Positions 1 to 59,532 of a DNA stretch of 59,532 bases are shown in pieces. The DNA lies in assembly GCA_002104945.1 (NCBI GenBank), contig MCFH01000102.1, forward strand, positions 1 to 59,532. Reading direction: 5' to 3'. The notes beneath the pieces were generated by a model that searched no databases, had not been told where the DNA came from, and saw only the letters and a list, made by a program, of their open reading frames with translations. Both the position numbers and the translations under genes were made by a program. Positions within the stretch are counted from its first letter, which is position 1, and each line of letters begins with the position of its first letter. This DNA is from Piromyces finnis finn. Its lineage: Eukaryota > Fungi > Neocallimastigomycota.

Positions 1-1253
1 AAAAAATCTATTAAAATATTAAATGAATTAGTACTATCTATAAATCTATAATTTATATCTGCACCATTGGAAATGAGCAAAGAACATACATCGCTTCTAC
101 TTAATAAAAGAGAATAAACCGCGGGAGTTATTGTTTCTGCGAAAATGTTTTTTGGAACTTCATAATCAAAGTTTGAATATGAAAATAAATTAATAATAGA
201 TTCAATAAAATTCAAAGGTAACCCGAAAGATATAGCATTGGAGAGTACGTCATAATTTGAATCGTTAATATTGTCCATTAATGCATCATTATCTTGATAA
301 AAACAAATCAATTTCTCAATATCGCATTCTTTAATAATATTATTTAATTTATTTCTTTTTTCATTGATGATTTTATCCATGCATCTTTTAACCTGGTTAT
401 TGTCCAACATTAATTTATAATTTAAACATATATTATTGTTGTTATATTTATATTGGATAAAAAATTCGTATAACTTTGTTGAAAAACCAGGATGTTCGGC
501 TTCATCAAAATTCTTAATTATATATTCAATTTTACTTTTTAGCGATTTTCTTGAATCGTAACAAGAGAAAAATTTAAATTGGTCATATGTATTTTGGTAA
601 ATGCATCTGTAATACCACTGATAAGGTATATCAAAAGATCTTTCACACATTACAATTTTGTCAAAGTTTTCTTTTGATATACCATCTTTTTTCTGATACA
701 TTGAAAGTAACTGATTAACTAGGTCTTTATCACATAAATATTTGATATATGTGGATGCCAAATCGTATCTAAAATTAAAATTGTAAACATAATGTTTAAT
801 CATCATTATGTCCCAATCTCTGTTTAAAAGATACATAAAGACCTTGGTAGTGAATAAATTATTTTCCATCAATAATTTTGCAATGTTAAAATTATTTTGA
901 ACATAATTGACATCGCCCCCTTTACTGATAATGAAGTCTGCAATTTTAAAATGATTTTTTGAAATTGCAGCATATAGTGGCGATTTAATTTCACCATTTT
1001 TGAAAACGGTAAATTTATTGATATTATATTTTAATCTACTTAATAATATGTCTAAAAATTCAATTGAAACATTGCATTCAATTGCTGTGATAACTATGTC
1101 AAATTCTTTTTCTTTAATTAAATTAGTGAGTTGAACCATTTCATCTTGAAATTCAACCTCTTCAAAGAGGTCTTGTTCTGACTCATAAGAAATTGACATA
1201 GTGCTCTTATCACTGTCACAGTCATTATAATCAATATTGTAATTGCTATTCAT
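1..1253 (-). CDS. Ankyrin-repeat protein, 3'-partial (runs off window start); paralog of 17492..19144
   Basis: Not in the ORF track. Manual translation from ATG at 1253 (MNSNYNIDYND...) stays open to the window edge. KNGEIKSPLYAAISKNHFKIADFIISKGGDVNY and LLISNGADINY align with KNGEIKSPLYSAIANNHFKIADFIISKGGDINF and FLISKGADINY in 17492..19144. Confidence 0.9.
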   Translation of the reverse strand, partial: MNSNYNIDYNDCDSDKSTMSISYESEQDLFEEVEFQDEMVQLTNLIKEKEFDIVITAIECNVSIEFLDILLSRLKYNINKFTVFKNGEIKSPLYAAISKNHFKIADFIISKGGDVNYVQNNFNIAKLLMENNLFTTKVFMYLLNRDWDIMMIKHYVYNFNFRYDLASTYIKYLCDKDLVNQLLSMYQKKDGISKENFDKIVMCERSFDIPYQWYYRCIYQNTYDQFKFFSCYDSRKSLKSKIEYIIKNFDEAEHPGFSTKLYEFFIQYKYNNNNICLNYKLMLDNNQVKRCMDKIINEKRNKLNNIIKECDIEKLICFYQDNDALMDNINDSNYDVLSNAISFGLPLNFIESIINLFSYSNFDYEVPKNIFAETITPAVYSLLLSRSDVCSLLISNGADINYRFIDSTNSFNILIDF

Positions 1254-1399
1254 TTTGAAAAATAAAATAAAAATAGTTGAATTTGAATTTGTTTAACAAA
1301 CTAAAGATAAATAATATTTTACTGGTGTTTTTTTTAAATAAAAAACAATAAATATTAAAAGATAAAAAAAATGTATTTTATTTAATAAATAAAATTTAA

Positions 1400-1574
1400 A
1401 GTAATATTTAAATATGATTTGTTAATTAAATATTCTTAATAAATAAAGTTGTATTTTTTTATTCAATTAAATTTAAACTTTAATTTTATTTTATATATAA
1501 AGTAGTTTAATTAATTATATATCAGTTATTAAATCTTTTGAATTTTTTTTTATTATTTAAATGGATCAACCATT
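1400..1574. promoter_or_regulatory. Conserved upstream non-coding blocks shared with the paralog at 19321..19527
   Basis: gttaattaaa(a)tat(t/c)cttaataaataaagttgta and ttaaatggatcaaccatt occur upstream of both paralogous ankyrin genes in the same order. Confidence 0.55.
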
Positions 1575-2749
1575 ATTAATATTGAAATAAAAAAATAAAA
1601 AAATCAACTTTTCAGTAAATATAATGAATGATATTAATTATATTATATATTTTAATATTCAAAAAGCATATTATAGTATTTATTATAGTATAATTAAATA
1701 AAAAAAACTATTAATTAATTGTTATAAAGAGTTTTTTTTTATTAGAAATAAAATATATATTTCATTTATACAATTTATTATATTTATATTTAATTAAATT
1801 TAGGATATTTGATGATGTTAATTTATGTAATAATAAATATATAATTGGAACAGTTTGTTCAATTGTAGAAATAACTACATTAAAAAGAAATTTTTTTTTG
1901 GTAGTAATTTACCTATTTAATGGAAACAAAAAATATTAATTCAAGAGGAGAAAATTTCCAAAAACAACAATAACAACAAAACGAAAAAAAATTTAAATAT
2001 ATATAGAATCATATTTATTGAATACCATATTGGAAATAATGAAAGTAAAAAAATATATATATATATATACAATTGATTACTAAACAAATAATAATATAAT
2101 GCTTATATTTTAATATAATGTTTTATTCTAAAATAATCTTCATCTATGTAATTTCATATATTTTATAAAATTAAATGAAAAAATGTTACTTTTTTGGTTA
2201 CTTTTTTTTGTGTTGTTATAAATATAAATATAAACATATAGTTTATTTTAAATTTTTTTACATTTCAAGTATGTAATAGAATGGATGATTAATAATAGTA
2301 ATAAAATAAATATTAAAATATACCTTAATAAATTTTTAAAATATAGATAATGATAATGGTTTTGAATTATATTGAATTAACCTTTTTGAACTTTATGTTC
2401 TTTCATATTATTGTATATAGATAAAATTATTAAATATCAATGATAAAATTAGTGAAATAATTTTAGCTTTAGTTAATTTTTTTGATGTCTTTATTAATAA
2501 ATATTAATATAATTTATTAACATTTAAATATACTTTTTATTCTTTCTCAAAATATTATACATTTATACAATTAATTTTCTTTTCTTTTAAGTATTATTTT
2601 AAATATATATTTTTAAAAAACACCTTTTAAATATAGTCACAACTTTTATAAAAGTAATTTTAATTCATTTTAATGATTACATATCTAATAATAATTTATT
2701 CAAAAAAAATTTAAATAAATTTCATTAATCAATTTTTTGATACTTTCTT

Positions 2750-3560
2750 CATAAATCGGAGCTCTAAAATCTGTATTATTATTTTTATCTAATACTAATA
2801 CTATTATTAATTATAACATTTTCATATTTTTTTATTTATCATCACTTTCATCACTTTTATTGGGTCAATACTAATGTTTTTTTAAGATATAAAATTTTCT
2901 ACTACTAATTTTTCTAAATACTCAATTTCATTCTATTGTTTTTTCTTTAAAACTCATACCCATATATTTACTATAACTACATTTGCTATCACCTATATTT
3001 TTTATCATATAATTAATCTTCTAATTGGATTATTATTTGTTGCATTTTCATATAAAGTAGTTATACTATTTAATTTATTTGATTCAATTGACATTTATGT
3101 GTTTTTTTGTTGATAATAGAAAATAAAATCTATATCCATTATTTTAATACTTTTTTAACAGTCAAATTCATATACAATTTCAAATTTTGAAACTGGATAA
3201 CTTCCGTCAATTATTTATATTTGTTGTAAAACTTTATATCTTATGCTTAATTAAAATTATTCATTGTGTATATTAGTTTTTCTTGATTCTTCATCGGTTT
3301 TTCATATTTATATGAAGGGATATAAATAATTTTCATATAGCATCAAATCAAGCAATTGGAAATTAATAGATATTGGTTAGGTAAAGAAAGTAATACATAG
3401 TGTGAATCTAATTAGTATTTGATCACCTGAAAAATTAAAACATAGTAATAATTTTACAAATAATATTATCATAGGTATCAGGTATCTCTTTCATAGAACG
3501 TAATTTCTACTTTCTGTAATTTTTGTATGGATAGAAATAAAATAGTTACATTAGTAGTTT
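2750..3560 (-). pseudogene. Degenerate paralog of the 29638..31465 gene (putative NCLDV early transcription factor large subunit-like)
   Basis: About 3100-3510 aligns by eye at DNA level with about 30930-31310 (e.g. gaatctaattagtatttgat). Multiple stops and a 7-bp tandem duplication (aggtatc x2, about 3473-3486). Confidence 0.7.
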
Positions 3561-3948
3561 TTTACTACCTTTAAATGAATTGAAAATACTTAAATATAAA
3601 ATATAAGCCTCTCATGTAATAAGTATAATCTTTCTTATAAATTATATTATTTAATTTTATTTATATAAAAAATAAAAATTATTTTATTTATTTAATAACT
3701 TTACATTCAAATTAATACATGTATTATAGATTTATATAAATTTGTTAACTTTAATTTATCACAATTAAAAATATAAAAATCTTTTCTAATTATATAGTAA
3801 TTGAAAATACAGAAACATTAAAGTTAATAAATTTATTATATTTAATTCTACTAATATAATAAAAAATTAAAAAAAATAATTATATCATTAATTTATATAA
3901 TTTATATATTAAATACTAAGTAAATATATTATGTATATTATTCTATTT

Positions 3949-6900
3949 TTAATTGTCTTTGTTTATCCTTTCCACTACATGGTTTTTACTTCTTTTATTT
4001 CTTATCAATTTAATATGCACTTCTTTAAGATAGTTTTCCATTTTGACATTATTTTGTTGAGATGCATATTTCCATAATGAAACTTTATTATTATCATCAT
4101 CATAAATTTCAGTTTCGATATTCTTTAATCTATTGTTAATCATGATATTAATAATATTATAGCAGTCTAAGATTATAGAATACTTTAATAAATTACTTAT
4201 AAAATTTTCTTCTGTATAATCAATAAAAAGTTTTAAATAAGTTAATTTTGAATTTTCTTTTAATTTTTTAAACAATTTCTCAAATTCTTTTAAACTATAA
4301 ATATTCATTTTAGCTTTATTATCTATGAAACATTTCACAATATCTTCATTAATATTTTTTCTTGTTATGGCAAAATAAAATATAGAACATTTATTTTTGC
4401 CTTTTGAGCGAATAATATAATTAACATTAGCACCGTGTTTTATCAGTAATTTAAGTATTTCACAATTATTTTTAATTATAGCTTGAATTATTGGAATTTT
4501 TCCATTGACATAATTGATATTACCTTTGAAATACCTTAGTATCAATTTAAGAATATTTATATTTTCAGTTTCTATTGCCATATTTAAAGCGGAACATATA
4601 GCTTTTCCAATATTAATGTAATTTCTTCTTCCTTTTTTAATATATTTCAAAAACAATTTAGTATAATATACTAAATTTAGCTTTATTGAATAAAGTAAAG
4701 CGTTATCAAAATCGTCAATTTTAAATTCTTTACTTAACAAGTAATGAACCATTTTTTCAGACTCTTCCTCCTTTTCAATCATCATTCCCATAACTAACGG
4801 ATTTATATGAAACTTTAATTTATGAATATTAATATAATAATCTATACAATCTATGAAATCAAATTTATCATATAGATGGGATTGTCTGTTACAAATTATA
4901 ATTTTAAATAATTCTGTATTTGAATTGACATCCGAAAAATAATCTTTTAAATTTCTACTTCTACAACTTTTAAATATTTTATTTAATATCCCTTTTATAT
5001 TAAAAAAAATTATTCCAGTAATAATATTTTCAGATGAGATAAGATTAATAAATTTATCTGAATCAATACTGAGTAAATACAATATGGAATATTTATCCTC
5101 TTTCAATAAAGCATAATATAATATTAAATTTTTATATCTATCTATCATGTTTACATTATTTATATTTACATATTTTTTAATATCGAAATTCTCATTAAAT
5201 AAATATGCTTTTATAATATCATTATCAAACATACAATCAATGGTATAAAGTGTTGAATTACTATTATTATTGTTTCTTTCATTATAATGATATCTTAGAT
5301 GTCTATTATTATTATTTAATTTTAATCTTTTATTTTCATTTTCATCTTCAATAATAATTATTGTTTCTGTACTATTACGTTTATTCCTTTCTTCTATTGC
5401 TCTATTACTATTTACGTCACTAAAACAGTTTTTCTCAGTATTTTGATATTCATTTTCATTTTCATCATCGTCAATAATTATTGTTTCTGTTCTATTACGT
5501 TTATTCCTTTCTTCTATTGCTCTATTACTATTTACGTCACTAAAACAGTTTTTCTCAGTATTTTGATATTCATTTACATTTTCTTCATCATCAATAATTA
5601 TTATTGTTTCTGTTCTATTACGTTTATTCCTTTCTTCTATTGCTCTATTACTATTTACGTCACTAAAACAGTTTTTCTCAGTATTTTGATATTCATTTAC
5701 ATTTTCTTCATCATCAATAATTATTATTGTTTCTGTTTTATCATGCTTATTCTCTTTTTCAAATATTCTATTATTATTCACACCACTAAAGCAGTTTTTC
5801 TCAGTATTTTGATATGTAATTTTACTATTTTTGTTAGATTCATTTAAATAGATATTTGAACTATTTTTACATATTTTATTTTTTTTTATTAAATAATCAA
5901 AAATTATTTTATTTATAACATGATTATTATCCTCTAAAGATTTTTCTAGTATGGTTTTATTTTCGCGATTTCTTAAATTTAAATCAGCGCCATAATCCAA
6001 TAAAATTTTAAATAGACTATAATCTTGATTTAAATATTTTTCTTTAAATGAATTACAACCACAATGTCTGTAAGAAATAAATAATGGATATTCATCATAA
6101 CCATTACAATTACTATTGACATTAATTTGTTTATTAATTATTGGATGGAATAATAGACATTTAATCAATTCATGATTATTGTCTTTTATTCCATTAATAA
6201 ATAAAAGACCAATATTCTTTTCTTTATAGTCATTTTTTATTTTCATATATATTTTATCATTATTTTTGTTGAACATTATATTTTTATAAATGGCTTCAAG
6301 GTCCTTAATTTCAATAATAATGTTTTCTTTATCATACTTTTTTGGTGTCGAAATACCTAGTGATAATTCATCTAAATTAATTTTTAATAAGGATCCTATC
6401 ATCCTGATATATTTTTCTTTATTATCAACAAAAATATCATTTTCAATGGATTTTAAAATATATTTTAAATCTATGTACGATTTTTTAAAACTTTTATTTA
6501 AAAGAAATTTTGGAATAAGAATATTGATTATTTTTTCTTTATTATTATTATTTTTAATTAAAGATATTAATATTTCATTAATATCTATTTTATTAAAATT
6601 AAATGATTCATTAATGAAAAATGTGTTGCTGAATATTTTAATTTCATTAACATTATTAAAATTATATTTTACACTATTCATTAATAAATCTTGAATATTT
6701 ATATTATTAATAATTTTTAATTTTTTTTGCTTATTTAAAACATTAATAAGCATTCTTAAAATATTAGTATATTTGTTATAATATACTGAATTTATAATAT
6801 AATCAAATTTAACAGTATCATCTGGATATTCATTTGCAATTGTTTCAATAATATTTTCAAAATATTTATTATGTAAATGATTTTTATCCATTTTGTCAAT

Positions 6901-8091
6901 AATTTTTAATAATATAGTATCATAATTTATATAATAATTGCTATTATAAGAAAATAAAAAAAGTGATTTTAAAATACAATCTATAAATGAATATTTTTTA
7001 TTTTCGGCATAAAAAAGTAAAAGGTTATAAAAACTAATATTTTTAACAACATTTTCATTCATTTTTAAAAATTTTAATAACATTTCAATTATCCATATTT
7101 TAGATGAATTTGCTACATAGTATAATATGTTTTCAATAAATGAAATGTTATAATTTTCAAAATTATATTTTATAATATATTCTAATAAATTTAACTTATT
7201 TTCAACTCGACGTGTATAAGATACATCGCCAATAATATATTTATATAATTTCAATTTATTTAATATTTTCATGATTTCACTTGAACTTTTTTTGTCATAT
7301 TTTATTAATATGCTAATAGTTGGGTAATCGTAAGAGTCAACTTTTTTGTCGATATCCTTATATTCACAATTAAATTTTTCATAATTAAAAGTACGGTTAT
7401 AGATTTTTTCAGTAAGATTAATATCTGTTTTTTCACCGTATTTTAATTCATAAATTTGATTATTTGTTAAAGGAATCCTGTATTTAAAACAAGTTAAAAA
7501 TTTAATGATATAAATGAAATTTTTATCTTTTAATTTATAATTTAAAACACGCTTTAACATTTCTTCATTTTTGCTTTCAATCAACATTATAATAAAACTT
7601 TCAATATTTTTATCTAAGTTTTCATTATCAAAGTTTTCTAAAAATTTTAATATTTTAACTATATCAACTTTCTCAATATAATATTTTTGAATGAAGGATA
7701 TCAAATTTACCCCTTCGTTATTTACATAATTTGTATTAGCACCCATTCTCATTAAGGAATGTGCCAATAAAAATTGTTCTTTTATCATTGCATCAAATAA
7801 TGGTATTTTAACATCGCCATCTATTTTAAATGTATAGTTTAATTCTTTATAATCAAAATACCTGATAATGCATAAAATTATATTTTTTGTATTTTCACTT
7901 TCTTTTTCGACAGTTCCTATAGCACAAGTAAGAACGTCAAACTTATTATCTTGGTTCAATTTCATTCTAAATTTATTATAATTACTTTCATTTAATCTTT
8001 TTTCAAATGCTTGAGTATCAGTATTATTGTCAATACAATATTTAATGAATTCTATTAATTCATCTATTTTTTCTTTTAACATAGCAGCCAT
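3949..8091 (-). CDS. Large ankyrin-repeat protein (1380 aa) with internal tandem repeat
   Basis: Intact ORF with ankyrin motifs PLFDAMIKEQFLLAHSLMRMGANTNY, ILLDYGADLNLRN and PIIQAIIKNNCEILKLLIKHGANVNY. Confidence 0.88.
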   Translation of the reverse strand: MAAMLKEKIDELIEFIKYCIDNNTDTQAFEKRLNESNYNKFRMKLNQDNKFDVLTCAIGTVEKESENTKNIILCIIRYFDYKELNYTFKIDGDVKIPLFDAMIKEQFLLAHSLMRMGANTNYVNNEGVNLISFIQKYYIEKVDIVKILKFLENFDNENLDKNIESFIIMLIESKNEEMLKRVLNYKLKDKNFIYIIKFLTCFKYRIPLTNNQIYELKYGEKTDINLTEKIYNRTFNYEKFNCEYKDIDKKVDSYDYPTISILIKYDKKSSSEIMKILNKLKLYKYIIGDVSYTRRVENKLNLLEYIIKYNFENYNISFIENILYYVANSSKIWIIEMLLKFLKMNENVVKNISFYNLLLFYAENKKYSFIDCILKSLFLFSYNSNYYINYDTILLKIIDKMDKNHLHNKYFENIIETIANEYPDDTVKFDYIINSVYYNKYTNILRMLINVLNKQKKLKIINNINIQDLLMNSVKYNFNNVNEIKIFSNTFFINESFNFNKIDINEILISLIKNNNNKEKIINILIPKFLLNKSFKKSYIDLKYILKSIENDIFVDNKEKYIRMIGSLLKINLDELSLGISTPKKYDKENIIIEIKDLEAIYKNIMFNKNNDKIYMKIKNDYKEKNIGLLFINGIKDNNHELIKCLLFHPIINKQINVNSNCNGYDEYPLFISYRHCGCNSFKEKYLNQDYSLFKILLDYGADLNLRNRENKTILEKSLEDNNHVINKIIFDYLIKKNKICKNSSNIYLNESNKNSKITYQNTEKNCFSGVNNNRIFEKENKHDKTETIIIIDDEENVNEYQNTEKNCFSDVNSNRAIEERNKRNRTETIIIIDDEENVNEYQNTEKNCFSDVNSNRAIEERNKRNRTETIIIDDDENENEYQNTEKNCFSDVNSNRAIEERNKRNSTETIIIIEDENENKRLKLNNNNRHLRYHYNERNNNNSNSTLYTIDCMFDNDIIKAYLFNENFDIKKYVNINNVNMIDRYKNLILYYALLKEDKYSILYLLSIDSDKFINLISSENIITGIIFFNIKGILNKIFKSCRSRNLKDYFSDVNSNTELFKIIICNRQSHLYDKFDFIDCIDYYINIHKLKFHINPLVMGMMIEKEEESEKMVHYLLSKEFKIDDFDNALLYSIKLNLVYYTKLFLKYIKKGRRNYINIGKAICSALNMAIETENINILKLILRYFKGNINYVNGKIPIIQAIIKNNCEILKLLIKHGANVNYIIRSKGKNKCSIFYFAITRKNINEDIVKCFIDNKAKMNIYSLKEFEKLFKKLKENSKLTYLKLFIDYTEENFISNLLKYSIILDCYNIINIMINNRLKNIETEIYDDDNNKVSLWKYASQQNNVKMENYLKEVHIKLIRNKRSKNHVVERINKDN
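5335..5815 (-). repeat. Coding tandem repeat, about 4 units of 120-123 bp
   Basis: The unit marker tttctcagtattttgata recurs at periods of 120, 123 and 123 bp. It encodes YQNTEKNCFSDVNSNRAIEERNKRNRTETIII(I)DDEE. Confidence 0.95.
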
Positions 8092-8919
8092 GTTTATTAA
8101 TTTTTAATAATATGGAAAGAGTATAGTGCTTTTTAAAAAGATATATAACAATATATTTATCAATAATGCTAAATTATTGTTCTAACCTCTATAATTATGT
8201 TAATTTTTTATACTAAATAAAATAGGAAATTATATTATAATATATATGATAGGATTAGATTATTTCTTATTCTTATTATATAAATATAAAATAAAGAATA
8301 TTAAGTTTTAATATTTAATGTTACCATTTAACCTTTATTAAAAAATGGGAGAATCTTTACAATAAATTTACAATAAAGTTTTTATAAATTTTTAGAAATA
8401 AATATTAAAAAAAAATTAAATACATTAAAAATAAGTGAAAGATTTAAATTTTGACTTTTCAAAAAGTTTTAATAATTTACATGACTCTATAAAAATGATA
8501 ATTGTAAATTACAAAAATATTATTATCCATATGTTATGAAAAGTGATGTTTTTATCACAAATTTAAATCTTGGAGCTTGTTAATAATATAATTTAAATTA
8601 TTTCTTAATATTTTTATAAATATTTCATCTTTAAATAAAATAAAAGAACAGAAATACAAAAAAATATATACTTTCAATTAAACATTTACATTAATTATTA
8701 TAAAAACAAAAAAAAATTATTAAGTTATAAAGAAAAAATTAAGTTAAAATCCATAGAAAATAGCATTTATTAATTTCCCTATTATTTATATTAAAATATA
8801 GTATTTATTAAAAATATTTTTTCTGACTTTTTACCTGAAAAACTCCCAGTTTAAAATGTTTAAAAGAAGTAGAATTTTTTAAAAAAAGTCGTCAATGTTT
8901 AACTAAATTATTAAAAATT

Positions 8920-10730
8920 GGAGTATATACTAAATATATTGATTTTTTATCTTATATTAAACTTTATCAGTATTATCTAAAAATAAAAATTAGAAACATA
9001 ATTTTATTGAAGTATCTTGTCCAGTATCGTGAAATGTATCCGAAAGAAAGGTATATTGAAAGAGTAAAAACAAAAAATGTTGGATTATTATTAGAGAATG
9101 AAAATGATACTACCCAATTGGAACATTATTTATATAAATTAATGATAAAGGAGTATTTATCCCGAAAAAAAAAAACATCCAATATAATAAATTAGTGGAC
9201 AACAAAATTAATAGTAATAATGATAACAATTATTTAATACTTTTTAATAATGACGAGTTTTTAAACTTTTTCGTTAAAGAGTATTTTAAATTTATTAGCT
9301 TACCAAGGATAAATCATCAACTTTCGAAATTCCAATACAACAATAAAAAAATCAATTCTGATTTAAACAGTATTAAAAATATAAAAAATTCATATTTATC
9401 TCAAAAAAAAATCAATATAAATCCTAGATTTTGGGAGAGGGTAAAAAAAATCGGATCAAAAAAAATTTTAAATTAATAAAATAATGGTTTTTATTTAGTT
9501 CTTAAATATTAATTCTAGAAAATTAAAAATTATATATCACATTGTTTTTTAGAATTATCTAATAAGTCCGTTCATACTTTATAATTAGCGCCATTACCAT
9601 TACCAATTACATTCCACCTCATAAATGGCAGCAATTGAGTTATCCAATGAAATAACAATAATTCTTGAATAATTCGATTATGATTATTTAAATTCAAATG
9701 GAGATGCGAATAATGACATTGAAAAGGATTTAGGTTTTGACACTGAAAGTATTAATCTAATTAATGGCGATAAATATGATAAATATATTAAAGGAAATAA
9801 TAAATTATTCATGAATTTAAAAAGATCTCGTATACCTTGCTATGAAATATTTATAAATAATTTTGTTGATGTTAATGATTATACAGATTTATAAAGTAAA
9901 AAAGAATTCAATGATAAAAATAATTTTTGAATTGAAAAAAAAATTGTATATTATGTATAAAATATTTACAAAAAAAAATTTAAATTATTCCTTTTTTTTT
10001 ATTACAGAGAAAATAAGACATTTATATTATGAAAGATATCTTGGTATATTTATTAACAAATCAATTATTATTACATATATTTTAAGAATTTTAAAAAGGA
10101 TAAGAATAATAAAATGAGATTTATGAGGAAGCAATTAAATAAAGTAAATAAAGCTAACAAAATACAATCTTTAAATATTGATTTTGAATATAAAATAATT
10201 ATATAAAATTTTATATTCAATAATAAAGTTTTATGATAAAGCATTAAATTATAAATACGAAAATATTATATTAAAATATAAAGGTTTCAGGAATACAGAT
10301 ATATTAAGTTTAAATAAGCTTTATTATGAATTTTTTAACATCAAACGAATAAATAATGAATGTTCGAAATAGACAATGAAAATAAATCTTATTTTTTATT
10401 GATATTAGGAATATACCTATTAAATTCCAATTATTCTAATAATTATTTGTATAATTCAGTTGATAATTTCAATATTTGTAGGAATAAATATATGGTATAT
10501 GATAATAAAATTGCTATTAACCTATGGTTAAAATGGATTAATACTACTAGTTATTTGTAGATATATAATAAAGAATTTCATGAAAAAGAAAATGAAATAA
10601 TAGAAAACACTAGAATTATAAATAATGTTTTACAAATATATCTAAGAGATTTTTTCAACTGTGATAGTTATACAAATATCAATCAATTAATGTTACCATC
10701 TTTATTTTTATTATTTGAATTACAATAATA
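8920..10730 (+). pseudogene. Degenerate intronless gene(s) of unknown function
   Basis: Chain of short ORFs (9007, 9195, about 9625-9895, 10360-10730) joined by homopolymer frameshifts and scattered stops, with protein-like codon content. No motif recognised. Confidence 0.5.
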
Positions 10731-12126
10731 TATGCAATATTTATCAATTTAAAATAAATCCAAAAATTATATATAAAAAATGTATTATTTAAAATTATAA
10801 TAATATATACATTATTAAATTAAAAAATTATATATTTCTTCAAAAATTTAATTATATTTTAATGAACCTTTACATTATTTTTTTTACAGAAAAAGTATTA
10901 TGTTTTTTTTTTATAATCATAATTGTGCTTTAACTGAATTTGGTTGGTGTTATTTAATTATTAAAAAAAAAGGTATCTTTTAAAAAATATTTATTTTAAT
11001 TGTTATTATATTATTATTACTTTAACCCTAATATCAATGAACTTGGAATAAATAATTTCAAATTTAGATGAGATTTTGTTCAATGAAGTCAATAAGAAAA
11101 CTAATAAAAATAATACCTTTTTGTATATTTTTACTTTTTATACTAAATACATATATTTTCTTTATATATATATATATATATTTTCACCTTCCCTTTTATT
11201 TTTTTGTGTTATATCCATATAAGAAAGTTTAAATACATAATCAATCAAACGAATGAATCTTTTTTAAAAAAAATTATATTATTATAATATATTCAAGATT
11301 ATCAATAGAATCAATTAGAATATAACTACATTTCAACTCTAAATTATTAAAATAGCATACTCTTATTAATTTAAGATTAAAAAAAAAGTATCCATAAGTA
11401 ATGGTGAATAACTAAAAGTATATATTGATTAAAAAAAGTTTAATAATAATATAACCCAAAAGAATGATGAATAGAAATAGATTTAACAGATGGATACATT
11501 TGAAACATATAACTTTGTATTATTCAGTGAGAAAATTGTTTTATATTAAATAATTATTGTAATATTGTTTAAGAATAAAAGTTTTTAGAAATATTATGTT
11601 TTTAAAGATGAAATATTATAAATTCATTATATAACTTATCTAGTGAAATACTCTATATTTAATTAGAAAGTTTTATTCACTTGGTATAATTAATAATAAA
11701 CAACTTTTTTATATTTGTAATCATATATAAATAAATTTTTTATACTATTATATATAATGTTTTATATTTATAATTTTTTTTCATTTTGTTATAAAATTTT
11801 TTAATAAAATAAAAGACTTTTATATGTAATGTATATGATTTTCTTATTTTAAAATCTTTAAATTAAAAAATTAAAGAAAAAAGTAAAGCTTAAATATCAT
11901 TAAATACAACATCTAATAACAATAAGCTACTTTAATATGTATTTTTTCATAACAATAGACATTAAAAAATAATAAAAATGAAGAAACAAATAACAAACCC
12001 TTTTTAATATAATAATTAATATTATAAAATATATAGTAAATATATTCAATAATATTAGTATAAAACACAAATATTTAATCTCAAAATTAATAAAATTTTT
12101 AATAAATAATAATTATAATTAAAATA

Positions 12127-12332
12127 TGTTAGAATTTTAGGTTTTTTAATATACTTTATTATGGTAATTTATTAATATTTTATTACAAAGATTTAATTAA
12201 CAATTATAAATTTGTATTTACACTAAAATTTATGGCTTATGCTATAATACATACATTATTATTATATTACATTATGTCAATTACATTTTACTAATGAATA
12301 AAGTTTATTATAAAATTTGAGATTTTCTAACA
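12127..12332 (-). repeat. Copia 3' LTR (206 bp)
   Basis: Termini TGTTAGAA...TTCTAACA (8-bp inverted ends), immediately after the PPT. Confidence 0.75.
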
Positions 12333-14250
12333 TTCCCCCTCAAACTTGATTTCATTTTGAAATTCAATATTTTAAAGTTTTGTTTTAAAATGAAATAAAA
12401 TAAATAAAAAATTTTTTTTTTTTTTTTTAAATTTTAAAATTTTGTCAAATTATTATGAATATATAAGTATAATAATGCTTTATATAATATATTGCTTCAC
12501 AAAGATTTTTACCTGTGAAATTATTGATTATTACTTTGATGGTGTATGTGTATCCGAATAAACTGGTTTCAAAACATACGCGGGATTTGTGGTTAAATTG
12601 TTATTAGAATTAGATTTAAGTTTTGATATCTTACATTTCAGATAGTAGCCATTACACTTCGCCTCGAACACAAGCTGTTTGTTTGAATCACTTTGGGAAT
12701 AATTATTTTTGCTACAATCATGCGGATCTTGATTAATTATTTTAATGTGATTTGGTTGTTGAATGGTATTTATAAATTTAATTCTGATGATACTATTAAT
12801 ATCTGGTTCGTGGTTACTTATCTCATTATTTTGGATATCAAATAAAGTTAAAAATACTTGATTGTTATGATTTTTTATTTGAGTGCTAATACCAGATTTC
12901 GTTAACTTTATCCCACTTATCAGGTTTTTATTGACGTCCTTTGAATATAGAACCTTATCTAAAACTATTTCAAAAATACATGATGATTTATTTGTAAAAT
13001 TCATAATAATTTTTTCATCAATAAAATTTTTCAATATTTCTTTATTATTTGTGATATGTTCACTTGCTCCTGTATCATAGGTAGGTCCATATAGATGTTA
13101 TGTAACCATCATTTTTATCATGTGACCTTGAATCATTACTTGGACATATTTCTTCTGTATTTTCACCTGGAAAAACATTTTTAAGAGCTAGTTCGTCAAG
13201 TATATATTTCATGTGCTCAACCTTTAATTGGTCAGAATGTATGTTTATGTAACATTCATTTTCAGGGTTAGAAATATTTGGATCATCCATTTTTTCATTA
13301 CTCTTTATTTTACTTTCAATATTGTCAGCTGTAGGTCCGAACATTGTATTTAATTCTTCATAGCATGGTATACTATCTGTGGTTTCATTATTTTCAATGT
13401 TGGAACAATATTTATCTTCATTGGCTTCCCTTTTGTATGAGAATGTTTTGTGGGCTTGTTTATTAGGATGTGTTTCATTTTTCTTTGTTCTTGTAGGTCG
13501 GCATGGATTGTAATGACAGTCCTTAACTGAATGTCCAGAAATGTTGCAAATTATACAATATTTATTATTTCTATGATGATATTTGTTTATTCTTTTATCT
13601 TTTGTGTATTTCTTTTCTATATTATCTATATCCATATAATCATCATGAAAGTCTCTATATTCATTGATGAATGGATTATTATAATGATTGTTTCCATTTC
13701 TAGCGTTTCTTGTGTTAAAAGAGTTATTATCTCTTTGTTGATTATCTTGTTTATGTTTAAAATTTGGGTTGTTATATTCCATCTGATAGCAAATAACAGT
13801 ATATCTGTTTTTATGATTTCGTATAATGTTTCGGGTGTGTATTGAGAACTCATTAATATTTTATCCATGAGGATATTTGGTAGAGCGTTGTATATAATTG
13901 TTATTTTTTCCATGTTTGATTTGTTCATGCATGAGTTTTCGAGTAATTTAAATAACTCTATAATATCATTCATGATAATCATGGTTTCCTTAAGGTTGGT
14001 GGCCTTGAGAGGTCCTAACCTTCTTGACCACTCTCCATGGTTGGAGGAGTCATCCAACTTGTACAAGCTCTTGAGTTTCTCCATCTTCTCATATGCGGAC
14101 TCACAGTTCATAATGTACCTTTTAACAGAGTCAGTACAATTTGTAAAAATGATTATTCCTGCGAGTGCTTCATTTGGTTCAAATTTGCTTGGTTTCTTGA
14201 ATGTTTTGTAGTTACTCTTGATGTAACTCCTTTGCTATTCTCGTTTTTTT
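12127..14250 (-). mobile_element. Ty1/Copia LTR retrotransposon remnant (Gag-protease, 3' LTR; no integrase/RT visible)
   Basis: Zinc knuckle CIICNISGHSVKDC. Protease WTYDTGASEHIT is restored by removing a 4-bp duplication (TAGG x2, 13078-13085). Polypurine tract GAGGGGGAA (minus strand of 12333-12341) abuts an LTR. Confidence 0.85.
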
Positions 14251-15290
14251 TTCTTGTTCCTTAAGGCAATACCATATTTAATAAAATTATTATAATCGTT
14301 AGCTCTAGAATTTTCTTCAATTTGGTTTATAGCTCCTTAACATTCTTTTAAAAGACAGATTTTGATAAAATTCTTATCTTCTTTTTTCTTCCTGTTCATA
14401 ATTTATTTTTTTCAAGGTATTTTTTTATTTTTTTTTAAAAAACATAACTTTAATTAAAATATATTTTTTTCTTTATTATTAAAATACTTTCCAATAATAA
14501 ATCCGAAATCATATCATCATATCTACCATATCTACTATTTTCTTCTGGAGTTAAATCCCTAATTTTTTAAAAACAAGAATATTTGTATTAATAACACTTG
14601 ATAAACATTTTCACACATTTTGAATTCATCATACATACTGTGCTTCAAGTGATATTCATTTAATTTTGATAAATATCATTTAAATTTTTATAATCTTTTT
14701 TAACATCTTTTTCAAAAAGACCATTAATAAAATTATATATTATTTTATCATTTGCTATTTCTAATTTATTTTCATAGTTTTTAATAAAGCAATAAAATTT
14801 TCTAAAATTTCACCATTTGTAATTTTAACATATTCATATTACCTTTAATGATTCGATTTAACATACTATTTTTATATTTTTTAATTTTACTTAAATTTTC
14901 TTTTTTTTCAGTTAATTTGGGTTTAACGGTAATTTATTTTTAAGATATTCAATAGCAGATTTGAAATCTTTAGATTCTTCATTTTTAAAATTTAAATAAA
15001 AAACAGGATATTTATAAAATCCCCTCATGCTTTTTCCATTTTTAGAAACTTCTAAACTATCAAATAAATCATTTCTTAAATTTTTCTATTAATAGGCTTT
15101 TCAAAGAATTCTTGAATCATTTTTAAATTAAAACTTTTTCCAAATTGACTTGGTTGTACTCTCAAATACACATCTTTATAATTGTTAATAAAATTTGGTA
15201 TCATCTAGTTTTATCAACAAAATAACAAAATAGTAATCATTTATATTAGAATCTTTATAAAATTCTCCAGAATATATTTCTTTTGGCATT
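14250..15290 (-). pseudogene. AAA-ATPase-like (PF09820-type) plus PD-(D/E)XK nuclease (PF08011/DUF1703-type) pseudogene
   Basis: MPKEIYSGE...YFVDKTR...QPSQFGKSFNL (decayed RPRRFGKS Walker A), ENVYQVLLIQIF...EENSRYGRYD and GAINQIEEN...FIKYGIA. Stops, frameshifts and an internal deletion. Confidence 0.8.
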
Positions 15291-15517
15291 TCCTAAAAGA
15301 ATTGAAAGAAAAATTCATAAAAGTTTTAAATAGAAAAGATGATGATATAAAATATTATTGCGAATTAATTGGAAATTCAAAAAAAGGTATTGAAAAGTAC
15401 ATTAAAAAAATGACGCAAACTTTAGAAGATCTTTTTGTAAATCTGGAAAATAATAATATTAAAAATATTGAACTTTCAATGTCTAATTTTAAGCGTTAAT
15501 AGTAATTAACGAAAAAA

Positions 15518-15848
15518 TAGTATTAGTCAAAGTAATAGTAATAGTAATAGTAATAGTAATAGTAATAGTCAAAGTAATAGTAATAGTAATAGTAATAGTA
15601 ATAGTAATAGTAATAGTAATAGTAATAGTAATAGTAATAGTAATAGTAATAGTAATAGTAATAGTAATAGTAATAGTAATAGTAATAGTAATAGTAATAG
15701 TAATAGTAATAGTAATAGTAATAGTAATAGTAATAGTAATAGTAATAGTAATAGTAATAGTAATAGTAATAGTAATAGTAATAGTAATAGTAATAGTAAT
15801 AGTAATAGTCAAAGTAATAGTAATAGTCAAAGTAATAGTAATAGTAAT
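15518..15848. repeat. (AGTAAT)n hexamer microsatellite, about 55 units, with a few AGTCAA variants
   Basis: Directly visible. It generates the spurious poly-IT and poly-Y ORFs. Confidence 0.98.
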
Positions 15849-15849
15849 G

Positions 15850-16190
15850 ATAAAGTCCTGCTTCTGAAAGGCACAACTATAAGTCAAGATGAAGAGTCTC
15901 ATTCATTCAGAATCATTATAGATAATTTCTCTCCTGTATATCAGATCATATACTAATCCCTATTAATTTTAAATCTATTCCTATGGATGATTTTTCTAAT
16001 GACTTTAAGGTTCCTAAGAAAATTCTGAAATAGAATAGATTGAATAAAATATATTGAGGAAAAGGAATCGATACACAGTCCTAATAAATCCCACATACTT
16101 TCATCAAAACTCAATGATCCTGTTATTTCAACAGATGAACTTTCCAAAGAATTTACTTCAGCTGCTCTTTCAATTGAAGATGTATTAAAT
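15850..16190 (+). mobile_element. Non-LTR retrotransposon (LINE) endonuclease fragment
   Basis: Reverse-complement match to about 21460-21750; decayed SDH endonuclease motif near 15935-15950. Confidence 0.75.
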
Positions 16191-17491
16191 ATTGTGTATT
16201 TATATGTTTTTCCTGCTAATATAAAATAAAATTTTTCGTTATTATTTTTCTTACTTTTATCTTCATATGAAATAAATAAAGCTTTATTAAAAAAATGAAA
16301 ACTAAAATAATTATCAATTTTTTTTTAATTAAATAGATTTCATAATATCTGTTTTTCATGGAAAAGCTGAATTTTTTTAAATAATTTTACATTTATACTA
16401 ATTATAAAATTATTATCTATATGTCCATAATTATAATGATTTAAAAAATTTCATAATAATTATTAATAACATCACTATTAATATTTTGTTAAAGTATAAC
16501 TTTCTTTTTGTTTTTAAATTAAAAGTGAAGGTCGTTATTATTTCTAACTAAACTTCTAATAAATATTAATGATAATTAAACCTTAATCATGTTTAATGAT
16601 TTATAATATAATTTATGTAATATCAAGTTAAATAATTGGTGTTAAAATAAAATATAATAAATATGTCTTATTTAAAATTGTAGGATATTTTAAATATATT
16701 TTACTTTTCATGAAAATTCAATATTTTTACTATTTGTTACATAAATCTATTTTTTTATAGAGTATGCAAATAATTGATAAAATTTTATAAAAAAAATGAT
16801 AAAACTTTAAAATAATTTTATGGCTATTTTTTCCTATAAGAAAAGTATTCAAATGGAATGTAAAAAAAAAAGTGAAAAAAATTTGAAAAAATTAAAACTT
16901 CAAAAAATAAAAGCATGAATTCAATTCTTTATTAATATTTCAATTACTCTTTATAAAATGACTTTATTAATATTTATTTTCTTGATAAAATAATATCAAA
17001 ACGTTGAGTTATATCATGTGTATATCATTAAAATAATACTTTTTTATTAATTTATGATATTTATACATATTATATAATAATTAAATTAATAAGCTTTTTC
17101 AATTTTTATAATTTCTTTTTATTTAAACTTTTTTCAAGTAAAATTTTAAAAAATATTGAAATTTTTTGAAAAATTTTCAAAGTTTGAATTTTTCATTAAA
17201 TTTTTTAATTAATTAATTAATTAATTATTCATCGTCCATTTAAAAAAATTTGATCTGAAAAAAAAAATGCATTTGAACATTGACACAAAAAAACTTAAAC
17301 TTTTTTTTAAAATTTTTACACTTAAGGAAATACTTTATTTTTTATAATTATTTTTTATTATATTTTATTTATTTTTTATTTATATTTTATTCTTAAAAAT
17401 GAATTATTACATGTTTTTTTTTATAAATATAAATAATAAAAATATATAAAACAAAAACTAAAAAGAAAAAAGAATAAAAAATAATTATTAT

Positions 17492-19144
17492 TTATACATT
17501 AAAAATCCATTGATCATGATCAATATATCTATTAAAATATTTAAGAAATTCATGGTTTTTTATTGTTGTAGATAATATGTAAGTATTTTTATCATCTCCT
17601 CCTGCTTTTTTTAATTCTTTTAAAATATATTTTACCTTTTGTTCTGATGATCTTTTATCAATAACAAAGAGATTTTCAATAATTTTATAGTTGTCGTTCT
17701 TCAAGGCGAAAGTATACCATTCATCTTGAAAATCGTTGTAATGAAGAAATTCCTTTACCAATAATAAAAATGTTTTATTCTTCTTTTCTTTTATTAATAA
17801 TTTTAATATATATTGAGGTATATTTAACTTTTCAATTTTTTTAAATTTATTTTTTAATATTTCAATAATGTAATCGAAATTTTCATATGAAAAGTTTTTT
17901 TGATGAATTAAAAATTGTATCACATTGTTGAAGGAATTGTCCTTATCCAAAAATCTATAATTAATATCCGCACCTTTAGAAATAAGAAAGGTGCACACAT
18001 CTCTTCTATTTATTAATAATGTATAAATGACTAAAGGTACTGATTCATTAATTAATGAATTTGGAATCTCATAATTGAAATTGGTGTATGAGAATAAGCT
18101 TATTATTTTTTTAAGTGAATCAATAGAAAATCCTGAAGTAATACAATTTGTTAATACGTCATAATCTGAAGAGTTTATATCGCTTATTAACATTTCATTT
18201 TCTTGATAAAAATAAAATATTCTTTCCATATTTCCGTTCTTTATGAATTGACTTAATTCCATTCTTTTCTTAATCAAAATTTTATTCAAATATCTGTTAA
18301 GATGATTAATATCTAATATATTATTTAAGAAAATATTTTTATACTTATAGTTAATTATGAATTCATATAATTTAAGGGAGAATCCAGGATATATTATATC
18401 ATTATTATTATCCATTATGAATTCAATTTTTTCTCTAATTGAACTTGGAATATCATAACATGAAAAAAATTTTAATTGATCAAATGAACTACAATAAATA
18501 CACCTATAGTACCATTGATATGGTACATCAAAATTTCTTTCATTAATAATTATTTTATCAAATTGATCTTTCGATATGCTTTTTTTTGATTGGTATATTT
18601 TAAGTAATTTAATAACAAAGTTTTTATCGCACTTATATTTGATATATTTGGATGCTAAATTGAAGTTAAAACTATAATTGTAAATATAATCTTTAATCTC
18701 CATTATATTCCAATTTTTGTTTAAAAGATATGAAAGAGTTTTAGTAGTTAGTAAATTTTTTTCAATTAATAATTTGACTATATTAATATTGTGTTGAGTA
18801 AAATTAATATCGCCCCCTTTGCTGATAATGAAATCTGCAATTTTAAAATGATTGTTAGCAATTGCAGAGTATAATGGGGACTTTATTTCACCATTTTTGA
18901 AAATGATGAACTTGTTAAGCGGATAATTCTTTTTTTCAATTAATAAATCTAAATATGCAATTGGAACATTGTATTCAATTGCAGAAATGACCTCATCAAA
19001 ATCTTTTTCCTCAATTAAATGGTTTGGTTGAATCATTTCATTTGATACTTCTATATCCTCAAATAACTCTACATCTGAAGTGTAAGAATTATTTGACAAG
19101 ATCATTGTTGAAGTTTCAGTACTATCAATTTCAAAAGATGACAT
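17492..19144 (-). CDS. Ankyrin-repeat protein (550 aa)
   Basis: Intact ORF with ankyrin motifs SPLYSAIANNHFKIADFIISKGGDINF and VCTFLISKGADINY. Confidence 0.9.
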   Translation of the reverse strand: MSSFEIDSTETSTMILSNNSYTSDVELFEDIEVSNEMIQPNHLIEEKDFDEVISAIEYNVPIAYLDLLIEKKNYPLNKFIIFKNGEIKSPLYSAIANNHFKIADFIISKGGDINFTQHNINIVKLLIEKNLLTTKTLSYLLNKNWNIMEIKDYIYNYSFNFNLASKYIKYKCDKNFVIKLLKIYQSKKSISKDQFDKIIINERNFDVPYQWYYRCIYCSSFDQLKFFSCYDIPSSIREKIEFIMDNNNDIIYPGFSLKLYEFIINYKYKNIFLNNILDINHLNRYLNKILIKKRMELSQFIKNGNMERIFYFYQENEMLISDINSSDYDVLTNCITSGFSIDSLKKIISLFSYTNFNYEIPNSLINESVPLVIYTLLINRRDVCTFLISKGADINYRFLDKDNSFNNVIQFLIHQKNFSYENFDYIIEILKNKFKKIEKLNIPQYILKLLIKEKKNKTFLLLVKEFLHYNDFQDEWYTFALKNDNYKIIENLFVIDKRSSEQKVKYILKELKKAGGDDKNTYILSTTIKNHEFLKYFNRYIDHDQWIFNV

Positions 19145-19320
19145 TTTTTTTATAATTTAAACGATTTTTATTGTGCTTACGTGTTTTTTAAAAATAATAA
19201 TTTATTTTGTTAAATTGTAAAAACAAGACAATAAATTTAAAAAATAAAAATGATAACAATATAATTATATTTACAATAAATAACATTTTAAACTTTTTTT
19301 AATAATTAATATTCATTGAT

Positions 19321-19527
19321 TTAAAATGATTCGTTAATTAAAATATCCTTAATAAATAAAGTTGTACTTTCTTTTTTCTTATCTCTTTACAGTTTTAATT
19401 TTATTTTTTATTTTTAATATTATTATAAGTTATTTAATTAATATTATAATATATAAATATTAGATATTAGATATTATATATTAGGTTTTTTTAAGATATC
19501 ACATTTTTAAATGGATCAACCATTTTT
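19321..19527. promoter_or_regulatory. Second copy of the conserved upstream blocks, including inverted repeat AAATGG-ATCAA-CCATTT
   Basis: Matches 1400..1574; the palindromic core is at 19509-19525. Confidence 0.55.
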
Positions 19528-20509
19528 AAGATTTAAATAAAAAAAAAAACTATTTTTTCAATTCAAAGATCATATTAATTAAAATTTTTTTTTAATATTT
19601 AAAAAATATTTTAAAAAAACTTTTATAAAATATGATAATAAATTTCAATAATAATTACCTATTATTTAAACTTATTATTTATCTTAATATTATATTTTTT
19701 TTTATTAATATAAAATTATGAACTTTTTTTTTATTATAATAATCCCCTTTCATTTGTAGTTTCAAAAAATTTCAAGGGATAATATTCCAACCTACTTGAA
19801 ATATATTTATTATTATCCATAATAATATGGTAAATATTAATTTCATTCAAAATATAATTTGCTTTTTATCATAAACATCTATATAAATTCAATGTATCTT
19901 TATCGTCAGTATTTTTTTTAACATTCTATTTAATTCATATGAATTATGAATTCATAAATATAATATATTAATTGTTTATTACGCATTGATACATTGTTAT
20001 AATTTAGTTAATATTTAAAAAAAAAATAAAAGTGAATCTCAGTTTATTTATTTTTAAAAAAATTTATGACTTAAACAACAAAAACTAATTGTAATCTTAG
20101 GTAGAATAATAATATTTTAAAAGAAATAACGGTTTCCTCTATTTCTATATGTAATTCGATAGATTCTGAAAATCTATCAACAGGAAAAAATTTTTATCCC
20201 ATATTTTAATGTTTTATTTCTCTACATTTTTTACTATCCTCTTTTATAGGCATTTTAATATTAATTATTATAAATTTAAAATCTTTAGTTTTATCAATGA
20301 ATTAAAAATATTCAAATATAGTTATTTAGTATATATTAGATAATGTTGAACTAATATCTGTTGATAATATATTTATATAATTTTTTTTTTTTTTTTTTTT
20401 TTTTTTTGAATATTAATAATAAAGATATGTAATTTTTATTTATTAATAGCTTTAATTTAATTAAATTACATTATATATAAAAAATTAAATAATAAAATAT
20501 ATAAGAATT

Positions 20510-22860
20510 TTTTGGATTGAAATGAAAAGACTGACACTTTCTTCCCTTTTACGAAATCTAAATTGTTTGTCTAATGAAATTATTTTTAAGACCATATTTT
20601 AAAATTCTAGTGGTGGCAATTTTCGAGATCAACTTAATACCATTATTGATAAGTGATATGTCTTGATAATTATCACAATCTGTCAAGTCTTCCTTCTTAG
20701 GAATAGAAACAATATTGGATTCATAAATTATTCATAAATTATCCATCCCAAATACGGTTGAATAAAATTTAAACCATTAGTATCAATATCTGAAGTGACA
20801 TTATCAGAAGAATTATTATTTGTAACATTATTAGAATCATTATTTGAAGAAATTTATACCTTGTAAAAATTAATTGGAACACCATCCAAACCCGATGCTT
20901 TATAATTAGGAGTAGAGAGGATAGCTGACTTGACTTTATTAATACTAATATCTTGGCTGATATTCCATTTATCAAACATAGAGAGTGAAAAACGCTTATT
21001 TATTGATTCTTCATACCAATGCTCCAAATCAAGACTTACACCATTTGGATCAGATGCAAGATTTTCGAAATAGTCATGTTAAACCTCTAGTTGTTCTTTC
21101 GTAACAACAACTAAATCTCCACTTTTATTTTTAGTTGGTTGAGCAGTAAAGAAAGTATCTTTTCCAAATTTTGCAGTTTTCTTGATCCATTTCCAGGCCT
21201 TCTTTGGATTATGCCTTTTTATATACTCACATCCTTTTTTAATCCAATTAAGTTCCTATAATTATTACATCTTTTGTGAATGTAATTGATGAGCTTAGGG
21301 TAGATTTTAATCCTTTTAATAAATTCTTCTATACCATAAACTCTTTCTTTTTTAAATCTCCTATACAGCTTCATTTTGATTTTTTGGAGATTAAAAATTT
21401 GTTGTGAAATATGAAATGAAGATTTTATAACATTATTTTATAAAATAATACTGAGCTCATCCGCAATTGAAAAAGCAGATGAAGTAAACTCATTGGAAAG
21501 TTCATCTGTAGAAACATTAGGATCGTTGAGTTTTGCTGAAAGTATTTGGAATTTATTATGACTGAGAATAGATTCCTTTTCTTCAAAACATTTTAATCTA
21601 TTCTATTTCAGAATTTTCATAGGAACATTAAAGTCATTAGAAAAATCATCCATAAGAATAATTTTATCATTAATAAGGAGTGGCTTATGATCTTATACAG
21701 GATAAAAATCATCTATAAATGATCCTGAGTGAATAAGATCTTTTATCTTCGAATTGACATGAGCATAATCAATGTCAGGTGATTGATTACTTCAAGTCCA
21801 AGAGATAGAAGAATCTTTAAGTGGAAGTACTTCCCAATCTCCTAATTCATTAGATGATAACCAGTTGGATAATATTACTTTAGGTATATTAAAATCACCA
21901 ACAAGAATCGATGGATGATATGAATGAAATTGCAATCACAAGCGTACTTCTAACTTTGTATGATCAACATAGATGTAGTAATGATAATGAGGCATATAAA
22001 AATATCCAATCGAGCATTTGAATCTATTCCAAAGGCTAAAAGTATAAATAGAAATAATATACTTTCCTGAGTAGTTTTCAAGTGAGGCTTGTCACGAATT
22101 GTAAATACCTAAATATAAACTTCTCATGCTGGCCACTGATTCATCAGCTTTATTGAACATGTGTCTATGGTTTCGTAAAGTAACACGACAAGAATACTCT
22201 GTATTCGATCCATAACCATTATCAGTTTCTTGAAAACATAAAAATAATAGTTTGAAAATAGTTGTGAAATAACTAATATTATATCTTTTTTCGTGATTCC
22301 ACCCATTGGTATTCTAACTATGACAAAACAAAAAGTTATTAGGCTTGTTGGATGAGAAAGAATTGTTGCTATTATTATTATTATAGTCATCATTATTAAT
22401 GGATGATGCAACAGAGGAATTAGTTGAACTATTATTAGATGGCTGTGTAACTGAAGAACTATCAACTATTGAACTGTTATCGGAGTTGATTTAACTATCA
22501 GAAATAACTGTTGAATGTTGAGGCTGAAACTGTGTTTGTTGTAGTTCTGGAATATCTTCATGTTGAAAATCTTGTTGCTGAACTTGTTGAAGTTGGATTT
22601 GATTAGATTGATGATATGAATATTAATAAGATTGTTGAATTGACTGTTGAATTGTTTGTTGATGTTCATTAAAAACTAAAAATTTATGTTTGAGTGAAGA
22701 AAAAAATGCATTTGTGATTCCTTCTACTACGAGCTGAAAAGGAAATTGAAGCAATGGAAAGTTTCTTTCTTAAGATGTGTAAGATTTTATTCCAGTCTTT
22801 CGTTGAACCATGAACCTTGACTAAAAAAAGTGATCATTGAAATTCTTATATTGATATTTA
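20510..22860 (-). mobile_element. Decayed LINE: ORF1 end, APE endonuclease and RT N-terminus, 3'-truncated
   Basis: ILVGDFN, DIDY and DHKPL (APE endonuclease), then KASGLDGVPINFYK, PKKEDLTDCDNY and FRKREE (RT N-terminal domains). Many stops. Confidence 0.85.
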
Positions 22861-24019
22861 TTCCATACTTGAATAATATTTTTAGAATTTCTTTATTTCT
22901 AAGTCAAAAAAGTTATATGTAATTAAGTTATTGTTTCATTTTTATTCACACTGACGATTTTTAAATATTTCATTGCATATATTAAAATATATTAAAATTG
23001 AGAATAGAATTGGATTTATGTTTTGTTTTGCTTTGTTTTTTTTTTTTTTTTTTTTACTAATATTAATTTAAAATCTCGCTTTAATACTTCCTATTATATT
23101 TTTATAATAAAACCATTATCCTATTTAAAATATTTCACAAATTCATAATCTCTTTCACATTCATAATTTTCAAATAGTTCTTTCAATATGCTTTTCAATA
23201 TTTTTTTTTCTTTTGAATTAATAAACAGTTTAATAACTTTAAATCTTAAGAATTAAAATATCTCTATTTATACAAATCATATATATTTAGATTGTATTAC
23301 TATTGTATATTTTTCATTTTTATAATAATCATTGTTCATTTCTATCTATATATATATTATGTTTTATAACATGAGTTATATTAATATTATCATTTCATTA
23401 TAAAATTGAAAAAGATAAAATGATATTTATCCCATTTATATTTATATAAAAAGACCATTTTTACAATGTTCAAATTCTTTTCTTAACAAAAAAAAAAAAA
23501 AAAAATGAAAATTTATTTATAATTAAATTTTATAAAACATTTTGCCACCAATCATATTTTAATATAAAAATATTTTTTCAATGGATGTAACATCTAATAA
23601 CTTTCTTTTTTATTATTATTGTTATTACATTTTATATTTTAATGTTTATATTTTTTAACTTTAATAGTTTTAATTTTAATTATCATACTTTTACAATACT
23701 TTATTGTATTGTTTTATTGTTATTTGACTTTTCATTTTTATTATAAAAAATATCAAATTAAAAAAAAAAAAAAATATATATATATAATAAAATAAATTCC
23801 ATCGGATTTATTTCCGCATTTTAGATGTCCATTTTATCTTTAGTTATTAGAGAATTTTAAAATTAATGGAAGCTACTTCAATAACTTTTAAAAACTAAAT
23901 ATAATATAAAATAAAAATAGATTACTTTTCATTCTAATTCTATTACTATCATAATTATTTTATATTAGCTGATAATTTATAAATTTAATATTCCTGTAAT
24001 ACATGATTAGTTGGAATTA

Positions 24020-24628
24020 ATTATTGAATATGATTGTTTTAATCCATACTAATTGACTGCGATTTATCCACTTGTTAGTGGTCCATTATTAACTATGAGA
24101 GCTTAGGGAAGGACTCAAAATATAGAAATACATGTACTAAATGTAAGAAAGGAAATTCATTAATTGATGGTAAATGTGTTTGTAGTAATGGATTCATTTC
24201 CAATGAAGAAGGTGTTTGTGTTATTGAACTAATAGCTACTACTTCTACTACTACTATTGAACCAACTACTGATTCAACTTCTATTATTGAAGAAAAAGTA
24301 ACTGAAGTTAAAGATGAAGAAAAATACAGAAGAAGAACCTTCATTAAGTTCAGATGAAGAAAAAGCAGAAGAAGTAACACCAGTTGAAGAAGTTGAAGAA
24401 ATTGATTTAGCTGATGAAAATGTTAACGAAGATGTTATTGAAGATGAAAAATCCACTGAATTAGATGAAAATGATGAAATTAAAGAAGAAATCAATTCAA
24501 CTACCATTAGACATATTACTAAAACTGTTACTGTAATGAGACAAACCATTCCAGCAACTAAAAAACCAAAAAAGACCATTCGTAAATGCCGTGTTATACT
24601 CCATCATCAAAAATCACACATAATGTAG
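24020..24628 (+). pseudogene. Fragment of a Cys-rich (EGF-like) plus Thr/Glu-rich extracellular protein gene
   Basis: CTKCKKGNSLIDGKCVCSNGFISNEEGVC, then a TTSTTT linker, a frameshift near 24315 and an acidic EEVEEIDL stretch. No clear 5' end. Confidence 0.55.
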
Positions 24629-25499
24629 ATGAATGGACGGTGAACAATATACAGAAAATACAGAAGATTCGGATTATTTGATTACTAATTGTAATGATAC
24701 ATTATATATAAAAACGATATTGAAATTGTCACTAAAATACTAAATTAAATTATTAATATATTTTATATAATAATTTAATATATTAATTTTATTTTAAAGT
24801 ATTTTATTCCTTTTAACTTTATATAAAATAAATTTATGAATACTATGATGTAATTTTTTAATATTTATAAATGTATTTATAATATATTAATATCTCTGAT
24901 ACTCATGATAGTAGTACTTTCGCTATATACGCTATAGATACTTTTGGTAAAAATTCTTTTCCTACGAATATATTTAGAAGTATTAAAAAAAATTAGAAGA
25001 TTAGGTGGCAGAACTCAAGAATTAGATATATGTAAGATGCATATTTATTAGCTGTTATTTTTTCTGATTGAAAAATTAACATATTTATATCTCTTCCTAA
25101 ATCTCCCATAACATATTTAATATAAAGGTATTTTATATTTTATTATTGATAAATTTACTTAATAAATTAGAATTGAATCTATTAAAAAATATAATGTTCA
25201 AATAAATATAATTTTTCAATAAAAATAATACCTTGTTGTCCAAGCGATTTGGTCTTAATATTTTATTTGTATCATTAATTAATTTAAATTATAAAAATAA
25301 TAAAATAAATCAAAATGATGTAAGAATTAAAAATAATACATAAAATTTTATTGCTTTTTTGTATTAATTGATTTATAAAATATTCATTAATCACTAAATT
25401 TTCAACTTTACTTAATGTAATATTAAAAAAAATAATGCATTTTATTAAATATTTTTAAAAATTCAATAAGTTTCTCTTGTTGAATAGTGTTCAAAAATA

Positions 25500-27070
25500 A
25501 TAAAAAATTAATTTTCTAATAAATATGATTTAATTGCATATTCATAATATTTTATATTATTCAAATACGAAAATATAAAGTGTACAAGCGGAATTAAATT
25601 ATTTTTTATTTTATAACAGTAATAAAAAAATTTCAACGTCATTATCTGTAAAACCAAAATACATTGTTGTCCAGTTAGGTGATGTAATTGTAAATTCATT
25701 AAATTCATTTTGAAAATTAAAATCTAGATCTCTTATATACTCATTGATAGGTAAAATAAATAAATTAAATTAATTGAACTTTTAATAGAATAATAATATT
25801 ATGTTATTTGTTATATTAAAAAAGTTTTAAAATAAGAAGAAAAATAAAAAGGCTGTTAATTAAATCAATATTTCTTTCTTCATTATAATGTTTTATTTAT
25901 AACATTAAATTAATTATTTTATTTTATAATCTTCTTTTCTTTCTTGTTGTTTTTCTTATTTCTTTTTTAGTATTATTTACGGTACTCTTTGTTATTCTTG
26001 TTCTTCCTCTTGTTCTTTTTCTTGCTTATGTTTTTGTTGTTGTCTTTGTAATTTTAACATATTTCTTATTATCTTCAATGATTTGATTTAACATACTATT
26101 TTTATATATTTTAATTTGATTTAAACTTTCATCTTTTTCAGTTGATTTGGGCTCATCTACTTAAATTCAAACTTTTTCAAATCGTCTTGGTCGTACTATC
26201 AAATATACATTTCTATCATTGTTAATAAAAGTTTGTATCATTCTAGTTTTATCAACAAAATAAAACTTATCAAGATCAACATCTATATACGCTTCTCCAG
26301 AATATACTTTTTTTGGCATTTCTTTTCTTTTGAATTTCTCACCATAATTTATTTCATAAATTACATCACATTCTTCTTTATAGATAGCTATTCCATATTT
26401 AATAATTTTTTCATTTTTTTTATTTAAGCTTTTTCCATTAAATATTAATTCTTCATTATTATCCAATGCTTCATAACAACTTTTATTAAATTCAACATTT
26501 TTTAGTTTTTCTTTCATTATAAAATAAATATTTTTTGATGAAAATTTACTATTATCACCGTCATTTTGATATTTCTTATCAACAAATAATAATTCACGAA
26601 TATTGCTTTTTTCATTAAAATTATTCTTAGTAATAATTTTATAATCGTCTTCTAAACATAACAATGAATAGATATTAGCATAGCATAATAATTATCTAAA
26701 AAGCTAGATTGGTTATCATAATAGTTGACTATATTATTAATTTTACTTTCAAGAAATTCTTTTATTCTTTCTTCATCATAATATTCTATAAAATTAATTC
26801 CATTAATTATTTCATTGTTACTTTTATACAAATTCTTTTTCCATTCAATAAACTTATCTTTAATTAATTCTTCAATTACTTTATTTCTTATTATTAATTT
26901 TTTATTATTTTCATTTTCTGTATTAATATCAATTAGATAATCATATTCAATAAATAATGACCAAATAATACAAAGTTCAATTTCTGTATTTATACACTTT
27001 TATTCATCATCATTCGATTAAATAATTAAAACATTAATAAATATAATATATTATATATATAATATATTCA
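25500..27070 (-). pseudogene. AAA-ATPase-like/PD-(D/E)XK pseudogene, apparently tandem-fused units
   Basis: IIKYGIAIYKEECDV (nuclease end) runs in frame into MPKKVYSGE...YFVDKTRMI...RPRRFEKV (AAA start). YFGFTDNDVE lies near 25640. 26080-26150 matches 14850-14920. Confidence 0.8.
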
Positions 27071-28149
27071 TTATATTTTTAATATATAATAAATAATTAT
27101 AATATAAAAAATAAATGTTATATTAATATTTAGTAATATTTGAATGTATTAATTATTATAATTACATCGTTAATAAATTGTATTTATATCTTCTTTTATC
27201 TATTGAGATATTTAAATTATAAATATAATAGAATATATTATATGAGTATACTTTCTCTTTACGATAATTTTTAAATTAAATGAAGTAATAAAATAAAAGA
27301 AGATACTATATCCTATTAATTATTATTGGTTAATATTTCTTAATTAGCCTGCTTTGTATTTAATTAAAATGAGTAAAACTAGGTGAGTAATTGTTGGAAA
27401 ATCAGTCTTGAATGAAAACTAGTCTAATACTACTACATTGACTATTTACTATATTAACTACTACTTCATTGAACTATTATTACTTCTACTACACACTATT
27501 ACTACTACTATTACTACTAATAATAATAATAACCTCCTAATATAATAGAAATATATTTCTTTTATTGGAATAATTATTTTAAAGTTTTATATTAAATATT
27601 TTTATAAAATATTATATTTTGTTGTCTACTAATTTCTTTTGATAATTATATAAAATTTATTGTTTTATTTAATTCTCTTTAAATTATAATCCTTTTTTAT
27701 TTTTAATATTTGTAGTTATAAAATATTAATGAAATAATAAAATATTTTATCAATACATTCCTTCAATTTGATACTATTTTTTTAAATAACTTTTAATAGA
27801 AAGCATTTCATTCTTTCTATTTAAAAACACTTTTTTTTTTTTTTCTTTCCTTTTAATACTATTATCCATATTTATTATTATTTATTATTTATTATTTATA
27901 TTATTTATTTATAAATTAAATAGCCCTAGCCACCACCATTAATTTTATTCAAAAAGTTTTTTAATTACAATTTACTTTTTCATTTTAAATAGAATAATGA
28001 ATAGAATAATAGAATAATGGCATTCATAATAAATATTATAAAATATTATAAATATAAATAAAGGAAAAATAAAAATGTATAGTATGCCTTTTTATTAAAA
28101 ATAATAAATAAAAAAAATGGTAGGTGTTATTATGAGATTTTAATATTAA

Positions 28150-29029
28150 TATATTTAAAATTGTGTTGTTTTTGTAAAGTATTCCTTGTAATAAAAACAT
28201 CCCATAATAAATTCACTTTTTAATATGCTATTGACTGAATAGATTATGTAATCTGTATTTATAAAAGATAAACCCTTAATATAGAAAGGTATATTAACAT
28301 CCACAATAAGTATAATTCTAATGTATCTTACTTTACACTATTAATAAAATATTCAAAATTCATAGTTTTAATAATATTAAAATAATGATATAACTAAAGA
28401 TTAATATTACAAGATATTAGATATTGTTTCCCCTCCCACTTTCTTATTCATGCCTATTTAAATAAAAAAGATTACATTCTATTTTCCAAATTGTATGTAC
28501 AACAATATATATATTTATTGTGTGCTACATAATGTATATATTGTGGCTTATACCTTTGATCTATTACAATACATTAATCATTGTAATACATTCTCAAAGT
28601 TTTTTTTTATTTAATCAGCATTTAAAAAAGTGGAAGAAAAGAATCCTTTTCTCCAATGAATTATACTATAATCCATTTTATTATGGGTTAATTTATATAA
28701 TTCTTTCAATTCATTATTATCATTTGTATTTAATTTGCGGAAATAACTTAATGCTGATTGTGTTACAGGTTTACCAACTGATTGAGCTGCTAAAATACCA
28801 ACATGAGTATTTTACGAGACTTGATTTTATCCACAATTATTTTAGTAAACTTATCACAGTCAATTTCTTCTGCTTTGATTTTTTTCTTTAAATAATTTCT
28901 TACTTTATTATTTATTTGATCAATATAAGGAATCAATCTTTTATTTTCTTTAAAATTTTTAGAAATTTCGTTACATATATAATCAATATCTTCAACAGAA
29001 AAATATTGTATATTTTGAGATTCTTCCAT
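28150..29029 (-). pseudogene. Divergent RNA polymerase largest-subunit (RPB1/beta') C-terminal part, stand-alone and frameshifted; putatively viral
   Basis: After a frameshift near 28810 the frame reads NTHVGILAAQSVGKPVTQSALSYFR (motif at 28758-28802), matching the conserved VGxLAAQSIGEPxTQxTLNTFH. The ATG at 29029 has an in-frame stop 6 codons upstream. Confidence 0.72.
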
Positions 29030-29637
29030 ATTTGAAATATTTATTTAAAATATATTTATATATTTATAAAATATTTATAAAATATTTAAATAAAATATCT
29101 ACAAAATATTTACTATAAATTTACAAAATATTTATAAAGTATTATTAATTATCATTTTATAATTTAATACATATATATGAATTATAAATAAATTATACAA
29201 TCTTTTTATAAAGAATTTACAAGAGAACTCAATATTTTTAAAAAATTATTTTAATTTAATACATATTTTATGATTTTATACTAAACACAGTTTATTAATT
29301 AATATACATAATTAATCTATAAATAACCTTTATAAATTAATGATATTAAAACTATTTACATTAATACATATAGAATATCATGAAATTAATTATACATTAC
29401 TAATAATATATATATATCATTATACATATATATTATATATTATTATTATACATATTGCAATGAATTAATATTATGCTTTTAAATATAAATTTGTTAATTC
29501 TTTATGATAACAAATTACAATATTGAATTCCAATTTTAAAAATTATTATTTAAATAATAACAAAATAAATAAATAAATATAAAATTTAAAAAAAAAAATA
29601 ATTTTATGCATCTACGATAGTATTAATATCTTATTAA

Positions 29638-31465
29638 CTAAAAAATCATATAAATAGAATTATTTTTGAAAGATGAATAGGTAGATCCATCTAAATTTCT
29701 TTTTAATATTAAATAAGGTTTATTAAGGATAGTTGATTTTAATATTTCTATGGATGCTTTACATGGATAATAAACTTCATTATCCCATACACCATAAATA
29801 ATAACTTTTTTATTGTTTTCATCCATAATACTATAATGATATGCAGTTATATTTTTAATATTTTTACATAAAAAAGAAAATGATGGTAGTGTATTGTATA
29901 ATTTATCATTATCTTTTATTATCGGTATTGTTGGTATTATTTCTGAATAAATCGATCTCCATAAATATACCTTTTTATCTGGAAATTCCTTTTCTGTTAT
30001 TAAAACTGCTTTATTATCTGAAACTTATTGTTTAATGTATTTAGTTAATGTAGCATTATCTATGATTGAAATTGAATTTTTTTAAACATAGAAAATATAG
30101 CTTGAACAAAATCATCATTAAAATTGAACAAATTCTTATCTGAACTTACTACATATTCATATCTATAATTAGGAAGTGTATATAATTTACATGTATTTAA
30201 CATTATTATTAAAAAGGAAAAAGAAGAATTACAATTGTAGACATAATCAAAAACACAATATGGATATATACTCATATTATTATCTACTGAAAAAGAAAGT
30301 ATATTAATATCATTGTAATTGTAATTTTCATTTATTAATTTTAATTGTTTATTCTTAAACTTTTCTTTTACACAATTTATTAATTCCTTCTGACTAGGAA
30401 TATTAATATGTTTATTTCATTTAGAGCATATTATAAATTTATTATTTATTTCTGGAATATCAAAATATTGTCTATATAAACCTTGTAATTCATAACCATA
30501 AGAAAAGGAAATTTTCCTTTACAATGTTTGTCTAATTTATATGCTATATTAAAATAAACAGATTTTTCTTTTTCTTTGTACTTTCTTATCACTTTAACAC
30601 ATTAAGGAACAACATTTGATTCTTATTCTAAATCAAATAATATCTTTTTATTATGAAATACAAAGTTATTATCAGTAGAATTTTTATTTGTTGAAAGAAT
30701 AATTTTATATCCTGAATTTTCTGGTGATCTATAATAATTATTATACCACTGTACATACGGTAAATTATTCTTAATACATTTTTCTTTATCAGCAATTACT
30801 GGTAATATCTTATCCTTATTATAAAAATATCTAGTATAATATTTTCCAAATAATCGATTATAATTTATTTTTAATGGAATATTTAATTCTTTATTTTTTT
30901 TATAATAATTTACATGAAAATCAATATACAATAAATAAAGATATTTTAATATTATTTTAACAGTCATATACATATACCATTCTAATTCTTGAAATTGGAT
31001 ATTTTCTGTAAATTGTTTATATTTATTATATAGTTTCATATTTAATGACTGATTAAAGATATTTATTGTATATACCAATTTTTCTTTATTTTTTATTATA
31101 TCTTCATTTTCATCGGTATATATATAGGGATATAAAGCATTTTCATATAACATCAAATCAAACAATTGAAAATTTATATTTATTGGATAAGTAAAAGAAA
31201 CAATACTTGGTTTGAATCTAATTAGTATTTGATTACTCGAATAATTTAAACATGGTAATAATTTACAAATAATATTATCATAAGTATCTCTTTCATAAAA
31301 AGTTATTTTATTTCCAGTGATTCTTATACTATCATGACAACCTTTAATAATTATGAAATTATCTGAATCTTTAACATCCTTATTTTTATTAATAATTATT
31401 ATTTTATGTTCATTAGATAAAAAATGTTTATCTAGTAAATTACGGATTAATTCAATAATATCCAT
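29638..31465 (-). pseudogene. Putative NCLDV early transcription factor large subunit (A7L/VETF-L)-like pseudogene
   Basis: The 280-aa ORF continues through stops into 30060..30275 and 29638..29826. YTRY...LPVI...YYRSP...NVVP*CVK resembles from memory the YxR...P...YYxCP...PCC.K block. Intronless and adjacent to the RPB1 fragment. Confidence 0.45.
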
Positions 31466-32471
31466 TAATTATAAATTAATTTTATATTAAATATAAATTA
31501 AAATTATTTTATTAATATATAAATTATAATATATACTAATCATTTTATAATTGTGAATGTTTATTTATTAATTTAATGTTATATAAAAATATATGGTAAA
31601 TATAAGTAAATATATATTTAAAATAAATTATAATGTATTATAATTATTAAAAAAAAATATATTTATTACTATTAAAATAACTTATTAATATATTTTGAAA
31701 TAAATATATAAAAAAAAATACTTACTAAACTAGTTAGAAGTAATATAATATTCTTTTTAACAACATTTTTTTAATATATATTATATAAAAAGTATTTTTT
31801 ATTTGAAAATAATATTGATTTAAAAATAAATAGTTTATTTAAAAATAATATAAATATTTTTTATAATTAAAAGTTTTTAGTAAAATATGCTTCATCTTGG
31901 TAATTACAAGTTTATGAAAATTATAATATAATATTTATATCAATATTAATCATTTAGTATTCATATAATAAAGGAATGATGTTTAAATGTATTTACATTC
32001 ATTTGAATTATAAAATAAAATATTAAAAATAAAAGTTTATCTTAATTAAATATATATTATAGTTTCTATTTAATGTTGTTATTGTATTTAATATGATGTA
32101 ATTATTATATATTTTAAATAAAATATCTATTATAATCTATAAAAGAAAATAATAAGATATATAAATATAAAAGTAAATGTTTCAATAAAATAAAATATTA
32201 CATATTTTATAAATATATAAATAATTATTTCATTAATGCAAATTATATAATGTCTAAATAATAATTATTTATAAATATATAAAATATAAGAAATATCATT
32301 TTAAATATTTTATTTTAATTTTTTATTATAAGTTATAAAGATAATGTAATAATATAATAATATTTTTTGTTTTTTTTTTAATGGCATCAAATATTTTTAA
32401 ACTATATTATTAATATAAGATTAATTATATTTCAGGTTTTATTTTATATAATTTTTATAAAATAGATTAAA

Positions 32472-33209
32472 ATGAAGGATATTATTTTAGTAATATTTTC
32501 ATATATATATTTTATATTATATTTTCATAATGGATATACACGTACTATAACTATTGAATCTATTGATATTCCAGATGAACTTATTAATCGTAAAGAAACA
32601 TGGGAACGAAAATATAGTAATGAAAATGAAATAAAAGAAGGTTATGTATTTCCTAGAATAGAATATTGTAAAAATAATTTGTGTACCTTTTTTGAAGAAT
32701 ATCAAAGTAAATATTTTATTGAATTTGATAATAACAATGGTACCATATATAGATATATATTAGGTAATTATGGAGATAGCTATAATACATCTGATCTTTA
32801 TCGTACAAGAACTATTAATAGTGAAACTGTTCATGTTTATATTGGTTGTAAAACAGATAATCAATGTTTCTCAGATAAATGTGTTAATAATATTTGTGTA
32901 TTTAATAATGAAGCTAACATTGAACGTTGTGATACTTTATATATAAAACATATTGTTCTTTCATCAAAGCCTAAACATTATACTCATTGTGGTCGTTTTC
33001 CTTATAGTTCTTGTACAAAATCTTCAGAGTGTTCGTTTAATAGTTGTAGTGGTAATGGATTATGTAGTAATGGTAGAAATTATGAACCTTCTGATAGTGA
33101 TATGATGACTGTAGCATTACATAGATGTGTTTTTGTAGCAATAATAATAGGTATTCTTACAATAACTTTTATTTGTTATTGTTATAAAAAATATTATAAG
33201 AAAAATTAG
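32472..33209 (+). CDS. Cys-rich secreted/membrane-anchored protein (245 aa)
   Basis: Intact ORF with a hydrophobic N-terminus, CKTDNQCFSDKCVNNICVF and HCGRFPYSSCTKSSECSFNSCSGNGLC, a C-terminal TM segment (VFVAIIIGILTITFICYCY) and a basic tail. Confidence 0.85.
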   Translation: MKDIILVIFSYIYFILYFHNGYTRTITIESIDIPDELINRKETWERKYSNENEIKEGYVFPRIEYCKNNLCTFFEEYQSKYFIEFDNNNGTIYRYILGNYGDSYNTSDLYRTRTINSETVHVYIGCKTDNQCFSDKCVNNICVFNNEANIERCDTLYIKHIVLSSKPKHYTHCGRFPYSSCTKSSECSFNSCSGNGLCSNGRNYEPSDSDMMTVALHRCVFVAIIIGILTITFICYCYKKYYKKN

Positions 33210-33452
33210 ACTAATAATAATTAATGATATTAATTATTTTAATATTTAATCAGAATAATATATTGTTTTTTTAAAATATATATTTATTTAAATAAATATT
33301 ATATTAATAAAAATAATTTTTTAATATAATCATTATTATTATTTAATTAATATTATATATTTATAAATAATAATAATATTTATTATTTTAAAATGATTAA
33401 TTATTTATTATTATTTATAAAAATAATATATATTTGTGTAGTATTGTTAAAA

Positions 33453-33702
33453 ATGAAATTATTGTGTATTAATATTTTATTTTTATTAATTAGAAATGTA
33501 TTTAGTACTAAATATCATGGTACATATTTAGAATTAGATAATTTTCCAAAAAAAAGCATATTTATTTGCCTATAATACTTGTGATAAAATGTATTTATGT
33601 AAAAAAAATGAAGGATATAAATGGTATGCTGCAGGAGATGTATTAAATGATTGTTATCAAAAAAGTAAAAAAAAAAGTGGTTCATTTGGAGCAGTATTTA
33701 GA
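33453..33702 (+). pseudogene. 5' fragment of a secreted protein gene, apparently interrupted at about 33703
   Basis: Signal-peptide-like MKLLCINILFLLIRNVFS, a frameshift, then CDKMYLCKKNEGYKWYAAGDVLNDCY, followed by an abrupt switch to more GC-rich non-coding DNA. Confidence 0.45.
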
Positions 33703-34759
33703 GTAAATCCCCCCTTTTGAACGTGCCTTCATTTATTTAATAAATGGAGTTTCTCAAGGGGCTCTACTCATACTCATGGTACTGAAAGAGTAGAAAGAAT
33801 AAAATCCAAGTATTGCGCAATGGATGCTTGGTTAGTCTTTATTTGGAAATATTGTTAGGACTAAGCTCATGGTACTGGGCGAATAGAGTCGATAATTTGA
33901 GTGTTAGTTGTTATATCATATATCCCTTACACCTTCAACTTATTTTAGATAGTAGTTGCTTTAACAACTTTTATAACATATTATTTTAAACTTAAAATTG
34001 TTTGATTCGGTAGTATTAAATACTGATTTTGAATATTTTTTCATTTCATTTTTATTTTAGCTTTCATTGATAATTTGTTATCCCAGTTTACTACTTATTC
34101 TCTTTGTTCTTTTATTCCTTTTTTATTCTCTATATATTGATTAGTCAGATAGTTTTGTTTTCTTTCAGTTAGTTTGTTATTCCTTTCATTTATTCTTGAG
34201 TTTCGTGTGGGGTGCGGCTTTCATTACTATAATCATATTTAATCTTTTTATTTTTTTCTATTTCTATTTTTATTATTTTCGAGGGGCGCGGCTTTTTTTA
34301 TTTTTCTTTTATGATTTTATATGATTCAAGTAATATCTTTTTTATTTTTTATTTTTTGTAATTCACAATCACTCGGTACCTATTTCATTCTAAAAGTCAA
34401 TGGAAAATGCCCGCTAAAAGCCATGTTACTTATACACCCACTTTCTAAAAAACTCCCAATCTCTAGTAAAATATCTTGGAAATTCATTAATAAACTCAAA
34501 AACAATAGATCATACAAAAACAAACGATCTATCAAATCTACTACTAGTCCACTCTCTGACGATTTCTATTTTAGTCATTTAAATTAAATTTGTTTTAAAA
34601 TTATTTAAATTATTAATTTTTAAGGGTTACACAATTAATTATAAATATAAAATTGAAAGAGTATAAATTTTTTTCTTAATTACAAATAAAATAATAATAA
34701 AATTAATAAAACAATAAGCTAATACTAGTTTTTATTTAAATATATTATAAATTTAAATT

Positions 34760-36395
34760 ATGAATAGTAGTAATATTACGAATGAGAATAAAAAAAAGTA
34801 TGTAAGAAATTTAATTATTGATTCATTTAATATTTTCTTAAGTAAAAATACAAAAAAAGATTTAGAAGAATATAATGTAGAAGATAGAAATCTGGATAGA
34901 ATAGGAAATTTAGATATAAGGATTCCAAGAAATTTAGAAACATACCATGAATTTCATATGCAAAGTTGTCGAAATCCGGAAATCCAGTTATTAAGTTTAG
35001 CAAAAAGTTATAATAGAGCTATCAATAATAATTATAATAATAAAATGTTTCCTGATCTAAATTCGTTTAAACTTAAATTTTCAGACGACATATTAAATTT
35101 TGAAGATTCTGGTTATGAAGATGCAAACCTTAAAATTACTGAAAATCTTGATGAATTAAACTCTGCAAAAACAGAATATAAAAACAATGTAGTCGATATG
35201 TTTTCACATTATTTGATTAAAAAGTATGATTCGAAATTATTTAGAATGAGAGATGTTGAAAATATACAAAAAGAAATTAATGAATTTAATGAAAAATTAG
35301 CCATGGCTTTAGATCGAGAAACTATTTTTTGTAAAGATTTAAATGACCTCGCTAAAAAATTAAACGAAGATAATAATTATGACAATGATAAGGTATTAAA
35401 ATCAATTAATGATATATTAACCCATCCATTTAATGTTGAAAGTGGCTATAATCAAATGATAAAACAAATAAATAAAAATTACTTTGATATTAAAGGTAAT
35501 AACCATAAATATGTCACTGGTAGAAATTATGATATATCGAATTATGAAAATGTAAATGATTTCGATAAATTGAATGGGCCACAAAGAACAGCCGTTAAAA
35601 ATATTATTTATTAATCACCATTGTATTTAAAAAATTTAAATACCGATAAAAATAGTCCCTATGCCTATTTAGAAAAAACATTTGCCGCATTCAAAGATCA
35701 AGTATTAGAGAATATATTACCGATTGCTTCCGAATGTTCCAATATATTTAAAGAATTAAATCCAAATGTTTATGTCATTGCACCAAAAAAATACACAATT
35801 AACAAAAAGGAAAGAGAAATAGATTTTGAAAATGAAAAAGTTTATTATATTAATAGTAATGGAAACTTGTAGTAATAGAAAAAGAAGAAACAAATAAGAA
35901 AAATAAAACGGAGACAAATTTTAAAAAAATAAAAGATTACCTAATTCCAAAAAATATTACGACAGTTTATATTGTTCAAACAAAAAAAGAAGAAAACTTA
36001 AATTCATCACTTGGAAATCGCAATCTTTTTGTGGTATATAGTGATTATAATTGCAAAATAGAAAAAGCCGACAGTGAAGGAAAATTAGATACAAAAAAAG
36101 ATTATCGTAAAGTACATTTATGTGAAGAAGTGGAAGTTGTTTTTGCCAAAGTAAATAATCCAAACTACGTAAAAGATTCCAATGTAGAGTGTGAAAAAAA
36201 TAAGTATTTTGATATAAATGATAATGGAAAAATTTACCTTCATAGTGACGAGGTAGAAAAGCTAACATTTTCCTTTGAGAATGACAATAATGAATATGAA
36301 ATAAAGTTAAGTAATATTGAAATAGATACAAAAAATAAAATTAAAAGAAAAGAAAAGGATAATAAAAAACAAAAAAATAAAAGTAAAAATAAAAA

Positions 36396-36408
<13 letters not shown>
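34760..36408 (+). pseudogene. About 550-codon gene of unknown function with one in-frame stop and one frameshift
   Basis: ORFs 34760..35614 and 35621..35872 share a frame across a single TAA. A frameshift near 35866 continues LVVIEKEE... into 36031..36408. Confidence 0.7.
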
Positions 36409-36433
<25 letters not shown>

Positions 36434-36540
36434 AAACATAATAATAATAAACATAATAATAATAATAATAATAAACATAATAATAATAAACATAATAATA
36501 ATAATAATAAACATAATAATAATAATAATAATAATAAAAA
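36385..36540. repeat. Compound (AAAAAT)/(AAAT)/(AAT)n microsatellite
   Basis: Directly visible at the 3' end of the 34760..36408 gene. Confidence 0.9.
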
Positions 36541-38129
36541 ATATTAAAGAATCGAAAATTTTAATATGAAACATATATATTTAAAGAATAAATATTTAAT
36601 TTTTTTTTTTTTTTGCACCTACAAAAGTTACACTCTGACTGCACATACAACATTATATTGAGTAAATTAATTATATAAATAAATAGAATTATAATGAAAT
36701 ATTTTTAATAATTTAATACTGCTAAATTTATTCAATTAAAATAATGTTTCAGTCTGGATTTTACTATGGATAATTATTAAGAAGTATCGAAGTATCATCA
36801 CTGATTTATTATTATGAAAGTGACACTCAATTTCGCCGGCTTCAGATGTCATGACACAATGACACATGACAACAAACAAATACAGCAACAAGTATAACAA
36901 AAAGGTACATTTATAAAAAAAAAAACATTAACAATATTTGCAACAGCTACAATAAATATAACATTAGAATGAGGTGTGATTGTTACGTGACTAATTGATT
37001 ATGTAGAGAGAATCATGTGATCGTATAATCATTAAATCATACAATAACAAACATTAATGTACATGGAAATACAATAAAAGTTTTTATGTAGATTATTATT
37101 GCTTTCATTATTTACTTTTTATCCAGAAAAATACAGCATAAAATATAAATTACTTATAATGCAATATAATAATATTTAGTGATTGTTACCATCAAAAATA
37201 TAAATATAAATATATAATATTTTTTTAAATGGAATTTTAATTATTATTTTTTTTTCTTTGTGTTTTGTTTTATTTATATTTATTAATAGAAAATAAGTTA
37301 TATTTTTGCTTTATTTTAATACCTATATTAAAGTTTTTGTTTTTTTTTTTATTTTTGTTGAAACTTTAGTATGACAAGGTAGTACTTAGCTATAACTAGG
37401 AGCTAGTTATTATTTTTCTAAGAACTATAACTAGGTTAATTCTTTTAATGATGCTACTACGTTAAATCAAAATGTTAAAAAGATTATATATACCTATATA
37501 TTTCTTATTATTAATTATTTTTACATAAATATTTTTATATTATAAAATTCCTATAATATAATATAATTGAATATCAATTATGTAATCTAATGTATTCATA
37601 ATATATGAATAATAATTGAATAGGATATAATATATTTTATTTTACATTTTAAATGAAATATTACTATATAAGGAAAAAGTAATGTAATACAAATGAGTAT
37701 TACAATAATGAATAAATACTAATATATAATATTAATATTTAAGAATGTAATGAAATATGTACATTAATTGTATAACTAATATATAAATAATGTATTATAA
37801 TATATATCAACTATTATTATTATTATGAAATATTATATAAAAATTTTTAAATATGAAATTTAGCATTTTAAATAATAAAAATTATTTTAAATATGACTAA
37901 TATGTAGCTAAACATATTAATTTCATATCAATATCATTCAGTTAGGAAATGATAATAAGGATAAGAAAAAGTGCTTCAATAGAAAATAATGATAATAATT
38001 AAAAATTAGAATATTAAGAACTATAGTTAGATAATTAATATACAATTGAGACAAATAAGACAATGTAAATATCTATATGTAATCAACATTTCATATAGAT
38101 ATTTATTTATGATAATAATGTTGATTACA

Positions 38130-38300
38130 TATAGATATGCCACAAAATATTTCATTATGAGATGTGATCATATAGCCCGATTCCTAGAAAAATATATAAT
38201 TGATAGAAATGACACCTTTGCCATTTCCTATCGATGAACTTTATTCATTATATAAAAATTGGTTTAAACAATGTTTCAACCAGAGCTATCAATTACAGTT
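38130..38300 (+). pseudogene. D5-like primase-helicase C-terminal (winged-helix) fragment
   Basis: ATKYFIMRCDHIARFLEKYIIDRNDTF / FPIDELYSLYKNWFKQC (frameshift near 38220) fits the D-x-I-x-x-F...LYxxYxxW pattern. Confidence 0.5.
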
Positions 38301-38905
38301 TGGAAGATTTTCGTATGGATATAACTAAATACAATATTAGAATAGATAACGTGATGACATCAGATTCCGATCGTTAAGTTGAATCTATCATTAGTTATCG
38401 ATTATTAAATTAAAATTTAATTATTATTTAAAAAATAAAATAGTATATAGTTATTATTTTTACATATATTTAAATTTAATAATTCTAAAATAAATTACTT
38501 ATAGCAAAATTTTATTAATTTTCTCTTATATATAAAGTATAATAAAATTAAATATTAAAATAATATGTTAAATAATACAATACATTTGTTTAATATTTAC
38601 TATTTTTCTAATCTATTATTAATAATATTAGTGATAATAATATTATATTTTTTTAATCATGGATATAATTTAAAATTTATCATAGTTAAATTTTTTCATT
38701 ATTTTTATTAATATATATGTTCATTATATAAGCAAATAATTACTTCATAAATCTATTACATTAAATATATTAAATGCAATTTTTTTAAAAATAATATTAT
38801 TAATAAAATTAAAAATATTGAAAATATTAAAATAGTACTAAATATGAAATTAAATTGCTGTATATTTTTTAAAATTATATATATTGATATTAAATTTATT
38901 GGATA

Positions 38906-39130
38906 TTATTCATATAGAGTTGTGTGAATACCAATGGAATCTAAATAGGAATTCGTAATATTAAAACTATTTGAAATAGTTAAAGATTTTGTTGTGGAAT
39001 TACAACATGTTTCGGATATACTTATTGAATGAGAAGTATTACAATATTTAATTTCCATAATATCTGTATTATTTCGAAACATGTCTTTTAATATTGCATT
39101 GATCATGCATCCTTTTCCATTTCACCTTAT
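38906..39130 (-). pseudogene. D5-like SF3 helicase core fragment
   Basis: *NGKGCMINAILKDMF (decayed GxNGKS Walker A; TGA at 39122-39124 in place of GGA), SISET (Walker-B-like) and TKSLT (cf. KxLTG). Confidence 0.4.
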
Positions 39131-39878
39131 GAATTATTTATTAAGATATGATGAACTATTATTACATTTCTTATATGATTCTTATGATTTAATATTTTAT
39201 ACCTTATATTATTTCAGATCATTATTGAAAAATATCTTATTATATATTATATTTCTATTTACTTATTATTACTATTTATGAATATGTTATATTTATAATT
39301 AATTTTCAATTATATTAAAACTAGAGTTTTATGAAAATAAAAATAAGCATGTTTTTTATTTTTAATTTGAAACGTTATCATATTAAAAAAAGGGATAATA
39401 TAATAAAAAAAAAGTATAAACACTATAATATAACAATTCTATATTTTTTTTATTTATTTGCTATTTTTTATTTGAAAATAATATTTAATTTTTTATTTAT
39501 ATTTTTATAAATTACATATATTATTATTATTATTATTTATTTATGAAAATTTTGTTATTTTTATTAATAAATTACATTATTATTATTATTATGTTAAAGT
39601 CATATTAATAATAAAATTTTTTTACATTGTTTTTTAACTTTTTTTATAATTTTTTTCTTAGTAATAGTTTGTTTTCATAACAGTAGATTGTTTATTTTAA
39701 TTTATTCTTCTTATGCTTTGCTATGTTTTTATTTATTTAATTTAAAATAATATATATATATATATTCTTTTTATTTTATTTACTTATTATGCTGTTATTT
39801 ATTTTTATAAGAAAAGTTTTTGTTTTATTCTAATAACCTTTTTGAATATTGCTTTTCTTATATGATTGAATTTTCTTT

Positions 39879-42800
39879 TTATTTTTTTATTTGAAGTTTC
39901 ATCATTTTTACTTTTGTATATTTTATTTTGTCATCATTATCATTTATATTTTTTATGTGATTTTTAATATCATTATTTATAATGTTATCGTATTCAATAT
40001 TTTTATCATTATAAATATTATTTCTATTACTGTCATTGAATGTCAAATAATTATTGAAAATTATTGAATTGTTTTTTATATCATTAATTGTTAAATCTGC
40101 AAAATTTTCATTACTTATAACGCTGATAAAAGAATTAACAATACTTTCAATTAAATTATTATCATATATTAATTCATTATATTCAAAGAAAATTTCATAA
40201 CTATTTTTCTTTTCAGTAATAACAAAGATTAAATCAACTAATGAAGAAATTTCGTTTTTAATTTCTCTTATTTCTTCTCCATCAATTGTATTTGACCTAA
40301 TTAAGTTTAATATACCTATTTCATCTGTGTTCATCATTTTGTAAGGATCAAATTTAAACATAGAATTACAATTTGGGATATTTAATCCTTCTTTTACTTT
40401 AAAAAGTGGAATATCATAACTAAAAACTGTATAAATAATTTCCATATAATTTTTAATAAGATTAATTATATTTTGATCTTCAAAATGAATTAAAATTGGA
40501 ATATATTTTGCAAACATTCCAATTATTTTATCAGTAAAACTATTTTCTCTATTTGAATATATAATATTAGTATAAATGCTATTTTGGCCTGAATATAAAG
40601 ATATTACTAAACTATAAGCTATTAAAAAGAACACAGTCTTTGATAAACTGTTTTCCTTGGTGATTTTATTTACATTATTATATGTTTCAATATTTGTATT
40701 AATAATTATTCTTTTTAATTTTATTTTATTTTCAACAGTAGTTCTTTTGATTGATTTGACTGGTAAATTTATATTTTGAATTTCTTTATCAAATATTGAT
40801 TTATAATAATTTAATTCCTTTGAAAAATTATTACTTTTGATTAGTTTATCATAATAAATAGCAAAATCTGTATATTGAATAGGAAGATCGGTTAATTTTT
40901 GATCATTATAAACTTTTGTCAACTCATTTATCAATATACCATATGAATATCCATCTGCTATTCTATGATCAATGTCTATCATTAATACTGAATTTTCAAT
41001 TAATCCAACTCTAATTAAAAGGCCATCATTATAGTTAAATGGTTTTAAAAAGGTATTAAAATTTTCTTTACTGTAATATTCAAAATTTAATTTAACATTA
41101 TTATTAATTTTTCCAATTATAATTGTTTTACCTTCTTTTGTTTTCTTTATAAAATTTGTTTTCAACACTTTGTGTCGATTAATAATAACGTTAAATGATT
41201 GCTCTAGCTTTTTTAAGTTAATATTATTTAGTTTAATCTCAAATAATTGCCACATATGACTTGAATAATACTTTTGGTCTATAAATTTCACTTCTTCATC
41301 AATTAAATCTACCCCAAGGAAGCTTACTATAGACGTTATTGGATATTCGTCTATTTCTTCAATTTTTATATCTTCCTTAATTGAAGATTTTTGATCATTG
41401 GCAATTTTATTTTTAATTAAATTCACTATATCTTTTATTTTATTATTTTTTATTATATCATTTATTGATATATTAATTTTAAATGCTTCTTTTATTTCAG
41501 ATATTACTCTAATAGTATTCAAACTATCTCCACCCAAAGAATAGAAATCATGAGAAATACCAACTTCATCTTCATTTAATTGGAATATTTTTGCATAAAT
41601 ACTACATATCTTCTTCTCAACTAATGTTTCCGGCGCTTGATATTCTTCTTTAAGCAACTCATCTAAATTAGGTTCCGGTAATTCCTTTTTGTTTAATTTT
41701 CCGTTTACAGTTACTGGTATTTCTTTTATTCTTATATAGAATGATGGCACCATATATAATGGTAATTTCATTTTAAGATATGTTTTAATTTCATTACTCA
41801 AATCTTCCTCACCATTACTCATATAATATGCTATCAAATATTTTTCACCATTTTGCTTTTCTTTAACAATAACAACTACATATTCTATTGCCTTAATTTC
41901 TTTTATAACATTCTCAATTTCTTGGATTTTTAAACGTTGGCCGCGAATTTTAATTTGATTATCATTTCTACCTAGGCAAATTACTTCTCCTTCTTTATTC
42001 CATTTTCCAAGGTCTCCAGTTTTAAACATTTTCTTTGATTTTACTCTTCCTTCCTTACTTTTAAATGGACATTCAATGTATTTTTCTTCTGTTAATTCCT
42101 TTTGATTCAGATATCCTTTTCCAACACCTTTACCTGAAATATAGATTTCACCTTTCACGCCAATTGGAACTACTTTCATGTATTTGTCTAATATATAAAT
42201 TTCAAAATTGCACAGAGGTTTTCCAACTGTAATTATCTTATTATTAATTCCATTTCTATTTTGGAATGTATCTAATAATTTAACATTCGAAACAACTGAT
42301 GTTTCTGATGGTCCATATACACTGTAAACATTTGAATTACTTATTTTTTGAATATCCATCACGGTTTTATAATCTACCTTTTCTCCTCCTAATAATATAT
42401 GTTTAACATTTCTTATAGATTTTGCAAAATTTTCTTGATACAAATAATTATTAAATCTTGATGGTACAGTGAAAATATAATTTATATTATACTTAACTAT
42501 TAAATTGCCTATTAAATAGGGATCATTATATTCTTTATCATTACATAAAATAATTTTACATGCTTTTAATAATGGATAATTTATTTCTCCTATAGAAATA
42601 TCATGTGTAAATTTACAAATGGCTAGAACACTATTCATGTCATTTCCATAATATTCATTCTTTCCACATGTACTTTGACTATATAAACAATAATTTATAA
42701 GATTATCATGACTAATAATAACTCACTTAGGTTTACCTGTAGTTCCCGAGGTAAAAAGAATATAACAAGTATCGCTACTTTCGTTAATATTTGAAATTTC

Positions 42801-45800
42801 TTGAGTATTCATATCATAATCATGAAGTGATAATGAATATTCACGAACTTCATCAGTTTGTATTTTCTTTTTATTATCTATATCAGTGACACACACGTTA
42901 AAATTATCTTAGCATCAACTTCGTTTACCATATATTTAATACGACTGATCGGAAATTCTGGATCAACTGGAAGATAAGCAGCACCACTTTTCATTACACC
43001 AAGAATTGCTATTACAAAATAATACGATCTTTCAGAAATAATTGGAACTATATCACCCCTTCCGATTCCTGCATTTCGGAGGAAATGTGCTAATGAATTG
43101 GATTTTTCGTCTAATTCACGATAACTTATCTTTTTATCATTACATACTATCGCAATCGCATCTGGATTTTGTTGTGCAACTCTACTAAATTCAGTGTGAT
43201 ACAATTTATCACTTTCATATTCATATTGATTACTGTTAAATGCTCTTAATATTTTTTCTTTTTCTTCTGAAGGAATGTACTCCAGTTCAGTAATGTTGAC
43301 TTTTTCATAGTCTTCAAGACTTTTTATAACTTCAATATAGCTGTCAATCATTTTCTTCATCATGCTAGAATCAAGTATACTTTCATTATAATTAACGGAA
43401 ATTAAATAATTTTCTTGATTTTCAACTACATTAAAAGTAATATCAAATTTGTACGAATTTTCTTGAACAACTATTCCATTTGTGTTTGATTCTGTATTTG
43501 AATTTTCATATATTGTATATATTTCATTTATATTTTCTTTTTTAAATATTGTGTTATTATTTCCATTTTCGAAAATAATACGAGATTGGAATACAAAGGC
43601 ATTATTCAAATTCTTAAGCTTAAGTTCTCTTTTCAATTCGGAAAATGATACATCTTGCTTATCATAAATATCCATAAGAAGATTCGTATTCTCCTTAATC
43701 AAATTCAAAAATGTTTCATCTGCATTTTCATAATTTAGTAATATTGGTTGAGTACTAACAAACATACCAATCAACTTTTCAGTATAATAATTATTGCGAT
43801 TGTTACTTATAAGTGAACTATATATGCTATCTTGATTGCAGTATTTTGACAAAATAAATCCGTAGAGCGTAATGAAAAAGGCTGTTTTACTAATACCGTG
43901 AAGGCGTACATAATCATTAATCTTTTGGTTTGTTTCTTTATCAAGATCTTTCATAATAATTCCATTATTACCATCAATCTTTTCACTTTTCTTATCATCC
44001 TCGTTATTTCCTGTTTTACCGTCAAAAGAATCGTAGTTAGCTACAACTTCTTTCTTTGGAAGAAGTTGTAGCTAACTGTTACCACCAAATTCATAAAAAT
44101 CCGAAAACTTATCAATATATTTTTCATTAGTATTAGTAACTTCACTAAAAAATTTAATTAACAACTTTTCTAAACTGGTTAAAGGAATATATGTTGCTTT
44201 ATTATAATTGCTACCAATATTAGGCTTTGGTAACTTACTTCTATCTAATTTTCCATTAAGATTTAAAGGTATATTTTGAATTCTAATATAAAATACTGGA
44301 ACCATATAAAGTGGTAATATATCAATCAAATATTCTTTAATATATTCTTCATTAATATCATTATTTTTAGTTCTAAAATAGCATATTAAAATATTATTCC
44401 CTTCATGGTTAAGACTATTCACGCATGTAAAACTAATATCCTTTATTGTATTAATGGCTGATTCAATTTCATTGATTTCTATCCTCTGTCCTCTGATTTT
44501 TATTTGTAAATCTTCTCTACCATAATATTTAATATTACCATCATTATTCCACTCACCAACATCACCTGTATTATACATTATATTATTATCAATAGAATGA
44601 TAAAGTGGGCACTTAATAAATTTTTTTCTGGTCATTTCTTCATTATTAAAATATCCTTGACTTATACAATTACCAGAAATAAAAATTGTACCTCTTTTTC
44701 CAATTGGTAACGGATTAAGATTATCGTCTAAAATGTAAACTTTACAGTTACAATTAGGTTTTCCAACGAAACTATAAGATTCATTAATTATATTAATATC
44801 TGTTATTTTGTAAAAACAAATCATTGATGTTGTTTCTGTTGCTCCATATCCACAATACAATTCAGCATTAGTAACTCTTGATATATCTTTTAAAAAATCT
44901 AATGTTACTATTTCACCACCAAATCCAAAATACTTAATATTCATTAAAGATTTCTTGAATATATTATTTTCCATATAATTTTTAATTCTTGTTGGTGTAC
45001 CAACCATAAAATCAATTTTATATTTTGTAATTAAATTTCCTAGAGCTTCAGAATTATTATATTCTATATCATTACATAAAACAATTTTCTTATTATGTAA
45101 TAGCGGATAAAATAATTCAGCTATAGACATAATATAATTAAATTTTGTATATGCAATAACATTGTTATAATTAATAAAGTAATCTTTAACTCCATTATAT
45201 GTTTGGGCATATAAGCAAAAATGAATTAAATTAATATGGCTAATTACAACTCCTTTAGGTAACCCAGAAGAACCAGAAGTATATGTTAAAAAACAATAAT
45301 CTTTACTCTCATTAATATTTGAAATTTCTTCGGTATTATTATTATAATTATGTTCTTCTATATTAACAATTTCCATGTGTTTATTACTTTTTTTAAATAA
45401 AATTCTATTTTCAAAATTAAATTTGTCTACTAAAATAATAGATGCCTTTACTTCATCTATAATAAACTGTTTTCTACTATTCGGATATTCTGTTTCTATA
45501 TATACAAATGCACCACCAGCTTTCATAACAGAAACTGCAGCAATTATAAAATAGAATGATCGACCACACATAATTGGAATAATACTATTTCTTTTAACAC
45601 CAATACTTCTTAAATAATTTGCTAAGGAATTACACATCTTATTTAATTCTGAGTAGGTTATATCTTTGTTATCATAAACAATAGCTTTATGATTTGGAAA
45701 CATATTTACAACTCTTTTAAATTCCTCGTGATATAATTTATTAAGATTATATTCGCATTTATTAGAGTTAAATTTACGAATTATTTCAAGTGGATCATCT

Positions 45801-45871
45801 TCAAAATTATTTCTAATTTCATGATGAGAATTCCCAATTATTGAAAATTGGTTAAAATCTTTATTACTCAT
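39879..45871 (-). pseudogene. Non-ribosomal peptide synthetase pseudogene: A1-T1(truncated)/[deletion]/C(half)-A2-T2-C(terminal)
   Basis: A-domain motifs YTSGSSGLPKG, FTSGTTGKPK*, YGPSET, KTGDLG and QIKIRGQR; T motifs FGGNS and LGGDSL; C motif DHRIADG. Lesions: TAG at 44072-44074, frameshift at (AC)4 42889-42896, TGA at 42723-42725. Confidence 0.93.
44035..44077. repeat. Perfect 18-bp inverted repeat with 7-nt loop at the NRPS junction
   Basis: agttagctacaacttctt (44035-44052) / tctttgg / aagaagttgtagctaact (44060-44077). Confidence 0.97.
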
Positions 45872-45901
45872 ATTGTTATAATTACTTTTACTTCCAATAT
45901 T

Positions 45902-45903
45902 TT

Positions 45904-45946
<43 letters not shown>

Positions 45947-45977
45947 GGCATCAAATATTTTAAACTTTATTATTAAT
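45902..45977. repeat. Short dispersed repeat (polyT-AA(C/T)GGCATCAAATATTTT...), second copy at 32371..32414
   Basis: About 45-bp core near-identical at the two loci. Confidence 0.75.
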
Positions 45978-46181
45978 TTAATTAAAATTATAATACATGT
46001 AATAAAATATTTTTATTCTTTTATCTTTTTACTTTTTTATTAATGTATATAGCTATATATATTTATAAATATATATATAATTTTAATTTTAATTATATAC
46101 TTTATAAAATAATAAGTATTTATTACTTCAAAGTATCAATATAATTATATTAAATAATAATATTAGAATGTTAGAATTTTT

Positions 46182-47423
46182 TTGCAAAGTTTTTGCTTTT
46201 ATAAATATTTTGAAAAAAAAATATTTATAAAAAAAATGTACAATCCTAAAAAGAAAGTATTAACTACCACAGAAGAAATGAATCAAAAATTTGATCAAGA
46301 ACTCCAAGAAGGAGACGAGGATATTCTTTATGAATATAAACGGGTTATGAATGATGCAGAAACAAATAAACTTCCAATTAAGATTGTGAAATTAGCTAAG
46401 GAATATGATGAAATTGAATTTGATTCAAAACAAGAAATAGTAGATGCTATGAATCGTAAAAATCCAAAATATGGTGAATTCCATATGTCTGATATGGGTA
46501 GTCGTCGCATTGTTATTACACCATTTCAAAATATTTCACTAGGTATTGATCAATGTGAATGTTTTGGTATTCTTGGTCCAAATGGCTCTGGTAAATCAAG
46601 TTTATTGAATACTACATCTTTTACTTTTCCACAAACTCTTGGTAAAATTTATTACAATGGCAAAGATACAACTGAACGAAATGGTAATGAAATTACATTA
46701 GGCTACTGTCCTCAAGAAGATACCCTATGGAATGAATTTACTTTATTTGAACATATTGAAATGTTTTTGTATCTTCGTGGTTACACAAAAAAAGAAGCAA
46801 AAAAAATTACAAATGAATTTATTAACTATTGTCATTTAACAGAACATAAAAATAAAATGCCATATGAATTGAGTGGAGGCACTCGTCGTAAATTAAATAT
46901 ACTTATCGCCCTTTGTTGCTCTTCCTCTAAAATTATTATGGATGAACCTTCTGCTGGTATGGATCCTTCTACCCGTCGTTACGTTTGGGATATTATTAAA
47001 GCTACATTACAAAATAATAAATCTTCAACAATTATGTCTACTCACTCTATGGAAGAAGCTGAATTATTATGTAATCGTATTGCAATTATGGTTAAGGGAA
47101 GATTAAGATGCATTGGTACACCAGAACACTTAAAAATAAAATATGGTAATACTTATATTTTGGATGTTCATACAAAAGATATTAATGTATTCCATGAAGA
47201 AATAGTAATTGGTAAACAATTATTTGGTAATAGTGAATATGAACGTGAAGATAAATCACTTCAAAGAGTTAAATATGAAGTTAAAAATACAAATAGTATT
47301 AGTAAGGTCTTTGAAATTATGGAATCATGTAAAGAAGAAGGACTTTTCTATGACTATAGTTATAGTCAAACTTCTCTTGAACAAGTATTCCTTAACTTTG
47401 CTCTTAAAGGCACCCAATATTAA
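46182..47423 (+). CDS. ABCA-subfamily ABC transporter, C-terminal NBD/regulatory part only (5' part absent)
   Basis: Walker A GPNGSGKSS, signature LSGGTRRKL, DEPSAGMDP, STHSMEEAE and the ABCA-type tail YSYSQTSLEQVFLNFA. No TM domains in the ORF. Confidence 0.88.
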   Translation: MQSFCFYKYFEKKIFIKKMYNPKKKVLTTTEEMNQKFDQELQEGDEDILYEYKRVMNDAETNKLPIKIVKLAKEYDEIEFDSKQEIVDAMNRKNPKYGEFHMSDMGSRRIVITPFQNISLGIDQCECFGILGPNGSGKSSLLNTTSFTFPQTLGKIYYNGKDTTERNGNEITLGYCPQEDTLWNEFTLFEHIEMFLYLRGYTKKEAKKITNEFINYCHLTEHKNKMPYELSGGTRRKLNILIALCCSSSKIIMDEPSAGMDPSTRRYVWDIIKATLQNNKSSTIMSTHSMEEAELLCNRIAIMVKGRLRCIGTPEHLKIKYGNTYILDVHTKDINVFHEEIVIGKQLFGNSEYEREDKSLQRVKYEVKNTNSISKVFEIMESCKEEGLFYDYSYSQTSLEQVFLNFALKGTQY

Positions 47424-47526
47424 TAATACTAAATGATTATTATATAATATCTAACTATTTACAGTATATAACATAGATAAAAAATTTTAAAACTCTACTT
47501 TTATTAGTAATTAAAAACTGAATTAT

Positions 47527-47528
47527 AA

Positions 47529-47570
<42 letters not shown>
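47527..47570. repeat. (AAT)n microsatellite
   Basis: Directly visible. Confidence 0.95.
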
Positions 47571-47571
<1 letters not shown>

Positions 47572-50197
47572 TAATATCAAATTTATGAAGGGCTTAACCC
47601 TAAATATTTATTGATATATAATATAATATAATATAATATTAAAAAATACATATATTTAAAAAAATGAAAAAGGTAACTTTATTAATATATACCTACAATA
47701 TAAGAATAATAATAATTAATTAATACAAAATAAAGTATAATAATAATTAATTCGTTAATAAAAAGTAAAATAAAATATAATAAAATAAATTTAAAAACCT
47801 ATAATTTAAATAATTTGCTATTTACATTATTTTTATTATTAAAATACAATGAAAAAGCTAAATTGTTAAAATTTAAATTTTAAACCTTTTAATAAAATAA
47901 AATAAACAACAACACATAAAATGAGTCATATATTACTATTTATGCTTTAGAAAATGATAATTAGTGAATTGATCTTTAACTATTTAAATGCCTTTCCTTT
48001 TATATCCATAATAAATATTATAATTATCTAATCCAAATTTTATATTATCTTATTTAAAGATATTTAGATAGTTCTATAATAATAACAATAATAATAATTT
48101 AAATAAGATATATATTGTAAATTTTAATTAATTTCTATAAAAAAAAAGCCTTTCATTTCTTTTTTTTTTTTTTTTATTATTTATTATTATTATTAATTTA
48201 TAATTGTGAAATAAATTTAATTAATAAATAATTTTATTAATAAGGTTAACAAAGAGAAAAAGTTACATTGTAAATATTACAGTTATATAATGAGATATGA
48301 TATAAAAATAATATGTGACTTGAACATATTATTATATTAGTAATTTTTCCTAATATTAAATTTATATAGATTTATTATAATATTAATTATTTCTACAATG
48401 TATAAGAATATAATGTAAATGTACGACAAATGTAATATCATGTAATGTAAAAGAGTATTGTAAATGAATGATCCATATAGTTCCAGCCTTATAATTGGAC
48501 AATTAATTATTAAGTAAGCGTCATTAGTATAAATAGACTAGAATAAATATTATTAAAAAGGGCTTCTTGTTTTAGTTAGAATTTTAATATTTGACAACGA
48601 CAGAACGTTTTAGTATTTAGACAGAATAGAAATATTGGAACGTTATAAATAAAATTATTAATAAAATATATATTAATTAAAGTTTAATTCTTTCTACATA
48701 AAATTAACCCGTATCAACTTGGTGGAGATATCGGGGATAGAAAGAATAGTGTTTTTCGATTTTTTTTTAAAAAAAAAAAAAAAAAAGTTTTATTGCTATT
48801 TTCTTCCTTTACTACTTAGAAGTAGAAAAGGATATAAAAAGTTATTATTCTTTTAATAATATAATATAATTAAGTAGTTTATACTAGACAGCTACAACGC
48901 TTGCGTATAAATTATTAAAGTTTAGTATATTTACTCCAGTTATTTATTGAGGTTATTTAAGAGTTGGTAACTACCATATCAGTTCTTAAATATTCTGTTA
49001 AGTTTTTGGGTTTGGTTATGCGGCCAGGTCAGAATGTTATTAATTATATAGTAAAAATGTTTTTTAAGAAATTAAATTTAATTATAAAATAACACCTTAA
49101 ACTCCCAAATGAAAAATGAAAAATTTATATTTACTTTAAAATAACTTTTTATAAATTTTTTATTTATTTAATAATAATATAAATGATATTATAAGTAACT
49201 ATATAATTAAGATTATAACTATAATCTTTACAAAGAATTAAAATCGAATTCAATTCATTCTCTTTTATATTCTTTGTTCAGATTATTAAATTGATATTAA
49301 TAAGAATAAAGTATTACATATAATATATTAGTAATATAATTAAATAAGTAATAAGATTGTTTGTTTGTTTGTTTGTTTGTTTGTCATGACATAAAATAAA
49401 ATAAACATATGATTAATCATTTAAACAGTTGATCCTAATTAGTAATTATAAAAACTATTCAATTAATAATTCATCATTATTAATTGATATTACCATAACA
49501 TATTTGTTATAACTAAATAATTATTATTTTCAAAATTATTTCTAATAAAACTTGCCGTTAACCTATTTTATAATAATTAAGATTATTTAATTTATAGGTA
49601 TTAACTGTTACACCTAAATGGGTCTAGTTCTATTTTTAGTAACAATCGTTATCATTAATTAAATTAATATAACTAAAATTCCTATTGATATATTTTTAAT
49701 TTCATCAAGTCATAAGAAATATTTATGATCCATACTTGATATCATATTGATTTTAATTTACCTAATAAAATCTTTAAATGATCATAACTTCCTTAAATGA
49801 TCAGTTAGAAGGACCGCGATTGTACCAAATTGTAGCTTTCTTCCTAAGCTTTCCAATAAACCTAGTTTCACAGCCTACTACTTACAGCCGTAGCGATCGT
49901 TTTTGGCGAGTTACACCTTATTTCGTACTTGCTTATTTTTGGTTAAGGGTTATAGTATATTGATATTAAATTTTTGAAATCATAACCCTTTCACTGAATC
50001 AAAATTTAAAAGGTGACTTTTAAAAGTGTTTTAAAATAATTATTGAAATTATTTAATTATAATTATTATGTTTAATTAATTATAGATATTATCTGAATTT
50101 GTTTTAAATCCAGTTAATATCTTCACATATTCATTAGGAGAGTAGAGCGCTTCCGGCAGCTATTAAAGAAATATTGTAATGAATACTAGAAATAACT

Positions 50198-51028
50198 TGT
50201 AATAATTATTATATATTTAATAATAATTATTATCTACAATATAATAATACAAATCGTAATATGTATTATTAAATTGAGAAGTTTCTTAATAGTAAATAAA
50301 AATGAATACTTATCTTAAAGAGTTTATTATAAGTGAATTATAATAACAAACACAAAATATTAAGACTATCTTTAATGTAAATATTTTTTATGAATATAGT
50401 TTTTGAAAGGGTTATTTATTATAATTGTCTTAAAATAATAACTCTGGATTCTTTAGTGGAATTCCAGAGTCCTTATATTTATAATTTTTTGATAATTTAA
50501 AGTTTAATAAAGAATTTCTAATCTTAACAAATAATCTTTTTAGGAAAAGACTAGAAGAAAAACCTAAAAAGATATTCGATTGATAACTAATATATCAATC
50601 ATCGTAATATTAAGTAAAACCGATTAAAATTCGGAAAAACCTTAATATCCGATTGTCCTAATATGTATTTATATTTTCTAATTGTTTCTATAAGTTATTT
50701 CAAGATACGATACATAAATATAAAATACAAACGTAAAATAAAATATATAATGTTTCTTATAAAATGTAATACAAAAATTATTAATTAAAAAATAAATGAA
50801 TGTTTACTATTATTTTAAATATATTACTAAATTAAATAAATAAATAATTAATATAGTAATTAAATAAATTTTAAATTAAGTAAATGAATAATTAATATCA
50901 ATATAGATAAATGTTTATAGTAATTTAAATGAATGTATGCTAATAGTTTAAATAAATAATTAATTTAATAATTAAAAAATAATTAAATAAGAATTAATTT
51001 ATACAAAAAATAATTATTAATTCTTACA
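50198..51028 (-). repeat. 3' LTR (831 bp)
   Basis: TGTAA...TTACA termini; no differences from 55483..56313 seen by eye. Confidence 0.95.
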
Positions 51029-51040
51029 TTGCTCCCTTTT
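51029..51040 (-). other. Polypurine tract
   Basis: AAAAGGGAGCAA immediately before the LTR TG; repeated at 56314-56325. Confidence 0.85.
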
Positions 51041-51055
51041 AAAAAAAAAACATTG

Positions 51056-54000
51056 TTATTCCAGTTCTGGATTTCTCTTTGTGTAAGGTTCCAATTGTGA
51101 GATATGAAATACCGGATGAATATGTAGGTTTTCAGGTAATTCAAGCCGGTAATTCATTCTATTTCTCTCCTCGACGATTTTAAAAGGACCAAGATATTGA
51201 GATGAAAGTTTTTTAGCGGGTTCGTTGGTAAAGTAGTATCTTTTCAACCATACTAGATCATCAACTTTAAATTTTGGCCCACTCAATTTCCTGTAATCAC
51301 CGTATTTTTTAAAATCTTCTTTTGCCTTATTTAAGTGTTGTTGTAGAGCATTGAAATGAGACGACCAGTCTCTAGTGAGATTCGAAGCATTGTCCTTGAG
51401 TAACGATGGAGGTGATTCAATAACAAAATTTGGGTGAAACCCATAATTGGCAAAAAACGGTGATATGCCTAAGGATTTGTGAAGTGAGTTATTGTACGCA
51501 AGTTCACAGAGAGGTAGATAGAAACACCAATCACTTTGAGCAGAGGAGCAGTAGCATCTAAGATATTGTTCTATGACCGAATTTATCCTTTCAATCTGGC
51601 CATTTGACTGTTGGTGATGGGCTGTGGCTAATCTTGGTTTTATATGTAGAGATGAACATAAAGATGTCCAAAATTCTGAGGAAAATTGGGAACCGTGATC
51701 AGAAATGATCATGTTCGGAAATCCATGGTAACGGAACACATTAAGTAAAAGGAGTTTGGCAGTAAGGTCGGCAGAAGGGACATCAGCACAAGGCACTAAG
51801 TGAACCATTTTTGTTAAATGGTCAGCAGTTACCATGATACATGTGCAATTTTGCGAACTAGGTAGATAGACAATAAAATCTACACCAATAACTTCCCAAG
51901 GTTTATTTGGAATGGGCAGTGGCAGGATTTTCCCATACGGTTTGTGCCTGCGGGTCTTACATCTACAACATATATCGCATGAAAGGACATAATTTATAAC
52001 GTCCTTTTTCAAATTTGGCCACCAATAGTAACGTTTAATTTTTTCTAGGGTCTTATCAATCCCTTGATGGCCATTAATTGGTGAATCATGGAATGACTTA
52101 AGTATTTTTGCCTTGAGAGGTGAGGGAACGATAATACGATTTTGAAAATGGAGCACACCATTGATGACGGTGAAAAGAGAACTTTTGACCTTGCCAGAGT
52201 TGTCTTTAATTTTTTGAAAAGTTTCCTTGCAAAATTTATCTGTTTTTTGGAATTGAATTAAATGACTAATGTTATCATCTGTAGTACAGCAAAACACATC
52301 ATCTTCAATTATTCTATGGCAGTCGTTATCATGCTTTATCTTGTAGTCTGATCTCCTTGATAAGGAGTCAGGTTTTCCACCCCTGGAACCAGGTCTATAA
52401 GAGATTCTATAGTCAAATCTTGATAGAAACATGCTCCAGCGGATTTGTCTTTGACTTAATAGTTGTGGTTTTTTGAAGTATAAAAGGTTTCTATGATCAG
52501 TAATAACTTGGACAGGAAATTTAGCACCCTCTAAGTGGTGCCTCCATGTATCGAACGCGGTAATAATGGCAAGGAGTTCCTTGTCATATATGGTGTAGTT
52601 ACACTCAGCGTTATTTAATGAACGAGAATAAAATGCAATGGGGTGTAAGAGATTATCATTATTACTTACCTGTGAAAGGATACATCCTATTGCAAAATCA
52701 CTGGCGTCTGTTTCTACCACAAATTCCTTCTCTGGATCAGGAAAAATGAGTATTTCATTAGTTAAAAAGGATTCTTTGAGCTTTGAAAAAGCAGTAGCAG
52801 CGATATTATCCCAATTAAACACAGAATTTTTTTTCAAGAGTTTGCGAAGTGGGTCCATTTTTTCAGCAAAATTTTTTATAAACCTTCTGTAGAAATTACA
52901 GAGTCCTAGAAAGCTTTGAAGTTCTTTAATGTTTTTTGGTGTAGGCCATTCTAATATAGATTTCACTTTGTTTTTATCCATTAGGAGTCCATTAGTAGAG
53001 ACAGTAAAGCCTAAAAAGGTGGTTTCCTTTACGTGAAAATCGCACTTTTCTAATTTTACATATAACCCATTATCGATTAAGGCTTTAAGAATTGTTCGAA
53101 CATGACTAACATGATCCTTAAGGTTAGGAGAATATATTATAATGTCGTCCAAGTACACCTGGGCAAATGAACCTAAAACTTCCGCGAGAACATCTTGTAT
53201 GAATCTTTGAAAAACGGATGGTGCATTACGAAGACCAAAGGGCATCACAAGATATTCGTAATGACCGATAGGAGTTCTAAAAGCCGTGAGATATTCATGG
53301 CCTTCTTTAATACGTACAAGGTTGTACGCAGATCTTAAATCCAATCTGGTAAATATTGAAGCGCCTTTGAAAGATTCAATCATATCGTTTATTCTAGGAA
53401 TAGGGTAACTGTTTCTAACTGTAATTGCGTTTAGTCGACGATAATCGACACATAAACGAAGGCTTCCATCATGTTTCTTTACAAAAAGTACAGGAGCTCC
53501 GGCTGGTGACTTCGACTTCCGAATAAAGCCTTTGTTCAAATTCTCTTTGACATATTCTCTTAAAGTTTTTTGTTCATCGATCGTAAGAGAATATATCGGA
53601 CCAAAATATAACTGTCCACCTGGAATTAAGTCTATGGACATATCGTAGTCCCTATGAGGGGGGAGTACGTCGGCCTTTTGCTTCTGAAACACTGTCGTCA
53701 AGTCATAATAATATTTTTTTAGGATTTGAATATTATTATTTTCAGCATTATCTTGAAAGCTGTCTAATTCTAAGATAGTAGCACAAACATCCTGGTCGTA
53801 CAGTTCGTCTTCAGAGATTGAATCCGGGATAATTGAGTCATTATTCAAACTATTTACCATAGGAGCGGAGATTTCATCAGAATGGTATACAAACTTATTG
53901 CCTTTTGCTGAAGGACAGTGTTTACCGCAGTACTTCTCCAAAAAGTATATTTTGTTAGTCTTATAATTTAAGAAAGGATTATGAATGGAAAGCCAATCAC

Positions 54001-55102
54001 GTCCAAGTATTCCTGAGATTCCCTGAAGAAGCAAGTTCCCGATGCAGAATTCATATTTTTCTTCATGATCCATAATTCTTAATCTTAATGGTTTGGTTGC
54101 CTGCTTAATAATCATACTCTTACCATTGGGTAAATGTATATTGATTGGGGATGTCAACCCTACAGTAGGAATTTTATTTGCATTCGCGAAGGTTTTGCAA
54201 ATAAAACTTCTAGCAGACCCTGAGTCAATAAGAAAGTTTATTTTTAAGTTTTTAGTTCCTAAGTTCAAAAAACACATAGTAGTTATTGTGTTCTGTTTAT
54301 CAGGAGTGTAATTAGTAGTAGCAGAAAGAATACTATGTTTTGCTTTACTCTTTTTATGTCTATGAAATGGGTTTCCATTTTCTGTTTTGTTTAATTCAGC
54401 TTTCTTTCTTCCAAATGATTTGCTGCCTTTCTTTTGCATTTCGGTATGTTTGTTTCTAATGCAATTTTCCAAAAAACATTTTTTGTCAAGGTTAATTATA
54501 ATATTTGTAGCTTCAAATAAACTATTTGGCTTATCCATTTTATCGTATTCCTCACGTACTCGATCAACGAGTCCTTTACCAATGATGTCAATAAAAACGT
54601 CATCTGGCCAACCGATTCTACTTGCCAACCTTCGAAATTCAATGGTATATTCAGTAACTTTCCCAAGTTGAAGCTGCTTTAGGTTCCATAACTTATTTAT
54701 AAGCATATATTTTTGCTTACGTTCGTCTCCGGTATCGAAGTTATTAAGGAGTAGTTTTTTAAATTCATTAAAACTGAGAGTCCTAAGCGTTCCATCGATC
54801 AAAAGGGATAAACCCCACTTTCTAGCAATTCCATTAAGTTTATTTATAACAAACGCATTTTTTTCTTCGTCGCTAGTAAATGATTTAGGATGATCCTTAA
54901 AGAATTCTTCGCTTTGGATTAATGTCTCTAGGACATTCTCTCTAGTGTTAGCTTCCTTTTCCTTCGATAATACACCGTTCGGAGAGAAGAAAGTGGGGAT
55001 GAATTCCGTCATGGCTTCGATTAATTTAGAAGTCACAGTGCTCTTAGGGAATTCATCAGCATTAACTTCAACAGAGTCCTTATCAATACCATTGAGTTCC
55101 AT
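51056..55102 (-). CDS. Single-ORF Gag-Pol polyprotein (Gag, protease, RT, RNase H, integrase), 1348 aa
   Basis: FLIDSGS (PR), YLDD (RT), ETDAS (RNase H), H-H-C-C plus DDE (IN) and the GPF motif YLGPF. No chromodomain after IN. Confidence 0.97.
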   Translation of the reverse strand: MELNGIDKDSVEVNADEFPKSTVTSKLIEAMTEFIPTFFSPNGVLSKEKEANTRENVLETLIQSEEFFKDHPKSFTSDEEKNAFVINKLNGIARKWGLSLLIDGTLRTLSFNEFKKLLLNNFDTGDERKQKYMLINKLWNLKQLQLGKVTEYTIEFRRLASRIGWPDDVFIDIIGKGLVDRVREEYDKMDKPNSLFEATNIIINLDKKCFLENCIRNKHTEMQKKGSKSFGRKKAELNKTENGNPFHRHKKSKAKHSILSATTNYTPDKQNTITTMCFLNLGTKNLKINFLIDSGSARSFICKTFANANKIPTVGLTSPINIHLPNGKSMIIKQATKPLRLRIMDHEEKYEFCIGNLLLQGISGILGRDWLSIHNPFLNYKTNKIYFLEKYCGKHCPSAKGNKFVYHSDEISAPMVNSLNNDSIIPDSISEDELYDQDVCATILELDSFQDNAENNNIQILKKYYYDLTTVFQKQKADVLPPHRDYDMSIDLIPGGQLYFGPIYSLTIDEQKTLREYVKENLNKGFIRKSKSPAGAPVLFVKKHDGSLRLCVDYRRLNAITVRNSYPIPRINDMIESFKGASIFTRLDLRSAYNLVRIKEGHEYLTAFRTPIGHYEYLVMPFGLRNAPSVFQRFIQDVLAEVLGSFAQVYLDDIIIYSPNLKDHVSHVRTILKALIDNGLYVKLEKCDFHVKETTFLGFTVSTNGLLMDKNKVKSILEWPTPKNIKELQSFLGLCNFYRRFIKNFAEKMDPLRKLLKKNSVFNWDNIAATAFSKLKESFLTNEILIFPDPEKEFVVETDASDFAIGCILSQVSNNDNLLHPIAFYSRSLNNAECNYTIYDKELLAIITAFDTWRHHLEGAKFPVQVITDHRNLLYFKKPQLLSQRQIRWSMFLSRFDYRISYRPGSRGGKPDSLSRRSDYKIKHDNDCHRIIEDDVFCCTTDDNISHLIQFQKTDKFCKETFQKIKDNSGKVKSSLFTVINGVLHFQNRIIVPSPLKAKILKSFHDSPINGHQGIDKTLEKIKRYYWWPNLKKDVINYVLSCDICCRCKTRRHKPYGKILPLPIPNKPWEVIGVDFIVYLPSSQNCTCIMVTADHLTKMVHLVPCADVPSADLTAKLLLLNVFRYHGFPNMIISDHGSQFSSEFWTSLCSSLHIKPRLATAHHQQSNGQIERINSVIEQYLRCYCSSAQSDWCFYLPLCELAYNNSLHKSLGISPFFANYGFHPNFVIESPPSLLKDNASNLTRDWSSHFNALQQHLNKAKEDFKKYGDYRKLSGPKFKVDDLVWLKRYYFTNEPAKKLSSQYLGPFKIVEERNRMNYRLELPENLHIHPVFHISQLEPYTKRNPELE

Positions 55103-55471
55103 TATATTTAAATATAATTGTTATATAATATATATCACTAAAAAAAAAATTTTTTTATTAATAAAATTTATATTATATATTTGAATACTTATATTTGTAT
55201 ATTTAAAATCACTATTATAAGAAAATAAACTATATGTCTTTTAATATTATCACTATATTTAATTATTATTATTATTTGACTTAAAATTTAAATTTTTTTT
55301 TTTTTTTTTTTTTTTTTAACTAATTAATTGGAAATTTAATTTTTTTTTTTTTTTTTTTTTTTTAAACTATTTAATTGGCAATTTAATTTTTTTTTTTTTA
55401 AAACTATTTAATTGGTAATTTAAATTTTTTTTTTAATCTAATTGGCTACTTAAAATTTATCTATCTACAGT

Positions 55472-55482
55472 AGAGTTATTAT
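55472..55482 (-). other. Non-tRNA primer-binding site (self-priming type)
   Basis: Minus-strand ATAATAACTCT directly abuts the LTR. There is no TGG, and it is complementary to minus-strand AGAGTTATTAT inside the LTR (55720-55730 and 50435-50445). Confidence 0.8.
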
Positions 55483-56313
55483 TGTAATAATTATTATATA
55501 TTTAATAATAATTATTATCTACAATATAATAATACAAATCGTAATATGTATTATTAAATTGAGAAGTTTCTTAATAGTAAATAAAAATGAATACTTATCT
55601 TAAAGAGTTTATTATAAGTGAATTATAATAACAAACACAAAATATTAAGACTATCTTTAATGTAAATATTTTTTATGAATATAGTTTTTGAAAGGGTTAT
55701 TTATTATAATTGTCTTAAAATAATAACTCTGGATTCTTTAGTGGAATTCCAGAGTCCTTATATTTATAATTTTTTGATAATTTAAAGTTTAATAAAGAAT
55801 TTCTAATCTTAACAAATAATCTTTTTAGGAAAAGACTAGAAGAAAAACCTAAAAAGATATTCGATTGATAACTAATATATCAATCATCGTAATATTAAGT
55901 AAAACCGATTAAAATTCGGAAAAACCTTAATATCCGATTGTCCTAATATGTATTTATATTTTCTAATTGTTTCTATAAGTTATTTCAAGATACGATACAT
56001 AAATATAAAATACAAACGTAAAATAAAATATATAATGTTTCTTATAAAATGTAATACAAAAATTATTAATTAAAAAATAAATGAATGTTTACTATTATTT
56101 TAAATATATTACTAAATTAAATAAATAAATAATTAATATAGTAATTAAATAAATTTTAAATTAAGTAAATGAATAATTAATATCAATATAGATAAATGTT
56201 TATAGTAATTTAAATGAATGTATGCTAATAGTTTAAATAAATAATTAATTTAATAATTAAAAAATAATTAAATAAGAATTAATTTATACAAAAAATAATT
56301 ATTAATTCTTACA
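55483..56313 (-). repeat. Shared central LTR (5' LTR of copy 1 and 3' LTR of copy 2)
   Basis: Flanked by a PPT on one side and a PBS on the other. Confidence 0.95.
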
Positions 56314-56340
56314 TTGCTCCCTTTTAAAAAAAAAACATTG

Positions 56341-59300
56341 TTATTCCAGTTCTGGATTTCTCTTTGTGTAAGGTTCCAATTGTGAGATATGAAATACCGG
56401 ATGAATATGTAGGTTTTCAGGTAATTCAAGCCGGTAATTCATTCTATTTCTCTCCTCGACGATTTTAAAAGGACCAAGATATTGAGATGAAAGTTTTTTA
56501 GCGGGTTCGTTGGTAAAGTAGTATCTTTTCAACCATACTAGATCATCAACTTTAAATTTTGGCCCACTCAATTTCCTGTAATCACCGTATTTTTTAAAAT
56601 CTTCTTTTGCCTTATTTAAGTGTTGTTGTAGAGCATTGAAATGAGACGACCAGTCTCTAGTGAGATTCGAAGCATTGTCCTTGAGTAACGATGGAGGTGA
56701 TTCAATAACAAAATTTGGGTGAAACCCATAATTGGCAAAAAACGGTGATATGCCTAAGGATTTGTGAAGTGAGTTATTGTACGCAAGTTCACAGAGAGGT
56801 AGATAGAAACACCAATCACTTTGAGCAGAGGAGCAGTAGCATCTAAGATATTGTTCTATGACCGAATTTATCCTTTCAATCTGGCCATTTGACTGTTGGT
56901 GATGGGCTGTGGCTAATCTTGGTTTTATATGTAGAGATGAACATAAAGATGTCCAAAATTCTGAGGAAAATTGGGAACCGTGATCAGAAATGATCATGTT
57001 CGGAAATCCATGGTAACGGAACACATTAAGTAAAAGGAGTTTGGCAGTAAGGTCGGCAGAAGGGACATCAGCACAAGGCACTAAGTGAACCATTTTTGTT
57101 AAATGGTCAGCAGTTACCATGATACATGTGCAATTTTGCGAACTAGGTAGATAGACAATAAAATCTACACCAATAACTTCCCAAGGTTTATTTGGAATGG
57201 GCAGTGGCAGGATTTTCCCATACGGTTTGTGCCTGCGGGTCTTACATCTACAACATATATCGCATGAAAGGACATAATTTATAACGTCCTTTTTCAAATT
57301 TGGCCACCAATAGTAACGTTTAATTTTTTCTAGGGTCTTATCAATCCCTTGATGGCCATTAATTGGTGAATCATGGAATGACTTAAGTATTTTTGCCTTG
57401 AGAGGTGAGGGAACGATAATACGATTTTGAAAATGGAGCACACCATTGATGACGGTGAAAAGAGAACTTTTGACCTTGCCAGAGTTGTCTTTAATTTTTT
57501 GAAAAGTTTCCTTGCAAAATTTATCTGTTTTTTGGAATTGAATTAAATGACTAATGTTATCATCTGTAGTACAGCAAAACACATCATCTTCAATTATTCT
57601 ATGGCAGTCGTTATCATGCTTTATCTTGTAGTCTGATCTCCTTGATAAGGAGTCAGGTTTTCCACCCCTGGAACCAGGTCTATAAGAGATTCTATAGTCA
57701 AATCTTGATAGAAACATGCTCCAGCGGATTTGTCTTTGACTTAATAGTTGTGGTTTTTTGAAGTATAAAAGGTTTCTATGATCAGTAATAACTTGGACAG
57801 GAAATTTAGCACCCTCTAAGTGGTGCCTCCATGTATCGAACGCGGTAATAATGGCAAGGAGTTCCTTGTCATATATGGTGTAGTTACACTCAGCGTTATT
57901 TAATGAACGAGAATAAAATGCAATGGGGTGTAAGAGATTATCATTATTACTTACCTGTGAAAGGATACATCCTATTGCAAAATCACTGGCGTCTGTTTCT
58001 ACCACAAATTCCTTCTCTGGATCAGGAAAAATGAGTATTTCATTAGTTAAAAAGGATTCTTTGAGCTTTGAAAAAGCAGTAGCAGCGATATTATCCCAAT
58101 TAAACACAGAATTTTTTTTCAAGAGTTTGCGAAGTGGGTCCATTTTTTCAGCAAAATTTTTTATAAACCTTCTGTAGAAATTACAGAGTCCTAGAAAGCT
58201 TTGAAGTTCTTTAATGTTTTTTGGTGTAGGCCATTCTAATATAGATTTCACTTTGTTTTTATCCATTAGGAGTCCATTAGTAGAGACAGTAAAGCCTAAA
58301 AAGGTGGTTTCCTTTACGTGAAAATCGCACTTTTCTAATTTTACATATAACCCATTATCGATTAAGGCTTTAAGAATTGTTCGAACATGACTAACATGAT
58401 CCTTAAGGTTAGGAGAATATATTATAATGTCGTCCAAGTACACCTGGGCAAATGAACCTAAAACTTCCGCGAGAACATCTTGTATGAATCTTTGAAAAAC
58501 GGATGGTGCATTACGAAGACCAAAGGGCATCACAAGATATTCGTAATGACCGATAGGAGTTCTAAAAGCCGTGAGATATTCATGGCCTTCTTTAATACGT
58601 ACAAGGTTGTACGCAGATCTTAAATCCAATCTGGTAAATATTGAAGCGCCTTTGAAAGATTCAATCATATCGTTTATTCTAGGAATAGGGTAACTGTTTC
58701 TAACTGTAATTGCGTTTAGTCGACGATAATCGACACATAAACGAAGGCTTCCATCATGTTTCTTTACAAAAAGTACAGGAGCTCCGGCTGGTGACTTCGA
58801 CTTCCGAATAAAGCCTTTGTTCAAATTCTCTTTGACATATTCTCTTAAAGTTTTTTGTTCATCGATCGTAAGAGAATATATCGGACCAAAATATAACTGT
58901 CCACCTGGAATTAAGTCTATGGACATATCGTAGTCCCTATGAGGGGGGAGTACGTCGGCCTTTTGCTTCTGAAACACTGTCGTCAAGTCATAATAATATT
59001 TTTTTAGGATTTGAATATTATTATTTTCAGCATTATCTTGAAAGCTGTCTAATTCTAAGATAGTAGCACAAACATCCTGGTCGTACAGTTCGTCTTCAGA
59101 GATTGAATCCGGGATAATTGAGTCATTATTCAAACTATTTACCATAGGAGCGGAGATTTCATCAGAATGGTATACAAACTTATTGCCTTTTGCTGAAGGA
59201 CAGTGTTTACCGCAGTACTTCTCCAAAAAGTATATTTTGTTAGTCTTATAATTTAAGAAAGGATTATGAATGGAAAGCCAATCACGTCCAAGTATTCCTG

Positions 59301-59532
59301 AGATTCCCTGAAGAAGCAAGTTCCCGATGCAGAATTCATATTTTTCTTCATGATCCATAATTCTTAATCTTAATGGTTTGGTTGCCTGCTTAATAATCAT
59401 ACTCTTACCATTGGGTAAATGTATATTGATTGGGGATGTCAACCCTACAGTAGGAATTTTATTTGCATTCGCGAAGGTTTTGCAAATAAAACTTCTAGCA
59501 GACCCTGAGTCAATAAGAAAGTTTATTTTTAA
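56341..59532 (-). CDS. Second Gag-Pol copy, 5'-partial
   Basis: The provided translation matches the C-terminal part of 51056..55102 with no differences seen by eye, and the frame continues to the window end. Confidence 0.96.
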   Translation of the reverse strand, partial: LKINFLIDSGSARSFICKTFANANKIPTVGLTSPINIHLPNGKSMIIKQATKPLRLRIMDHEEKYEFCIGNLLLQGISGILGRDWLSIHNPFLNYKTNKIYFLEKYCGKHCPSAKGNKFVYHSDEISAPMVNSLNNDSIIPDSISEDELYDQDVCATILELDSFQDNAENNNIQILKKYYYDLTTVFQKQKADVLPPHRDYDMSIDLIPGGQLYFGPIYSLTIDEQKTLREYVKENLNKGFIRKSKSPAGAPVLFVKKHDGSLRLCVDYRRLNAITVRNSYPIPRINDMIESFKGASIFTRLDLRSAYNLVRIKEGHEYLTAFRTPIGHYEYLVMPFGLRNAPSVFQRFIQDVLAEVLGSFAQVYLDDIIIYSPNLKDHVSHVRTILKALIDNGLYVKLEKCDFHVKETTFLGFTVSTNGLLMDKNKVKSILEWPTPKNIKELQSFLGLCNFYRRFIKNFAEKMDPLRKLLKKNSVFNWDNIAATAFSKLKESFLTNEILIFPDPEKEFVVETDASDFAIGCILSQVSNNDNLLHPIAFYSRSLNNAECNYTIYDKELLAIITAFDTWRHHLEGAKFPVQVITDHRNLLYFKKPQLLSQRQIRWSMFLSRFDYRISYRPGSRGGKPDSLSRRSDYKIKHDNDCHRIIEDDVFCCTTDDNISHLIQFQKTDKFCKETFQKIKDNSGKVKSSLFTVINGVLHFQNRIIVPSPLKAKILKSFHDSPINGHQGIDKTLEKIKRYYWWPNLKKDVINYVLSCDICCRCKTRRHKPYGKILPLPIPNKPWEVIGVDFIVYLPSSQNCTCIMVTADHLTKMVHLVPCADVPSADLTAKLLLLNVFRYHGFPNMIISDHGSQFSSEFWTSLCSSLHIKPRLATAHHQQSNGQIERINSVIEQYLRCYCSSAQSDWCFYLPLCELAYNNSLHKSLGISPFFANYGFHPNFVIESPPSLLKDNASNLTRDWSSHFNALQQHLNKAKEDFKKYGDYRKLSGPKFKVDDLVWLKRYYFTNEPAKKLSSQYLGPFKIVEERNRMNYRLELPENLHIHPVFHISQLEPYTKRNPELE

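Follow-up and report, generated by a model that had tools for sequence, protein, structure and literature searches.

The critical question raised by this locus is what the broken genes scattered along a 59,532-bp contig of the anaerobic gut fungus Piromyces finnis (MCFH01000102.1; the whole contig is referred to here as the window) derive from. A first-pass annotation had read them as relics of a giant DNA virus in an anaerobic-fungus-like genome. The host assignment was borne out, and the viral reading holds, with corrections to individual loci: the window very probably contains the dead, scattered remnants of a fundsalphavirus that had integrated there, one of a lineage of Nucleocytoviricota-related DNA elements that occur in anaerobic gut fungi. 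Comparison with intact relatives reveals four broken genes, namely the start of RP1c (judged from sequence, a gene of its own that encodes the C-half of RPB1, which is split), VETF-large (present twice), the end of D5 and the end of RPB2. With the intact relatives as queries, tblastn scored 50-311 bits on the main segments, and a maximum of 23-27 bits on 20 locally shuffled windows. The presence of RPB1, RPB2, VETF-large and D5 together, the fold of VETF and the RPB2-D5 layout all support the Nucleocytoviricota-related origin; the proposed decay and fragmentation are evident as stops, frameshifts and deletions relative to the intact relatives. The remnants cannot encode working enzymes.

VETF-large gave no Pfam and no PDB sequence match, and its ORF yielded only sub-0.9 leads in the ESM Atlas; the assignment was confirmed by intact relatives (11 homologues among 2807 candidates) and by the fold of the intact family. 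Copy 1 (29,641-31,465, minus strand) aligns by tblastn with the homologue P0006 in three frames at 59-71% identity, and has suffered two frameshifts, four in-frame stops and, near its 5′-end, an in-frame loss of ~127 codons, which falls inside the predicted TBP-like part. Two copies had been proposed, and two are present, but the second, which is more decayed, is confined to a fragment at 3,142-3,527 (minus strand; approximately residues 187-301 of P0006; tblastn E 5e-26), while the adjoining 2.8-3.1 kb matched nothing in the intact relatives. It shares 76% nucleotide identity with copy 1 (30,942-31,328) over 396 nt, and a local duplication is plausible. In a tree that included no viral references, P. 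finnis P0002 (99/96) and P0008 (100/100) join the window VETF in one group, which is separate from P0003 and P0009.

The intact family was modeled with moderate quality (pLDDT 50.7; TM-scores low, about 0.2). Foldseek ranked the VETF-large of Tunisvirus first (E 9.9e-10), and, with few exceptions, the named proteins among 46 matches at E≤0.001 were either VETF-large or uncharacterised proteins of large DNA viruses. Superposition on vaccinia 7AMV_K gave a middling Z of 7.2 (rmsd 5.2, 177 aligned residues, 9% identity). The model also aligns to TBPs, and VETF-l is described as carrying a TBP-like domain in the accessible text of PMC12917281. The addition of VETF-large, as modeled, makes it likely that the lineage has a poxvirus-style early transcription system.

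The RPB1 C-terminal piece had been placed at 28.2-29.0 kb. Its 5′ part stands, as RP1c at 28,662-29,029 (minus strand; approximately residues 1-122 of 439, the remainder missing), but 28.2-28.66 kb matched nothing in the intact relatives. The 439-residue homologue P0014 aligns by tblastn at 29,011-28,662 in two frames (60% and 73% identity, E 3e-37), with one frameshift near 28,810. The remnant covers the trigger-loop region and matches Pfam RNA_pol_Rpb1_5 (PF04998, E 6e-5), a domain found in all five of its homologues among 327 candidates.

The interval 38.1-39.1 kb, annotated as pieces of D5, proved to be composite: 38,139-38,410 (plus strand) is D5, but 38,906-39,126 (minus strand) is RPB2. 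The former encodes the C-terminal 91 residues of the D5 (SF3) helicase in three frames with one stop, the rest being missing, and matches residues 505-595 of the intact D5 of contig L004 at 71-77% identity (E 2.5e-20). That 595-residue protein contains Pfam D5_N (E 5e-10), matches ASFV C962R and vaccinia D5, shows no primase domain by Pfam, and belongs to a cluster which includes N. californiae, N. lanati and N. ‘constans’ proteins. The RPB2 remnant is the zinc-binding C-terminus; 39,103-38,909 is 92% identical over 65 residues to P0066, an intact RPB2 of 1074 residues (Pfam Rpb2_3/6/7), and 88-91% identical to P. finnis P0065 and P0067, and a GEMEKD motif is read in another frame, at about 39,126-39,106. 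The two genes are convergent, as in L004, and are separated by an AT-rich spacer of about 500 bp (38,411-38,905) of the same size in both; a blastn alignment of L004 2462-3422 with window 39,100-38,151 shows 68% identity over 991 columns (E 1e-63), its spacer portion being low-complexity. Walker-A-like GNGKG strings at 39.1 and 38.2 kb (minus strand) were rejected as D5, being off-frame or on the wrong strand. The MAG that holds L004 gave no VETF match; its single RP1c-like and PolB matches were taken as archaeal.

The lineage itself is already published for Neocallimastigomycota, including P. finnis, as the fundsalphaviruses (Gong, Zhang and Han 2020, PMC7017919), which in the accessible parts of that paper are treated as fossils, with no evidence on element size or activity. 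They also carry PolB, UDG, RP1n, a D6/D11-like SNF2 helicase and a SAM methyltransferase, and the scaffolds MCFH01000069, 89 and 83 of its Fig. S2 are mapped as RP1n-(SAM)-RPB2-D5-POL-RP1c(-helicase). These have the same sizes as the P. finnis contigs that hold VETF relatives P0003 and P0009 (168,386 and 127,315 bp) and the closest named RPB2 relatives, P0065 and P0067/P0073 (246,453 and 127,315 bp), a tie made through equal lengths and not by comparison of the DNA. The window has in common with the fundsalphaviruses the host group, the D5, RPB2 and split RPB1 (RP1c) gene set, RPB2 next to D5, and the order RPB2, D5 ... RP1c of those maps; both exhibit stops, frameshifts and retrotransposon neighbors. 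It differs in being a contig outside the mapped loci and in the lack of a detected PolB: no remnant of this family-defining gene was found by Pfam on part of the frames or by tblastn with archaeal PolB. RP1n, D6/D11 helicase, SAM methyltransferase and RPB5 likewise had no Pfam match in the window frames scanned. No VETF-large is named for the fundsalphaviruses in the accessible material, the term “VETF” being absent from the supplement and “Pox_VERT_large” appearing only in reference-virus maps (PMC7017919). New here, relative to those parts of the paper, are the VETF-large gene, two large clusters of polymerase proteins, the metagenome relatives and hints of unit size. In the literature covered, from which most subscription papers were absent, the name fundsalphavirus occurred in the 2020 paper alone, and no follow-up of the lineage and no capsid-less form was found.

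According to PMC7017919, as far as its accessible text goes, the fundsalphaviruses group with irido-, asco-, marseille- and pitho-like viruses (Pimascovirales), their neighbors, by order in the text, in the DNAP, RPB2, D5, SAM and helicase trees; DNAP is placed beside Pithovirus, whereas in one of two RPB1 trees the fungal clade lies away from this group. The VETF fold matches also favor Pimascovirales, which supplied the best structural matches. Their VETF-large models are mostly 980-1500 residues in length, compared with about 730 in the fungal element, the short L004 D5 without a Pfam primase domain is a further difference, and Pimascovirales possess virions and genomes of at least 100 kb (PMC7017919, same parts). 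With poxvirus early transcription (VETF-l/s, vRNAP; PDB 7AMV) the element shares the TBP-like domain, its own multisubunit polymerase and D5, but VETF-large identity is as low as noted above and no Rap94 or capping enzyme was seen; judged by fold alone, VETF-large would play the equivalent role. The Mycodnaviridae are also endogenous Nucleocytoviricota of early-diverging fungi and were found by their major capsid protein (accessible parts of PMC13533422, in which neither the main text nor the searchable supplements mention Neocallimastix, Piromyces or fundsalphaviruses); they are placed near Imitervirales/Algavirales (PMC13524828, accessible text).

Intact copies, which the first-pass annotation had proposed to seek in Neocallimastigomycota, were found in Neocallimastix assemblies and are nearly identical to one another. 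The polymerase subunit proteins form clusters of 57 and 83, the full-length Neocallimastix copies being ~99% identical, and among the members listed 12 of 15 RP1c proteins are full length (500-503 residues). On individual N. ‘constans’ contigs the repeats of a subunit are spaced by 16 gene models, and one P. finnis scaffold holds two same-order copies 54 kb apart, with DNAP at 61,193 and 115,070 (PMC7017919, accessible parts). Repeat spacing and contig sizes hint that the intact element is a compact unit of about 40-55 kb, and the near-identity of intact copies among related fungi suggests that it may still be multiplying there. The description as an old giant virus is only partly upheld: the decay is real, but “giant” and purely “old” are doubtful given such a unit size and such copies. 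No relative, and so no free viral contig, turned up in the IMG/VR scans, and the JGI scan revealed three gene-sized RPB2 loci and no VETF match. Neither a major capsid protein nor an A32 ATPase was detected in the window frames scanned; the MCP and A32 trees of PMC7017919, in its accessible parts, show no Neocallimastigomycota hit, and 41 DNAP copies are listed for that group. The genome paper on N. ‘constans’ (PMC12341934, accessible text) is silent on viruses in that genome. The intact form may be an active mobile element that encodes RNA polymerase and lacks a capsid.

As to the remnants themselves, it is very improbable that they are pseudogenes of host Pol I/II/III together with unrelated fragments acquired by horizontal transfer. 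In PDB sequence searches P0014 and P0066 do score best on cellular proteins (archaeal and Pol II subunits), with weaker or no matches to ASFV and vaccinia in a search that returned no Pimascovirales entry; yet these scores (45 and 219 bits) are low, RP1c stands alone as a half gene, a VETF-large fold and D5 occur alongside, and L004 retains the synteny of RPB2 and D5. Derivation from a Polinton or from a yeast-type, pGKL2-like cytoplasmic linear plasmid is also very improbable. Yeast linear plasmids do carry their own RNA polymerase, and the remnants are AT-rich and intronless; those plasmids, however, employ a fused, reduced polymerase and a protein-primed PolB and, to our knowledge, have no D5, and we know of no Polinton with a multisubunit RNA polymerase. 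The window has D5, VETF-large, RPB1 and RPB2 remnants, the intact RPB2 being a separate full subunit, so the earlier exclusion of both was well founded.

With regard to the intact form, we tentatively put forward, as quite possible though short of probable, that, far from being fossils, the fundsalphaviruses of Neocallimastigomycetes are a living Pimascovirales offshoot, reduced in size (about 40-55 kb, 15-25 genes) and capsid-less, which keeps RNA polymerase, VETF, PolB and D5 and is multi-copy, integrating or plasmid-like, the window being a dead older copy. That it is instead a conventional large virus (>100 kb, with capsid and packaging ATPase), long integrated, of which no more than a core block has survived or can still be recognised, seems somewhat unlikely. 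The Nucleocytoviricota gene set and the true viruses among its published relatives (PMC7017919, in part) would fit, and a divergent capsid could escape detection as VETF-large escaped Pfam; against this stand the close repeat spacing in P. finnis and N. ‘constans’ and the lack of Neocallimastigomycota in the MCP and A32 trees despite the many DNAP copies. Passive host segmental or subtelomeric duplication with uncollapsed haplotigs, and no autonomous replication, is likewise somewhat unlikely as the source of the copies. Many lie on short contigs (18-190 kb) of repeat-rich assemblies, and the two window VETF copies differ near-neutrally (third-position share 36/89 = 0.40, compared with 124/220 = 0.56 for two intact RPB2 genes), but the predominance of full-length RP1c and the several divergent intact VETF lineages in metagenomes (45-84% identity) argue otherwise, the latter implying purifying selection on the element.

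Under the main reading, the intact form of the element likely replicates and transcribes itself through enzymes of its own. VETF-large, probably with the D6/D11-like helicase as small subunit, would bind the element's promoters and recruit the split RPB1/RPB2 polymerase, as in poxviruses; PolB, D5 and UDG would replicate the DNA, and copies would enter host chromosomes repeatedly. The window copy would represent an older sub-lineage that deletions, frameshifts and rearrangement have broken up, leaving its pieces among ankyrin, AAA-ATPase-like and retrotransposon sequences. A living, capsid-less offshoot of the kind put forward above would amount to a giant virus turned giant transposon in gut fungi. 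What the window holds is a set of scattered pseudogenes from an already described lineage. More broadly, some genes annotated as “RNA polymerase” or “hypothetical” in anaerobic fungi are viral, as is one contig of an archaeal MAG, and the intact copies in Neocallimastix strains already in culture make it testable whether gut fungi harbor an active dsDNA virus or a mobile element derived from one.

The remnants had been described as intronless, AT-rich and stop-riddled. They are broken and, relative to homologues, intronless, but at 19-28% GC they are not distinguishable by composition from host genes (about 22%). Pfam, NCBIfam and PHROGs searches of stop-masked window frames recovered nothing beyond RPB1 (E 6e-5) and, weakly, Rpb2_7 (E 0.049), with no match for VETF or D5; PDB and phage searches with window fragments gave nothing significant, and 26.5-40 kb contains no informative terminal repeats. 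The surroundings comprise ankyrin, AAA-ATPase-like and retrotransposon sequences. A gene at 34.76-36.4 kb with 14 representative relatives was not counted as viral, since it has no Pfam family and modeled poorly (pLDDT 38). Host-type genes at 32.5-36.4 kb lie between D5 and VETF, so the remnants may derive from more than one insertion.

The window holds a decayed NCLDV-like relic, largely as the first-pass annotation had guessed, but one that belongs to an already published lineage, the fundsalphaviruses of anaerobic gut fungi. One ORF of the window is on record in NCBI, UniRef and eukprot, on a contig of 59,532 bp, and the window is thus probably a complete contig from an annotated eukaryote assembly. 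Piromyces finnis proteins are the nearest named relatives of its viral pieces (84–91% identity), which points to an anaerobic gut fungus as the host, and the nearest RPB2 and VETF relatives lie on contigs exactly equal in size to three P. finnis fundsalphavirus scaffolds (PMC7017919), which identifies the window as a decayed, new member of this lineage. The published DNAP copies number 26 in N. californiae, six in P. finnis, four each in A. robustus and Piromyces E2, and one in Pecoramyces, and the DNAP tree places them next to Pithovirus; genes in common are D5, a D6/D11-like helicase, a SAM methyltransferase, RPB2, RPB5, RP1n and RP1c (PMC7017919). PolB, the defining marker of the group, was not found in the window. 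VETF-large, discussed below, is an addition to what is known of these viruses.

The motif at 28.80 kb matches Pfam Rpb1_5 (E 6e-5). Five relatives were recovered among 327 candidates of 185–590 amino acids; four of these (430–500 residues) have their N-terminus about 70 residues ahead of the motif and are thus stand-alone C-halves (RP1c) of a split RPB1. The window copy aligns in two frames to residues 1–122 of P0014, an intact relative, and no further, which leaves the RPB1 stretch proposed earlier at 28.2–28.66 kb unsupported. Coding-looking, unassigned sequence lies immediately past this break (28,200–28,660), as it does past the break in the second VETF fragment (2,700–3,140).

A 280-residue ORF at 31,465–30,626 has 11 longer relatives among 2807 candidates (four named P. 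finnis, seven metagenomic). Comparison with the intact relative P0006 extends this gene in three frames to 29,641; it contains four stops and has lost about 127 codons close to its start. Sequence searches of Pfam and PDB revealed no named family. An AlphaFold2 model built from nine relatives (pLDDT 50.7, best in residues 1–320) gave Tunisvirus VETF-large as the top structure in BFVD (E 9.9e-10), with proteins of irido-, marseille- and pithoviruses next in rank; the best PDB structure matches were TBPs and vaccinia 7AMV_K (Z 7.2, rmsd 5.2, 177 aligned), congruent with the TBP-like domain described for VETF-l (PMC12917281). With low TM-scores and a middling Z, the assignment of 31,465–29,641 as putative VETF-large depends on the consistency of the ranking. 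The second copy, a fragment, occupies 3,527–3,142. The third-position share between the two copies is 0.40 (0.34 over a gappier alignment) versus 0.56 for an intact pair; being nearer neutral, the differences fit either duplication after death or a separate, long-decayed copy. A tree of 13 relatives groups the first copy with two from P. finnis and away from the published-scaffold pair.

The D5 helicase annotated earlier at 38.1–39.1 kb proved to be two genes. The 39.1–38.9 kb piece (− strand), which retrieved four RPB2 proteins from 112 candidates, corresponds to the final 65 residues of RPB2 (92% identity). A prokaryote-genome scan returned one locus, L004 (SUTQ01000041.1; 5,134 bp, 29% GC), from a Methanosphaera MAG, where RPB2 is convergent with an intact D5. 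Alignment of the window to this locus runs from the end of RPB2 through the spacer into the end of D5 and so locates D5 at 38,139–38,410 on the + strand. The main segments of all four gene matches (RP1c, VETF-large, RPB2, D5) outscored shuffled controls. The L004 contig is annotated as archaeal hypothetical protein; because its D5 clusters with Neocallimastix proteins, it is probably a mis-binned RPB2-D5 contig of the fungal viral lineage. In this D5 (3,162–4,946, − strand; 595 residues), Pfam places D5_N from residue 150 onward and detects no primase domain. The protein may be a primase-less form; ASFV C962R, for comparison, has about 960 residues. A divergent RPB2 on the gene-sized contig L002 (90–3,123, + strand), 37% identical to the intact RPB2 P0066 and carrying an in-frame stop, represents a second lineage.

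Gene content and the poxvirus model suggest how such an element might work. By analogy, VETF would recognise the element's own promoters, from which split RPB1 and RPB2 would transcribe, and PolB, D5 and UDG would copy its DNA; copies would integrate and then decay. The window copy is dead: none of its genes escaped truncation or interruption, and D5 and VETF are separated by genes of host type.

Signs of possible activity come from relatives elsewhere. P0015 belongs to an RP1c cluster of 57 members, 40 of them read and 15 listed. All of those listed come from N. lanati or N. 'constans', with 12 at full length, and 12 of 13 aligned (two short members left out) share 99–100% identity. An RPB2 cluster numbers 83 members, of which 15 are listed; 10 of 11 aligned (four left out) are likewise 99–100% identical. 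On single contigs of N. 'constans' (137,409 and 308,190 bp), subunits recur at a spacing of 16 accession numbers, and P. finnis has two same-order copies 54 kb apart (PMC7017919). Such near-identical copies can also be haplotigs or host duplications, and six IMG/VR scans, which found no relative, count against activity. Intact P0014, P0066 and P0006 occur on 47, 38 and 32 contigs, respectively; the longest for all three, 42,490 bp, probably represents one element. The gene-sized contig L001, with intact RPB2, may be a transcript. The MCP and A32 trees of Gong et al., as published, list no match from these fungi (PMC7017919); a capsid could be present and so divergent that it escapes sequence searches, as VETF-large itself did. 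An active compact element in this lineage is conceivable, if somewhat doubtful, and offers a testable lead.

Besides ankyrin genes and two Ty3/gypsy ORFs, the remainder of the AT-rich window (13–37% GC) contains fragments of AAA-ATPase-like and copia sequences as well as pieces of NRPS and ABC genes. The ankyrin-repeat genes lie on the − strand at 3–1,292, 3,949–8,103 and 17,492–19,156, the first and last being paralogues (68% nt). AAA-ATPase-like (PF09820) fragments and related repeats are found at 15,123–15,292, 15,886–16,324, 21,458–21,749 and 26,161–26,999; one adjoins a long TAG/TAA-type microsatellite (about 15.5–15.9 kb). Genes of both types also border several published fundsalphavirus loci (PMC7017919). 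An orphan gene of three ORFs (34,757–36,408, + strand; spliced 461-residue model P0110 on record) has 14 representative relatives, no Pfam family and a helical structure model of low confidence. NRPS-like ORFs with adenylation, carrier and condensation domains lie in several pieces at 39,879–46,012 (−) and 46,167–47,423 (+), beside an ABCA-type transporter. A 4,051-bp repeat (100% identity) that includes a Ty3/gypsy gag-pol occupies 50,197–54,247 and 55,482–59,532, reaching the contig end, and reflects either very recent copying or an artefact of assembly.

Follow-up and report, generated by a model that had tools for sequence, protein, structure and literature searches.

A truncated RP1c pseudogene beside a predicted VETF-L pseudogene in Piromyces finnis, probably DNA of a fundsalphavirus-type element

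Results

The RP1c pseudogene

What lies at the locus? In the window, by which we mean the whole stretch of 59,532 nucleotides analysed here, the minus strand carries the front part of a gene for the RNA polymerase subunit RP1c, and upstream of it a second gene of viral type (table 1). The RP1c start codon occupies 29029-29027 and an in-frame TAA lies six codons upstream. The first frame agrees with its relatives over 74 codons, to 28808, before it runs into a stop. The second reads NTHVGILAAQSVGKPVTQSALSYFR from 28811 and remains open until a stop at 28611; the motif that it contains is VGILAAQSVGKPVTQSALSYFR, a pattern that occurs once in the window and in none of 200 base shuffles. The two frames are separated by the loss of about three codons rather than by a slip of one base in a homopolymer. 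A motif near the N-terminus, a separate ATG, an upstream in-frame TAA and a frameshift were the features named in the original prediction, and all of them are found when the minus strand is read. The Pfam check that it proposed returned a match of the motif piece to RNA_pol_Rpb1_5 at E=3.3e-5 (23.9 bits), below the gathering cut-off of 28.5.

Table 1. Positions in the window of the RP1c and VETF-L pseudogenes and of the sequence adjoining them.
Feature	Position	Strand	Remark
RP1c pseudogene, residues 1-74	28808..29029	-	ATG 29029; frame stops at 28790
RP1c pseudogene, residues ~77-128	28656..28811	-	other frame, past a short deletion; cleft/trigger-loop motif
Stop-rich non-polymerase sequence, joined behind the RP1c break	28150..28655		no match to the RP1c profile, stored proteins or Pfam
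Very AT-rich spacer between the two viral-type genes	29030..29637		9-14% GC (250-bp GC windows)
Pseudogene of a ~730-aa predicted NCLDV early transcription factor large subunit (VETF-L)	29638..31465	-	Foldseek on a relative
Second, more decayed scrap of a VETF-L-like gene, separate copy	3142..3479	-	tblastn of P0005/P0003/P0001

Is the start genuine, and how far does the gene reach? The residues MEESQNIQYF open three P. finnis proteins just as they open window RP1c, and because of these shared first residues we take the start at 29029 to be real. Over residues 1-74 the window copy is 90.5% identical to the P. finnis proteins P0073 and P0074, and over residues 77-128 it is 94% identical to P0073; identity is 65-67% to P0048 and 60% to the intact P0051 (residues 1-68). 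The P. finnis gene model P0047 is identical to it over its first 57 residues and skips the same stretch, which suggests that P0047 carries the same lesion. Resemblance to intact relatives ends at 28656-28653, that is, at residue 125 of the 439-aa P0051 and residue 128 of P0073. The original prediction had carried the gene on to 28150, which is too far: the sequence behind 28656 is non-polymerase and matched neither the RP1c profile, nor any stored protein, nor, in six frames, Pfam. Used alone as a query, the 79-aa N-terminal piece found none of 94 candidates. A match of the same piece to Pfam LEF-9 (E=0.016) was treated as chance.

The histidine H1085 in the trigger loop of yeast Rpb1 has a catalytic role. 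Numbered through an alignment to the yeast protein, window RP1c shows an E-to-K change at the equivalent of E1074 and an H-to-R change at the equivalent of H1085. Both residues are kept in 31 of the 32 matched rows, many of which are near-identical. The lone exception is P0091, which is the gene model of the window sequence itself, spliced over the frameshift. A full-length chain, with an intact trigger loop and the C-terminal conserved block, is thus not encoded here. We conclude that window RP1c is a truncated pseudogene holding about a quarter of the subunit. With its frameshift, some three quarters of the chain missing and the trigger-loop histidine replaced, this copy is unable to make the RP1c subunit.

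The surroundings of the locus

The window has 15-36% GC per 2 kb and holds ankyrin-repeat genes, NRPS modules, an ABC transporter and a Ty3 retrotransposon. Proteins encoded near the RP1c locus are 85-100% identical to Piromyces finnis gene models. This composition, these neighbours, the near-identical P. finnis proteins and the multiple lesions mark the locus as endogenous in an early-diverging fungus, and as disabled.

Several other features were recorded. Paralogous intronless ankyrin-repeat genes lie at 1-1742, 17492-19156 and 3949-8103 on the minus strand; the copies at 1-1742 and 17910-19682 share 68% DNA identity, and a 1384-codon ankyrin-repeat ORF contains three tandem repeats of about 40 residues. 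A decayed Ty1/copia-like gag-pol fragment with a Pol_BBD match occupies 12531-14234 (minus strand), and a broken AAA-ATPase-like gene (Pfam PF09820) occupies 26167-26999 (minus strand). Two intronless ORFs on the plus strand, 34757-35614 and 35860-36408 (285 and 182 codons), have no Pfam or NCBIfam assignment and may belong to another mobile element. NRPS modules with adenylation, carrier and condensation domains, broken up among several ORFs, lie at 39879-46012 (minus) and 46167-47423 (plus), beside the ABC transporter. Within 50197-59532 there is an exact direct duplication of 4051 bp (50197-54247 = 55482-59532, 100%), which covers an intact Ty3/Gypsy gag-pol ORF at 51056-55120 (minus strand); it reflects either tandem insertion in the very recent past or an artefact of assembly.

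Might the frameshift and truncation then be assembly errors as well, the locus being an intact element or the contig a chimera? The perfect tandem duplication makes artefacts in this window possible. However, the damage takes the form of deletions several bases long and of stops created by substitution, not of slippage in homopolymers. P0047, moreover, joins the same RP1c start to the AAA-ATPase-like fragment 26783-26712, with 100% identity over 24 residues, so that a similar arrangement exists in the named P. finnis assembly. We regard assembly error as a most improbable account of the lesions.

Intact RP1c relatives and the split

Does the separate chain arise from decay, or was the subunit already split? 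A search with the motif piece gave nine matches among 29 candidates. Intact relatives, from Neocallimastix assemblies and metagenomes, are stand-alone proteins of 439-503 aa. The long ones among the nine matches (430-500 aa) start with a methionine some 80 residues ahead of the motif and share the C-terminal end ...IITGIY; four of them score 45-67 bits on Pfam Rpb1_5. In all stored relatives that retain the N-terminus the motif lies at residue 78-84, the spliced model P0047 standing at 58. Against yeast Rpb1 the intact relatives score about 45 bits, and P0051 aligns with residues 1044-1415, the portion encoded by archaeal Rpo1C. The position of the ATG and the stand-alone layout are conserved from Piromyces to Neocallimastix.

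At three metagenome loci RP1c is one uninterrupted ORF, and at two of them a stop codon immediately precedes the ATG. Searches for the locus in viral contigs and in a first metagenome scan came back empty; a second metagenome scan yielded three gene-sized contigs, without neighbour genes. A scan of viral contigs for the motif gave six giant-virus loci, five with an unsplit frame of 1766 codons and one at a contig edge. Since the intact relatives are separate proteins whose motif lies at residue 78-84, we take the split to be ancestral. The claim that the gene encodes the C-terminal half of a split RPB1-type subunit is borne out.

Two intact RP1c genes on gene-sized contigs, L001 and L002, begin (positions 1-60 of each) in a TAAATG context, which we take to be a poxvirus late-promoter signature. 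In L002 a long A run lies just ahead of the RP1c start and a T run at the far end (1654-1675).

The neighbouring gene

What is the gene upstream of RP1c? On the same strand, some 600 bp away, a second pseudogene (31465-29641) starts with an ATG at 31465. Close to the N-terminus some 130 residues have been lost in frame, and further on the gene is broken by premature stops at four places (30625, 30604, 30419 and 30027) and by two frameshifts (at ~30490 and ~30080). Over residues 156-728 of the intact P0005 it is 59-71% identical. Its relatives form a family of 726-748 aa that has no Pfam match.

The fold of these relatives was compared with known structures. With an AlphaFold model of P0003 that is of middling quality (mean pLDDT 58), Foldseek placed VETF-L at the top of a viral structure library (best E=3.9e-14, TM-scores about 0.2). 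Marseille-, Pitho- and Iridovirus proteins came first and poxviruses only from rank 30, so that poxvirus VETF-L stands far below that of the Pimascovirales. Against the PDB the best row was a chain of the poxvirus pre-initiation complex, a weak match at E=1.1e-3, followed by TBP structures; the size of about 730 aa is pox-like. On the modelled fold of its relatives, then, the neighbour is predicted to be VETF-L. To our knowledge VETF-L is known only from viruses. The RP1c model had a mean pLDDT of 34 and was left out of the fold search.

The second scrap (table 1) shares 76% DNA identity over 396 bp with 30942-31328; stop-rich sequence lies downstream of it, at 2400-3140. On the island's opposite side, 32466-33209 (plus strand) encodes a cysteine-rich protein that is predicted to be secreted and has a hydrophobic stretch at its C-terminus. 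It weakly resembles (E=7e-4) the N-terminal part that is fused to VETF-L in the P. finnis protein P0007, and that family may accordingly recur beside elements.

The state of this neighbour bears on another reading of the RP1c piece, namely that it is a domesticated fragment. A GT-AG intron of 68 nt (28857-28790) would bridge the frameshift, and the resulting 116-aa peptide might act on the polymerase of incoming elements, by binding or poisoning it. The GT...AG pair does flank the break, the database protein P0091 (116 aa) is exactly the spliced reading of the window, and P. finnis P0047 has the same predicted splice. Yet P0091 and P0047 look like automatic gene models, the splice takes out HVGIL, residues that are conserved, and no other matched row shows the E-to-K or the H-to-R change. 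The seven lesions of the predicted VETF-L gene suggest, besides, that the island is decaying as a whole. Only a slim chance is left to domestication.

Viral origin or host duplicate

Could RP1c have come from a host Pol I, II or III largest-subunit gene, by duplication or retrocopying with truncation and fast evolution? Some observations point that way. The best solved-structure matches of RP1c, at low scores, are cellular Pol II and Pol I, and the AU test, discussed below, keeps a grouping of the element with Pol II. Against this, long alignments of the intact relatives with CTD-bearing Pol II proteins show only 22-25% identity, and the relatives have no CTD, whereas a host subunit would be a single chain with the catalytic loop upstream and high identity. 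At this identity a recent host duplicate is excluded; the comparison was made with CTD-bearing Pol II proteins and yeast Rpb1, not with the host's own RPB1, RPA1 or RPC1. Against a host duplicate there also stand the conserved ATG position and stand-alone layout, the predicted VETF-L gene alongside, and the published trees that put element genes with NCLDVs (PMC7017919). We consider the host-duplicate explanation very improbable.

How far do trees of RP1c itself reach? A profile search of 1.84 billion representatives gave 1976 matches, of which the best 150 were used. A tree was built with 129 protein rows, 53 of them stand-alone with the motif 55-110 residues from the start; among the 53 are four element proteins and at least four that are archaeal-like. 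The window fragment falls within the element RP1c clade with support 100. The nearest ESM Atlas cluster (score 0.96) is a 452-aa RNA polymerase family, 90% of it from viruses and most commonly Nucleocytoviricota. The stem of the element is very long, at more than two changes per site. In a quick tree of 51 rows neither the starred Pol II clade nor the starred archaeal clade includes the element. In an AU test of 28 rows, the element with Pol II was kept (delta lnL -5.3, p-AU 0.27), and the element with other split proteins was only marginally best (+0.32, p-AU 0.51). Rows shorter than 340 aa and P0076, which has no motif, were excluded; the 51- and 28-row sets are hand-picked subsets without the window fragment. 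None of the rows in the RP1c trees is labelled as Pol I or Pol III, and none is a virus with a name.

In these trees, RP1c by itself leaves the deep origin unfixed. Since the RP1c trees retain a sister position to Pol II, the case for a viral origin rests mainly on the predicted VETF-L neighbour and on the published loci. The original prediction of a viral gene, not a host retrocopy, stands in so far as the gene appears to be virus-derived and is no recent host duplicate; the trees do not dispose of Pol II as its sister.

Comparison with known systems

Which known split or viral polymerases does RP1c resemble? The stand-alone RPB1 C-halves of Nucleocytoviricota (about 420-500 aa) share its length and have the motif some 80 residues from the start. 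Most of them differ in carrying GE(R/K)QTQ where the element has GEPVTQSALSYFH, and the trees do not resolve whether they are its sisters. We take the pair 176R/343L of IIV-6 to be a split RPB1. In the available part of PMC5923455 the two are listed as one core entry.

Archaeal Rpo1C (RpoA'') is the same portion of the largest subunit, made as a separate chain. Its motif lies at about 60 residues, against about 80 in the element, and on the archaeal model TIGR02389 the element scores 76-86 bits against a cut-off of 420.65. We rejected an identity with archaeal Rpo1C on this score and on the position of the element outside the starred archaeal clade.

A likeness to poxvirus RPO147, which the original prediction had drawn from the motif, finds no support. 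RPO147 is a single chain, unlike the split window gene, and it was absent from the best 60 of 68 and the best 60 of 112 solved-structure matches. The predicted VETF-L, too, meets poxviruses only low in its list. An RPO147 identity was rejected.

The closest published parallel outside the fungi is found in NCLDV-like regions of the moss Physcomitrella patens, where a fission into RP1n and RP1c was likened to the archaeal split (Maumus 2014, PMC4083422). These regions share with the elements the split RP1 and a compact gene set, capsid and packaging ATPase genes not having been found, according to the available part of that paper. They differ in their moss host and in a reconstructed region of about 13 kb (PMC4083422). 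VETF-L is not named among the 20 moss gene families, as far as the available text goes; eight of these are 'U' genes, of unknown kind (PMC4083422). For these moss relatives, plasmid and transposon readings were weighed and argued against (Maumus, PMC4083422).

Relation to the fundsalphavirus elements

Is the lineage already known from gut fungi? Fundsalphavirus elements have been reported in five species of Neocallimastigomycota (Gong 2020, PMC7017919). In them RP1n and RP1c are separate genes, accompanied by RPB2, POL, D5 and a D6/D11 helicase, and the element genes group with NCLDVs in the published trees (PMC7017919). Three of the loci with POL-RP1c, MCFH01000019.1, 089.1 and 083.1, are drawn in Fig. 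S2 of that paper. Of the P. finnis relatives, P0074 (RP1c) is encoded on a contig of 857,073 bp, P0002 (VETF-L) on one of 168,386 bp, and P0048 (RP1c) and P0008 (VETF-L) on contigs of 127,315 bp. As a set, these three lengths are those of the three scaffolds just named, a match made by size. Window RP1c groups with the RP1c of published fundsalphavirus loci, equal scaffold size being the tie to those loci.

With the fundsalphaviruses, as far as they are described in the available part of PMC7017919, the window locus shares a separate RP1c, the host group, 90% identity to P. finnis RP1c, stops and frameshifts, and retrotransposons nearby. Unlike the mapped elements it consists of an RP1c stub and the predicted VETF-L only, with no DNA polymerase seen; VETF-L, for its part, is unlabelled in every fundsalphavirus map of Fig. 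S2 in PMC7017919. A family-B DNA polymerase, the formal fundsalphavirus marker of the available part of that paper, was found nowhere in the window, nor were RP1n and RPB2, in searches that took the ORFs to Pfam in part and used no element homologs as queries. Nor did D5, the D6/D11 helicase, a SAM methyltransferase, RPB2, RPB5 or RP1n appear among the ORFs scanned; decayed scraps in an island of about 3 kb could escape a scan made without element-specific queries. No credible terminal repeats surround the RP1c/VETF-L island. Having no DNA polymerase, the locus would likely be missed by the DNA-polymerase-based screen described in PMC7017919.

In the literature covered, from which most subscription papers are absent, a search for later work on these elements turned up Gong 2020 only. 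The Mycodnaviridae (PMC13533422) were set aside as a different clade; the part of the article available names neither Neocallimast- nor Piromyces nor fundsalpha. Among the Neocallimastigomycota loci of Fig. S2, chitin-binding genes of the ChtBD1 type are found repeatedly, and in a Zancudomyces locus POL is accompanied by LysM, ChtBD1 and a GH18 zymocin-alpha-like gene, which recalls yeast killer plasmids (PMC7017919).

The window locus thus belongs, as a decayed copy, to a lineage known from reports of 2014 and 2020, and the split itself has already been published. We are confident that 28656-29029 is the frameshifted and truncated front quarter of an RP1c gene, very probably DNA from a fundsalphavirus-type, NCLDV-related element inserted together with the predicted VETF-L.

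Discussion

How might the intact element work, and how did its remnant arrive here? By alignment to yeast Rpb1 1044-1415, RP1c (439-503 aa) would supply the cleft/trigger loop, the jaw and the C-terminal clamp region. It would pair with a separate RP1n, which should hold the catalytic aspartate loop, with RPB2 and perhaps with RPB5, to assemble a Pol II-like enzyme. By analogy with poxvirus and NCLDV biology, VETF-L and a D6/D11-like helicase may recognise early promoters as in vaccinia, and the element could then be transcribed by its own system, without the host nucleus. A piece of element DNA would have been inserted into a fungal chromosome; two adjacent genes with an AT-rich spacer between them point to insertion of DNA rather than to a retrocopy. 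Deletions and point mutations would afterwards have accumulated by neutral decay.

Is the source of such pieces still active? The RP1c cluster to which P0052 belongs numbers 57 members. Of the 15 that are listed, 12, whose names point to two Neocallimastix assemblies, are intact (500-503 aa) and agree with one another at 93-99.8% identity; 12 of the 15 are found on contigs no longer than 137 kb. Metagenome contigs of up to 52.8 kb carry intact VETF-L, and for one intact RP1c and one intact VETF-L the longest contig has the same length, 42,490 bp. No capsid gene is reported for the intact Neocallimastix elements, and the published MCP tree, in the available part of PMC7017919, has no Neocallimastigomycota rows; a divergent capsid could escape. 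Against an active replicon, some RP1c copies sit on scaffolds of 0.2-1.6 Mb. We offer tentatively, as a possibility less likely than its alternative, that the fossil was shed by a still-active, small (tens of kb), capsid-less replicon of gut fungi, derived from NCLDVs and equipped with a split RNA polymerase and an early transcription factor of its own. If that were true, the yeast killer plasmids would have in this replicon a counterpart derived from giant viruses.

The lineage appears to carry a compact large subunit of VETF that goes unlabelled in the published maps available to us. Together with the known D6/D11 helicase, the predicted VETF-L would complete an early transcription system of poxvirus style. 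Neocallimastix assemblies and metagenomes contain many copies that are intact and nearly identical, and the lineage may therefore be active in culturable rumen fungi. If it is, the question raised by the moss work, whether such an element is a tiny virus, a plasmid or a transposon, would become directly testable.
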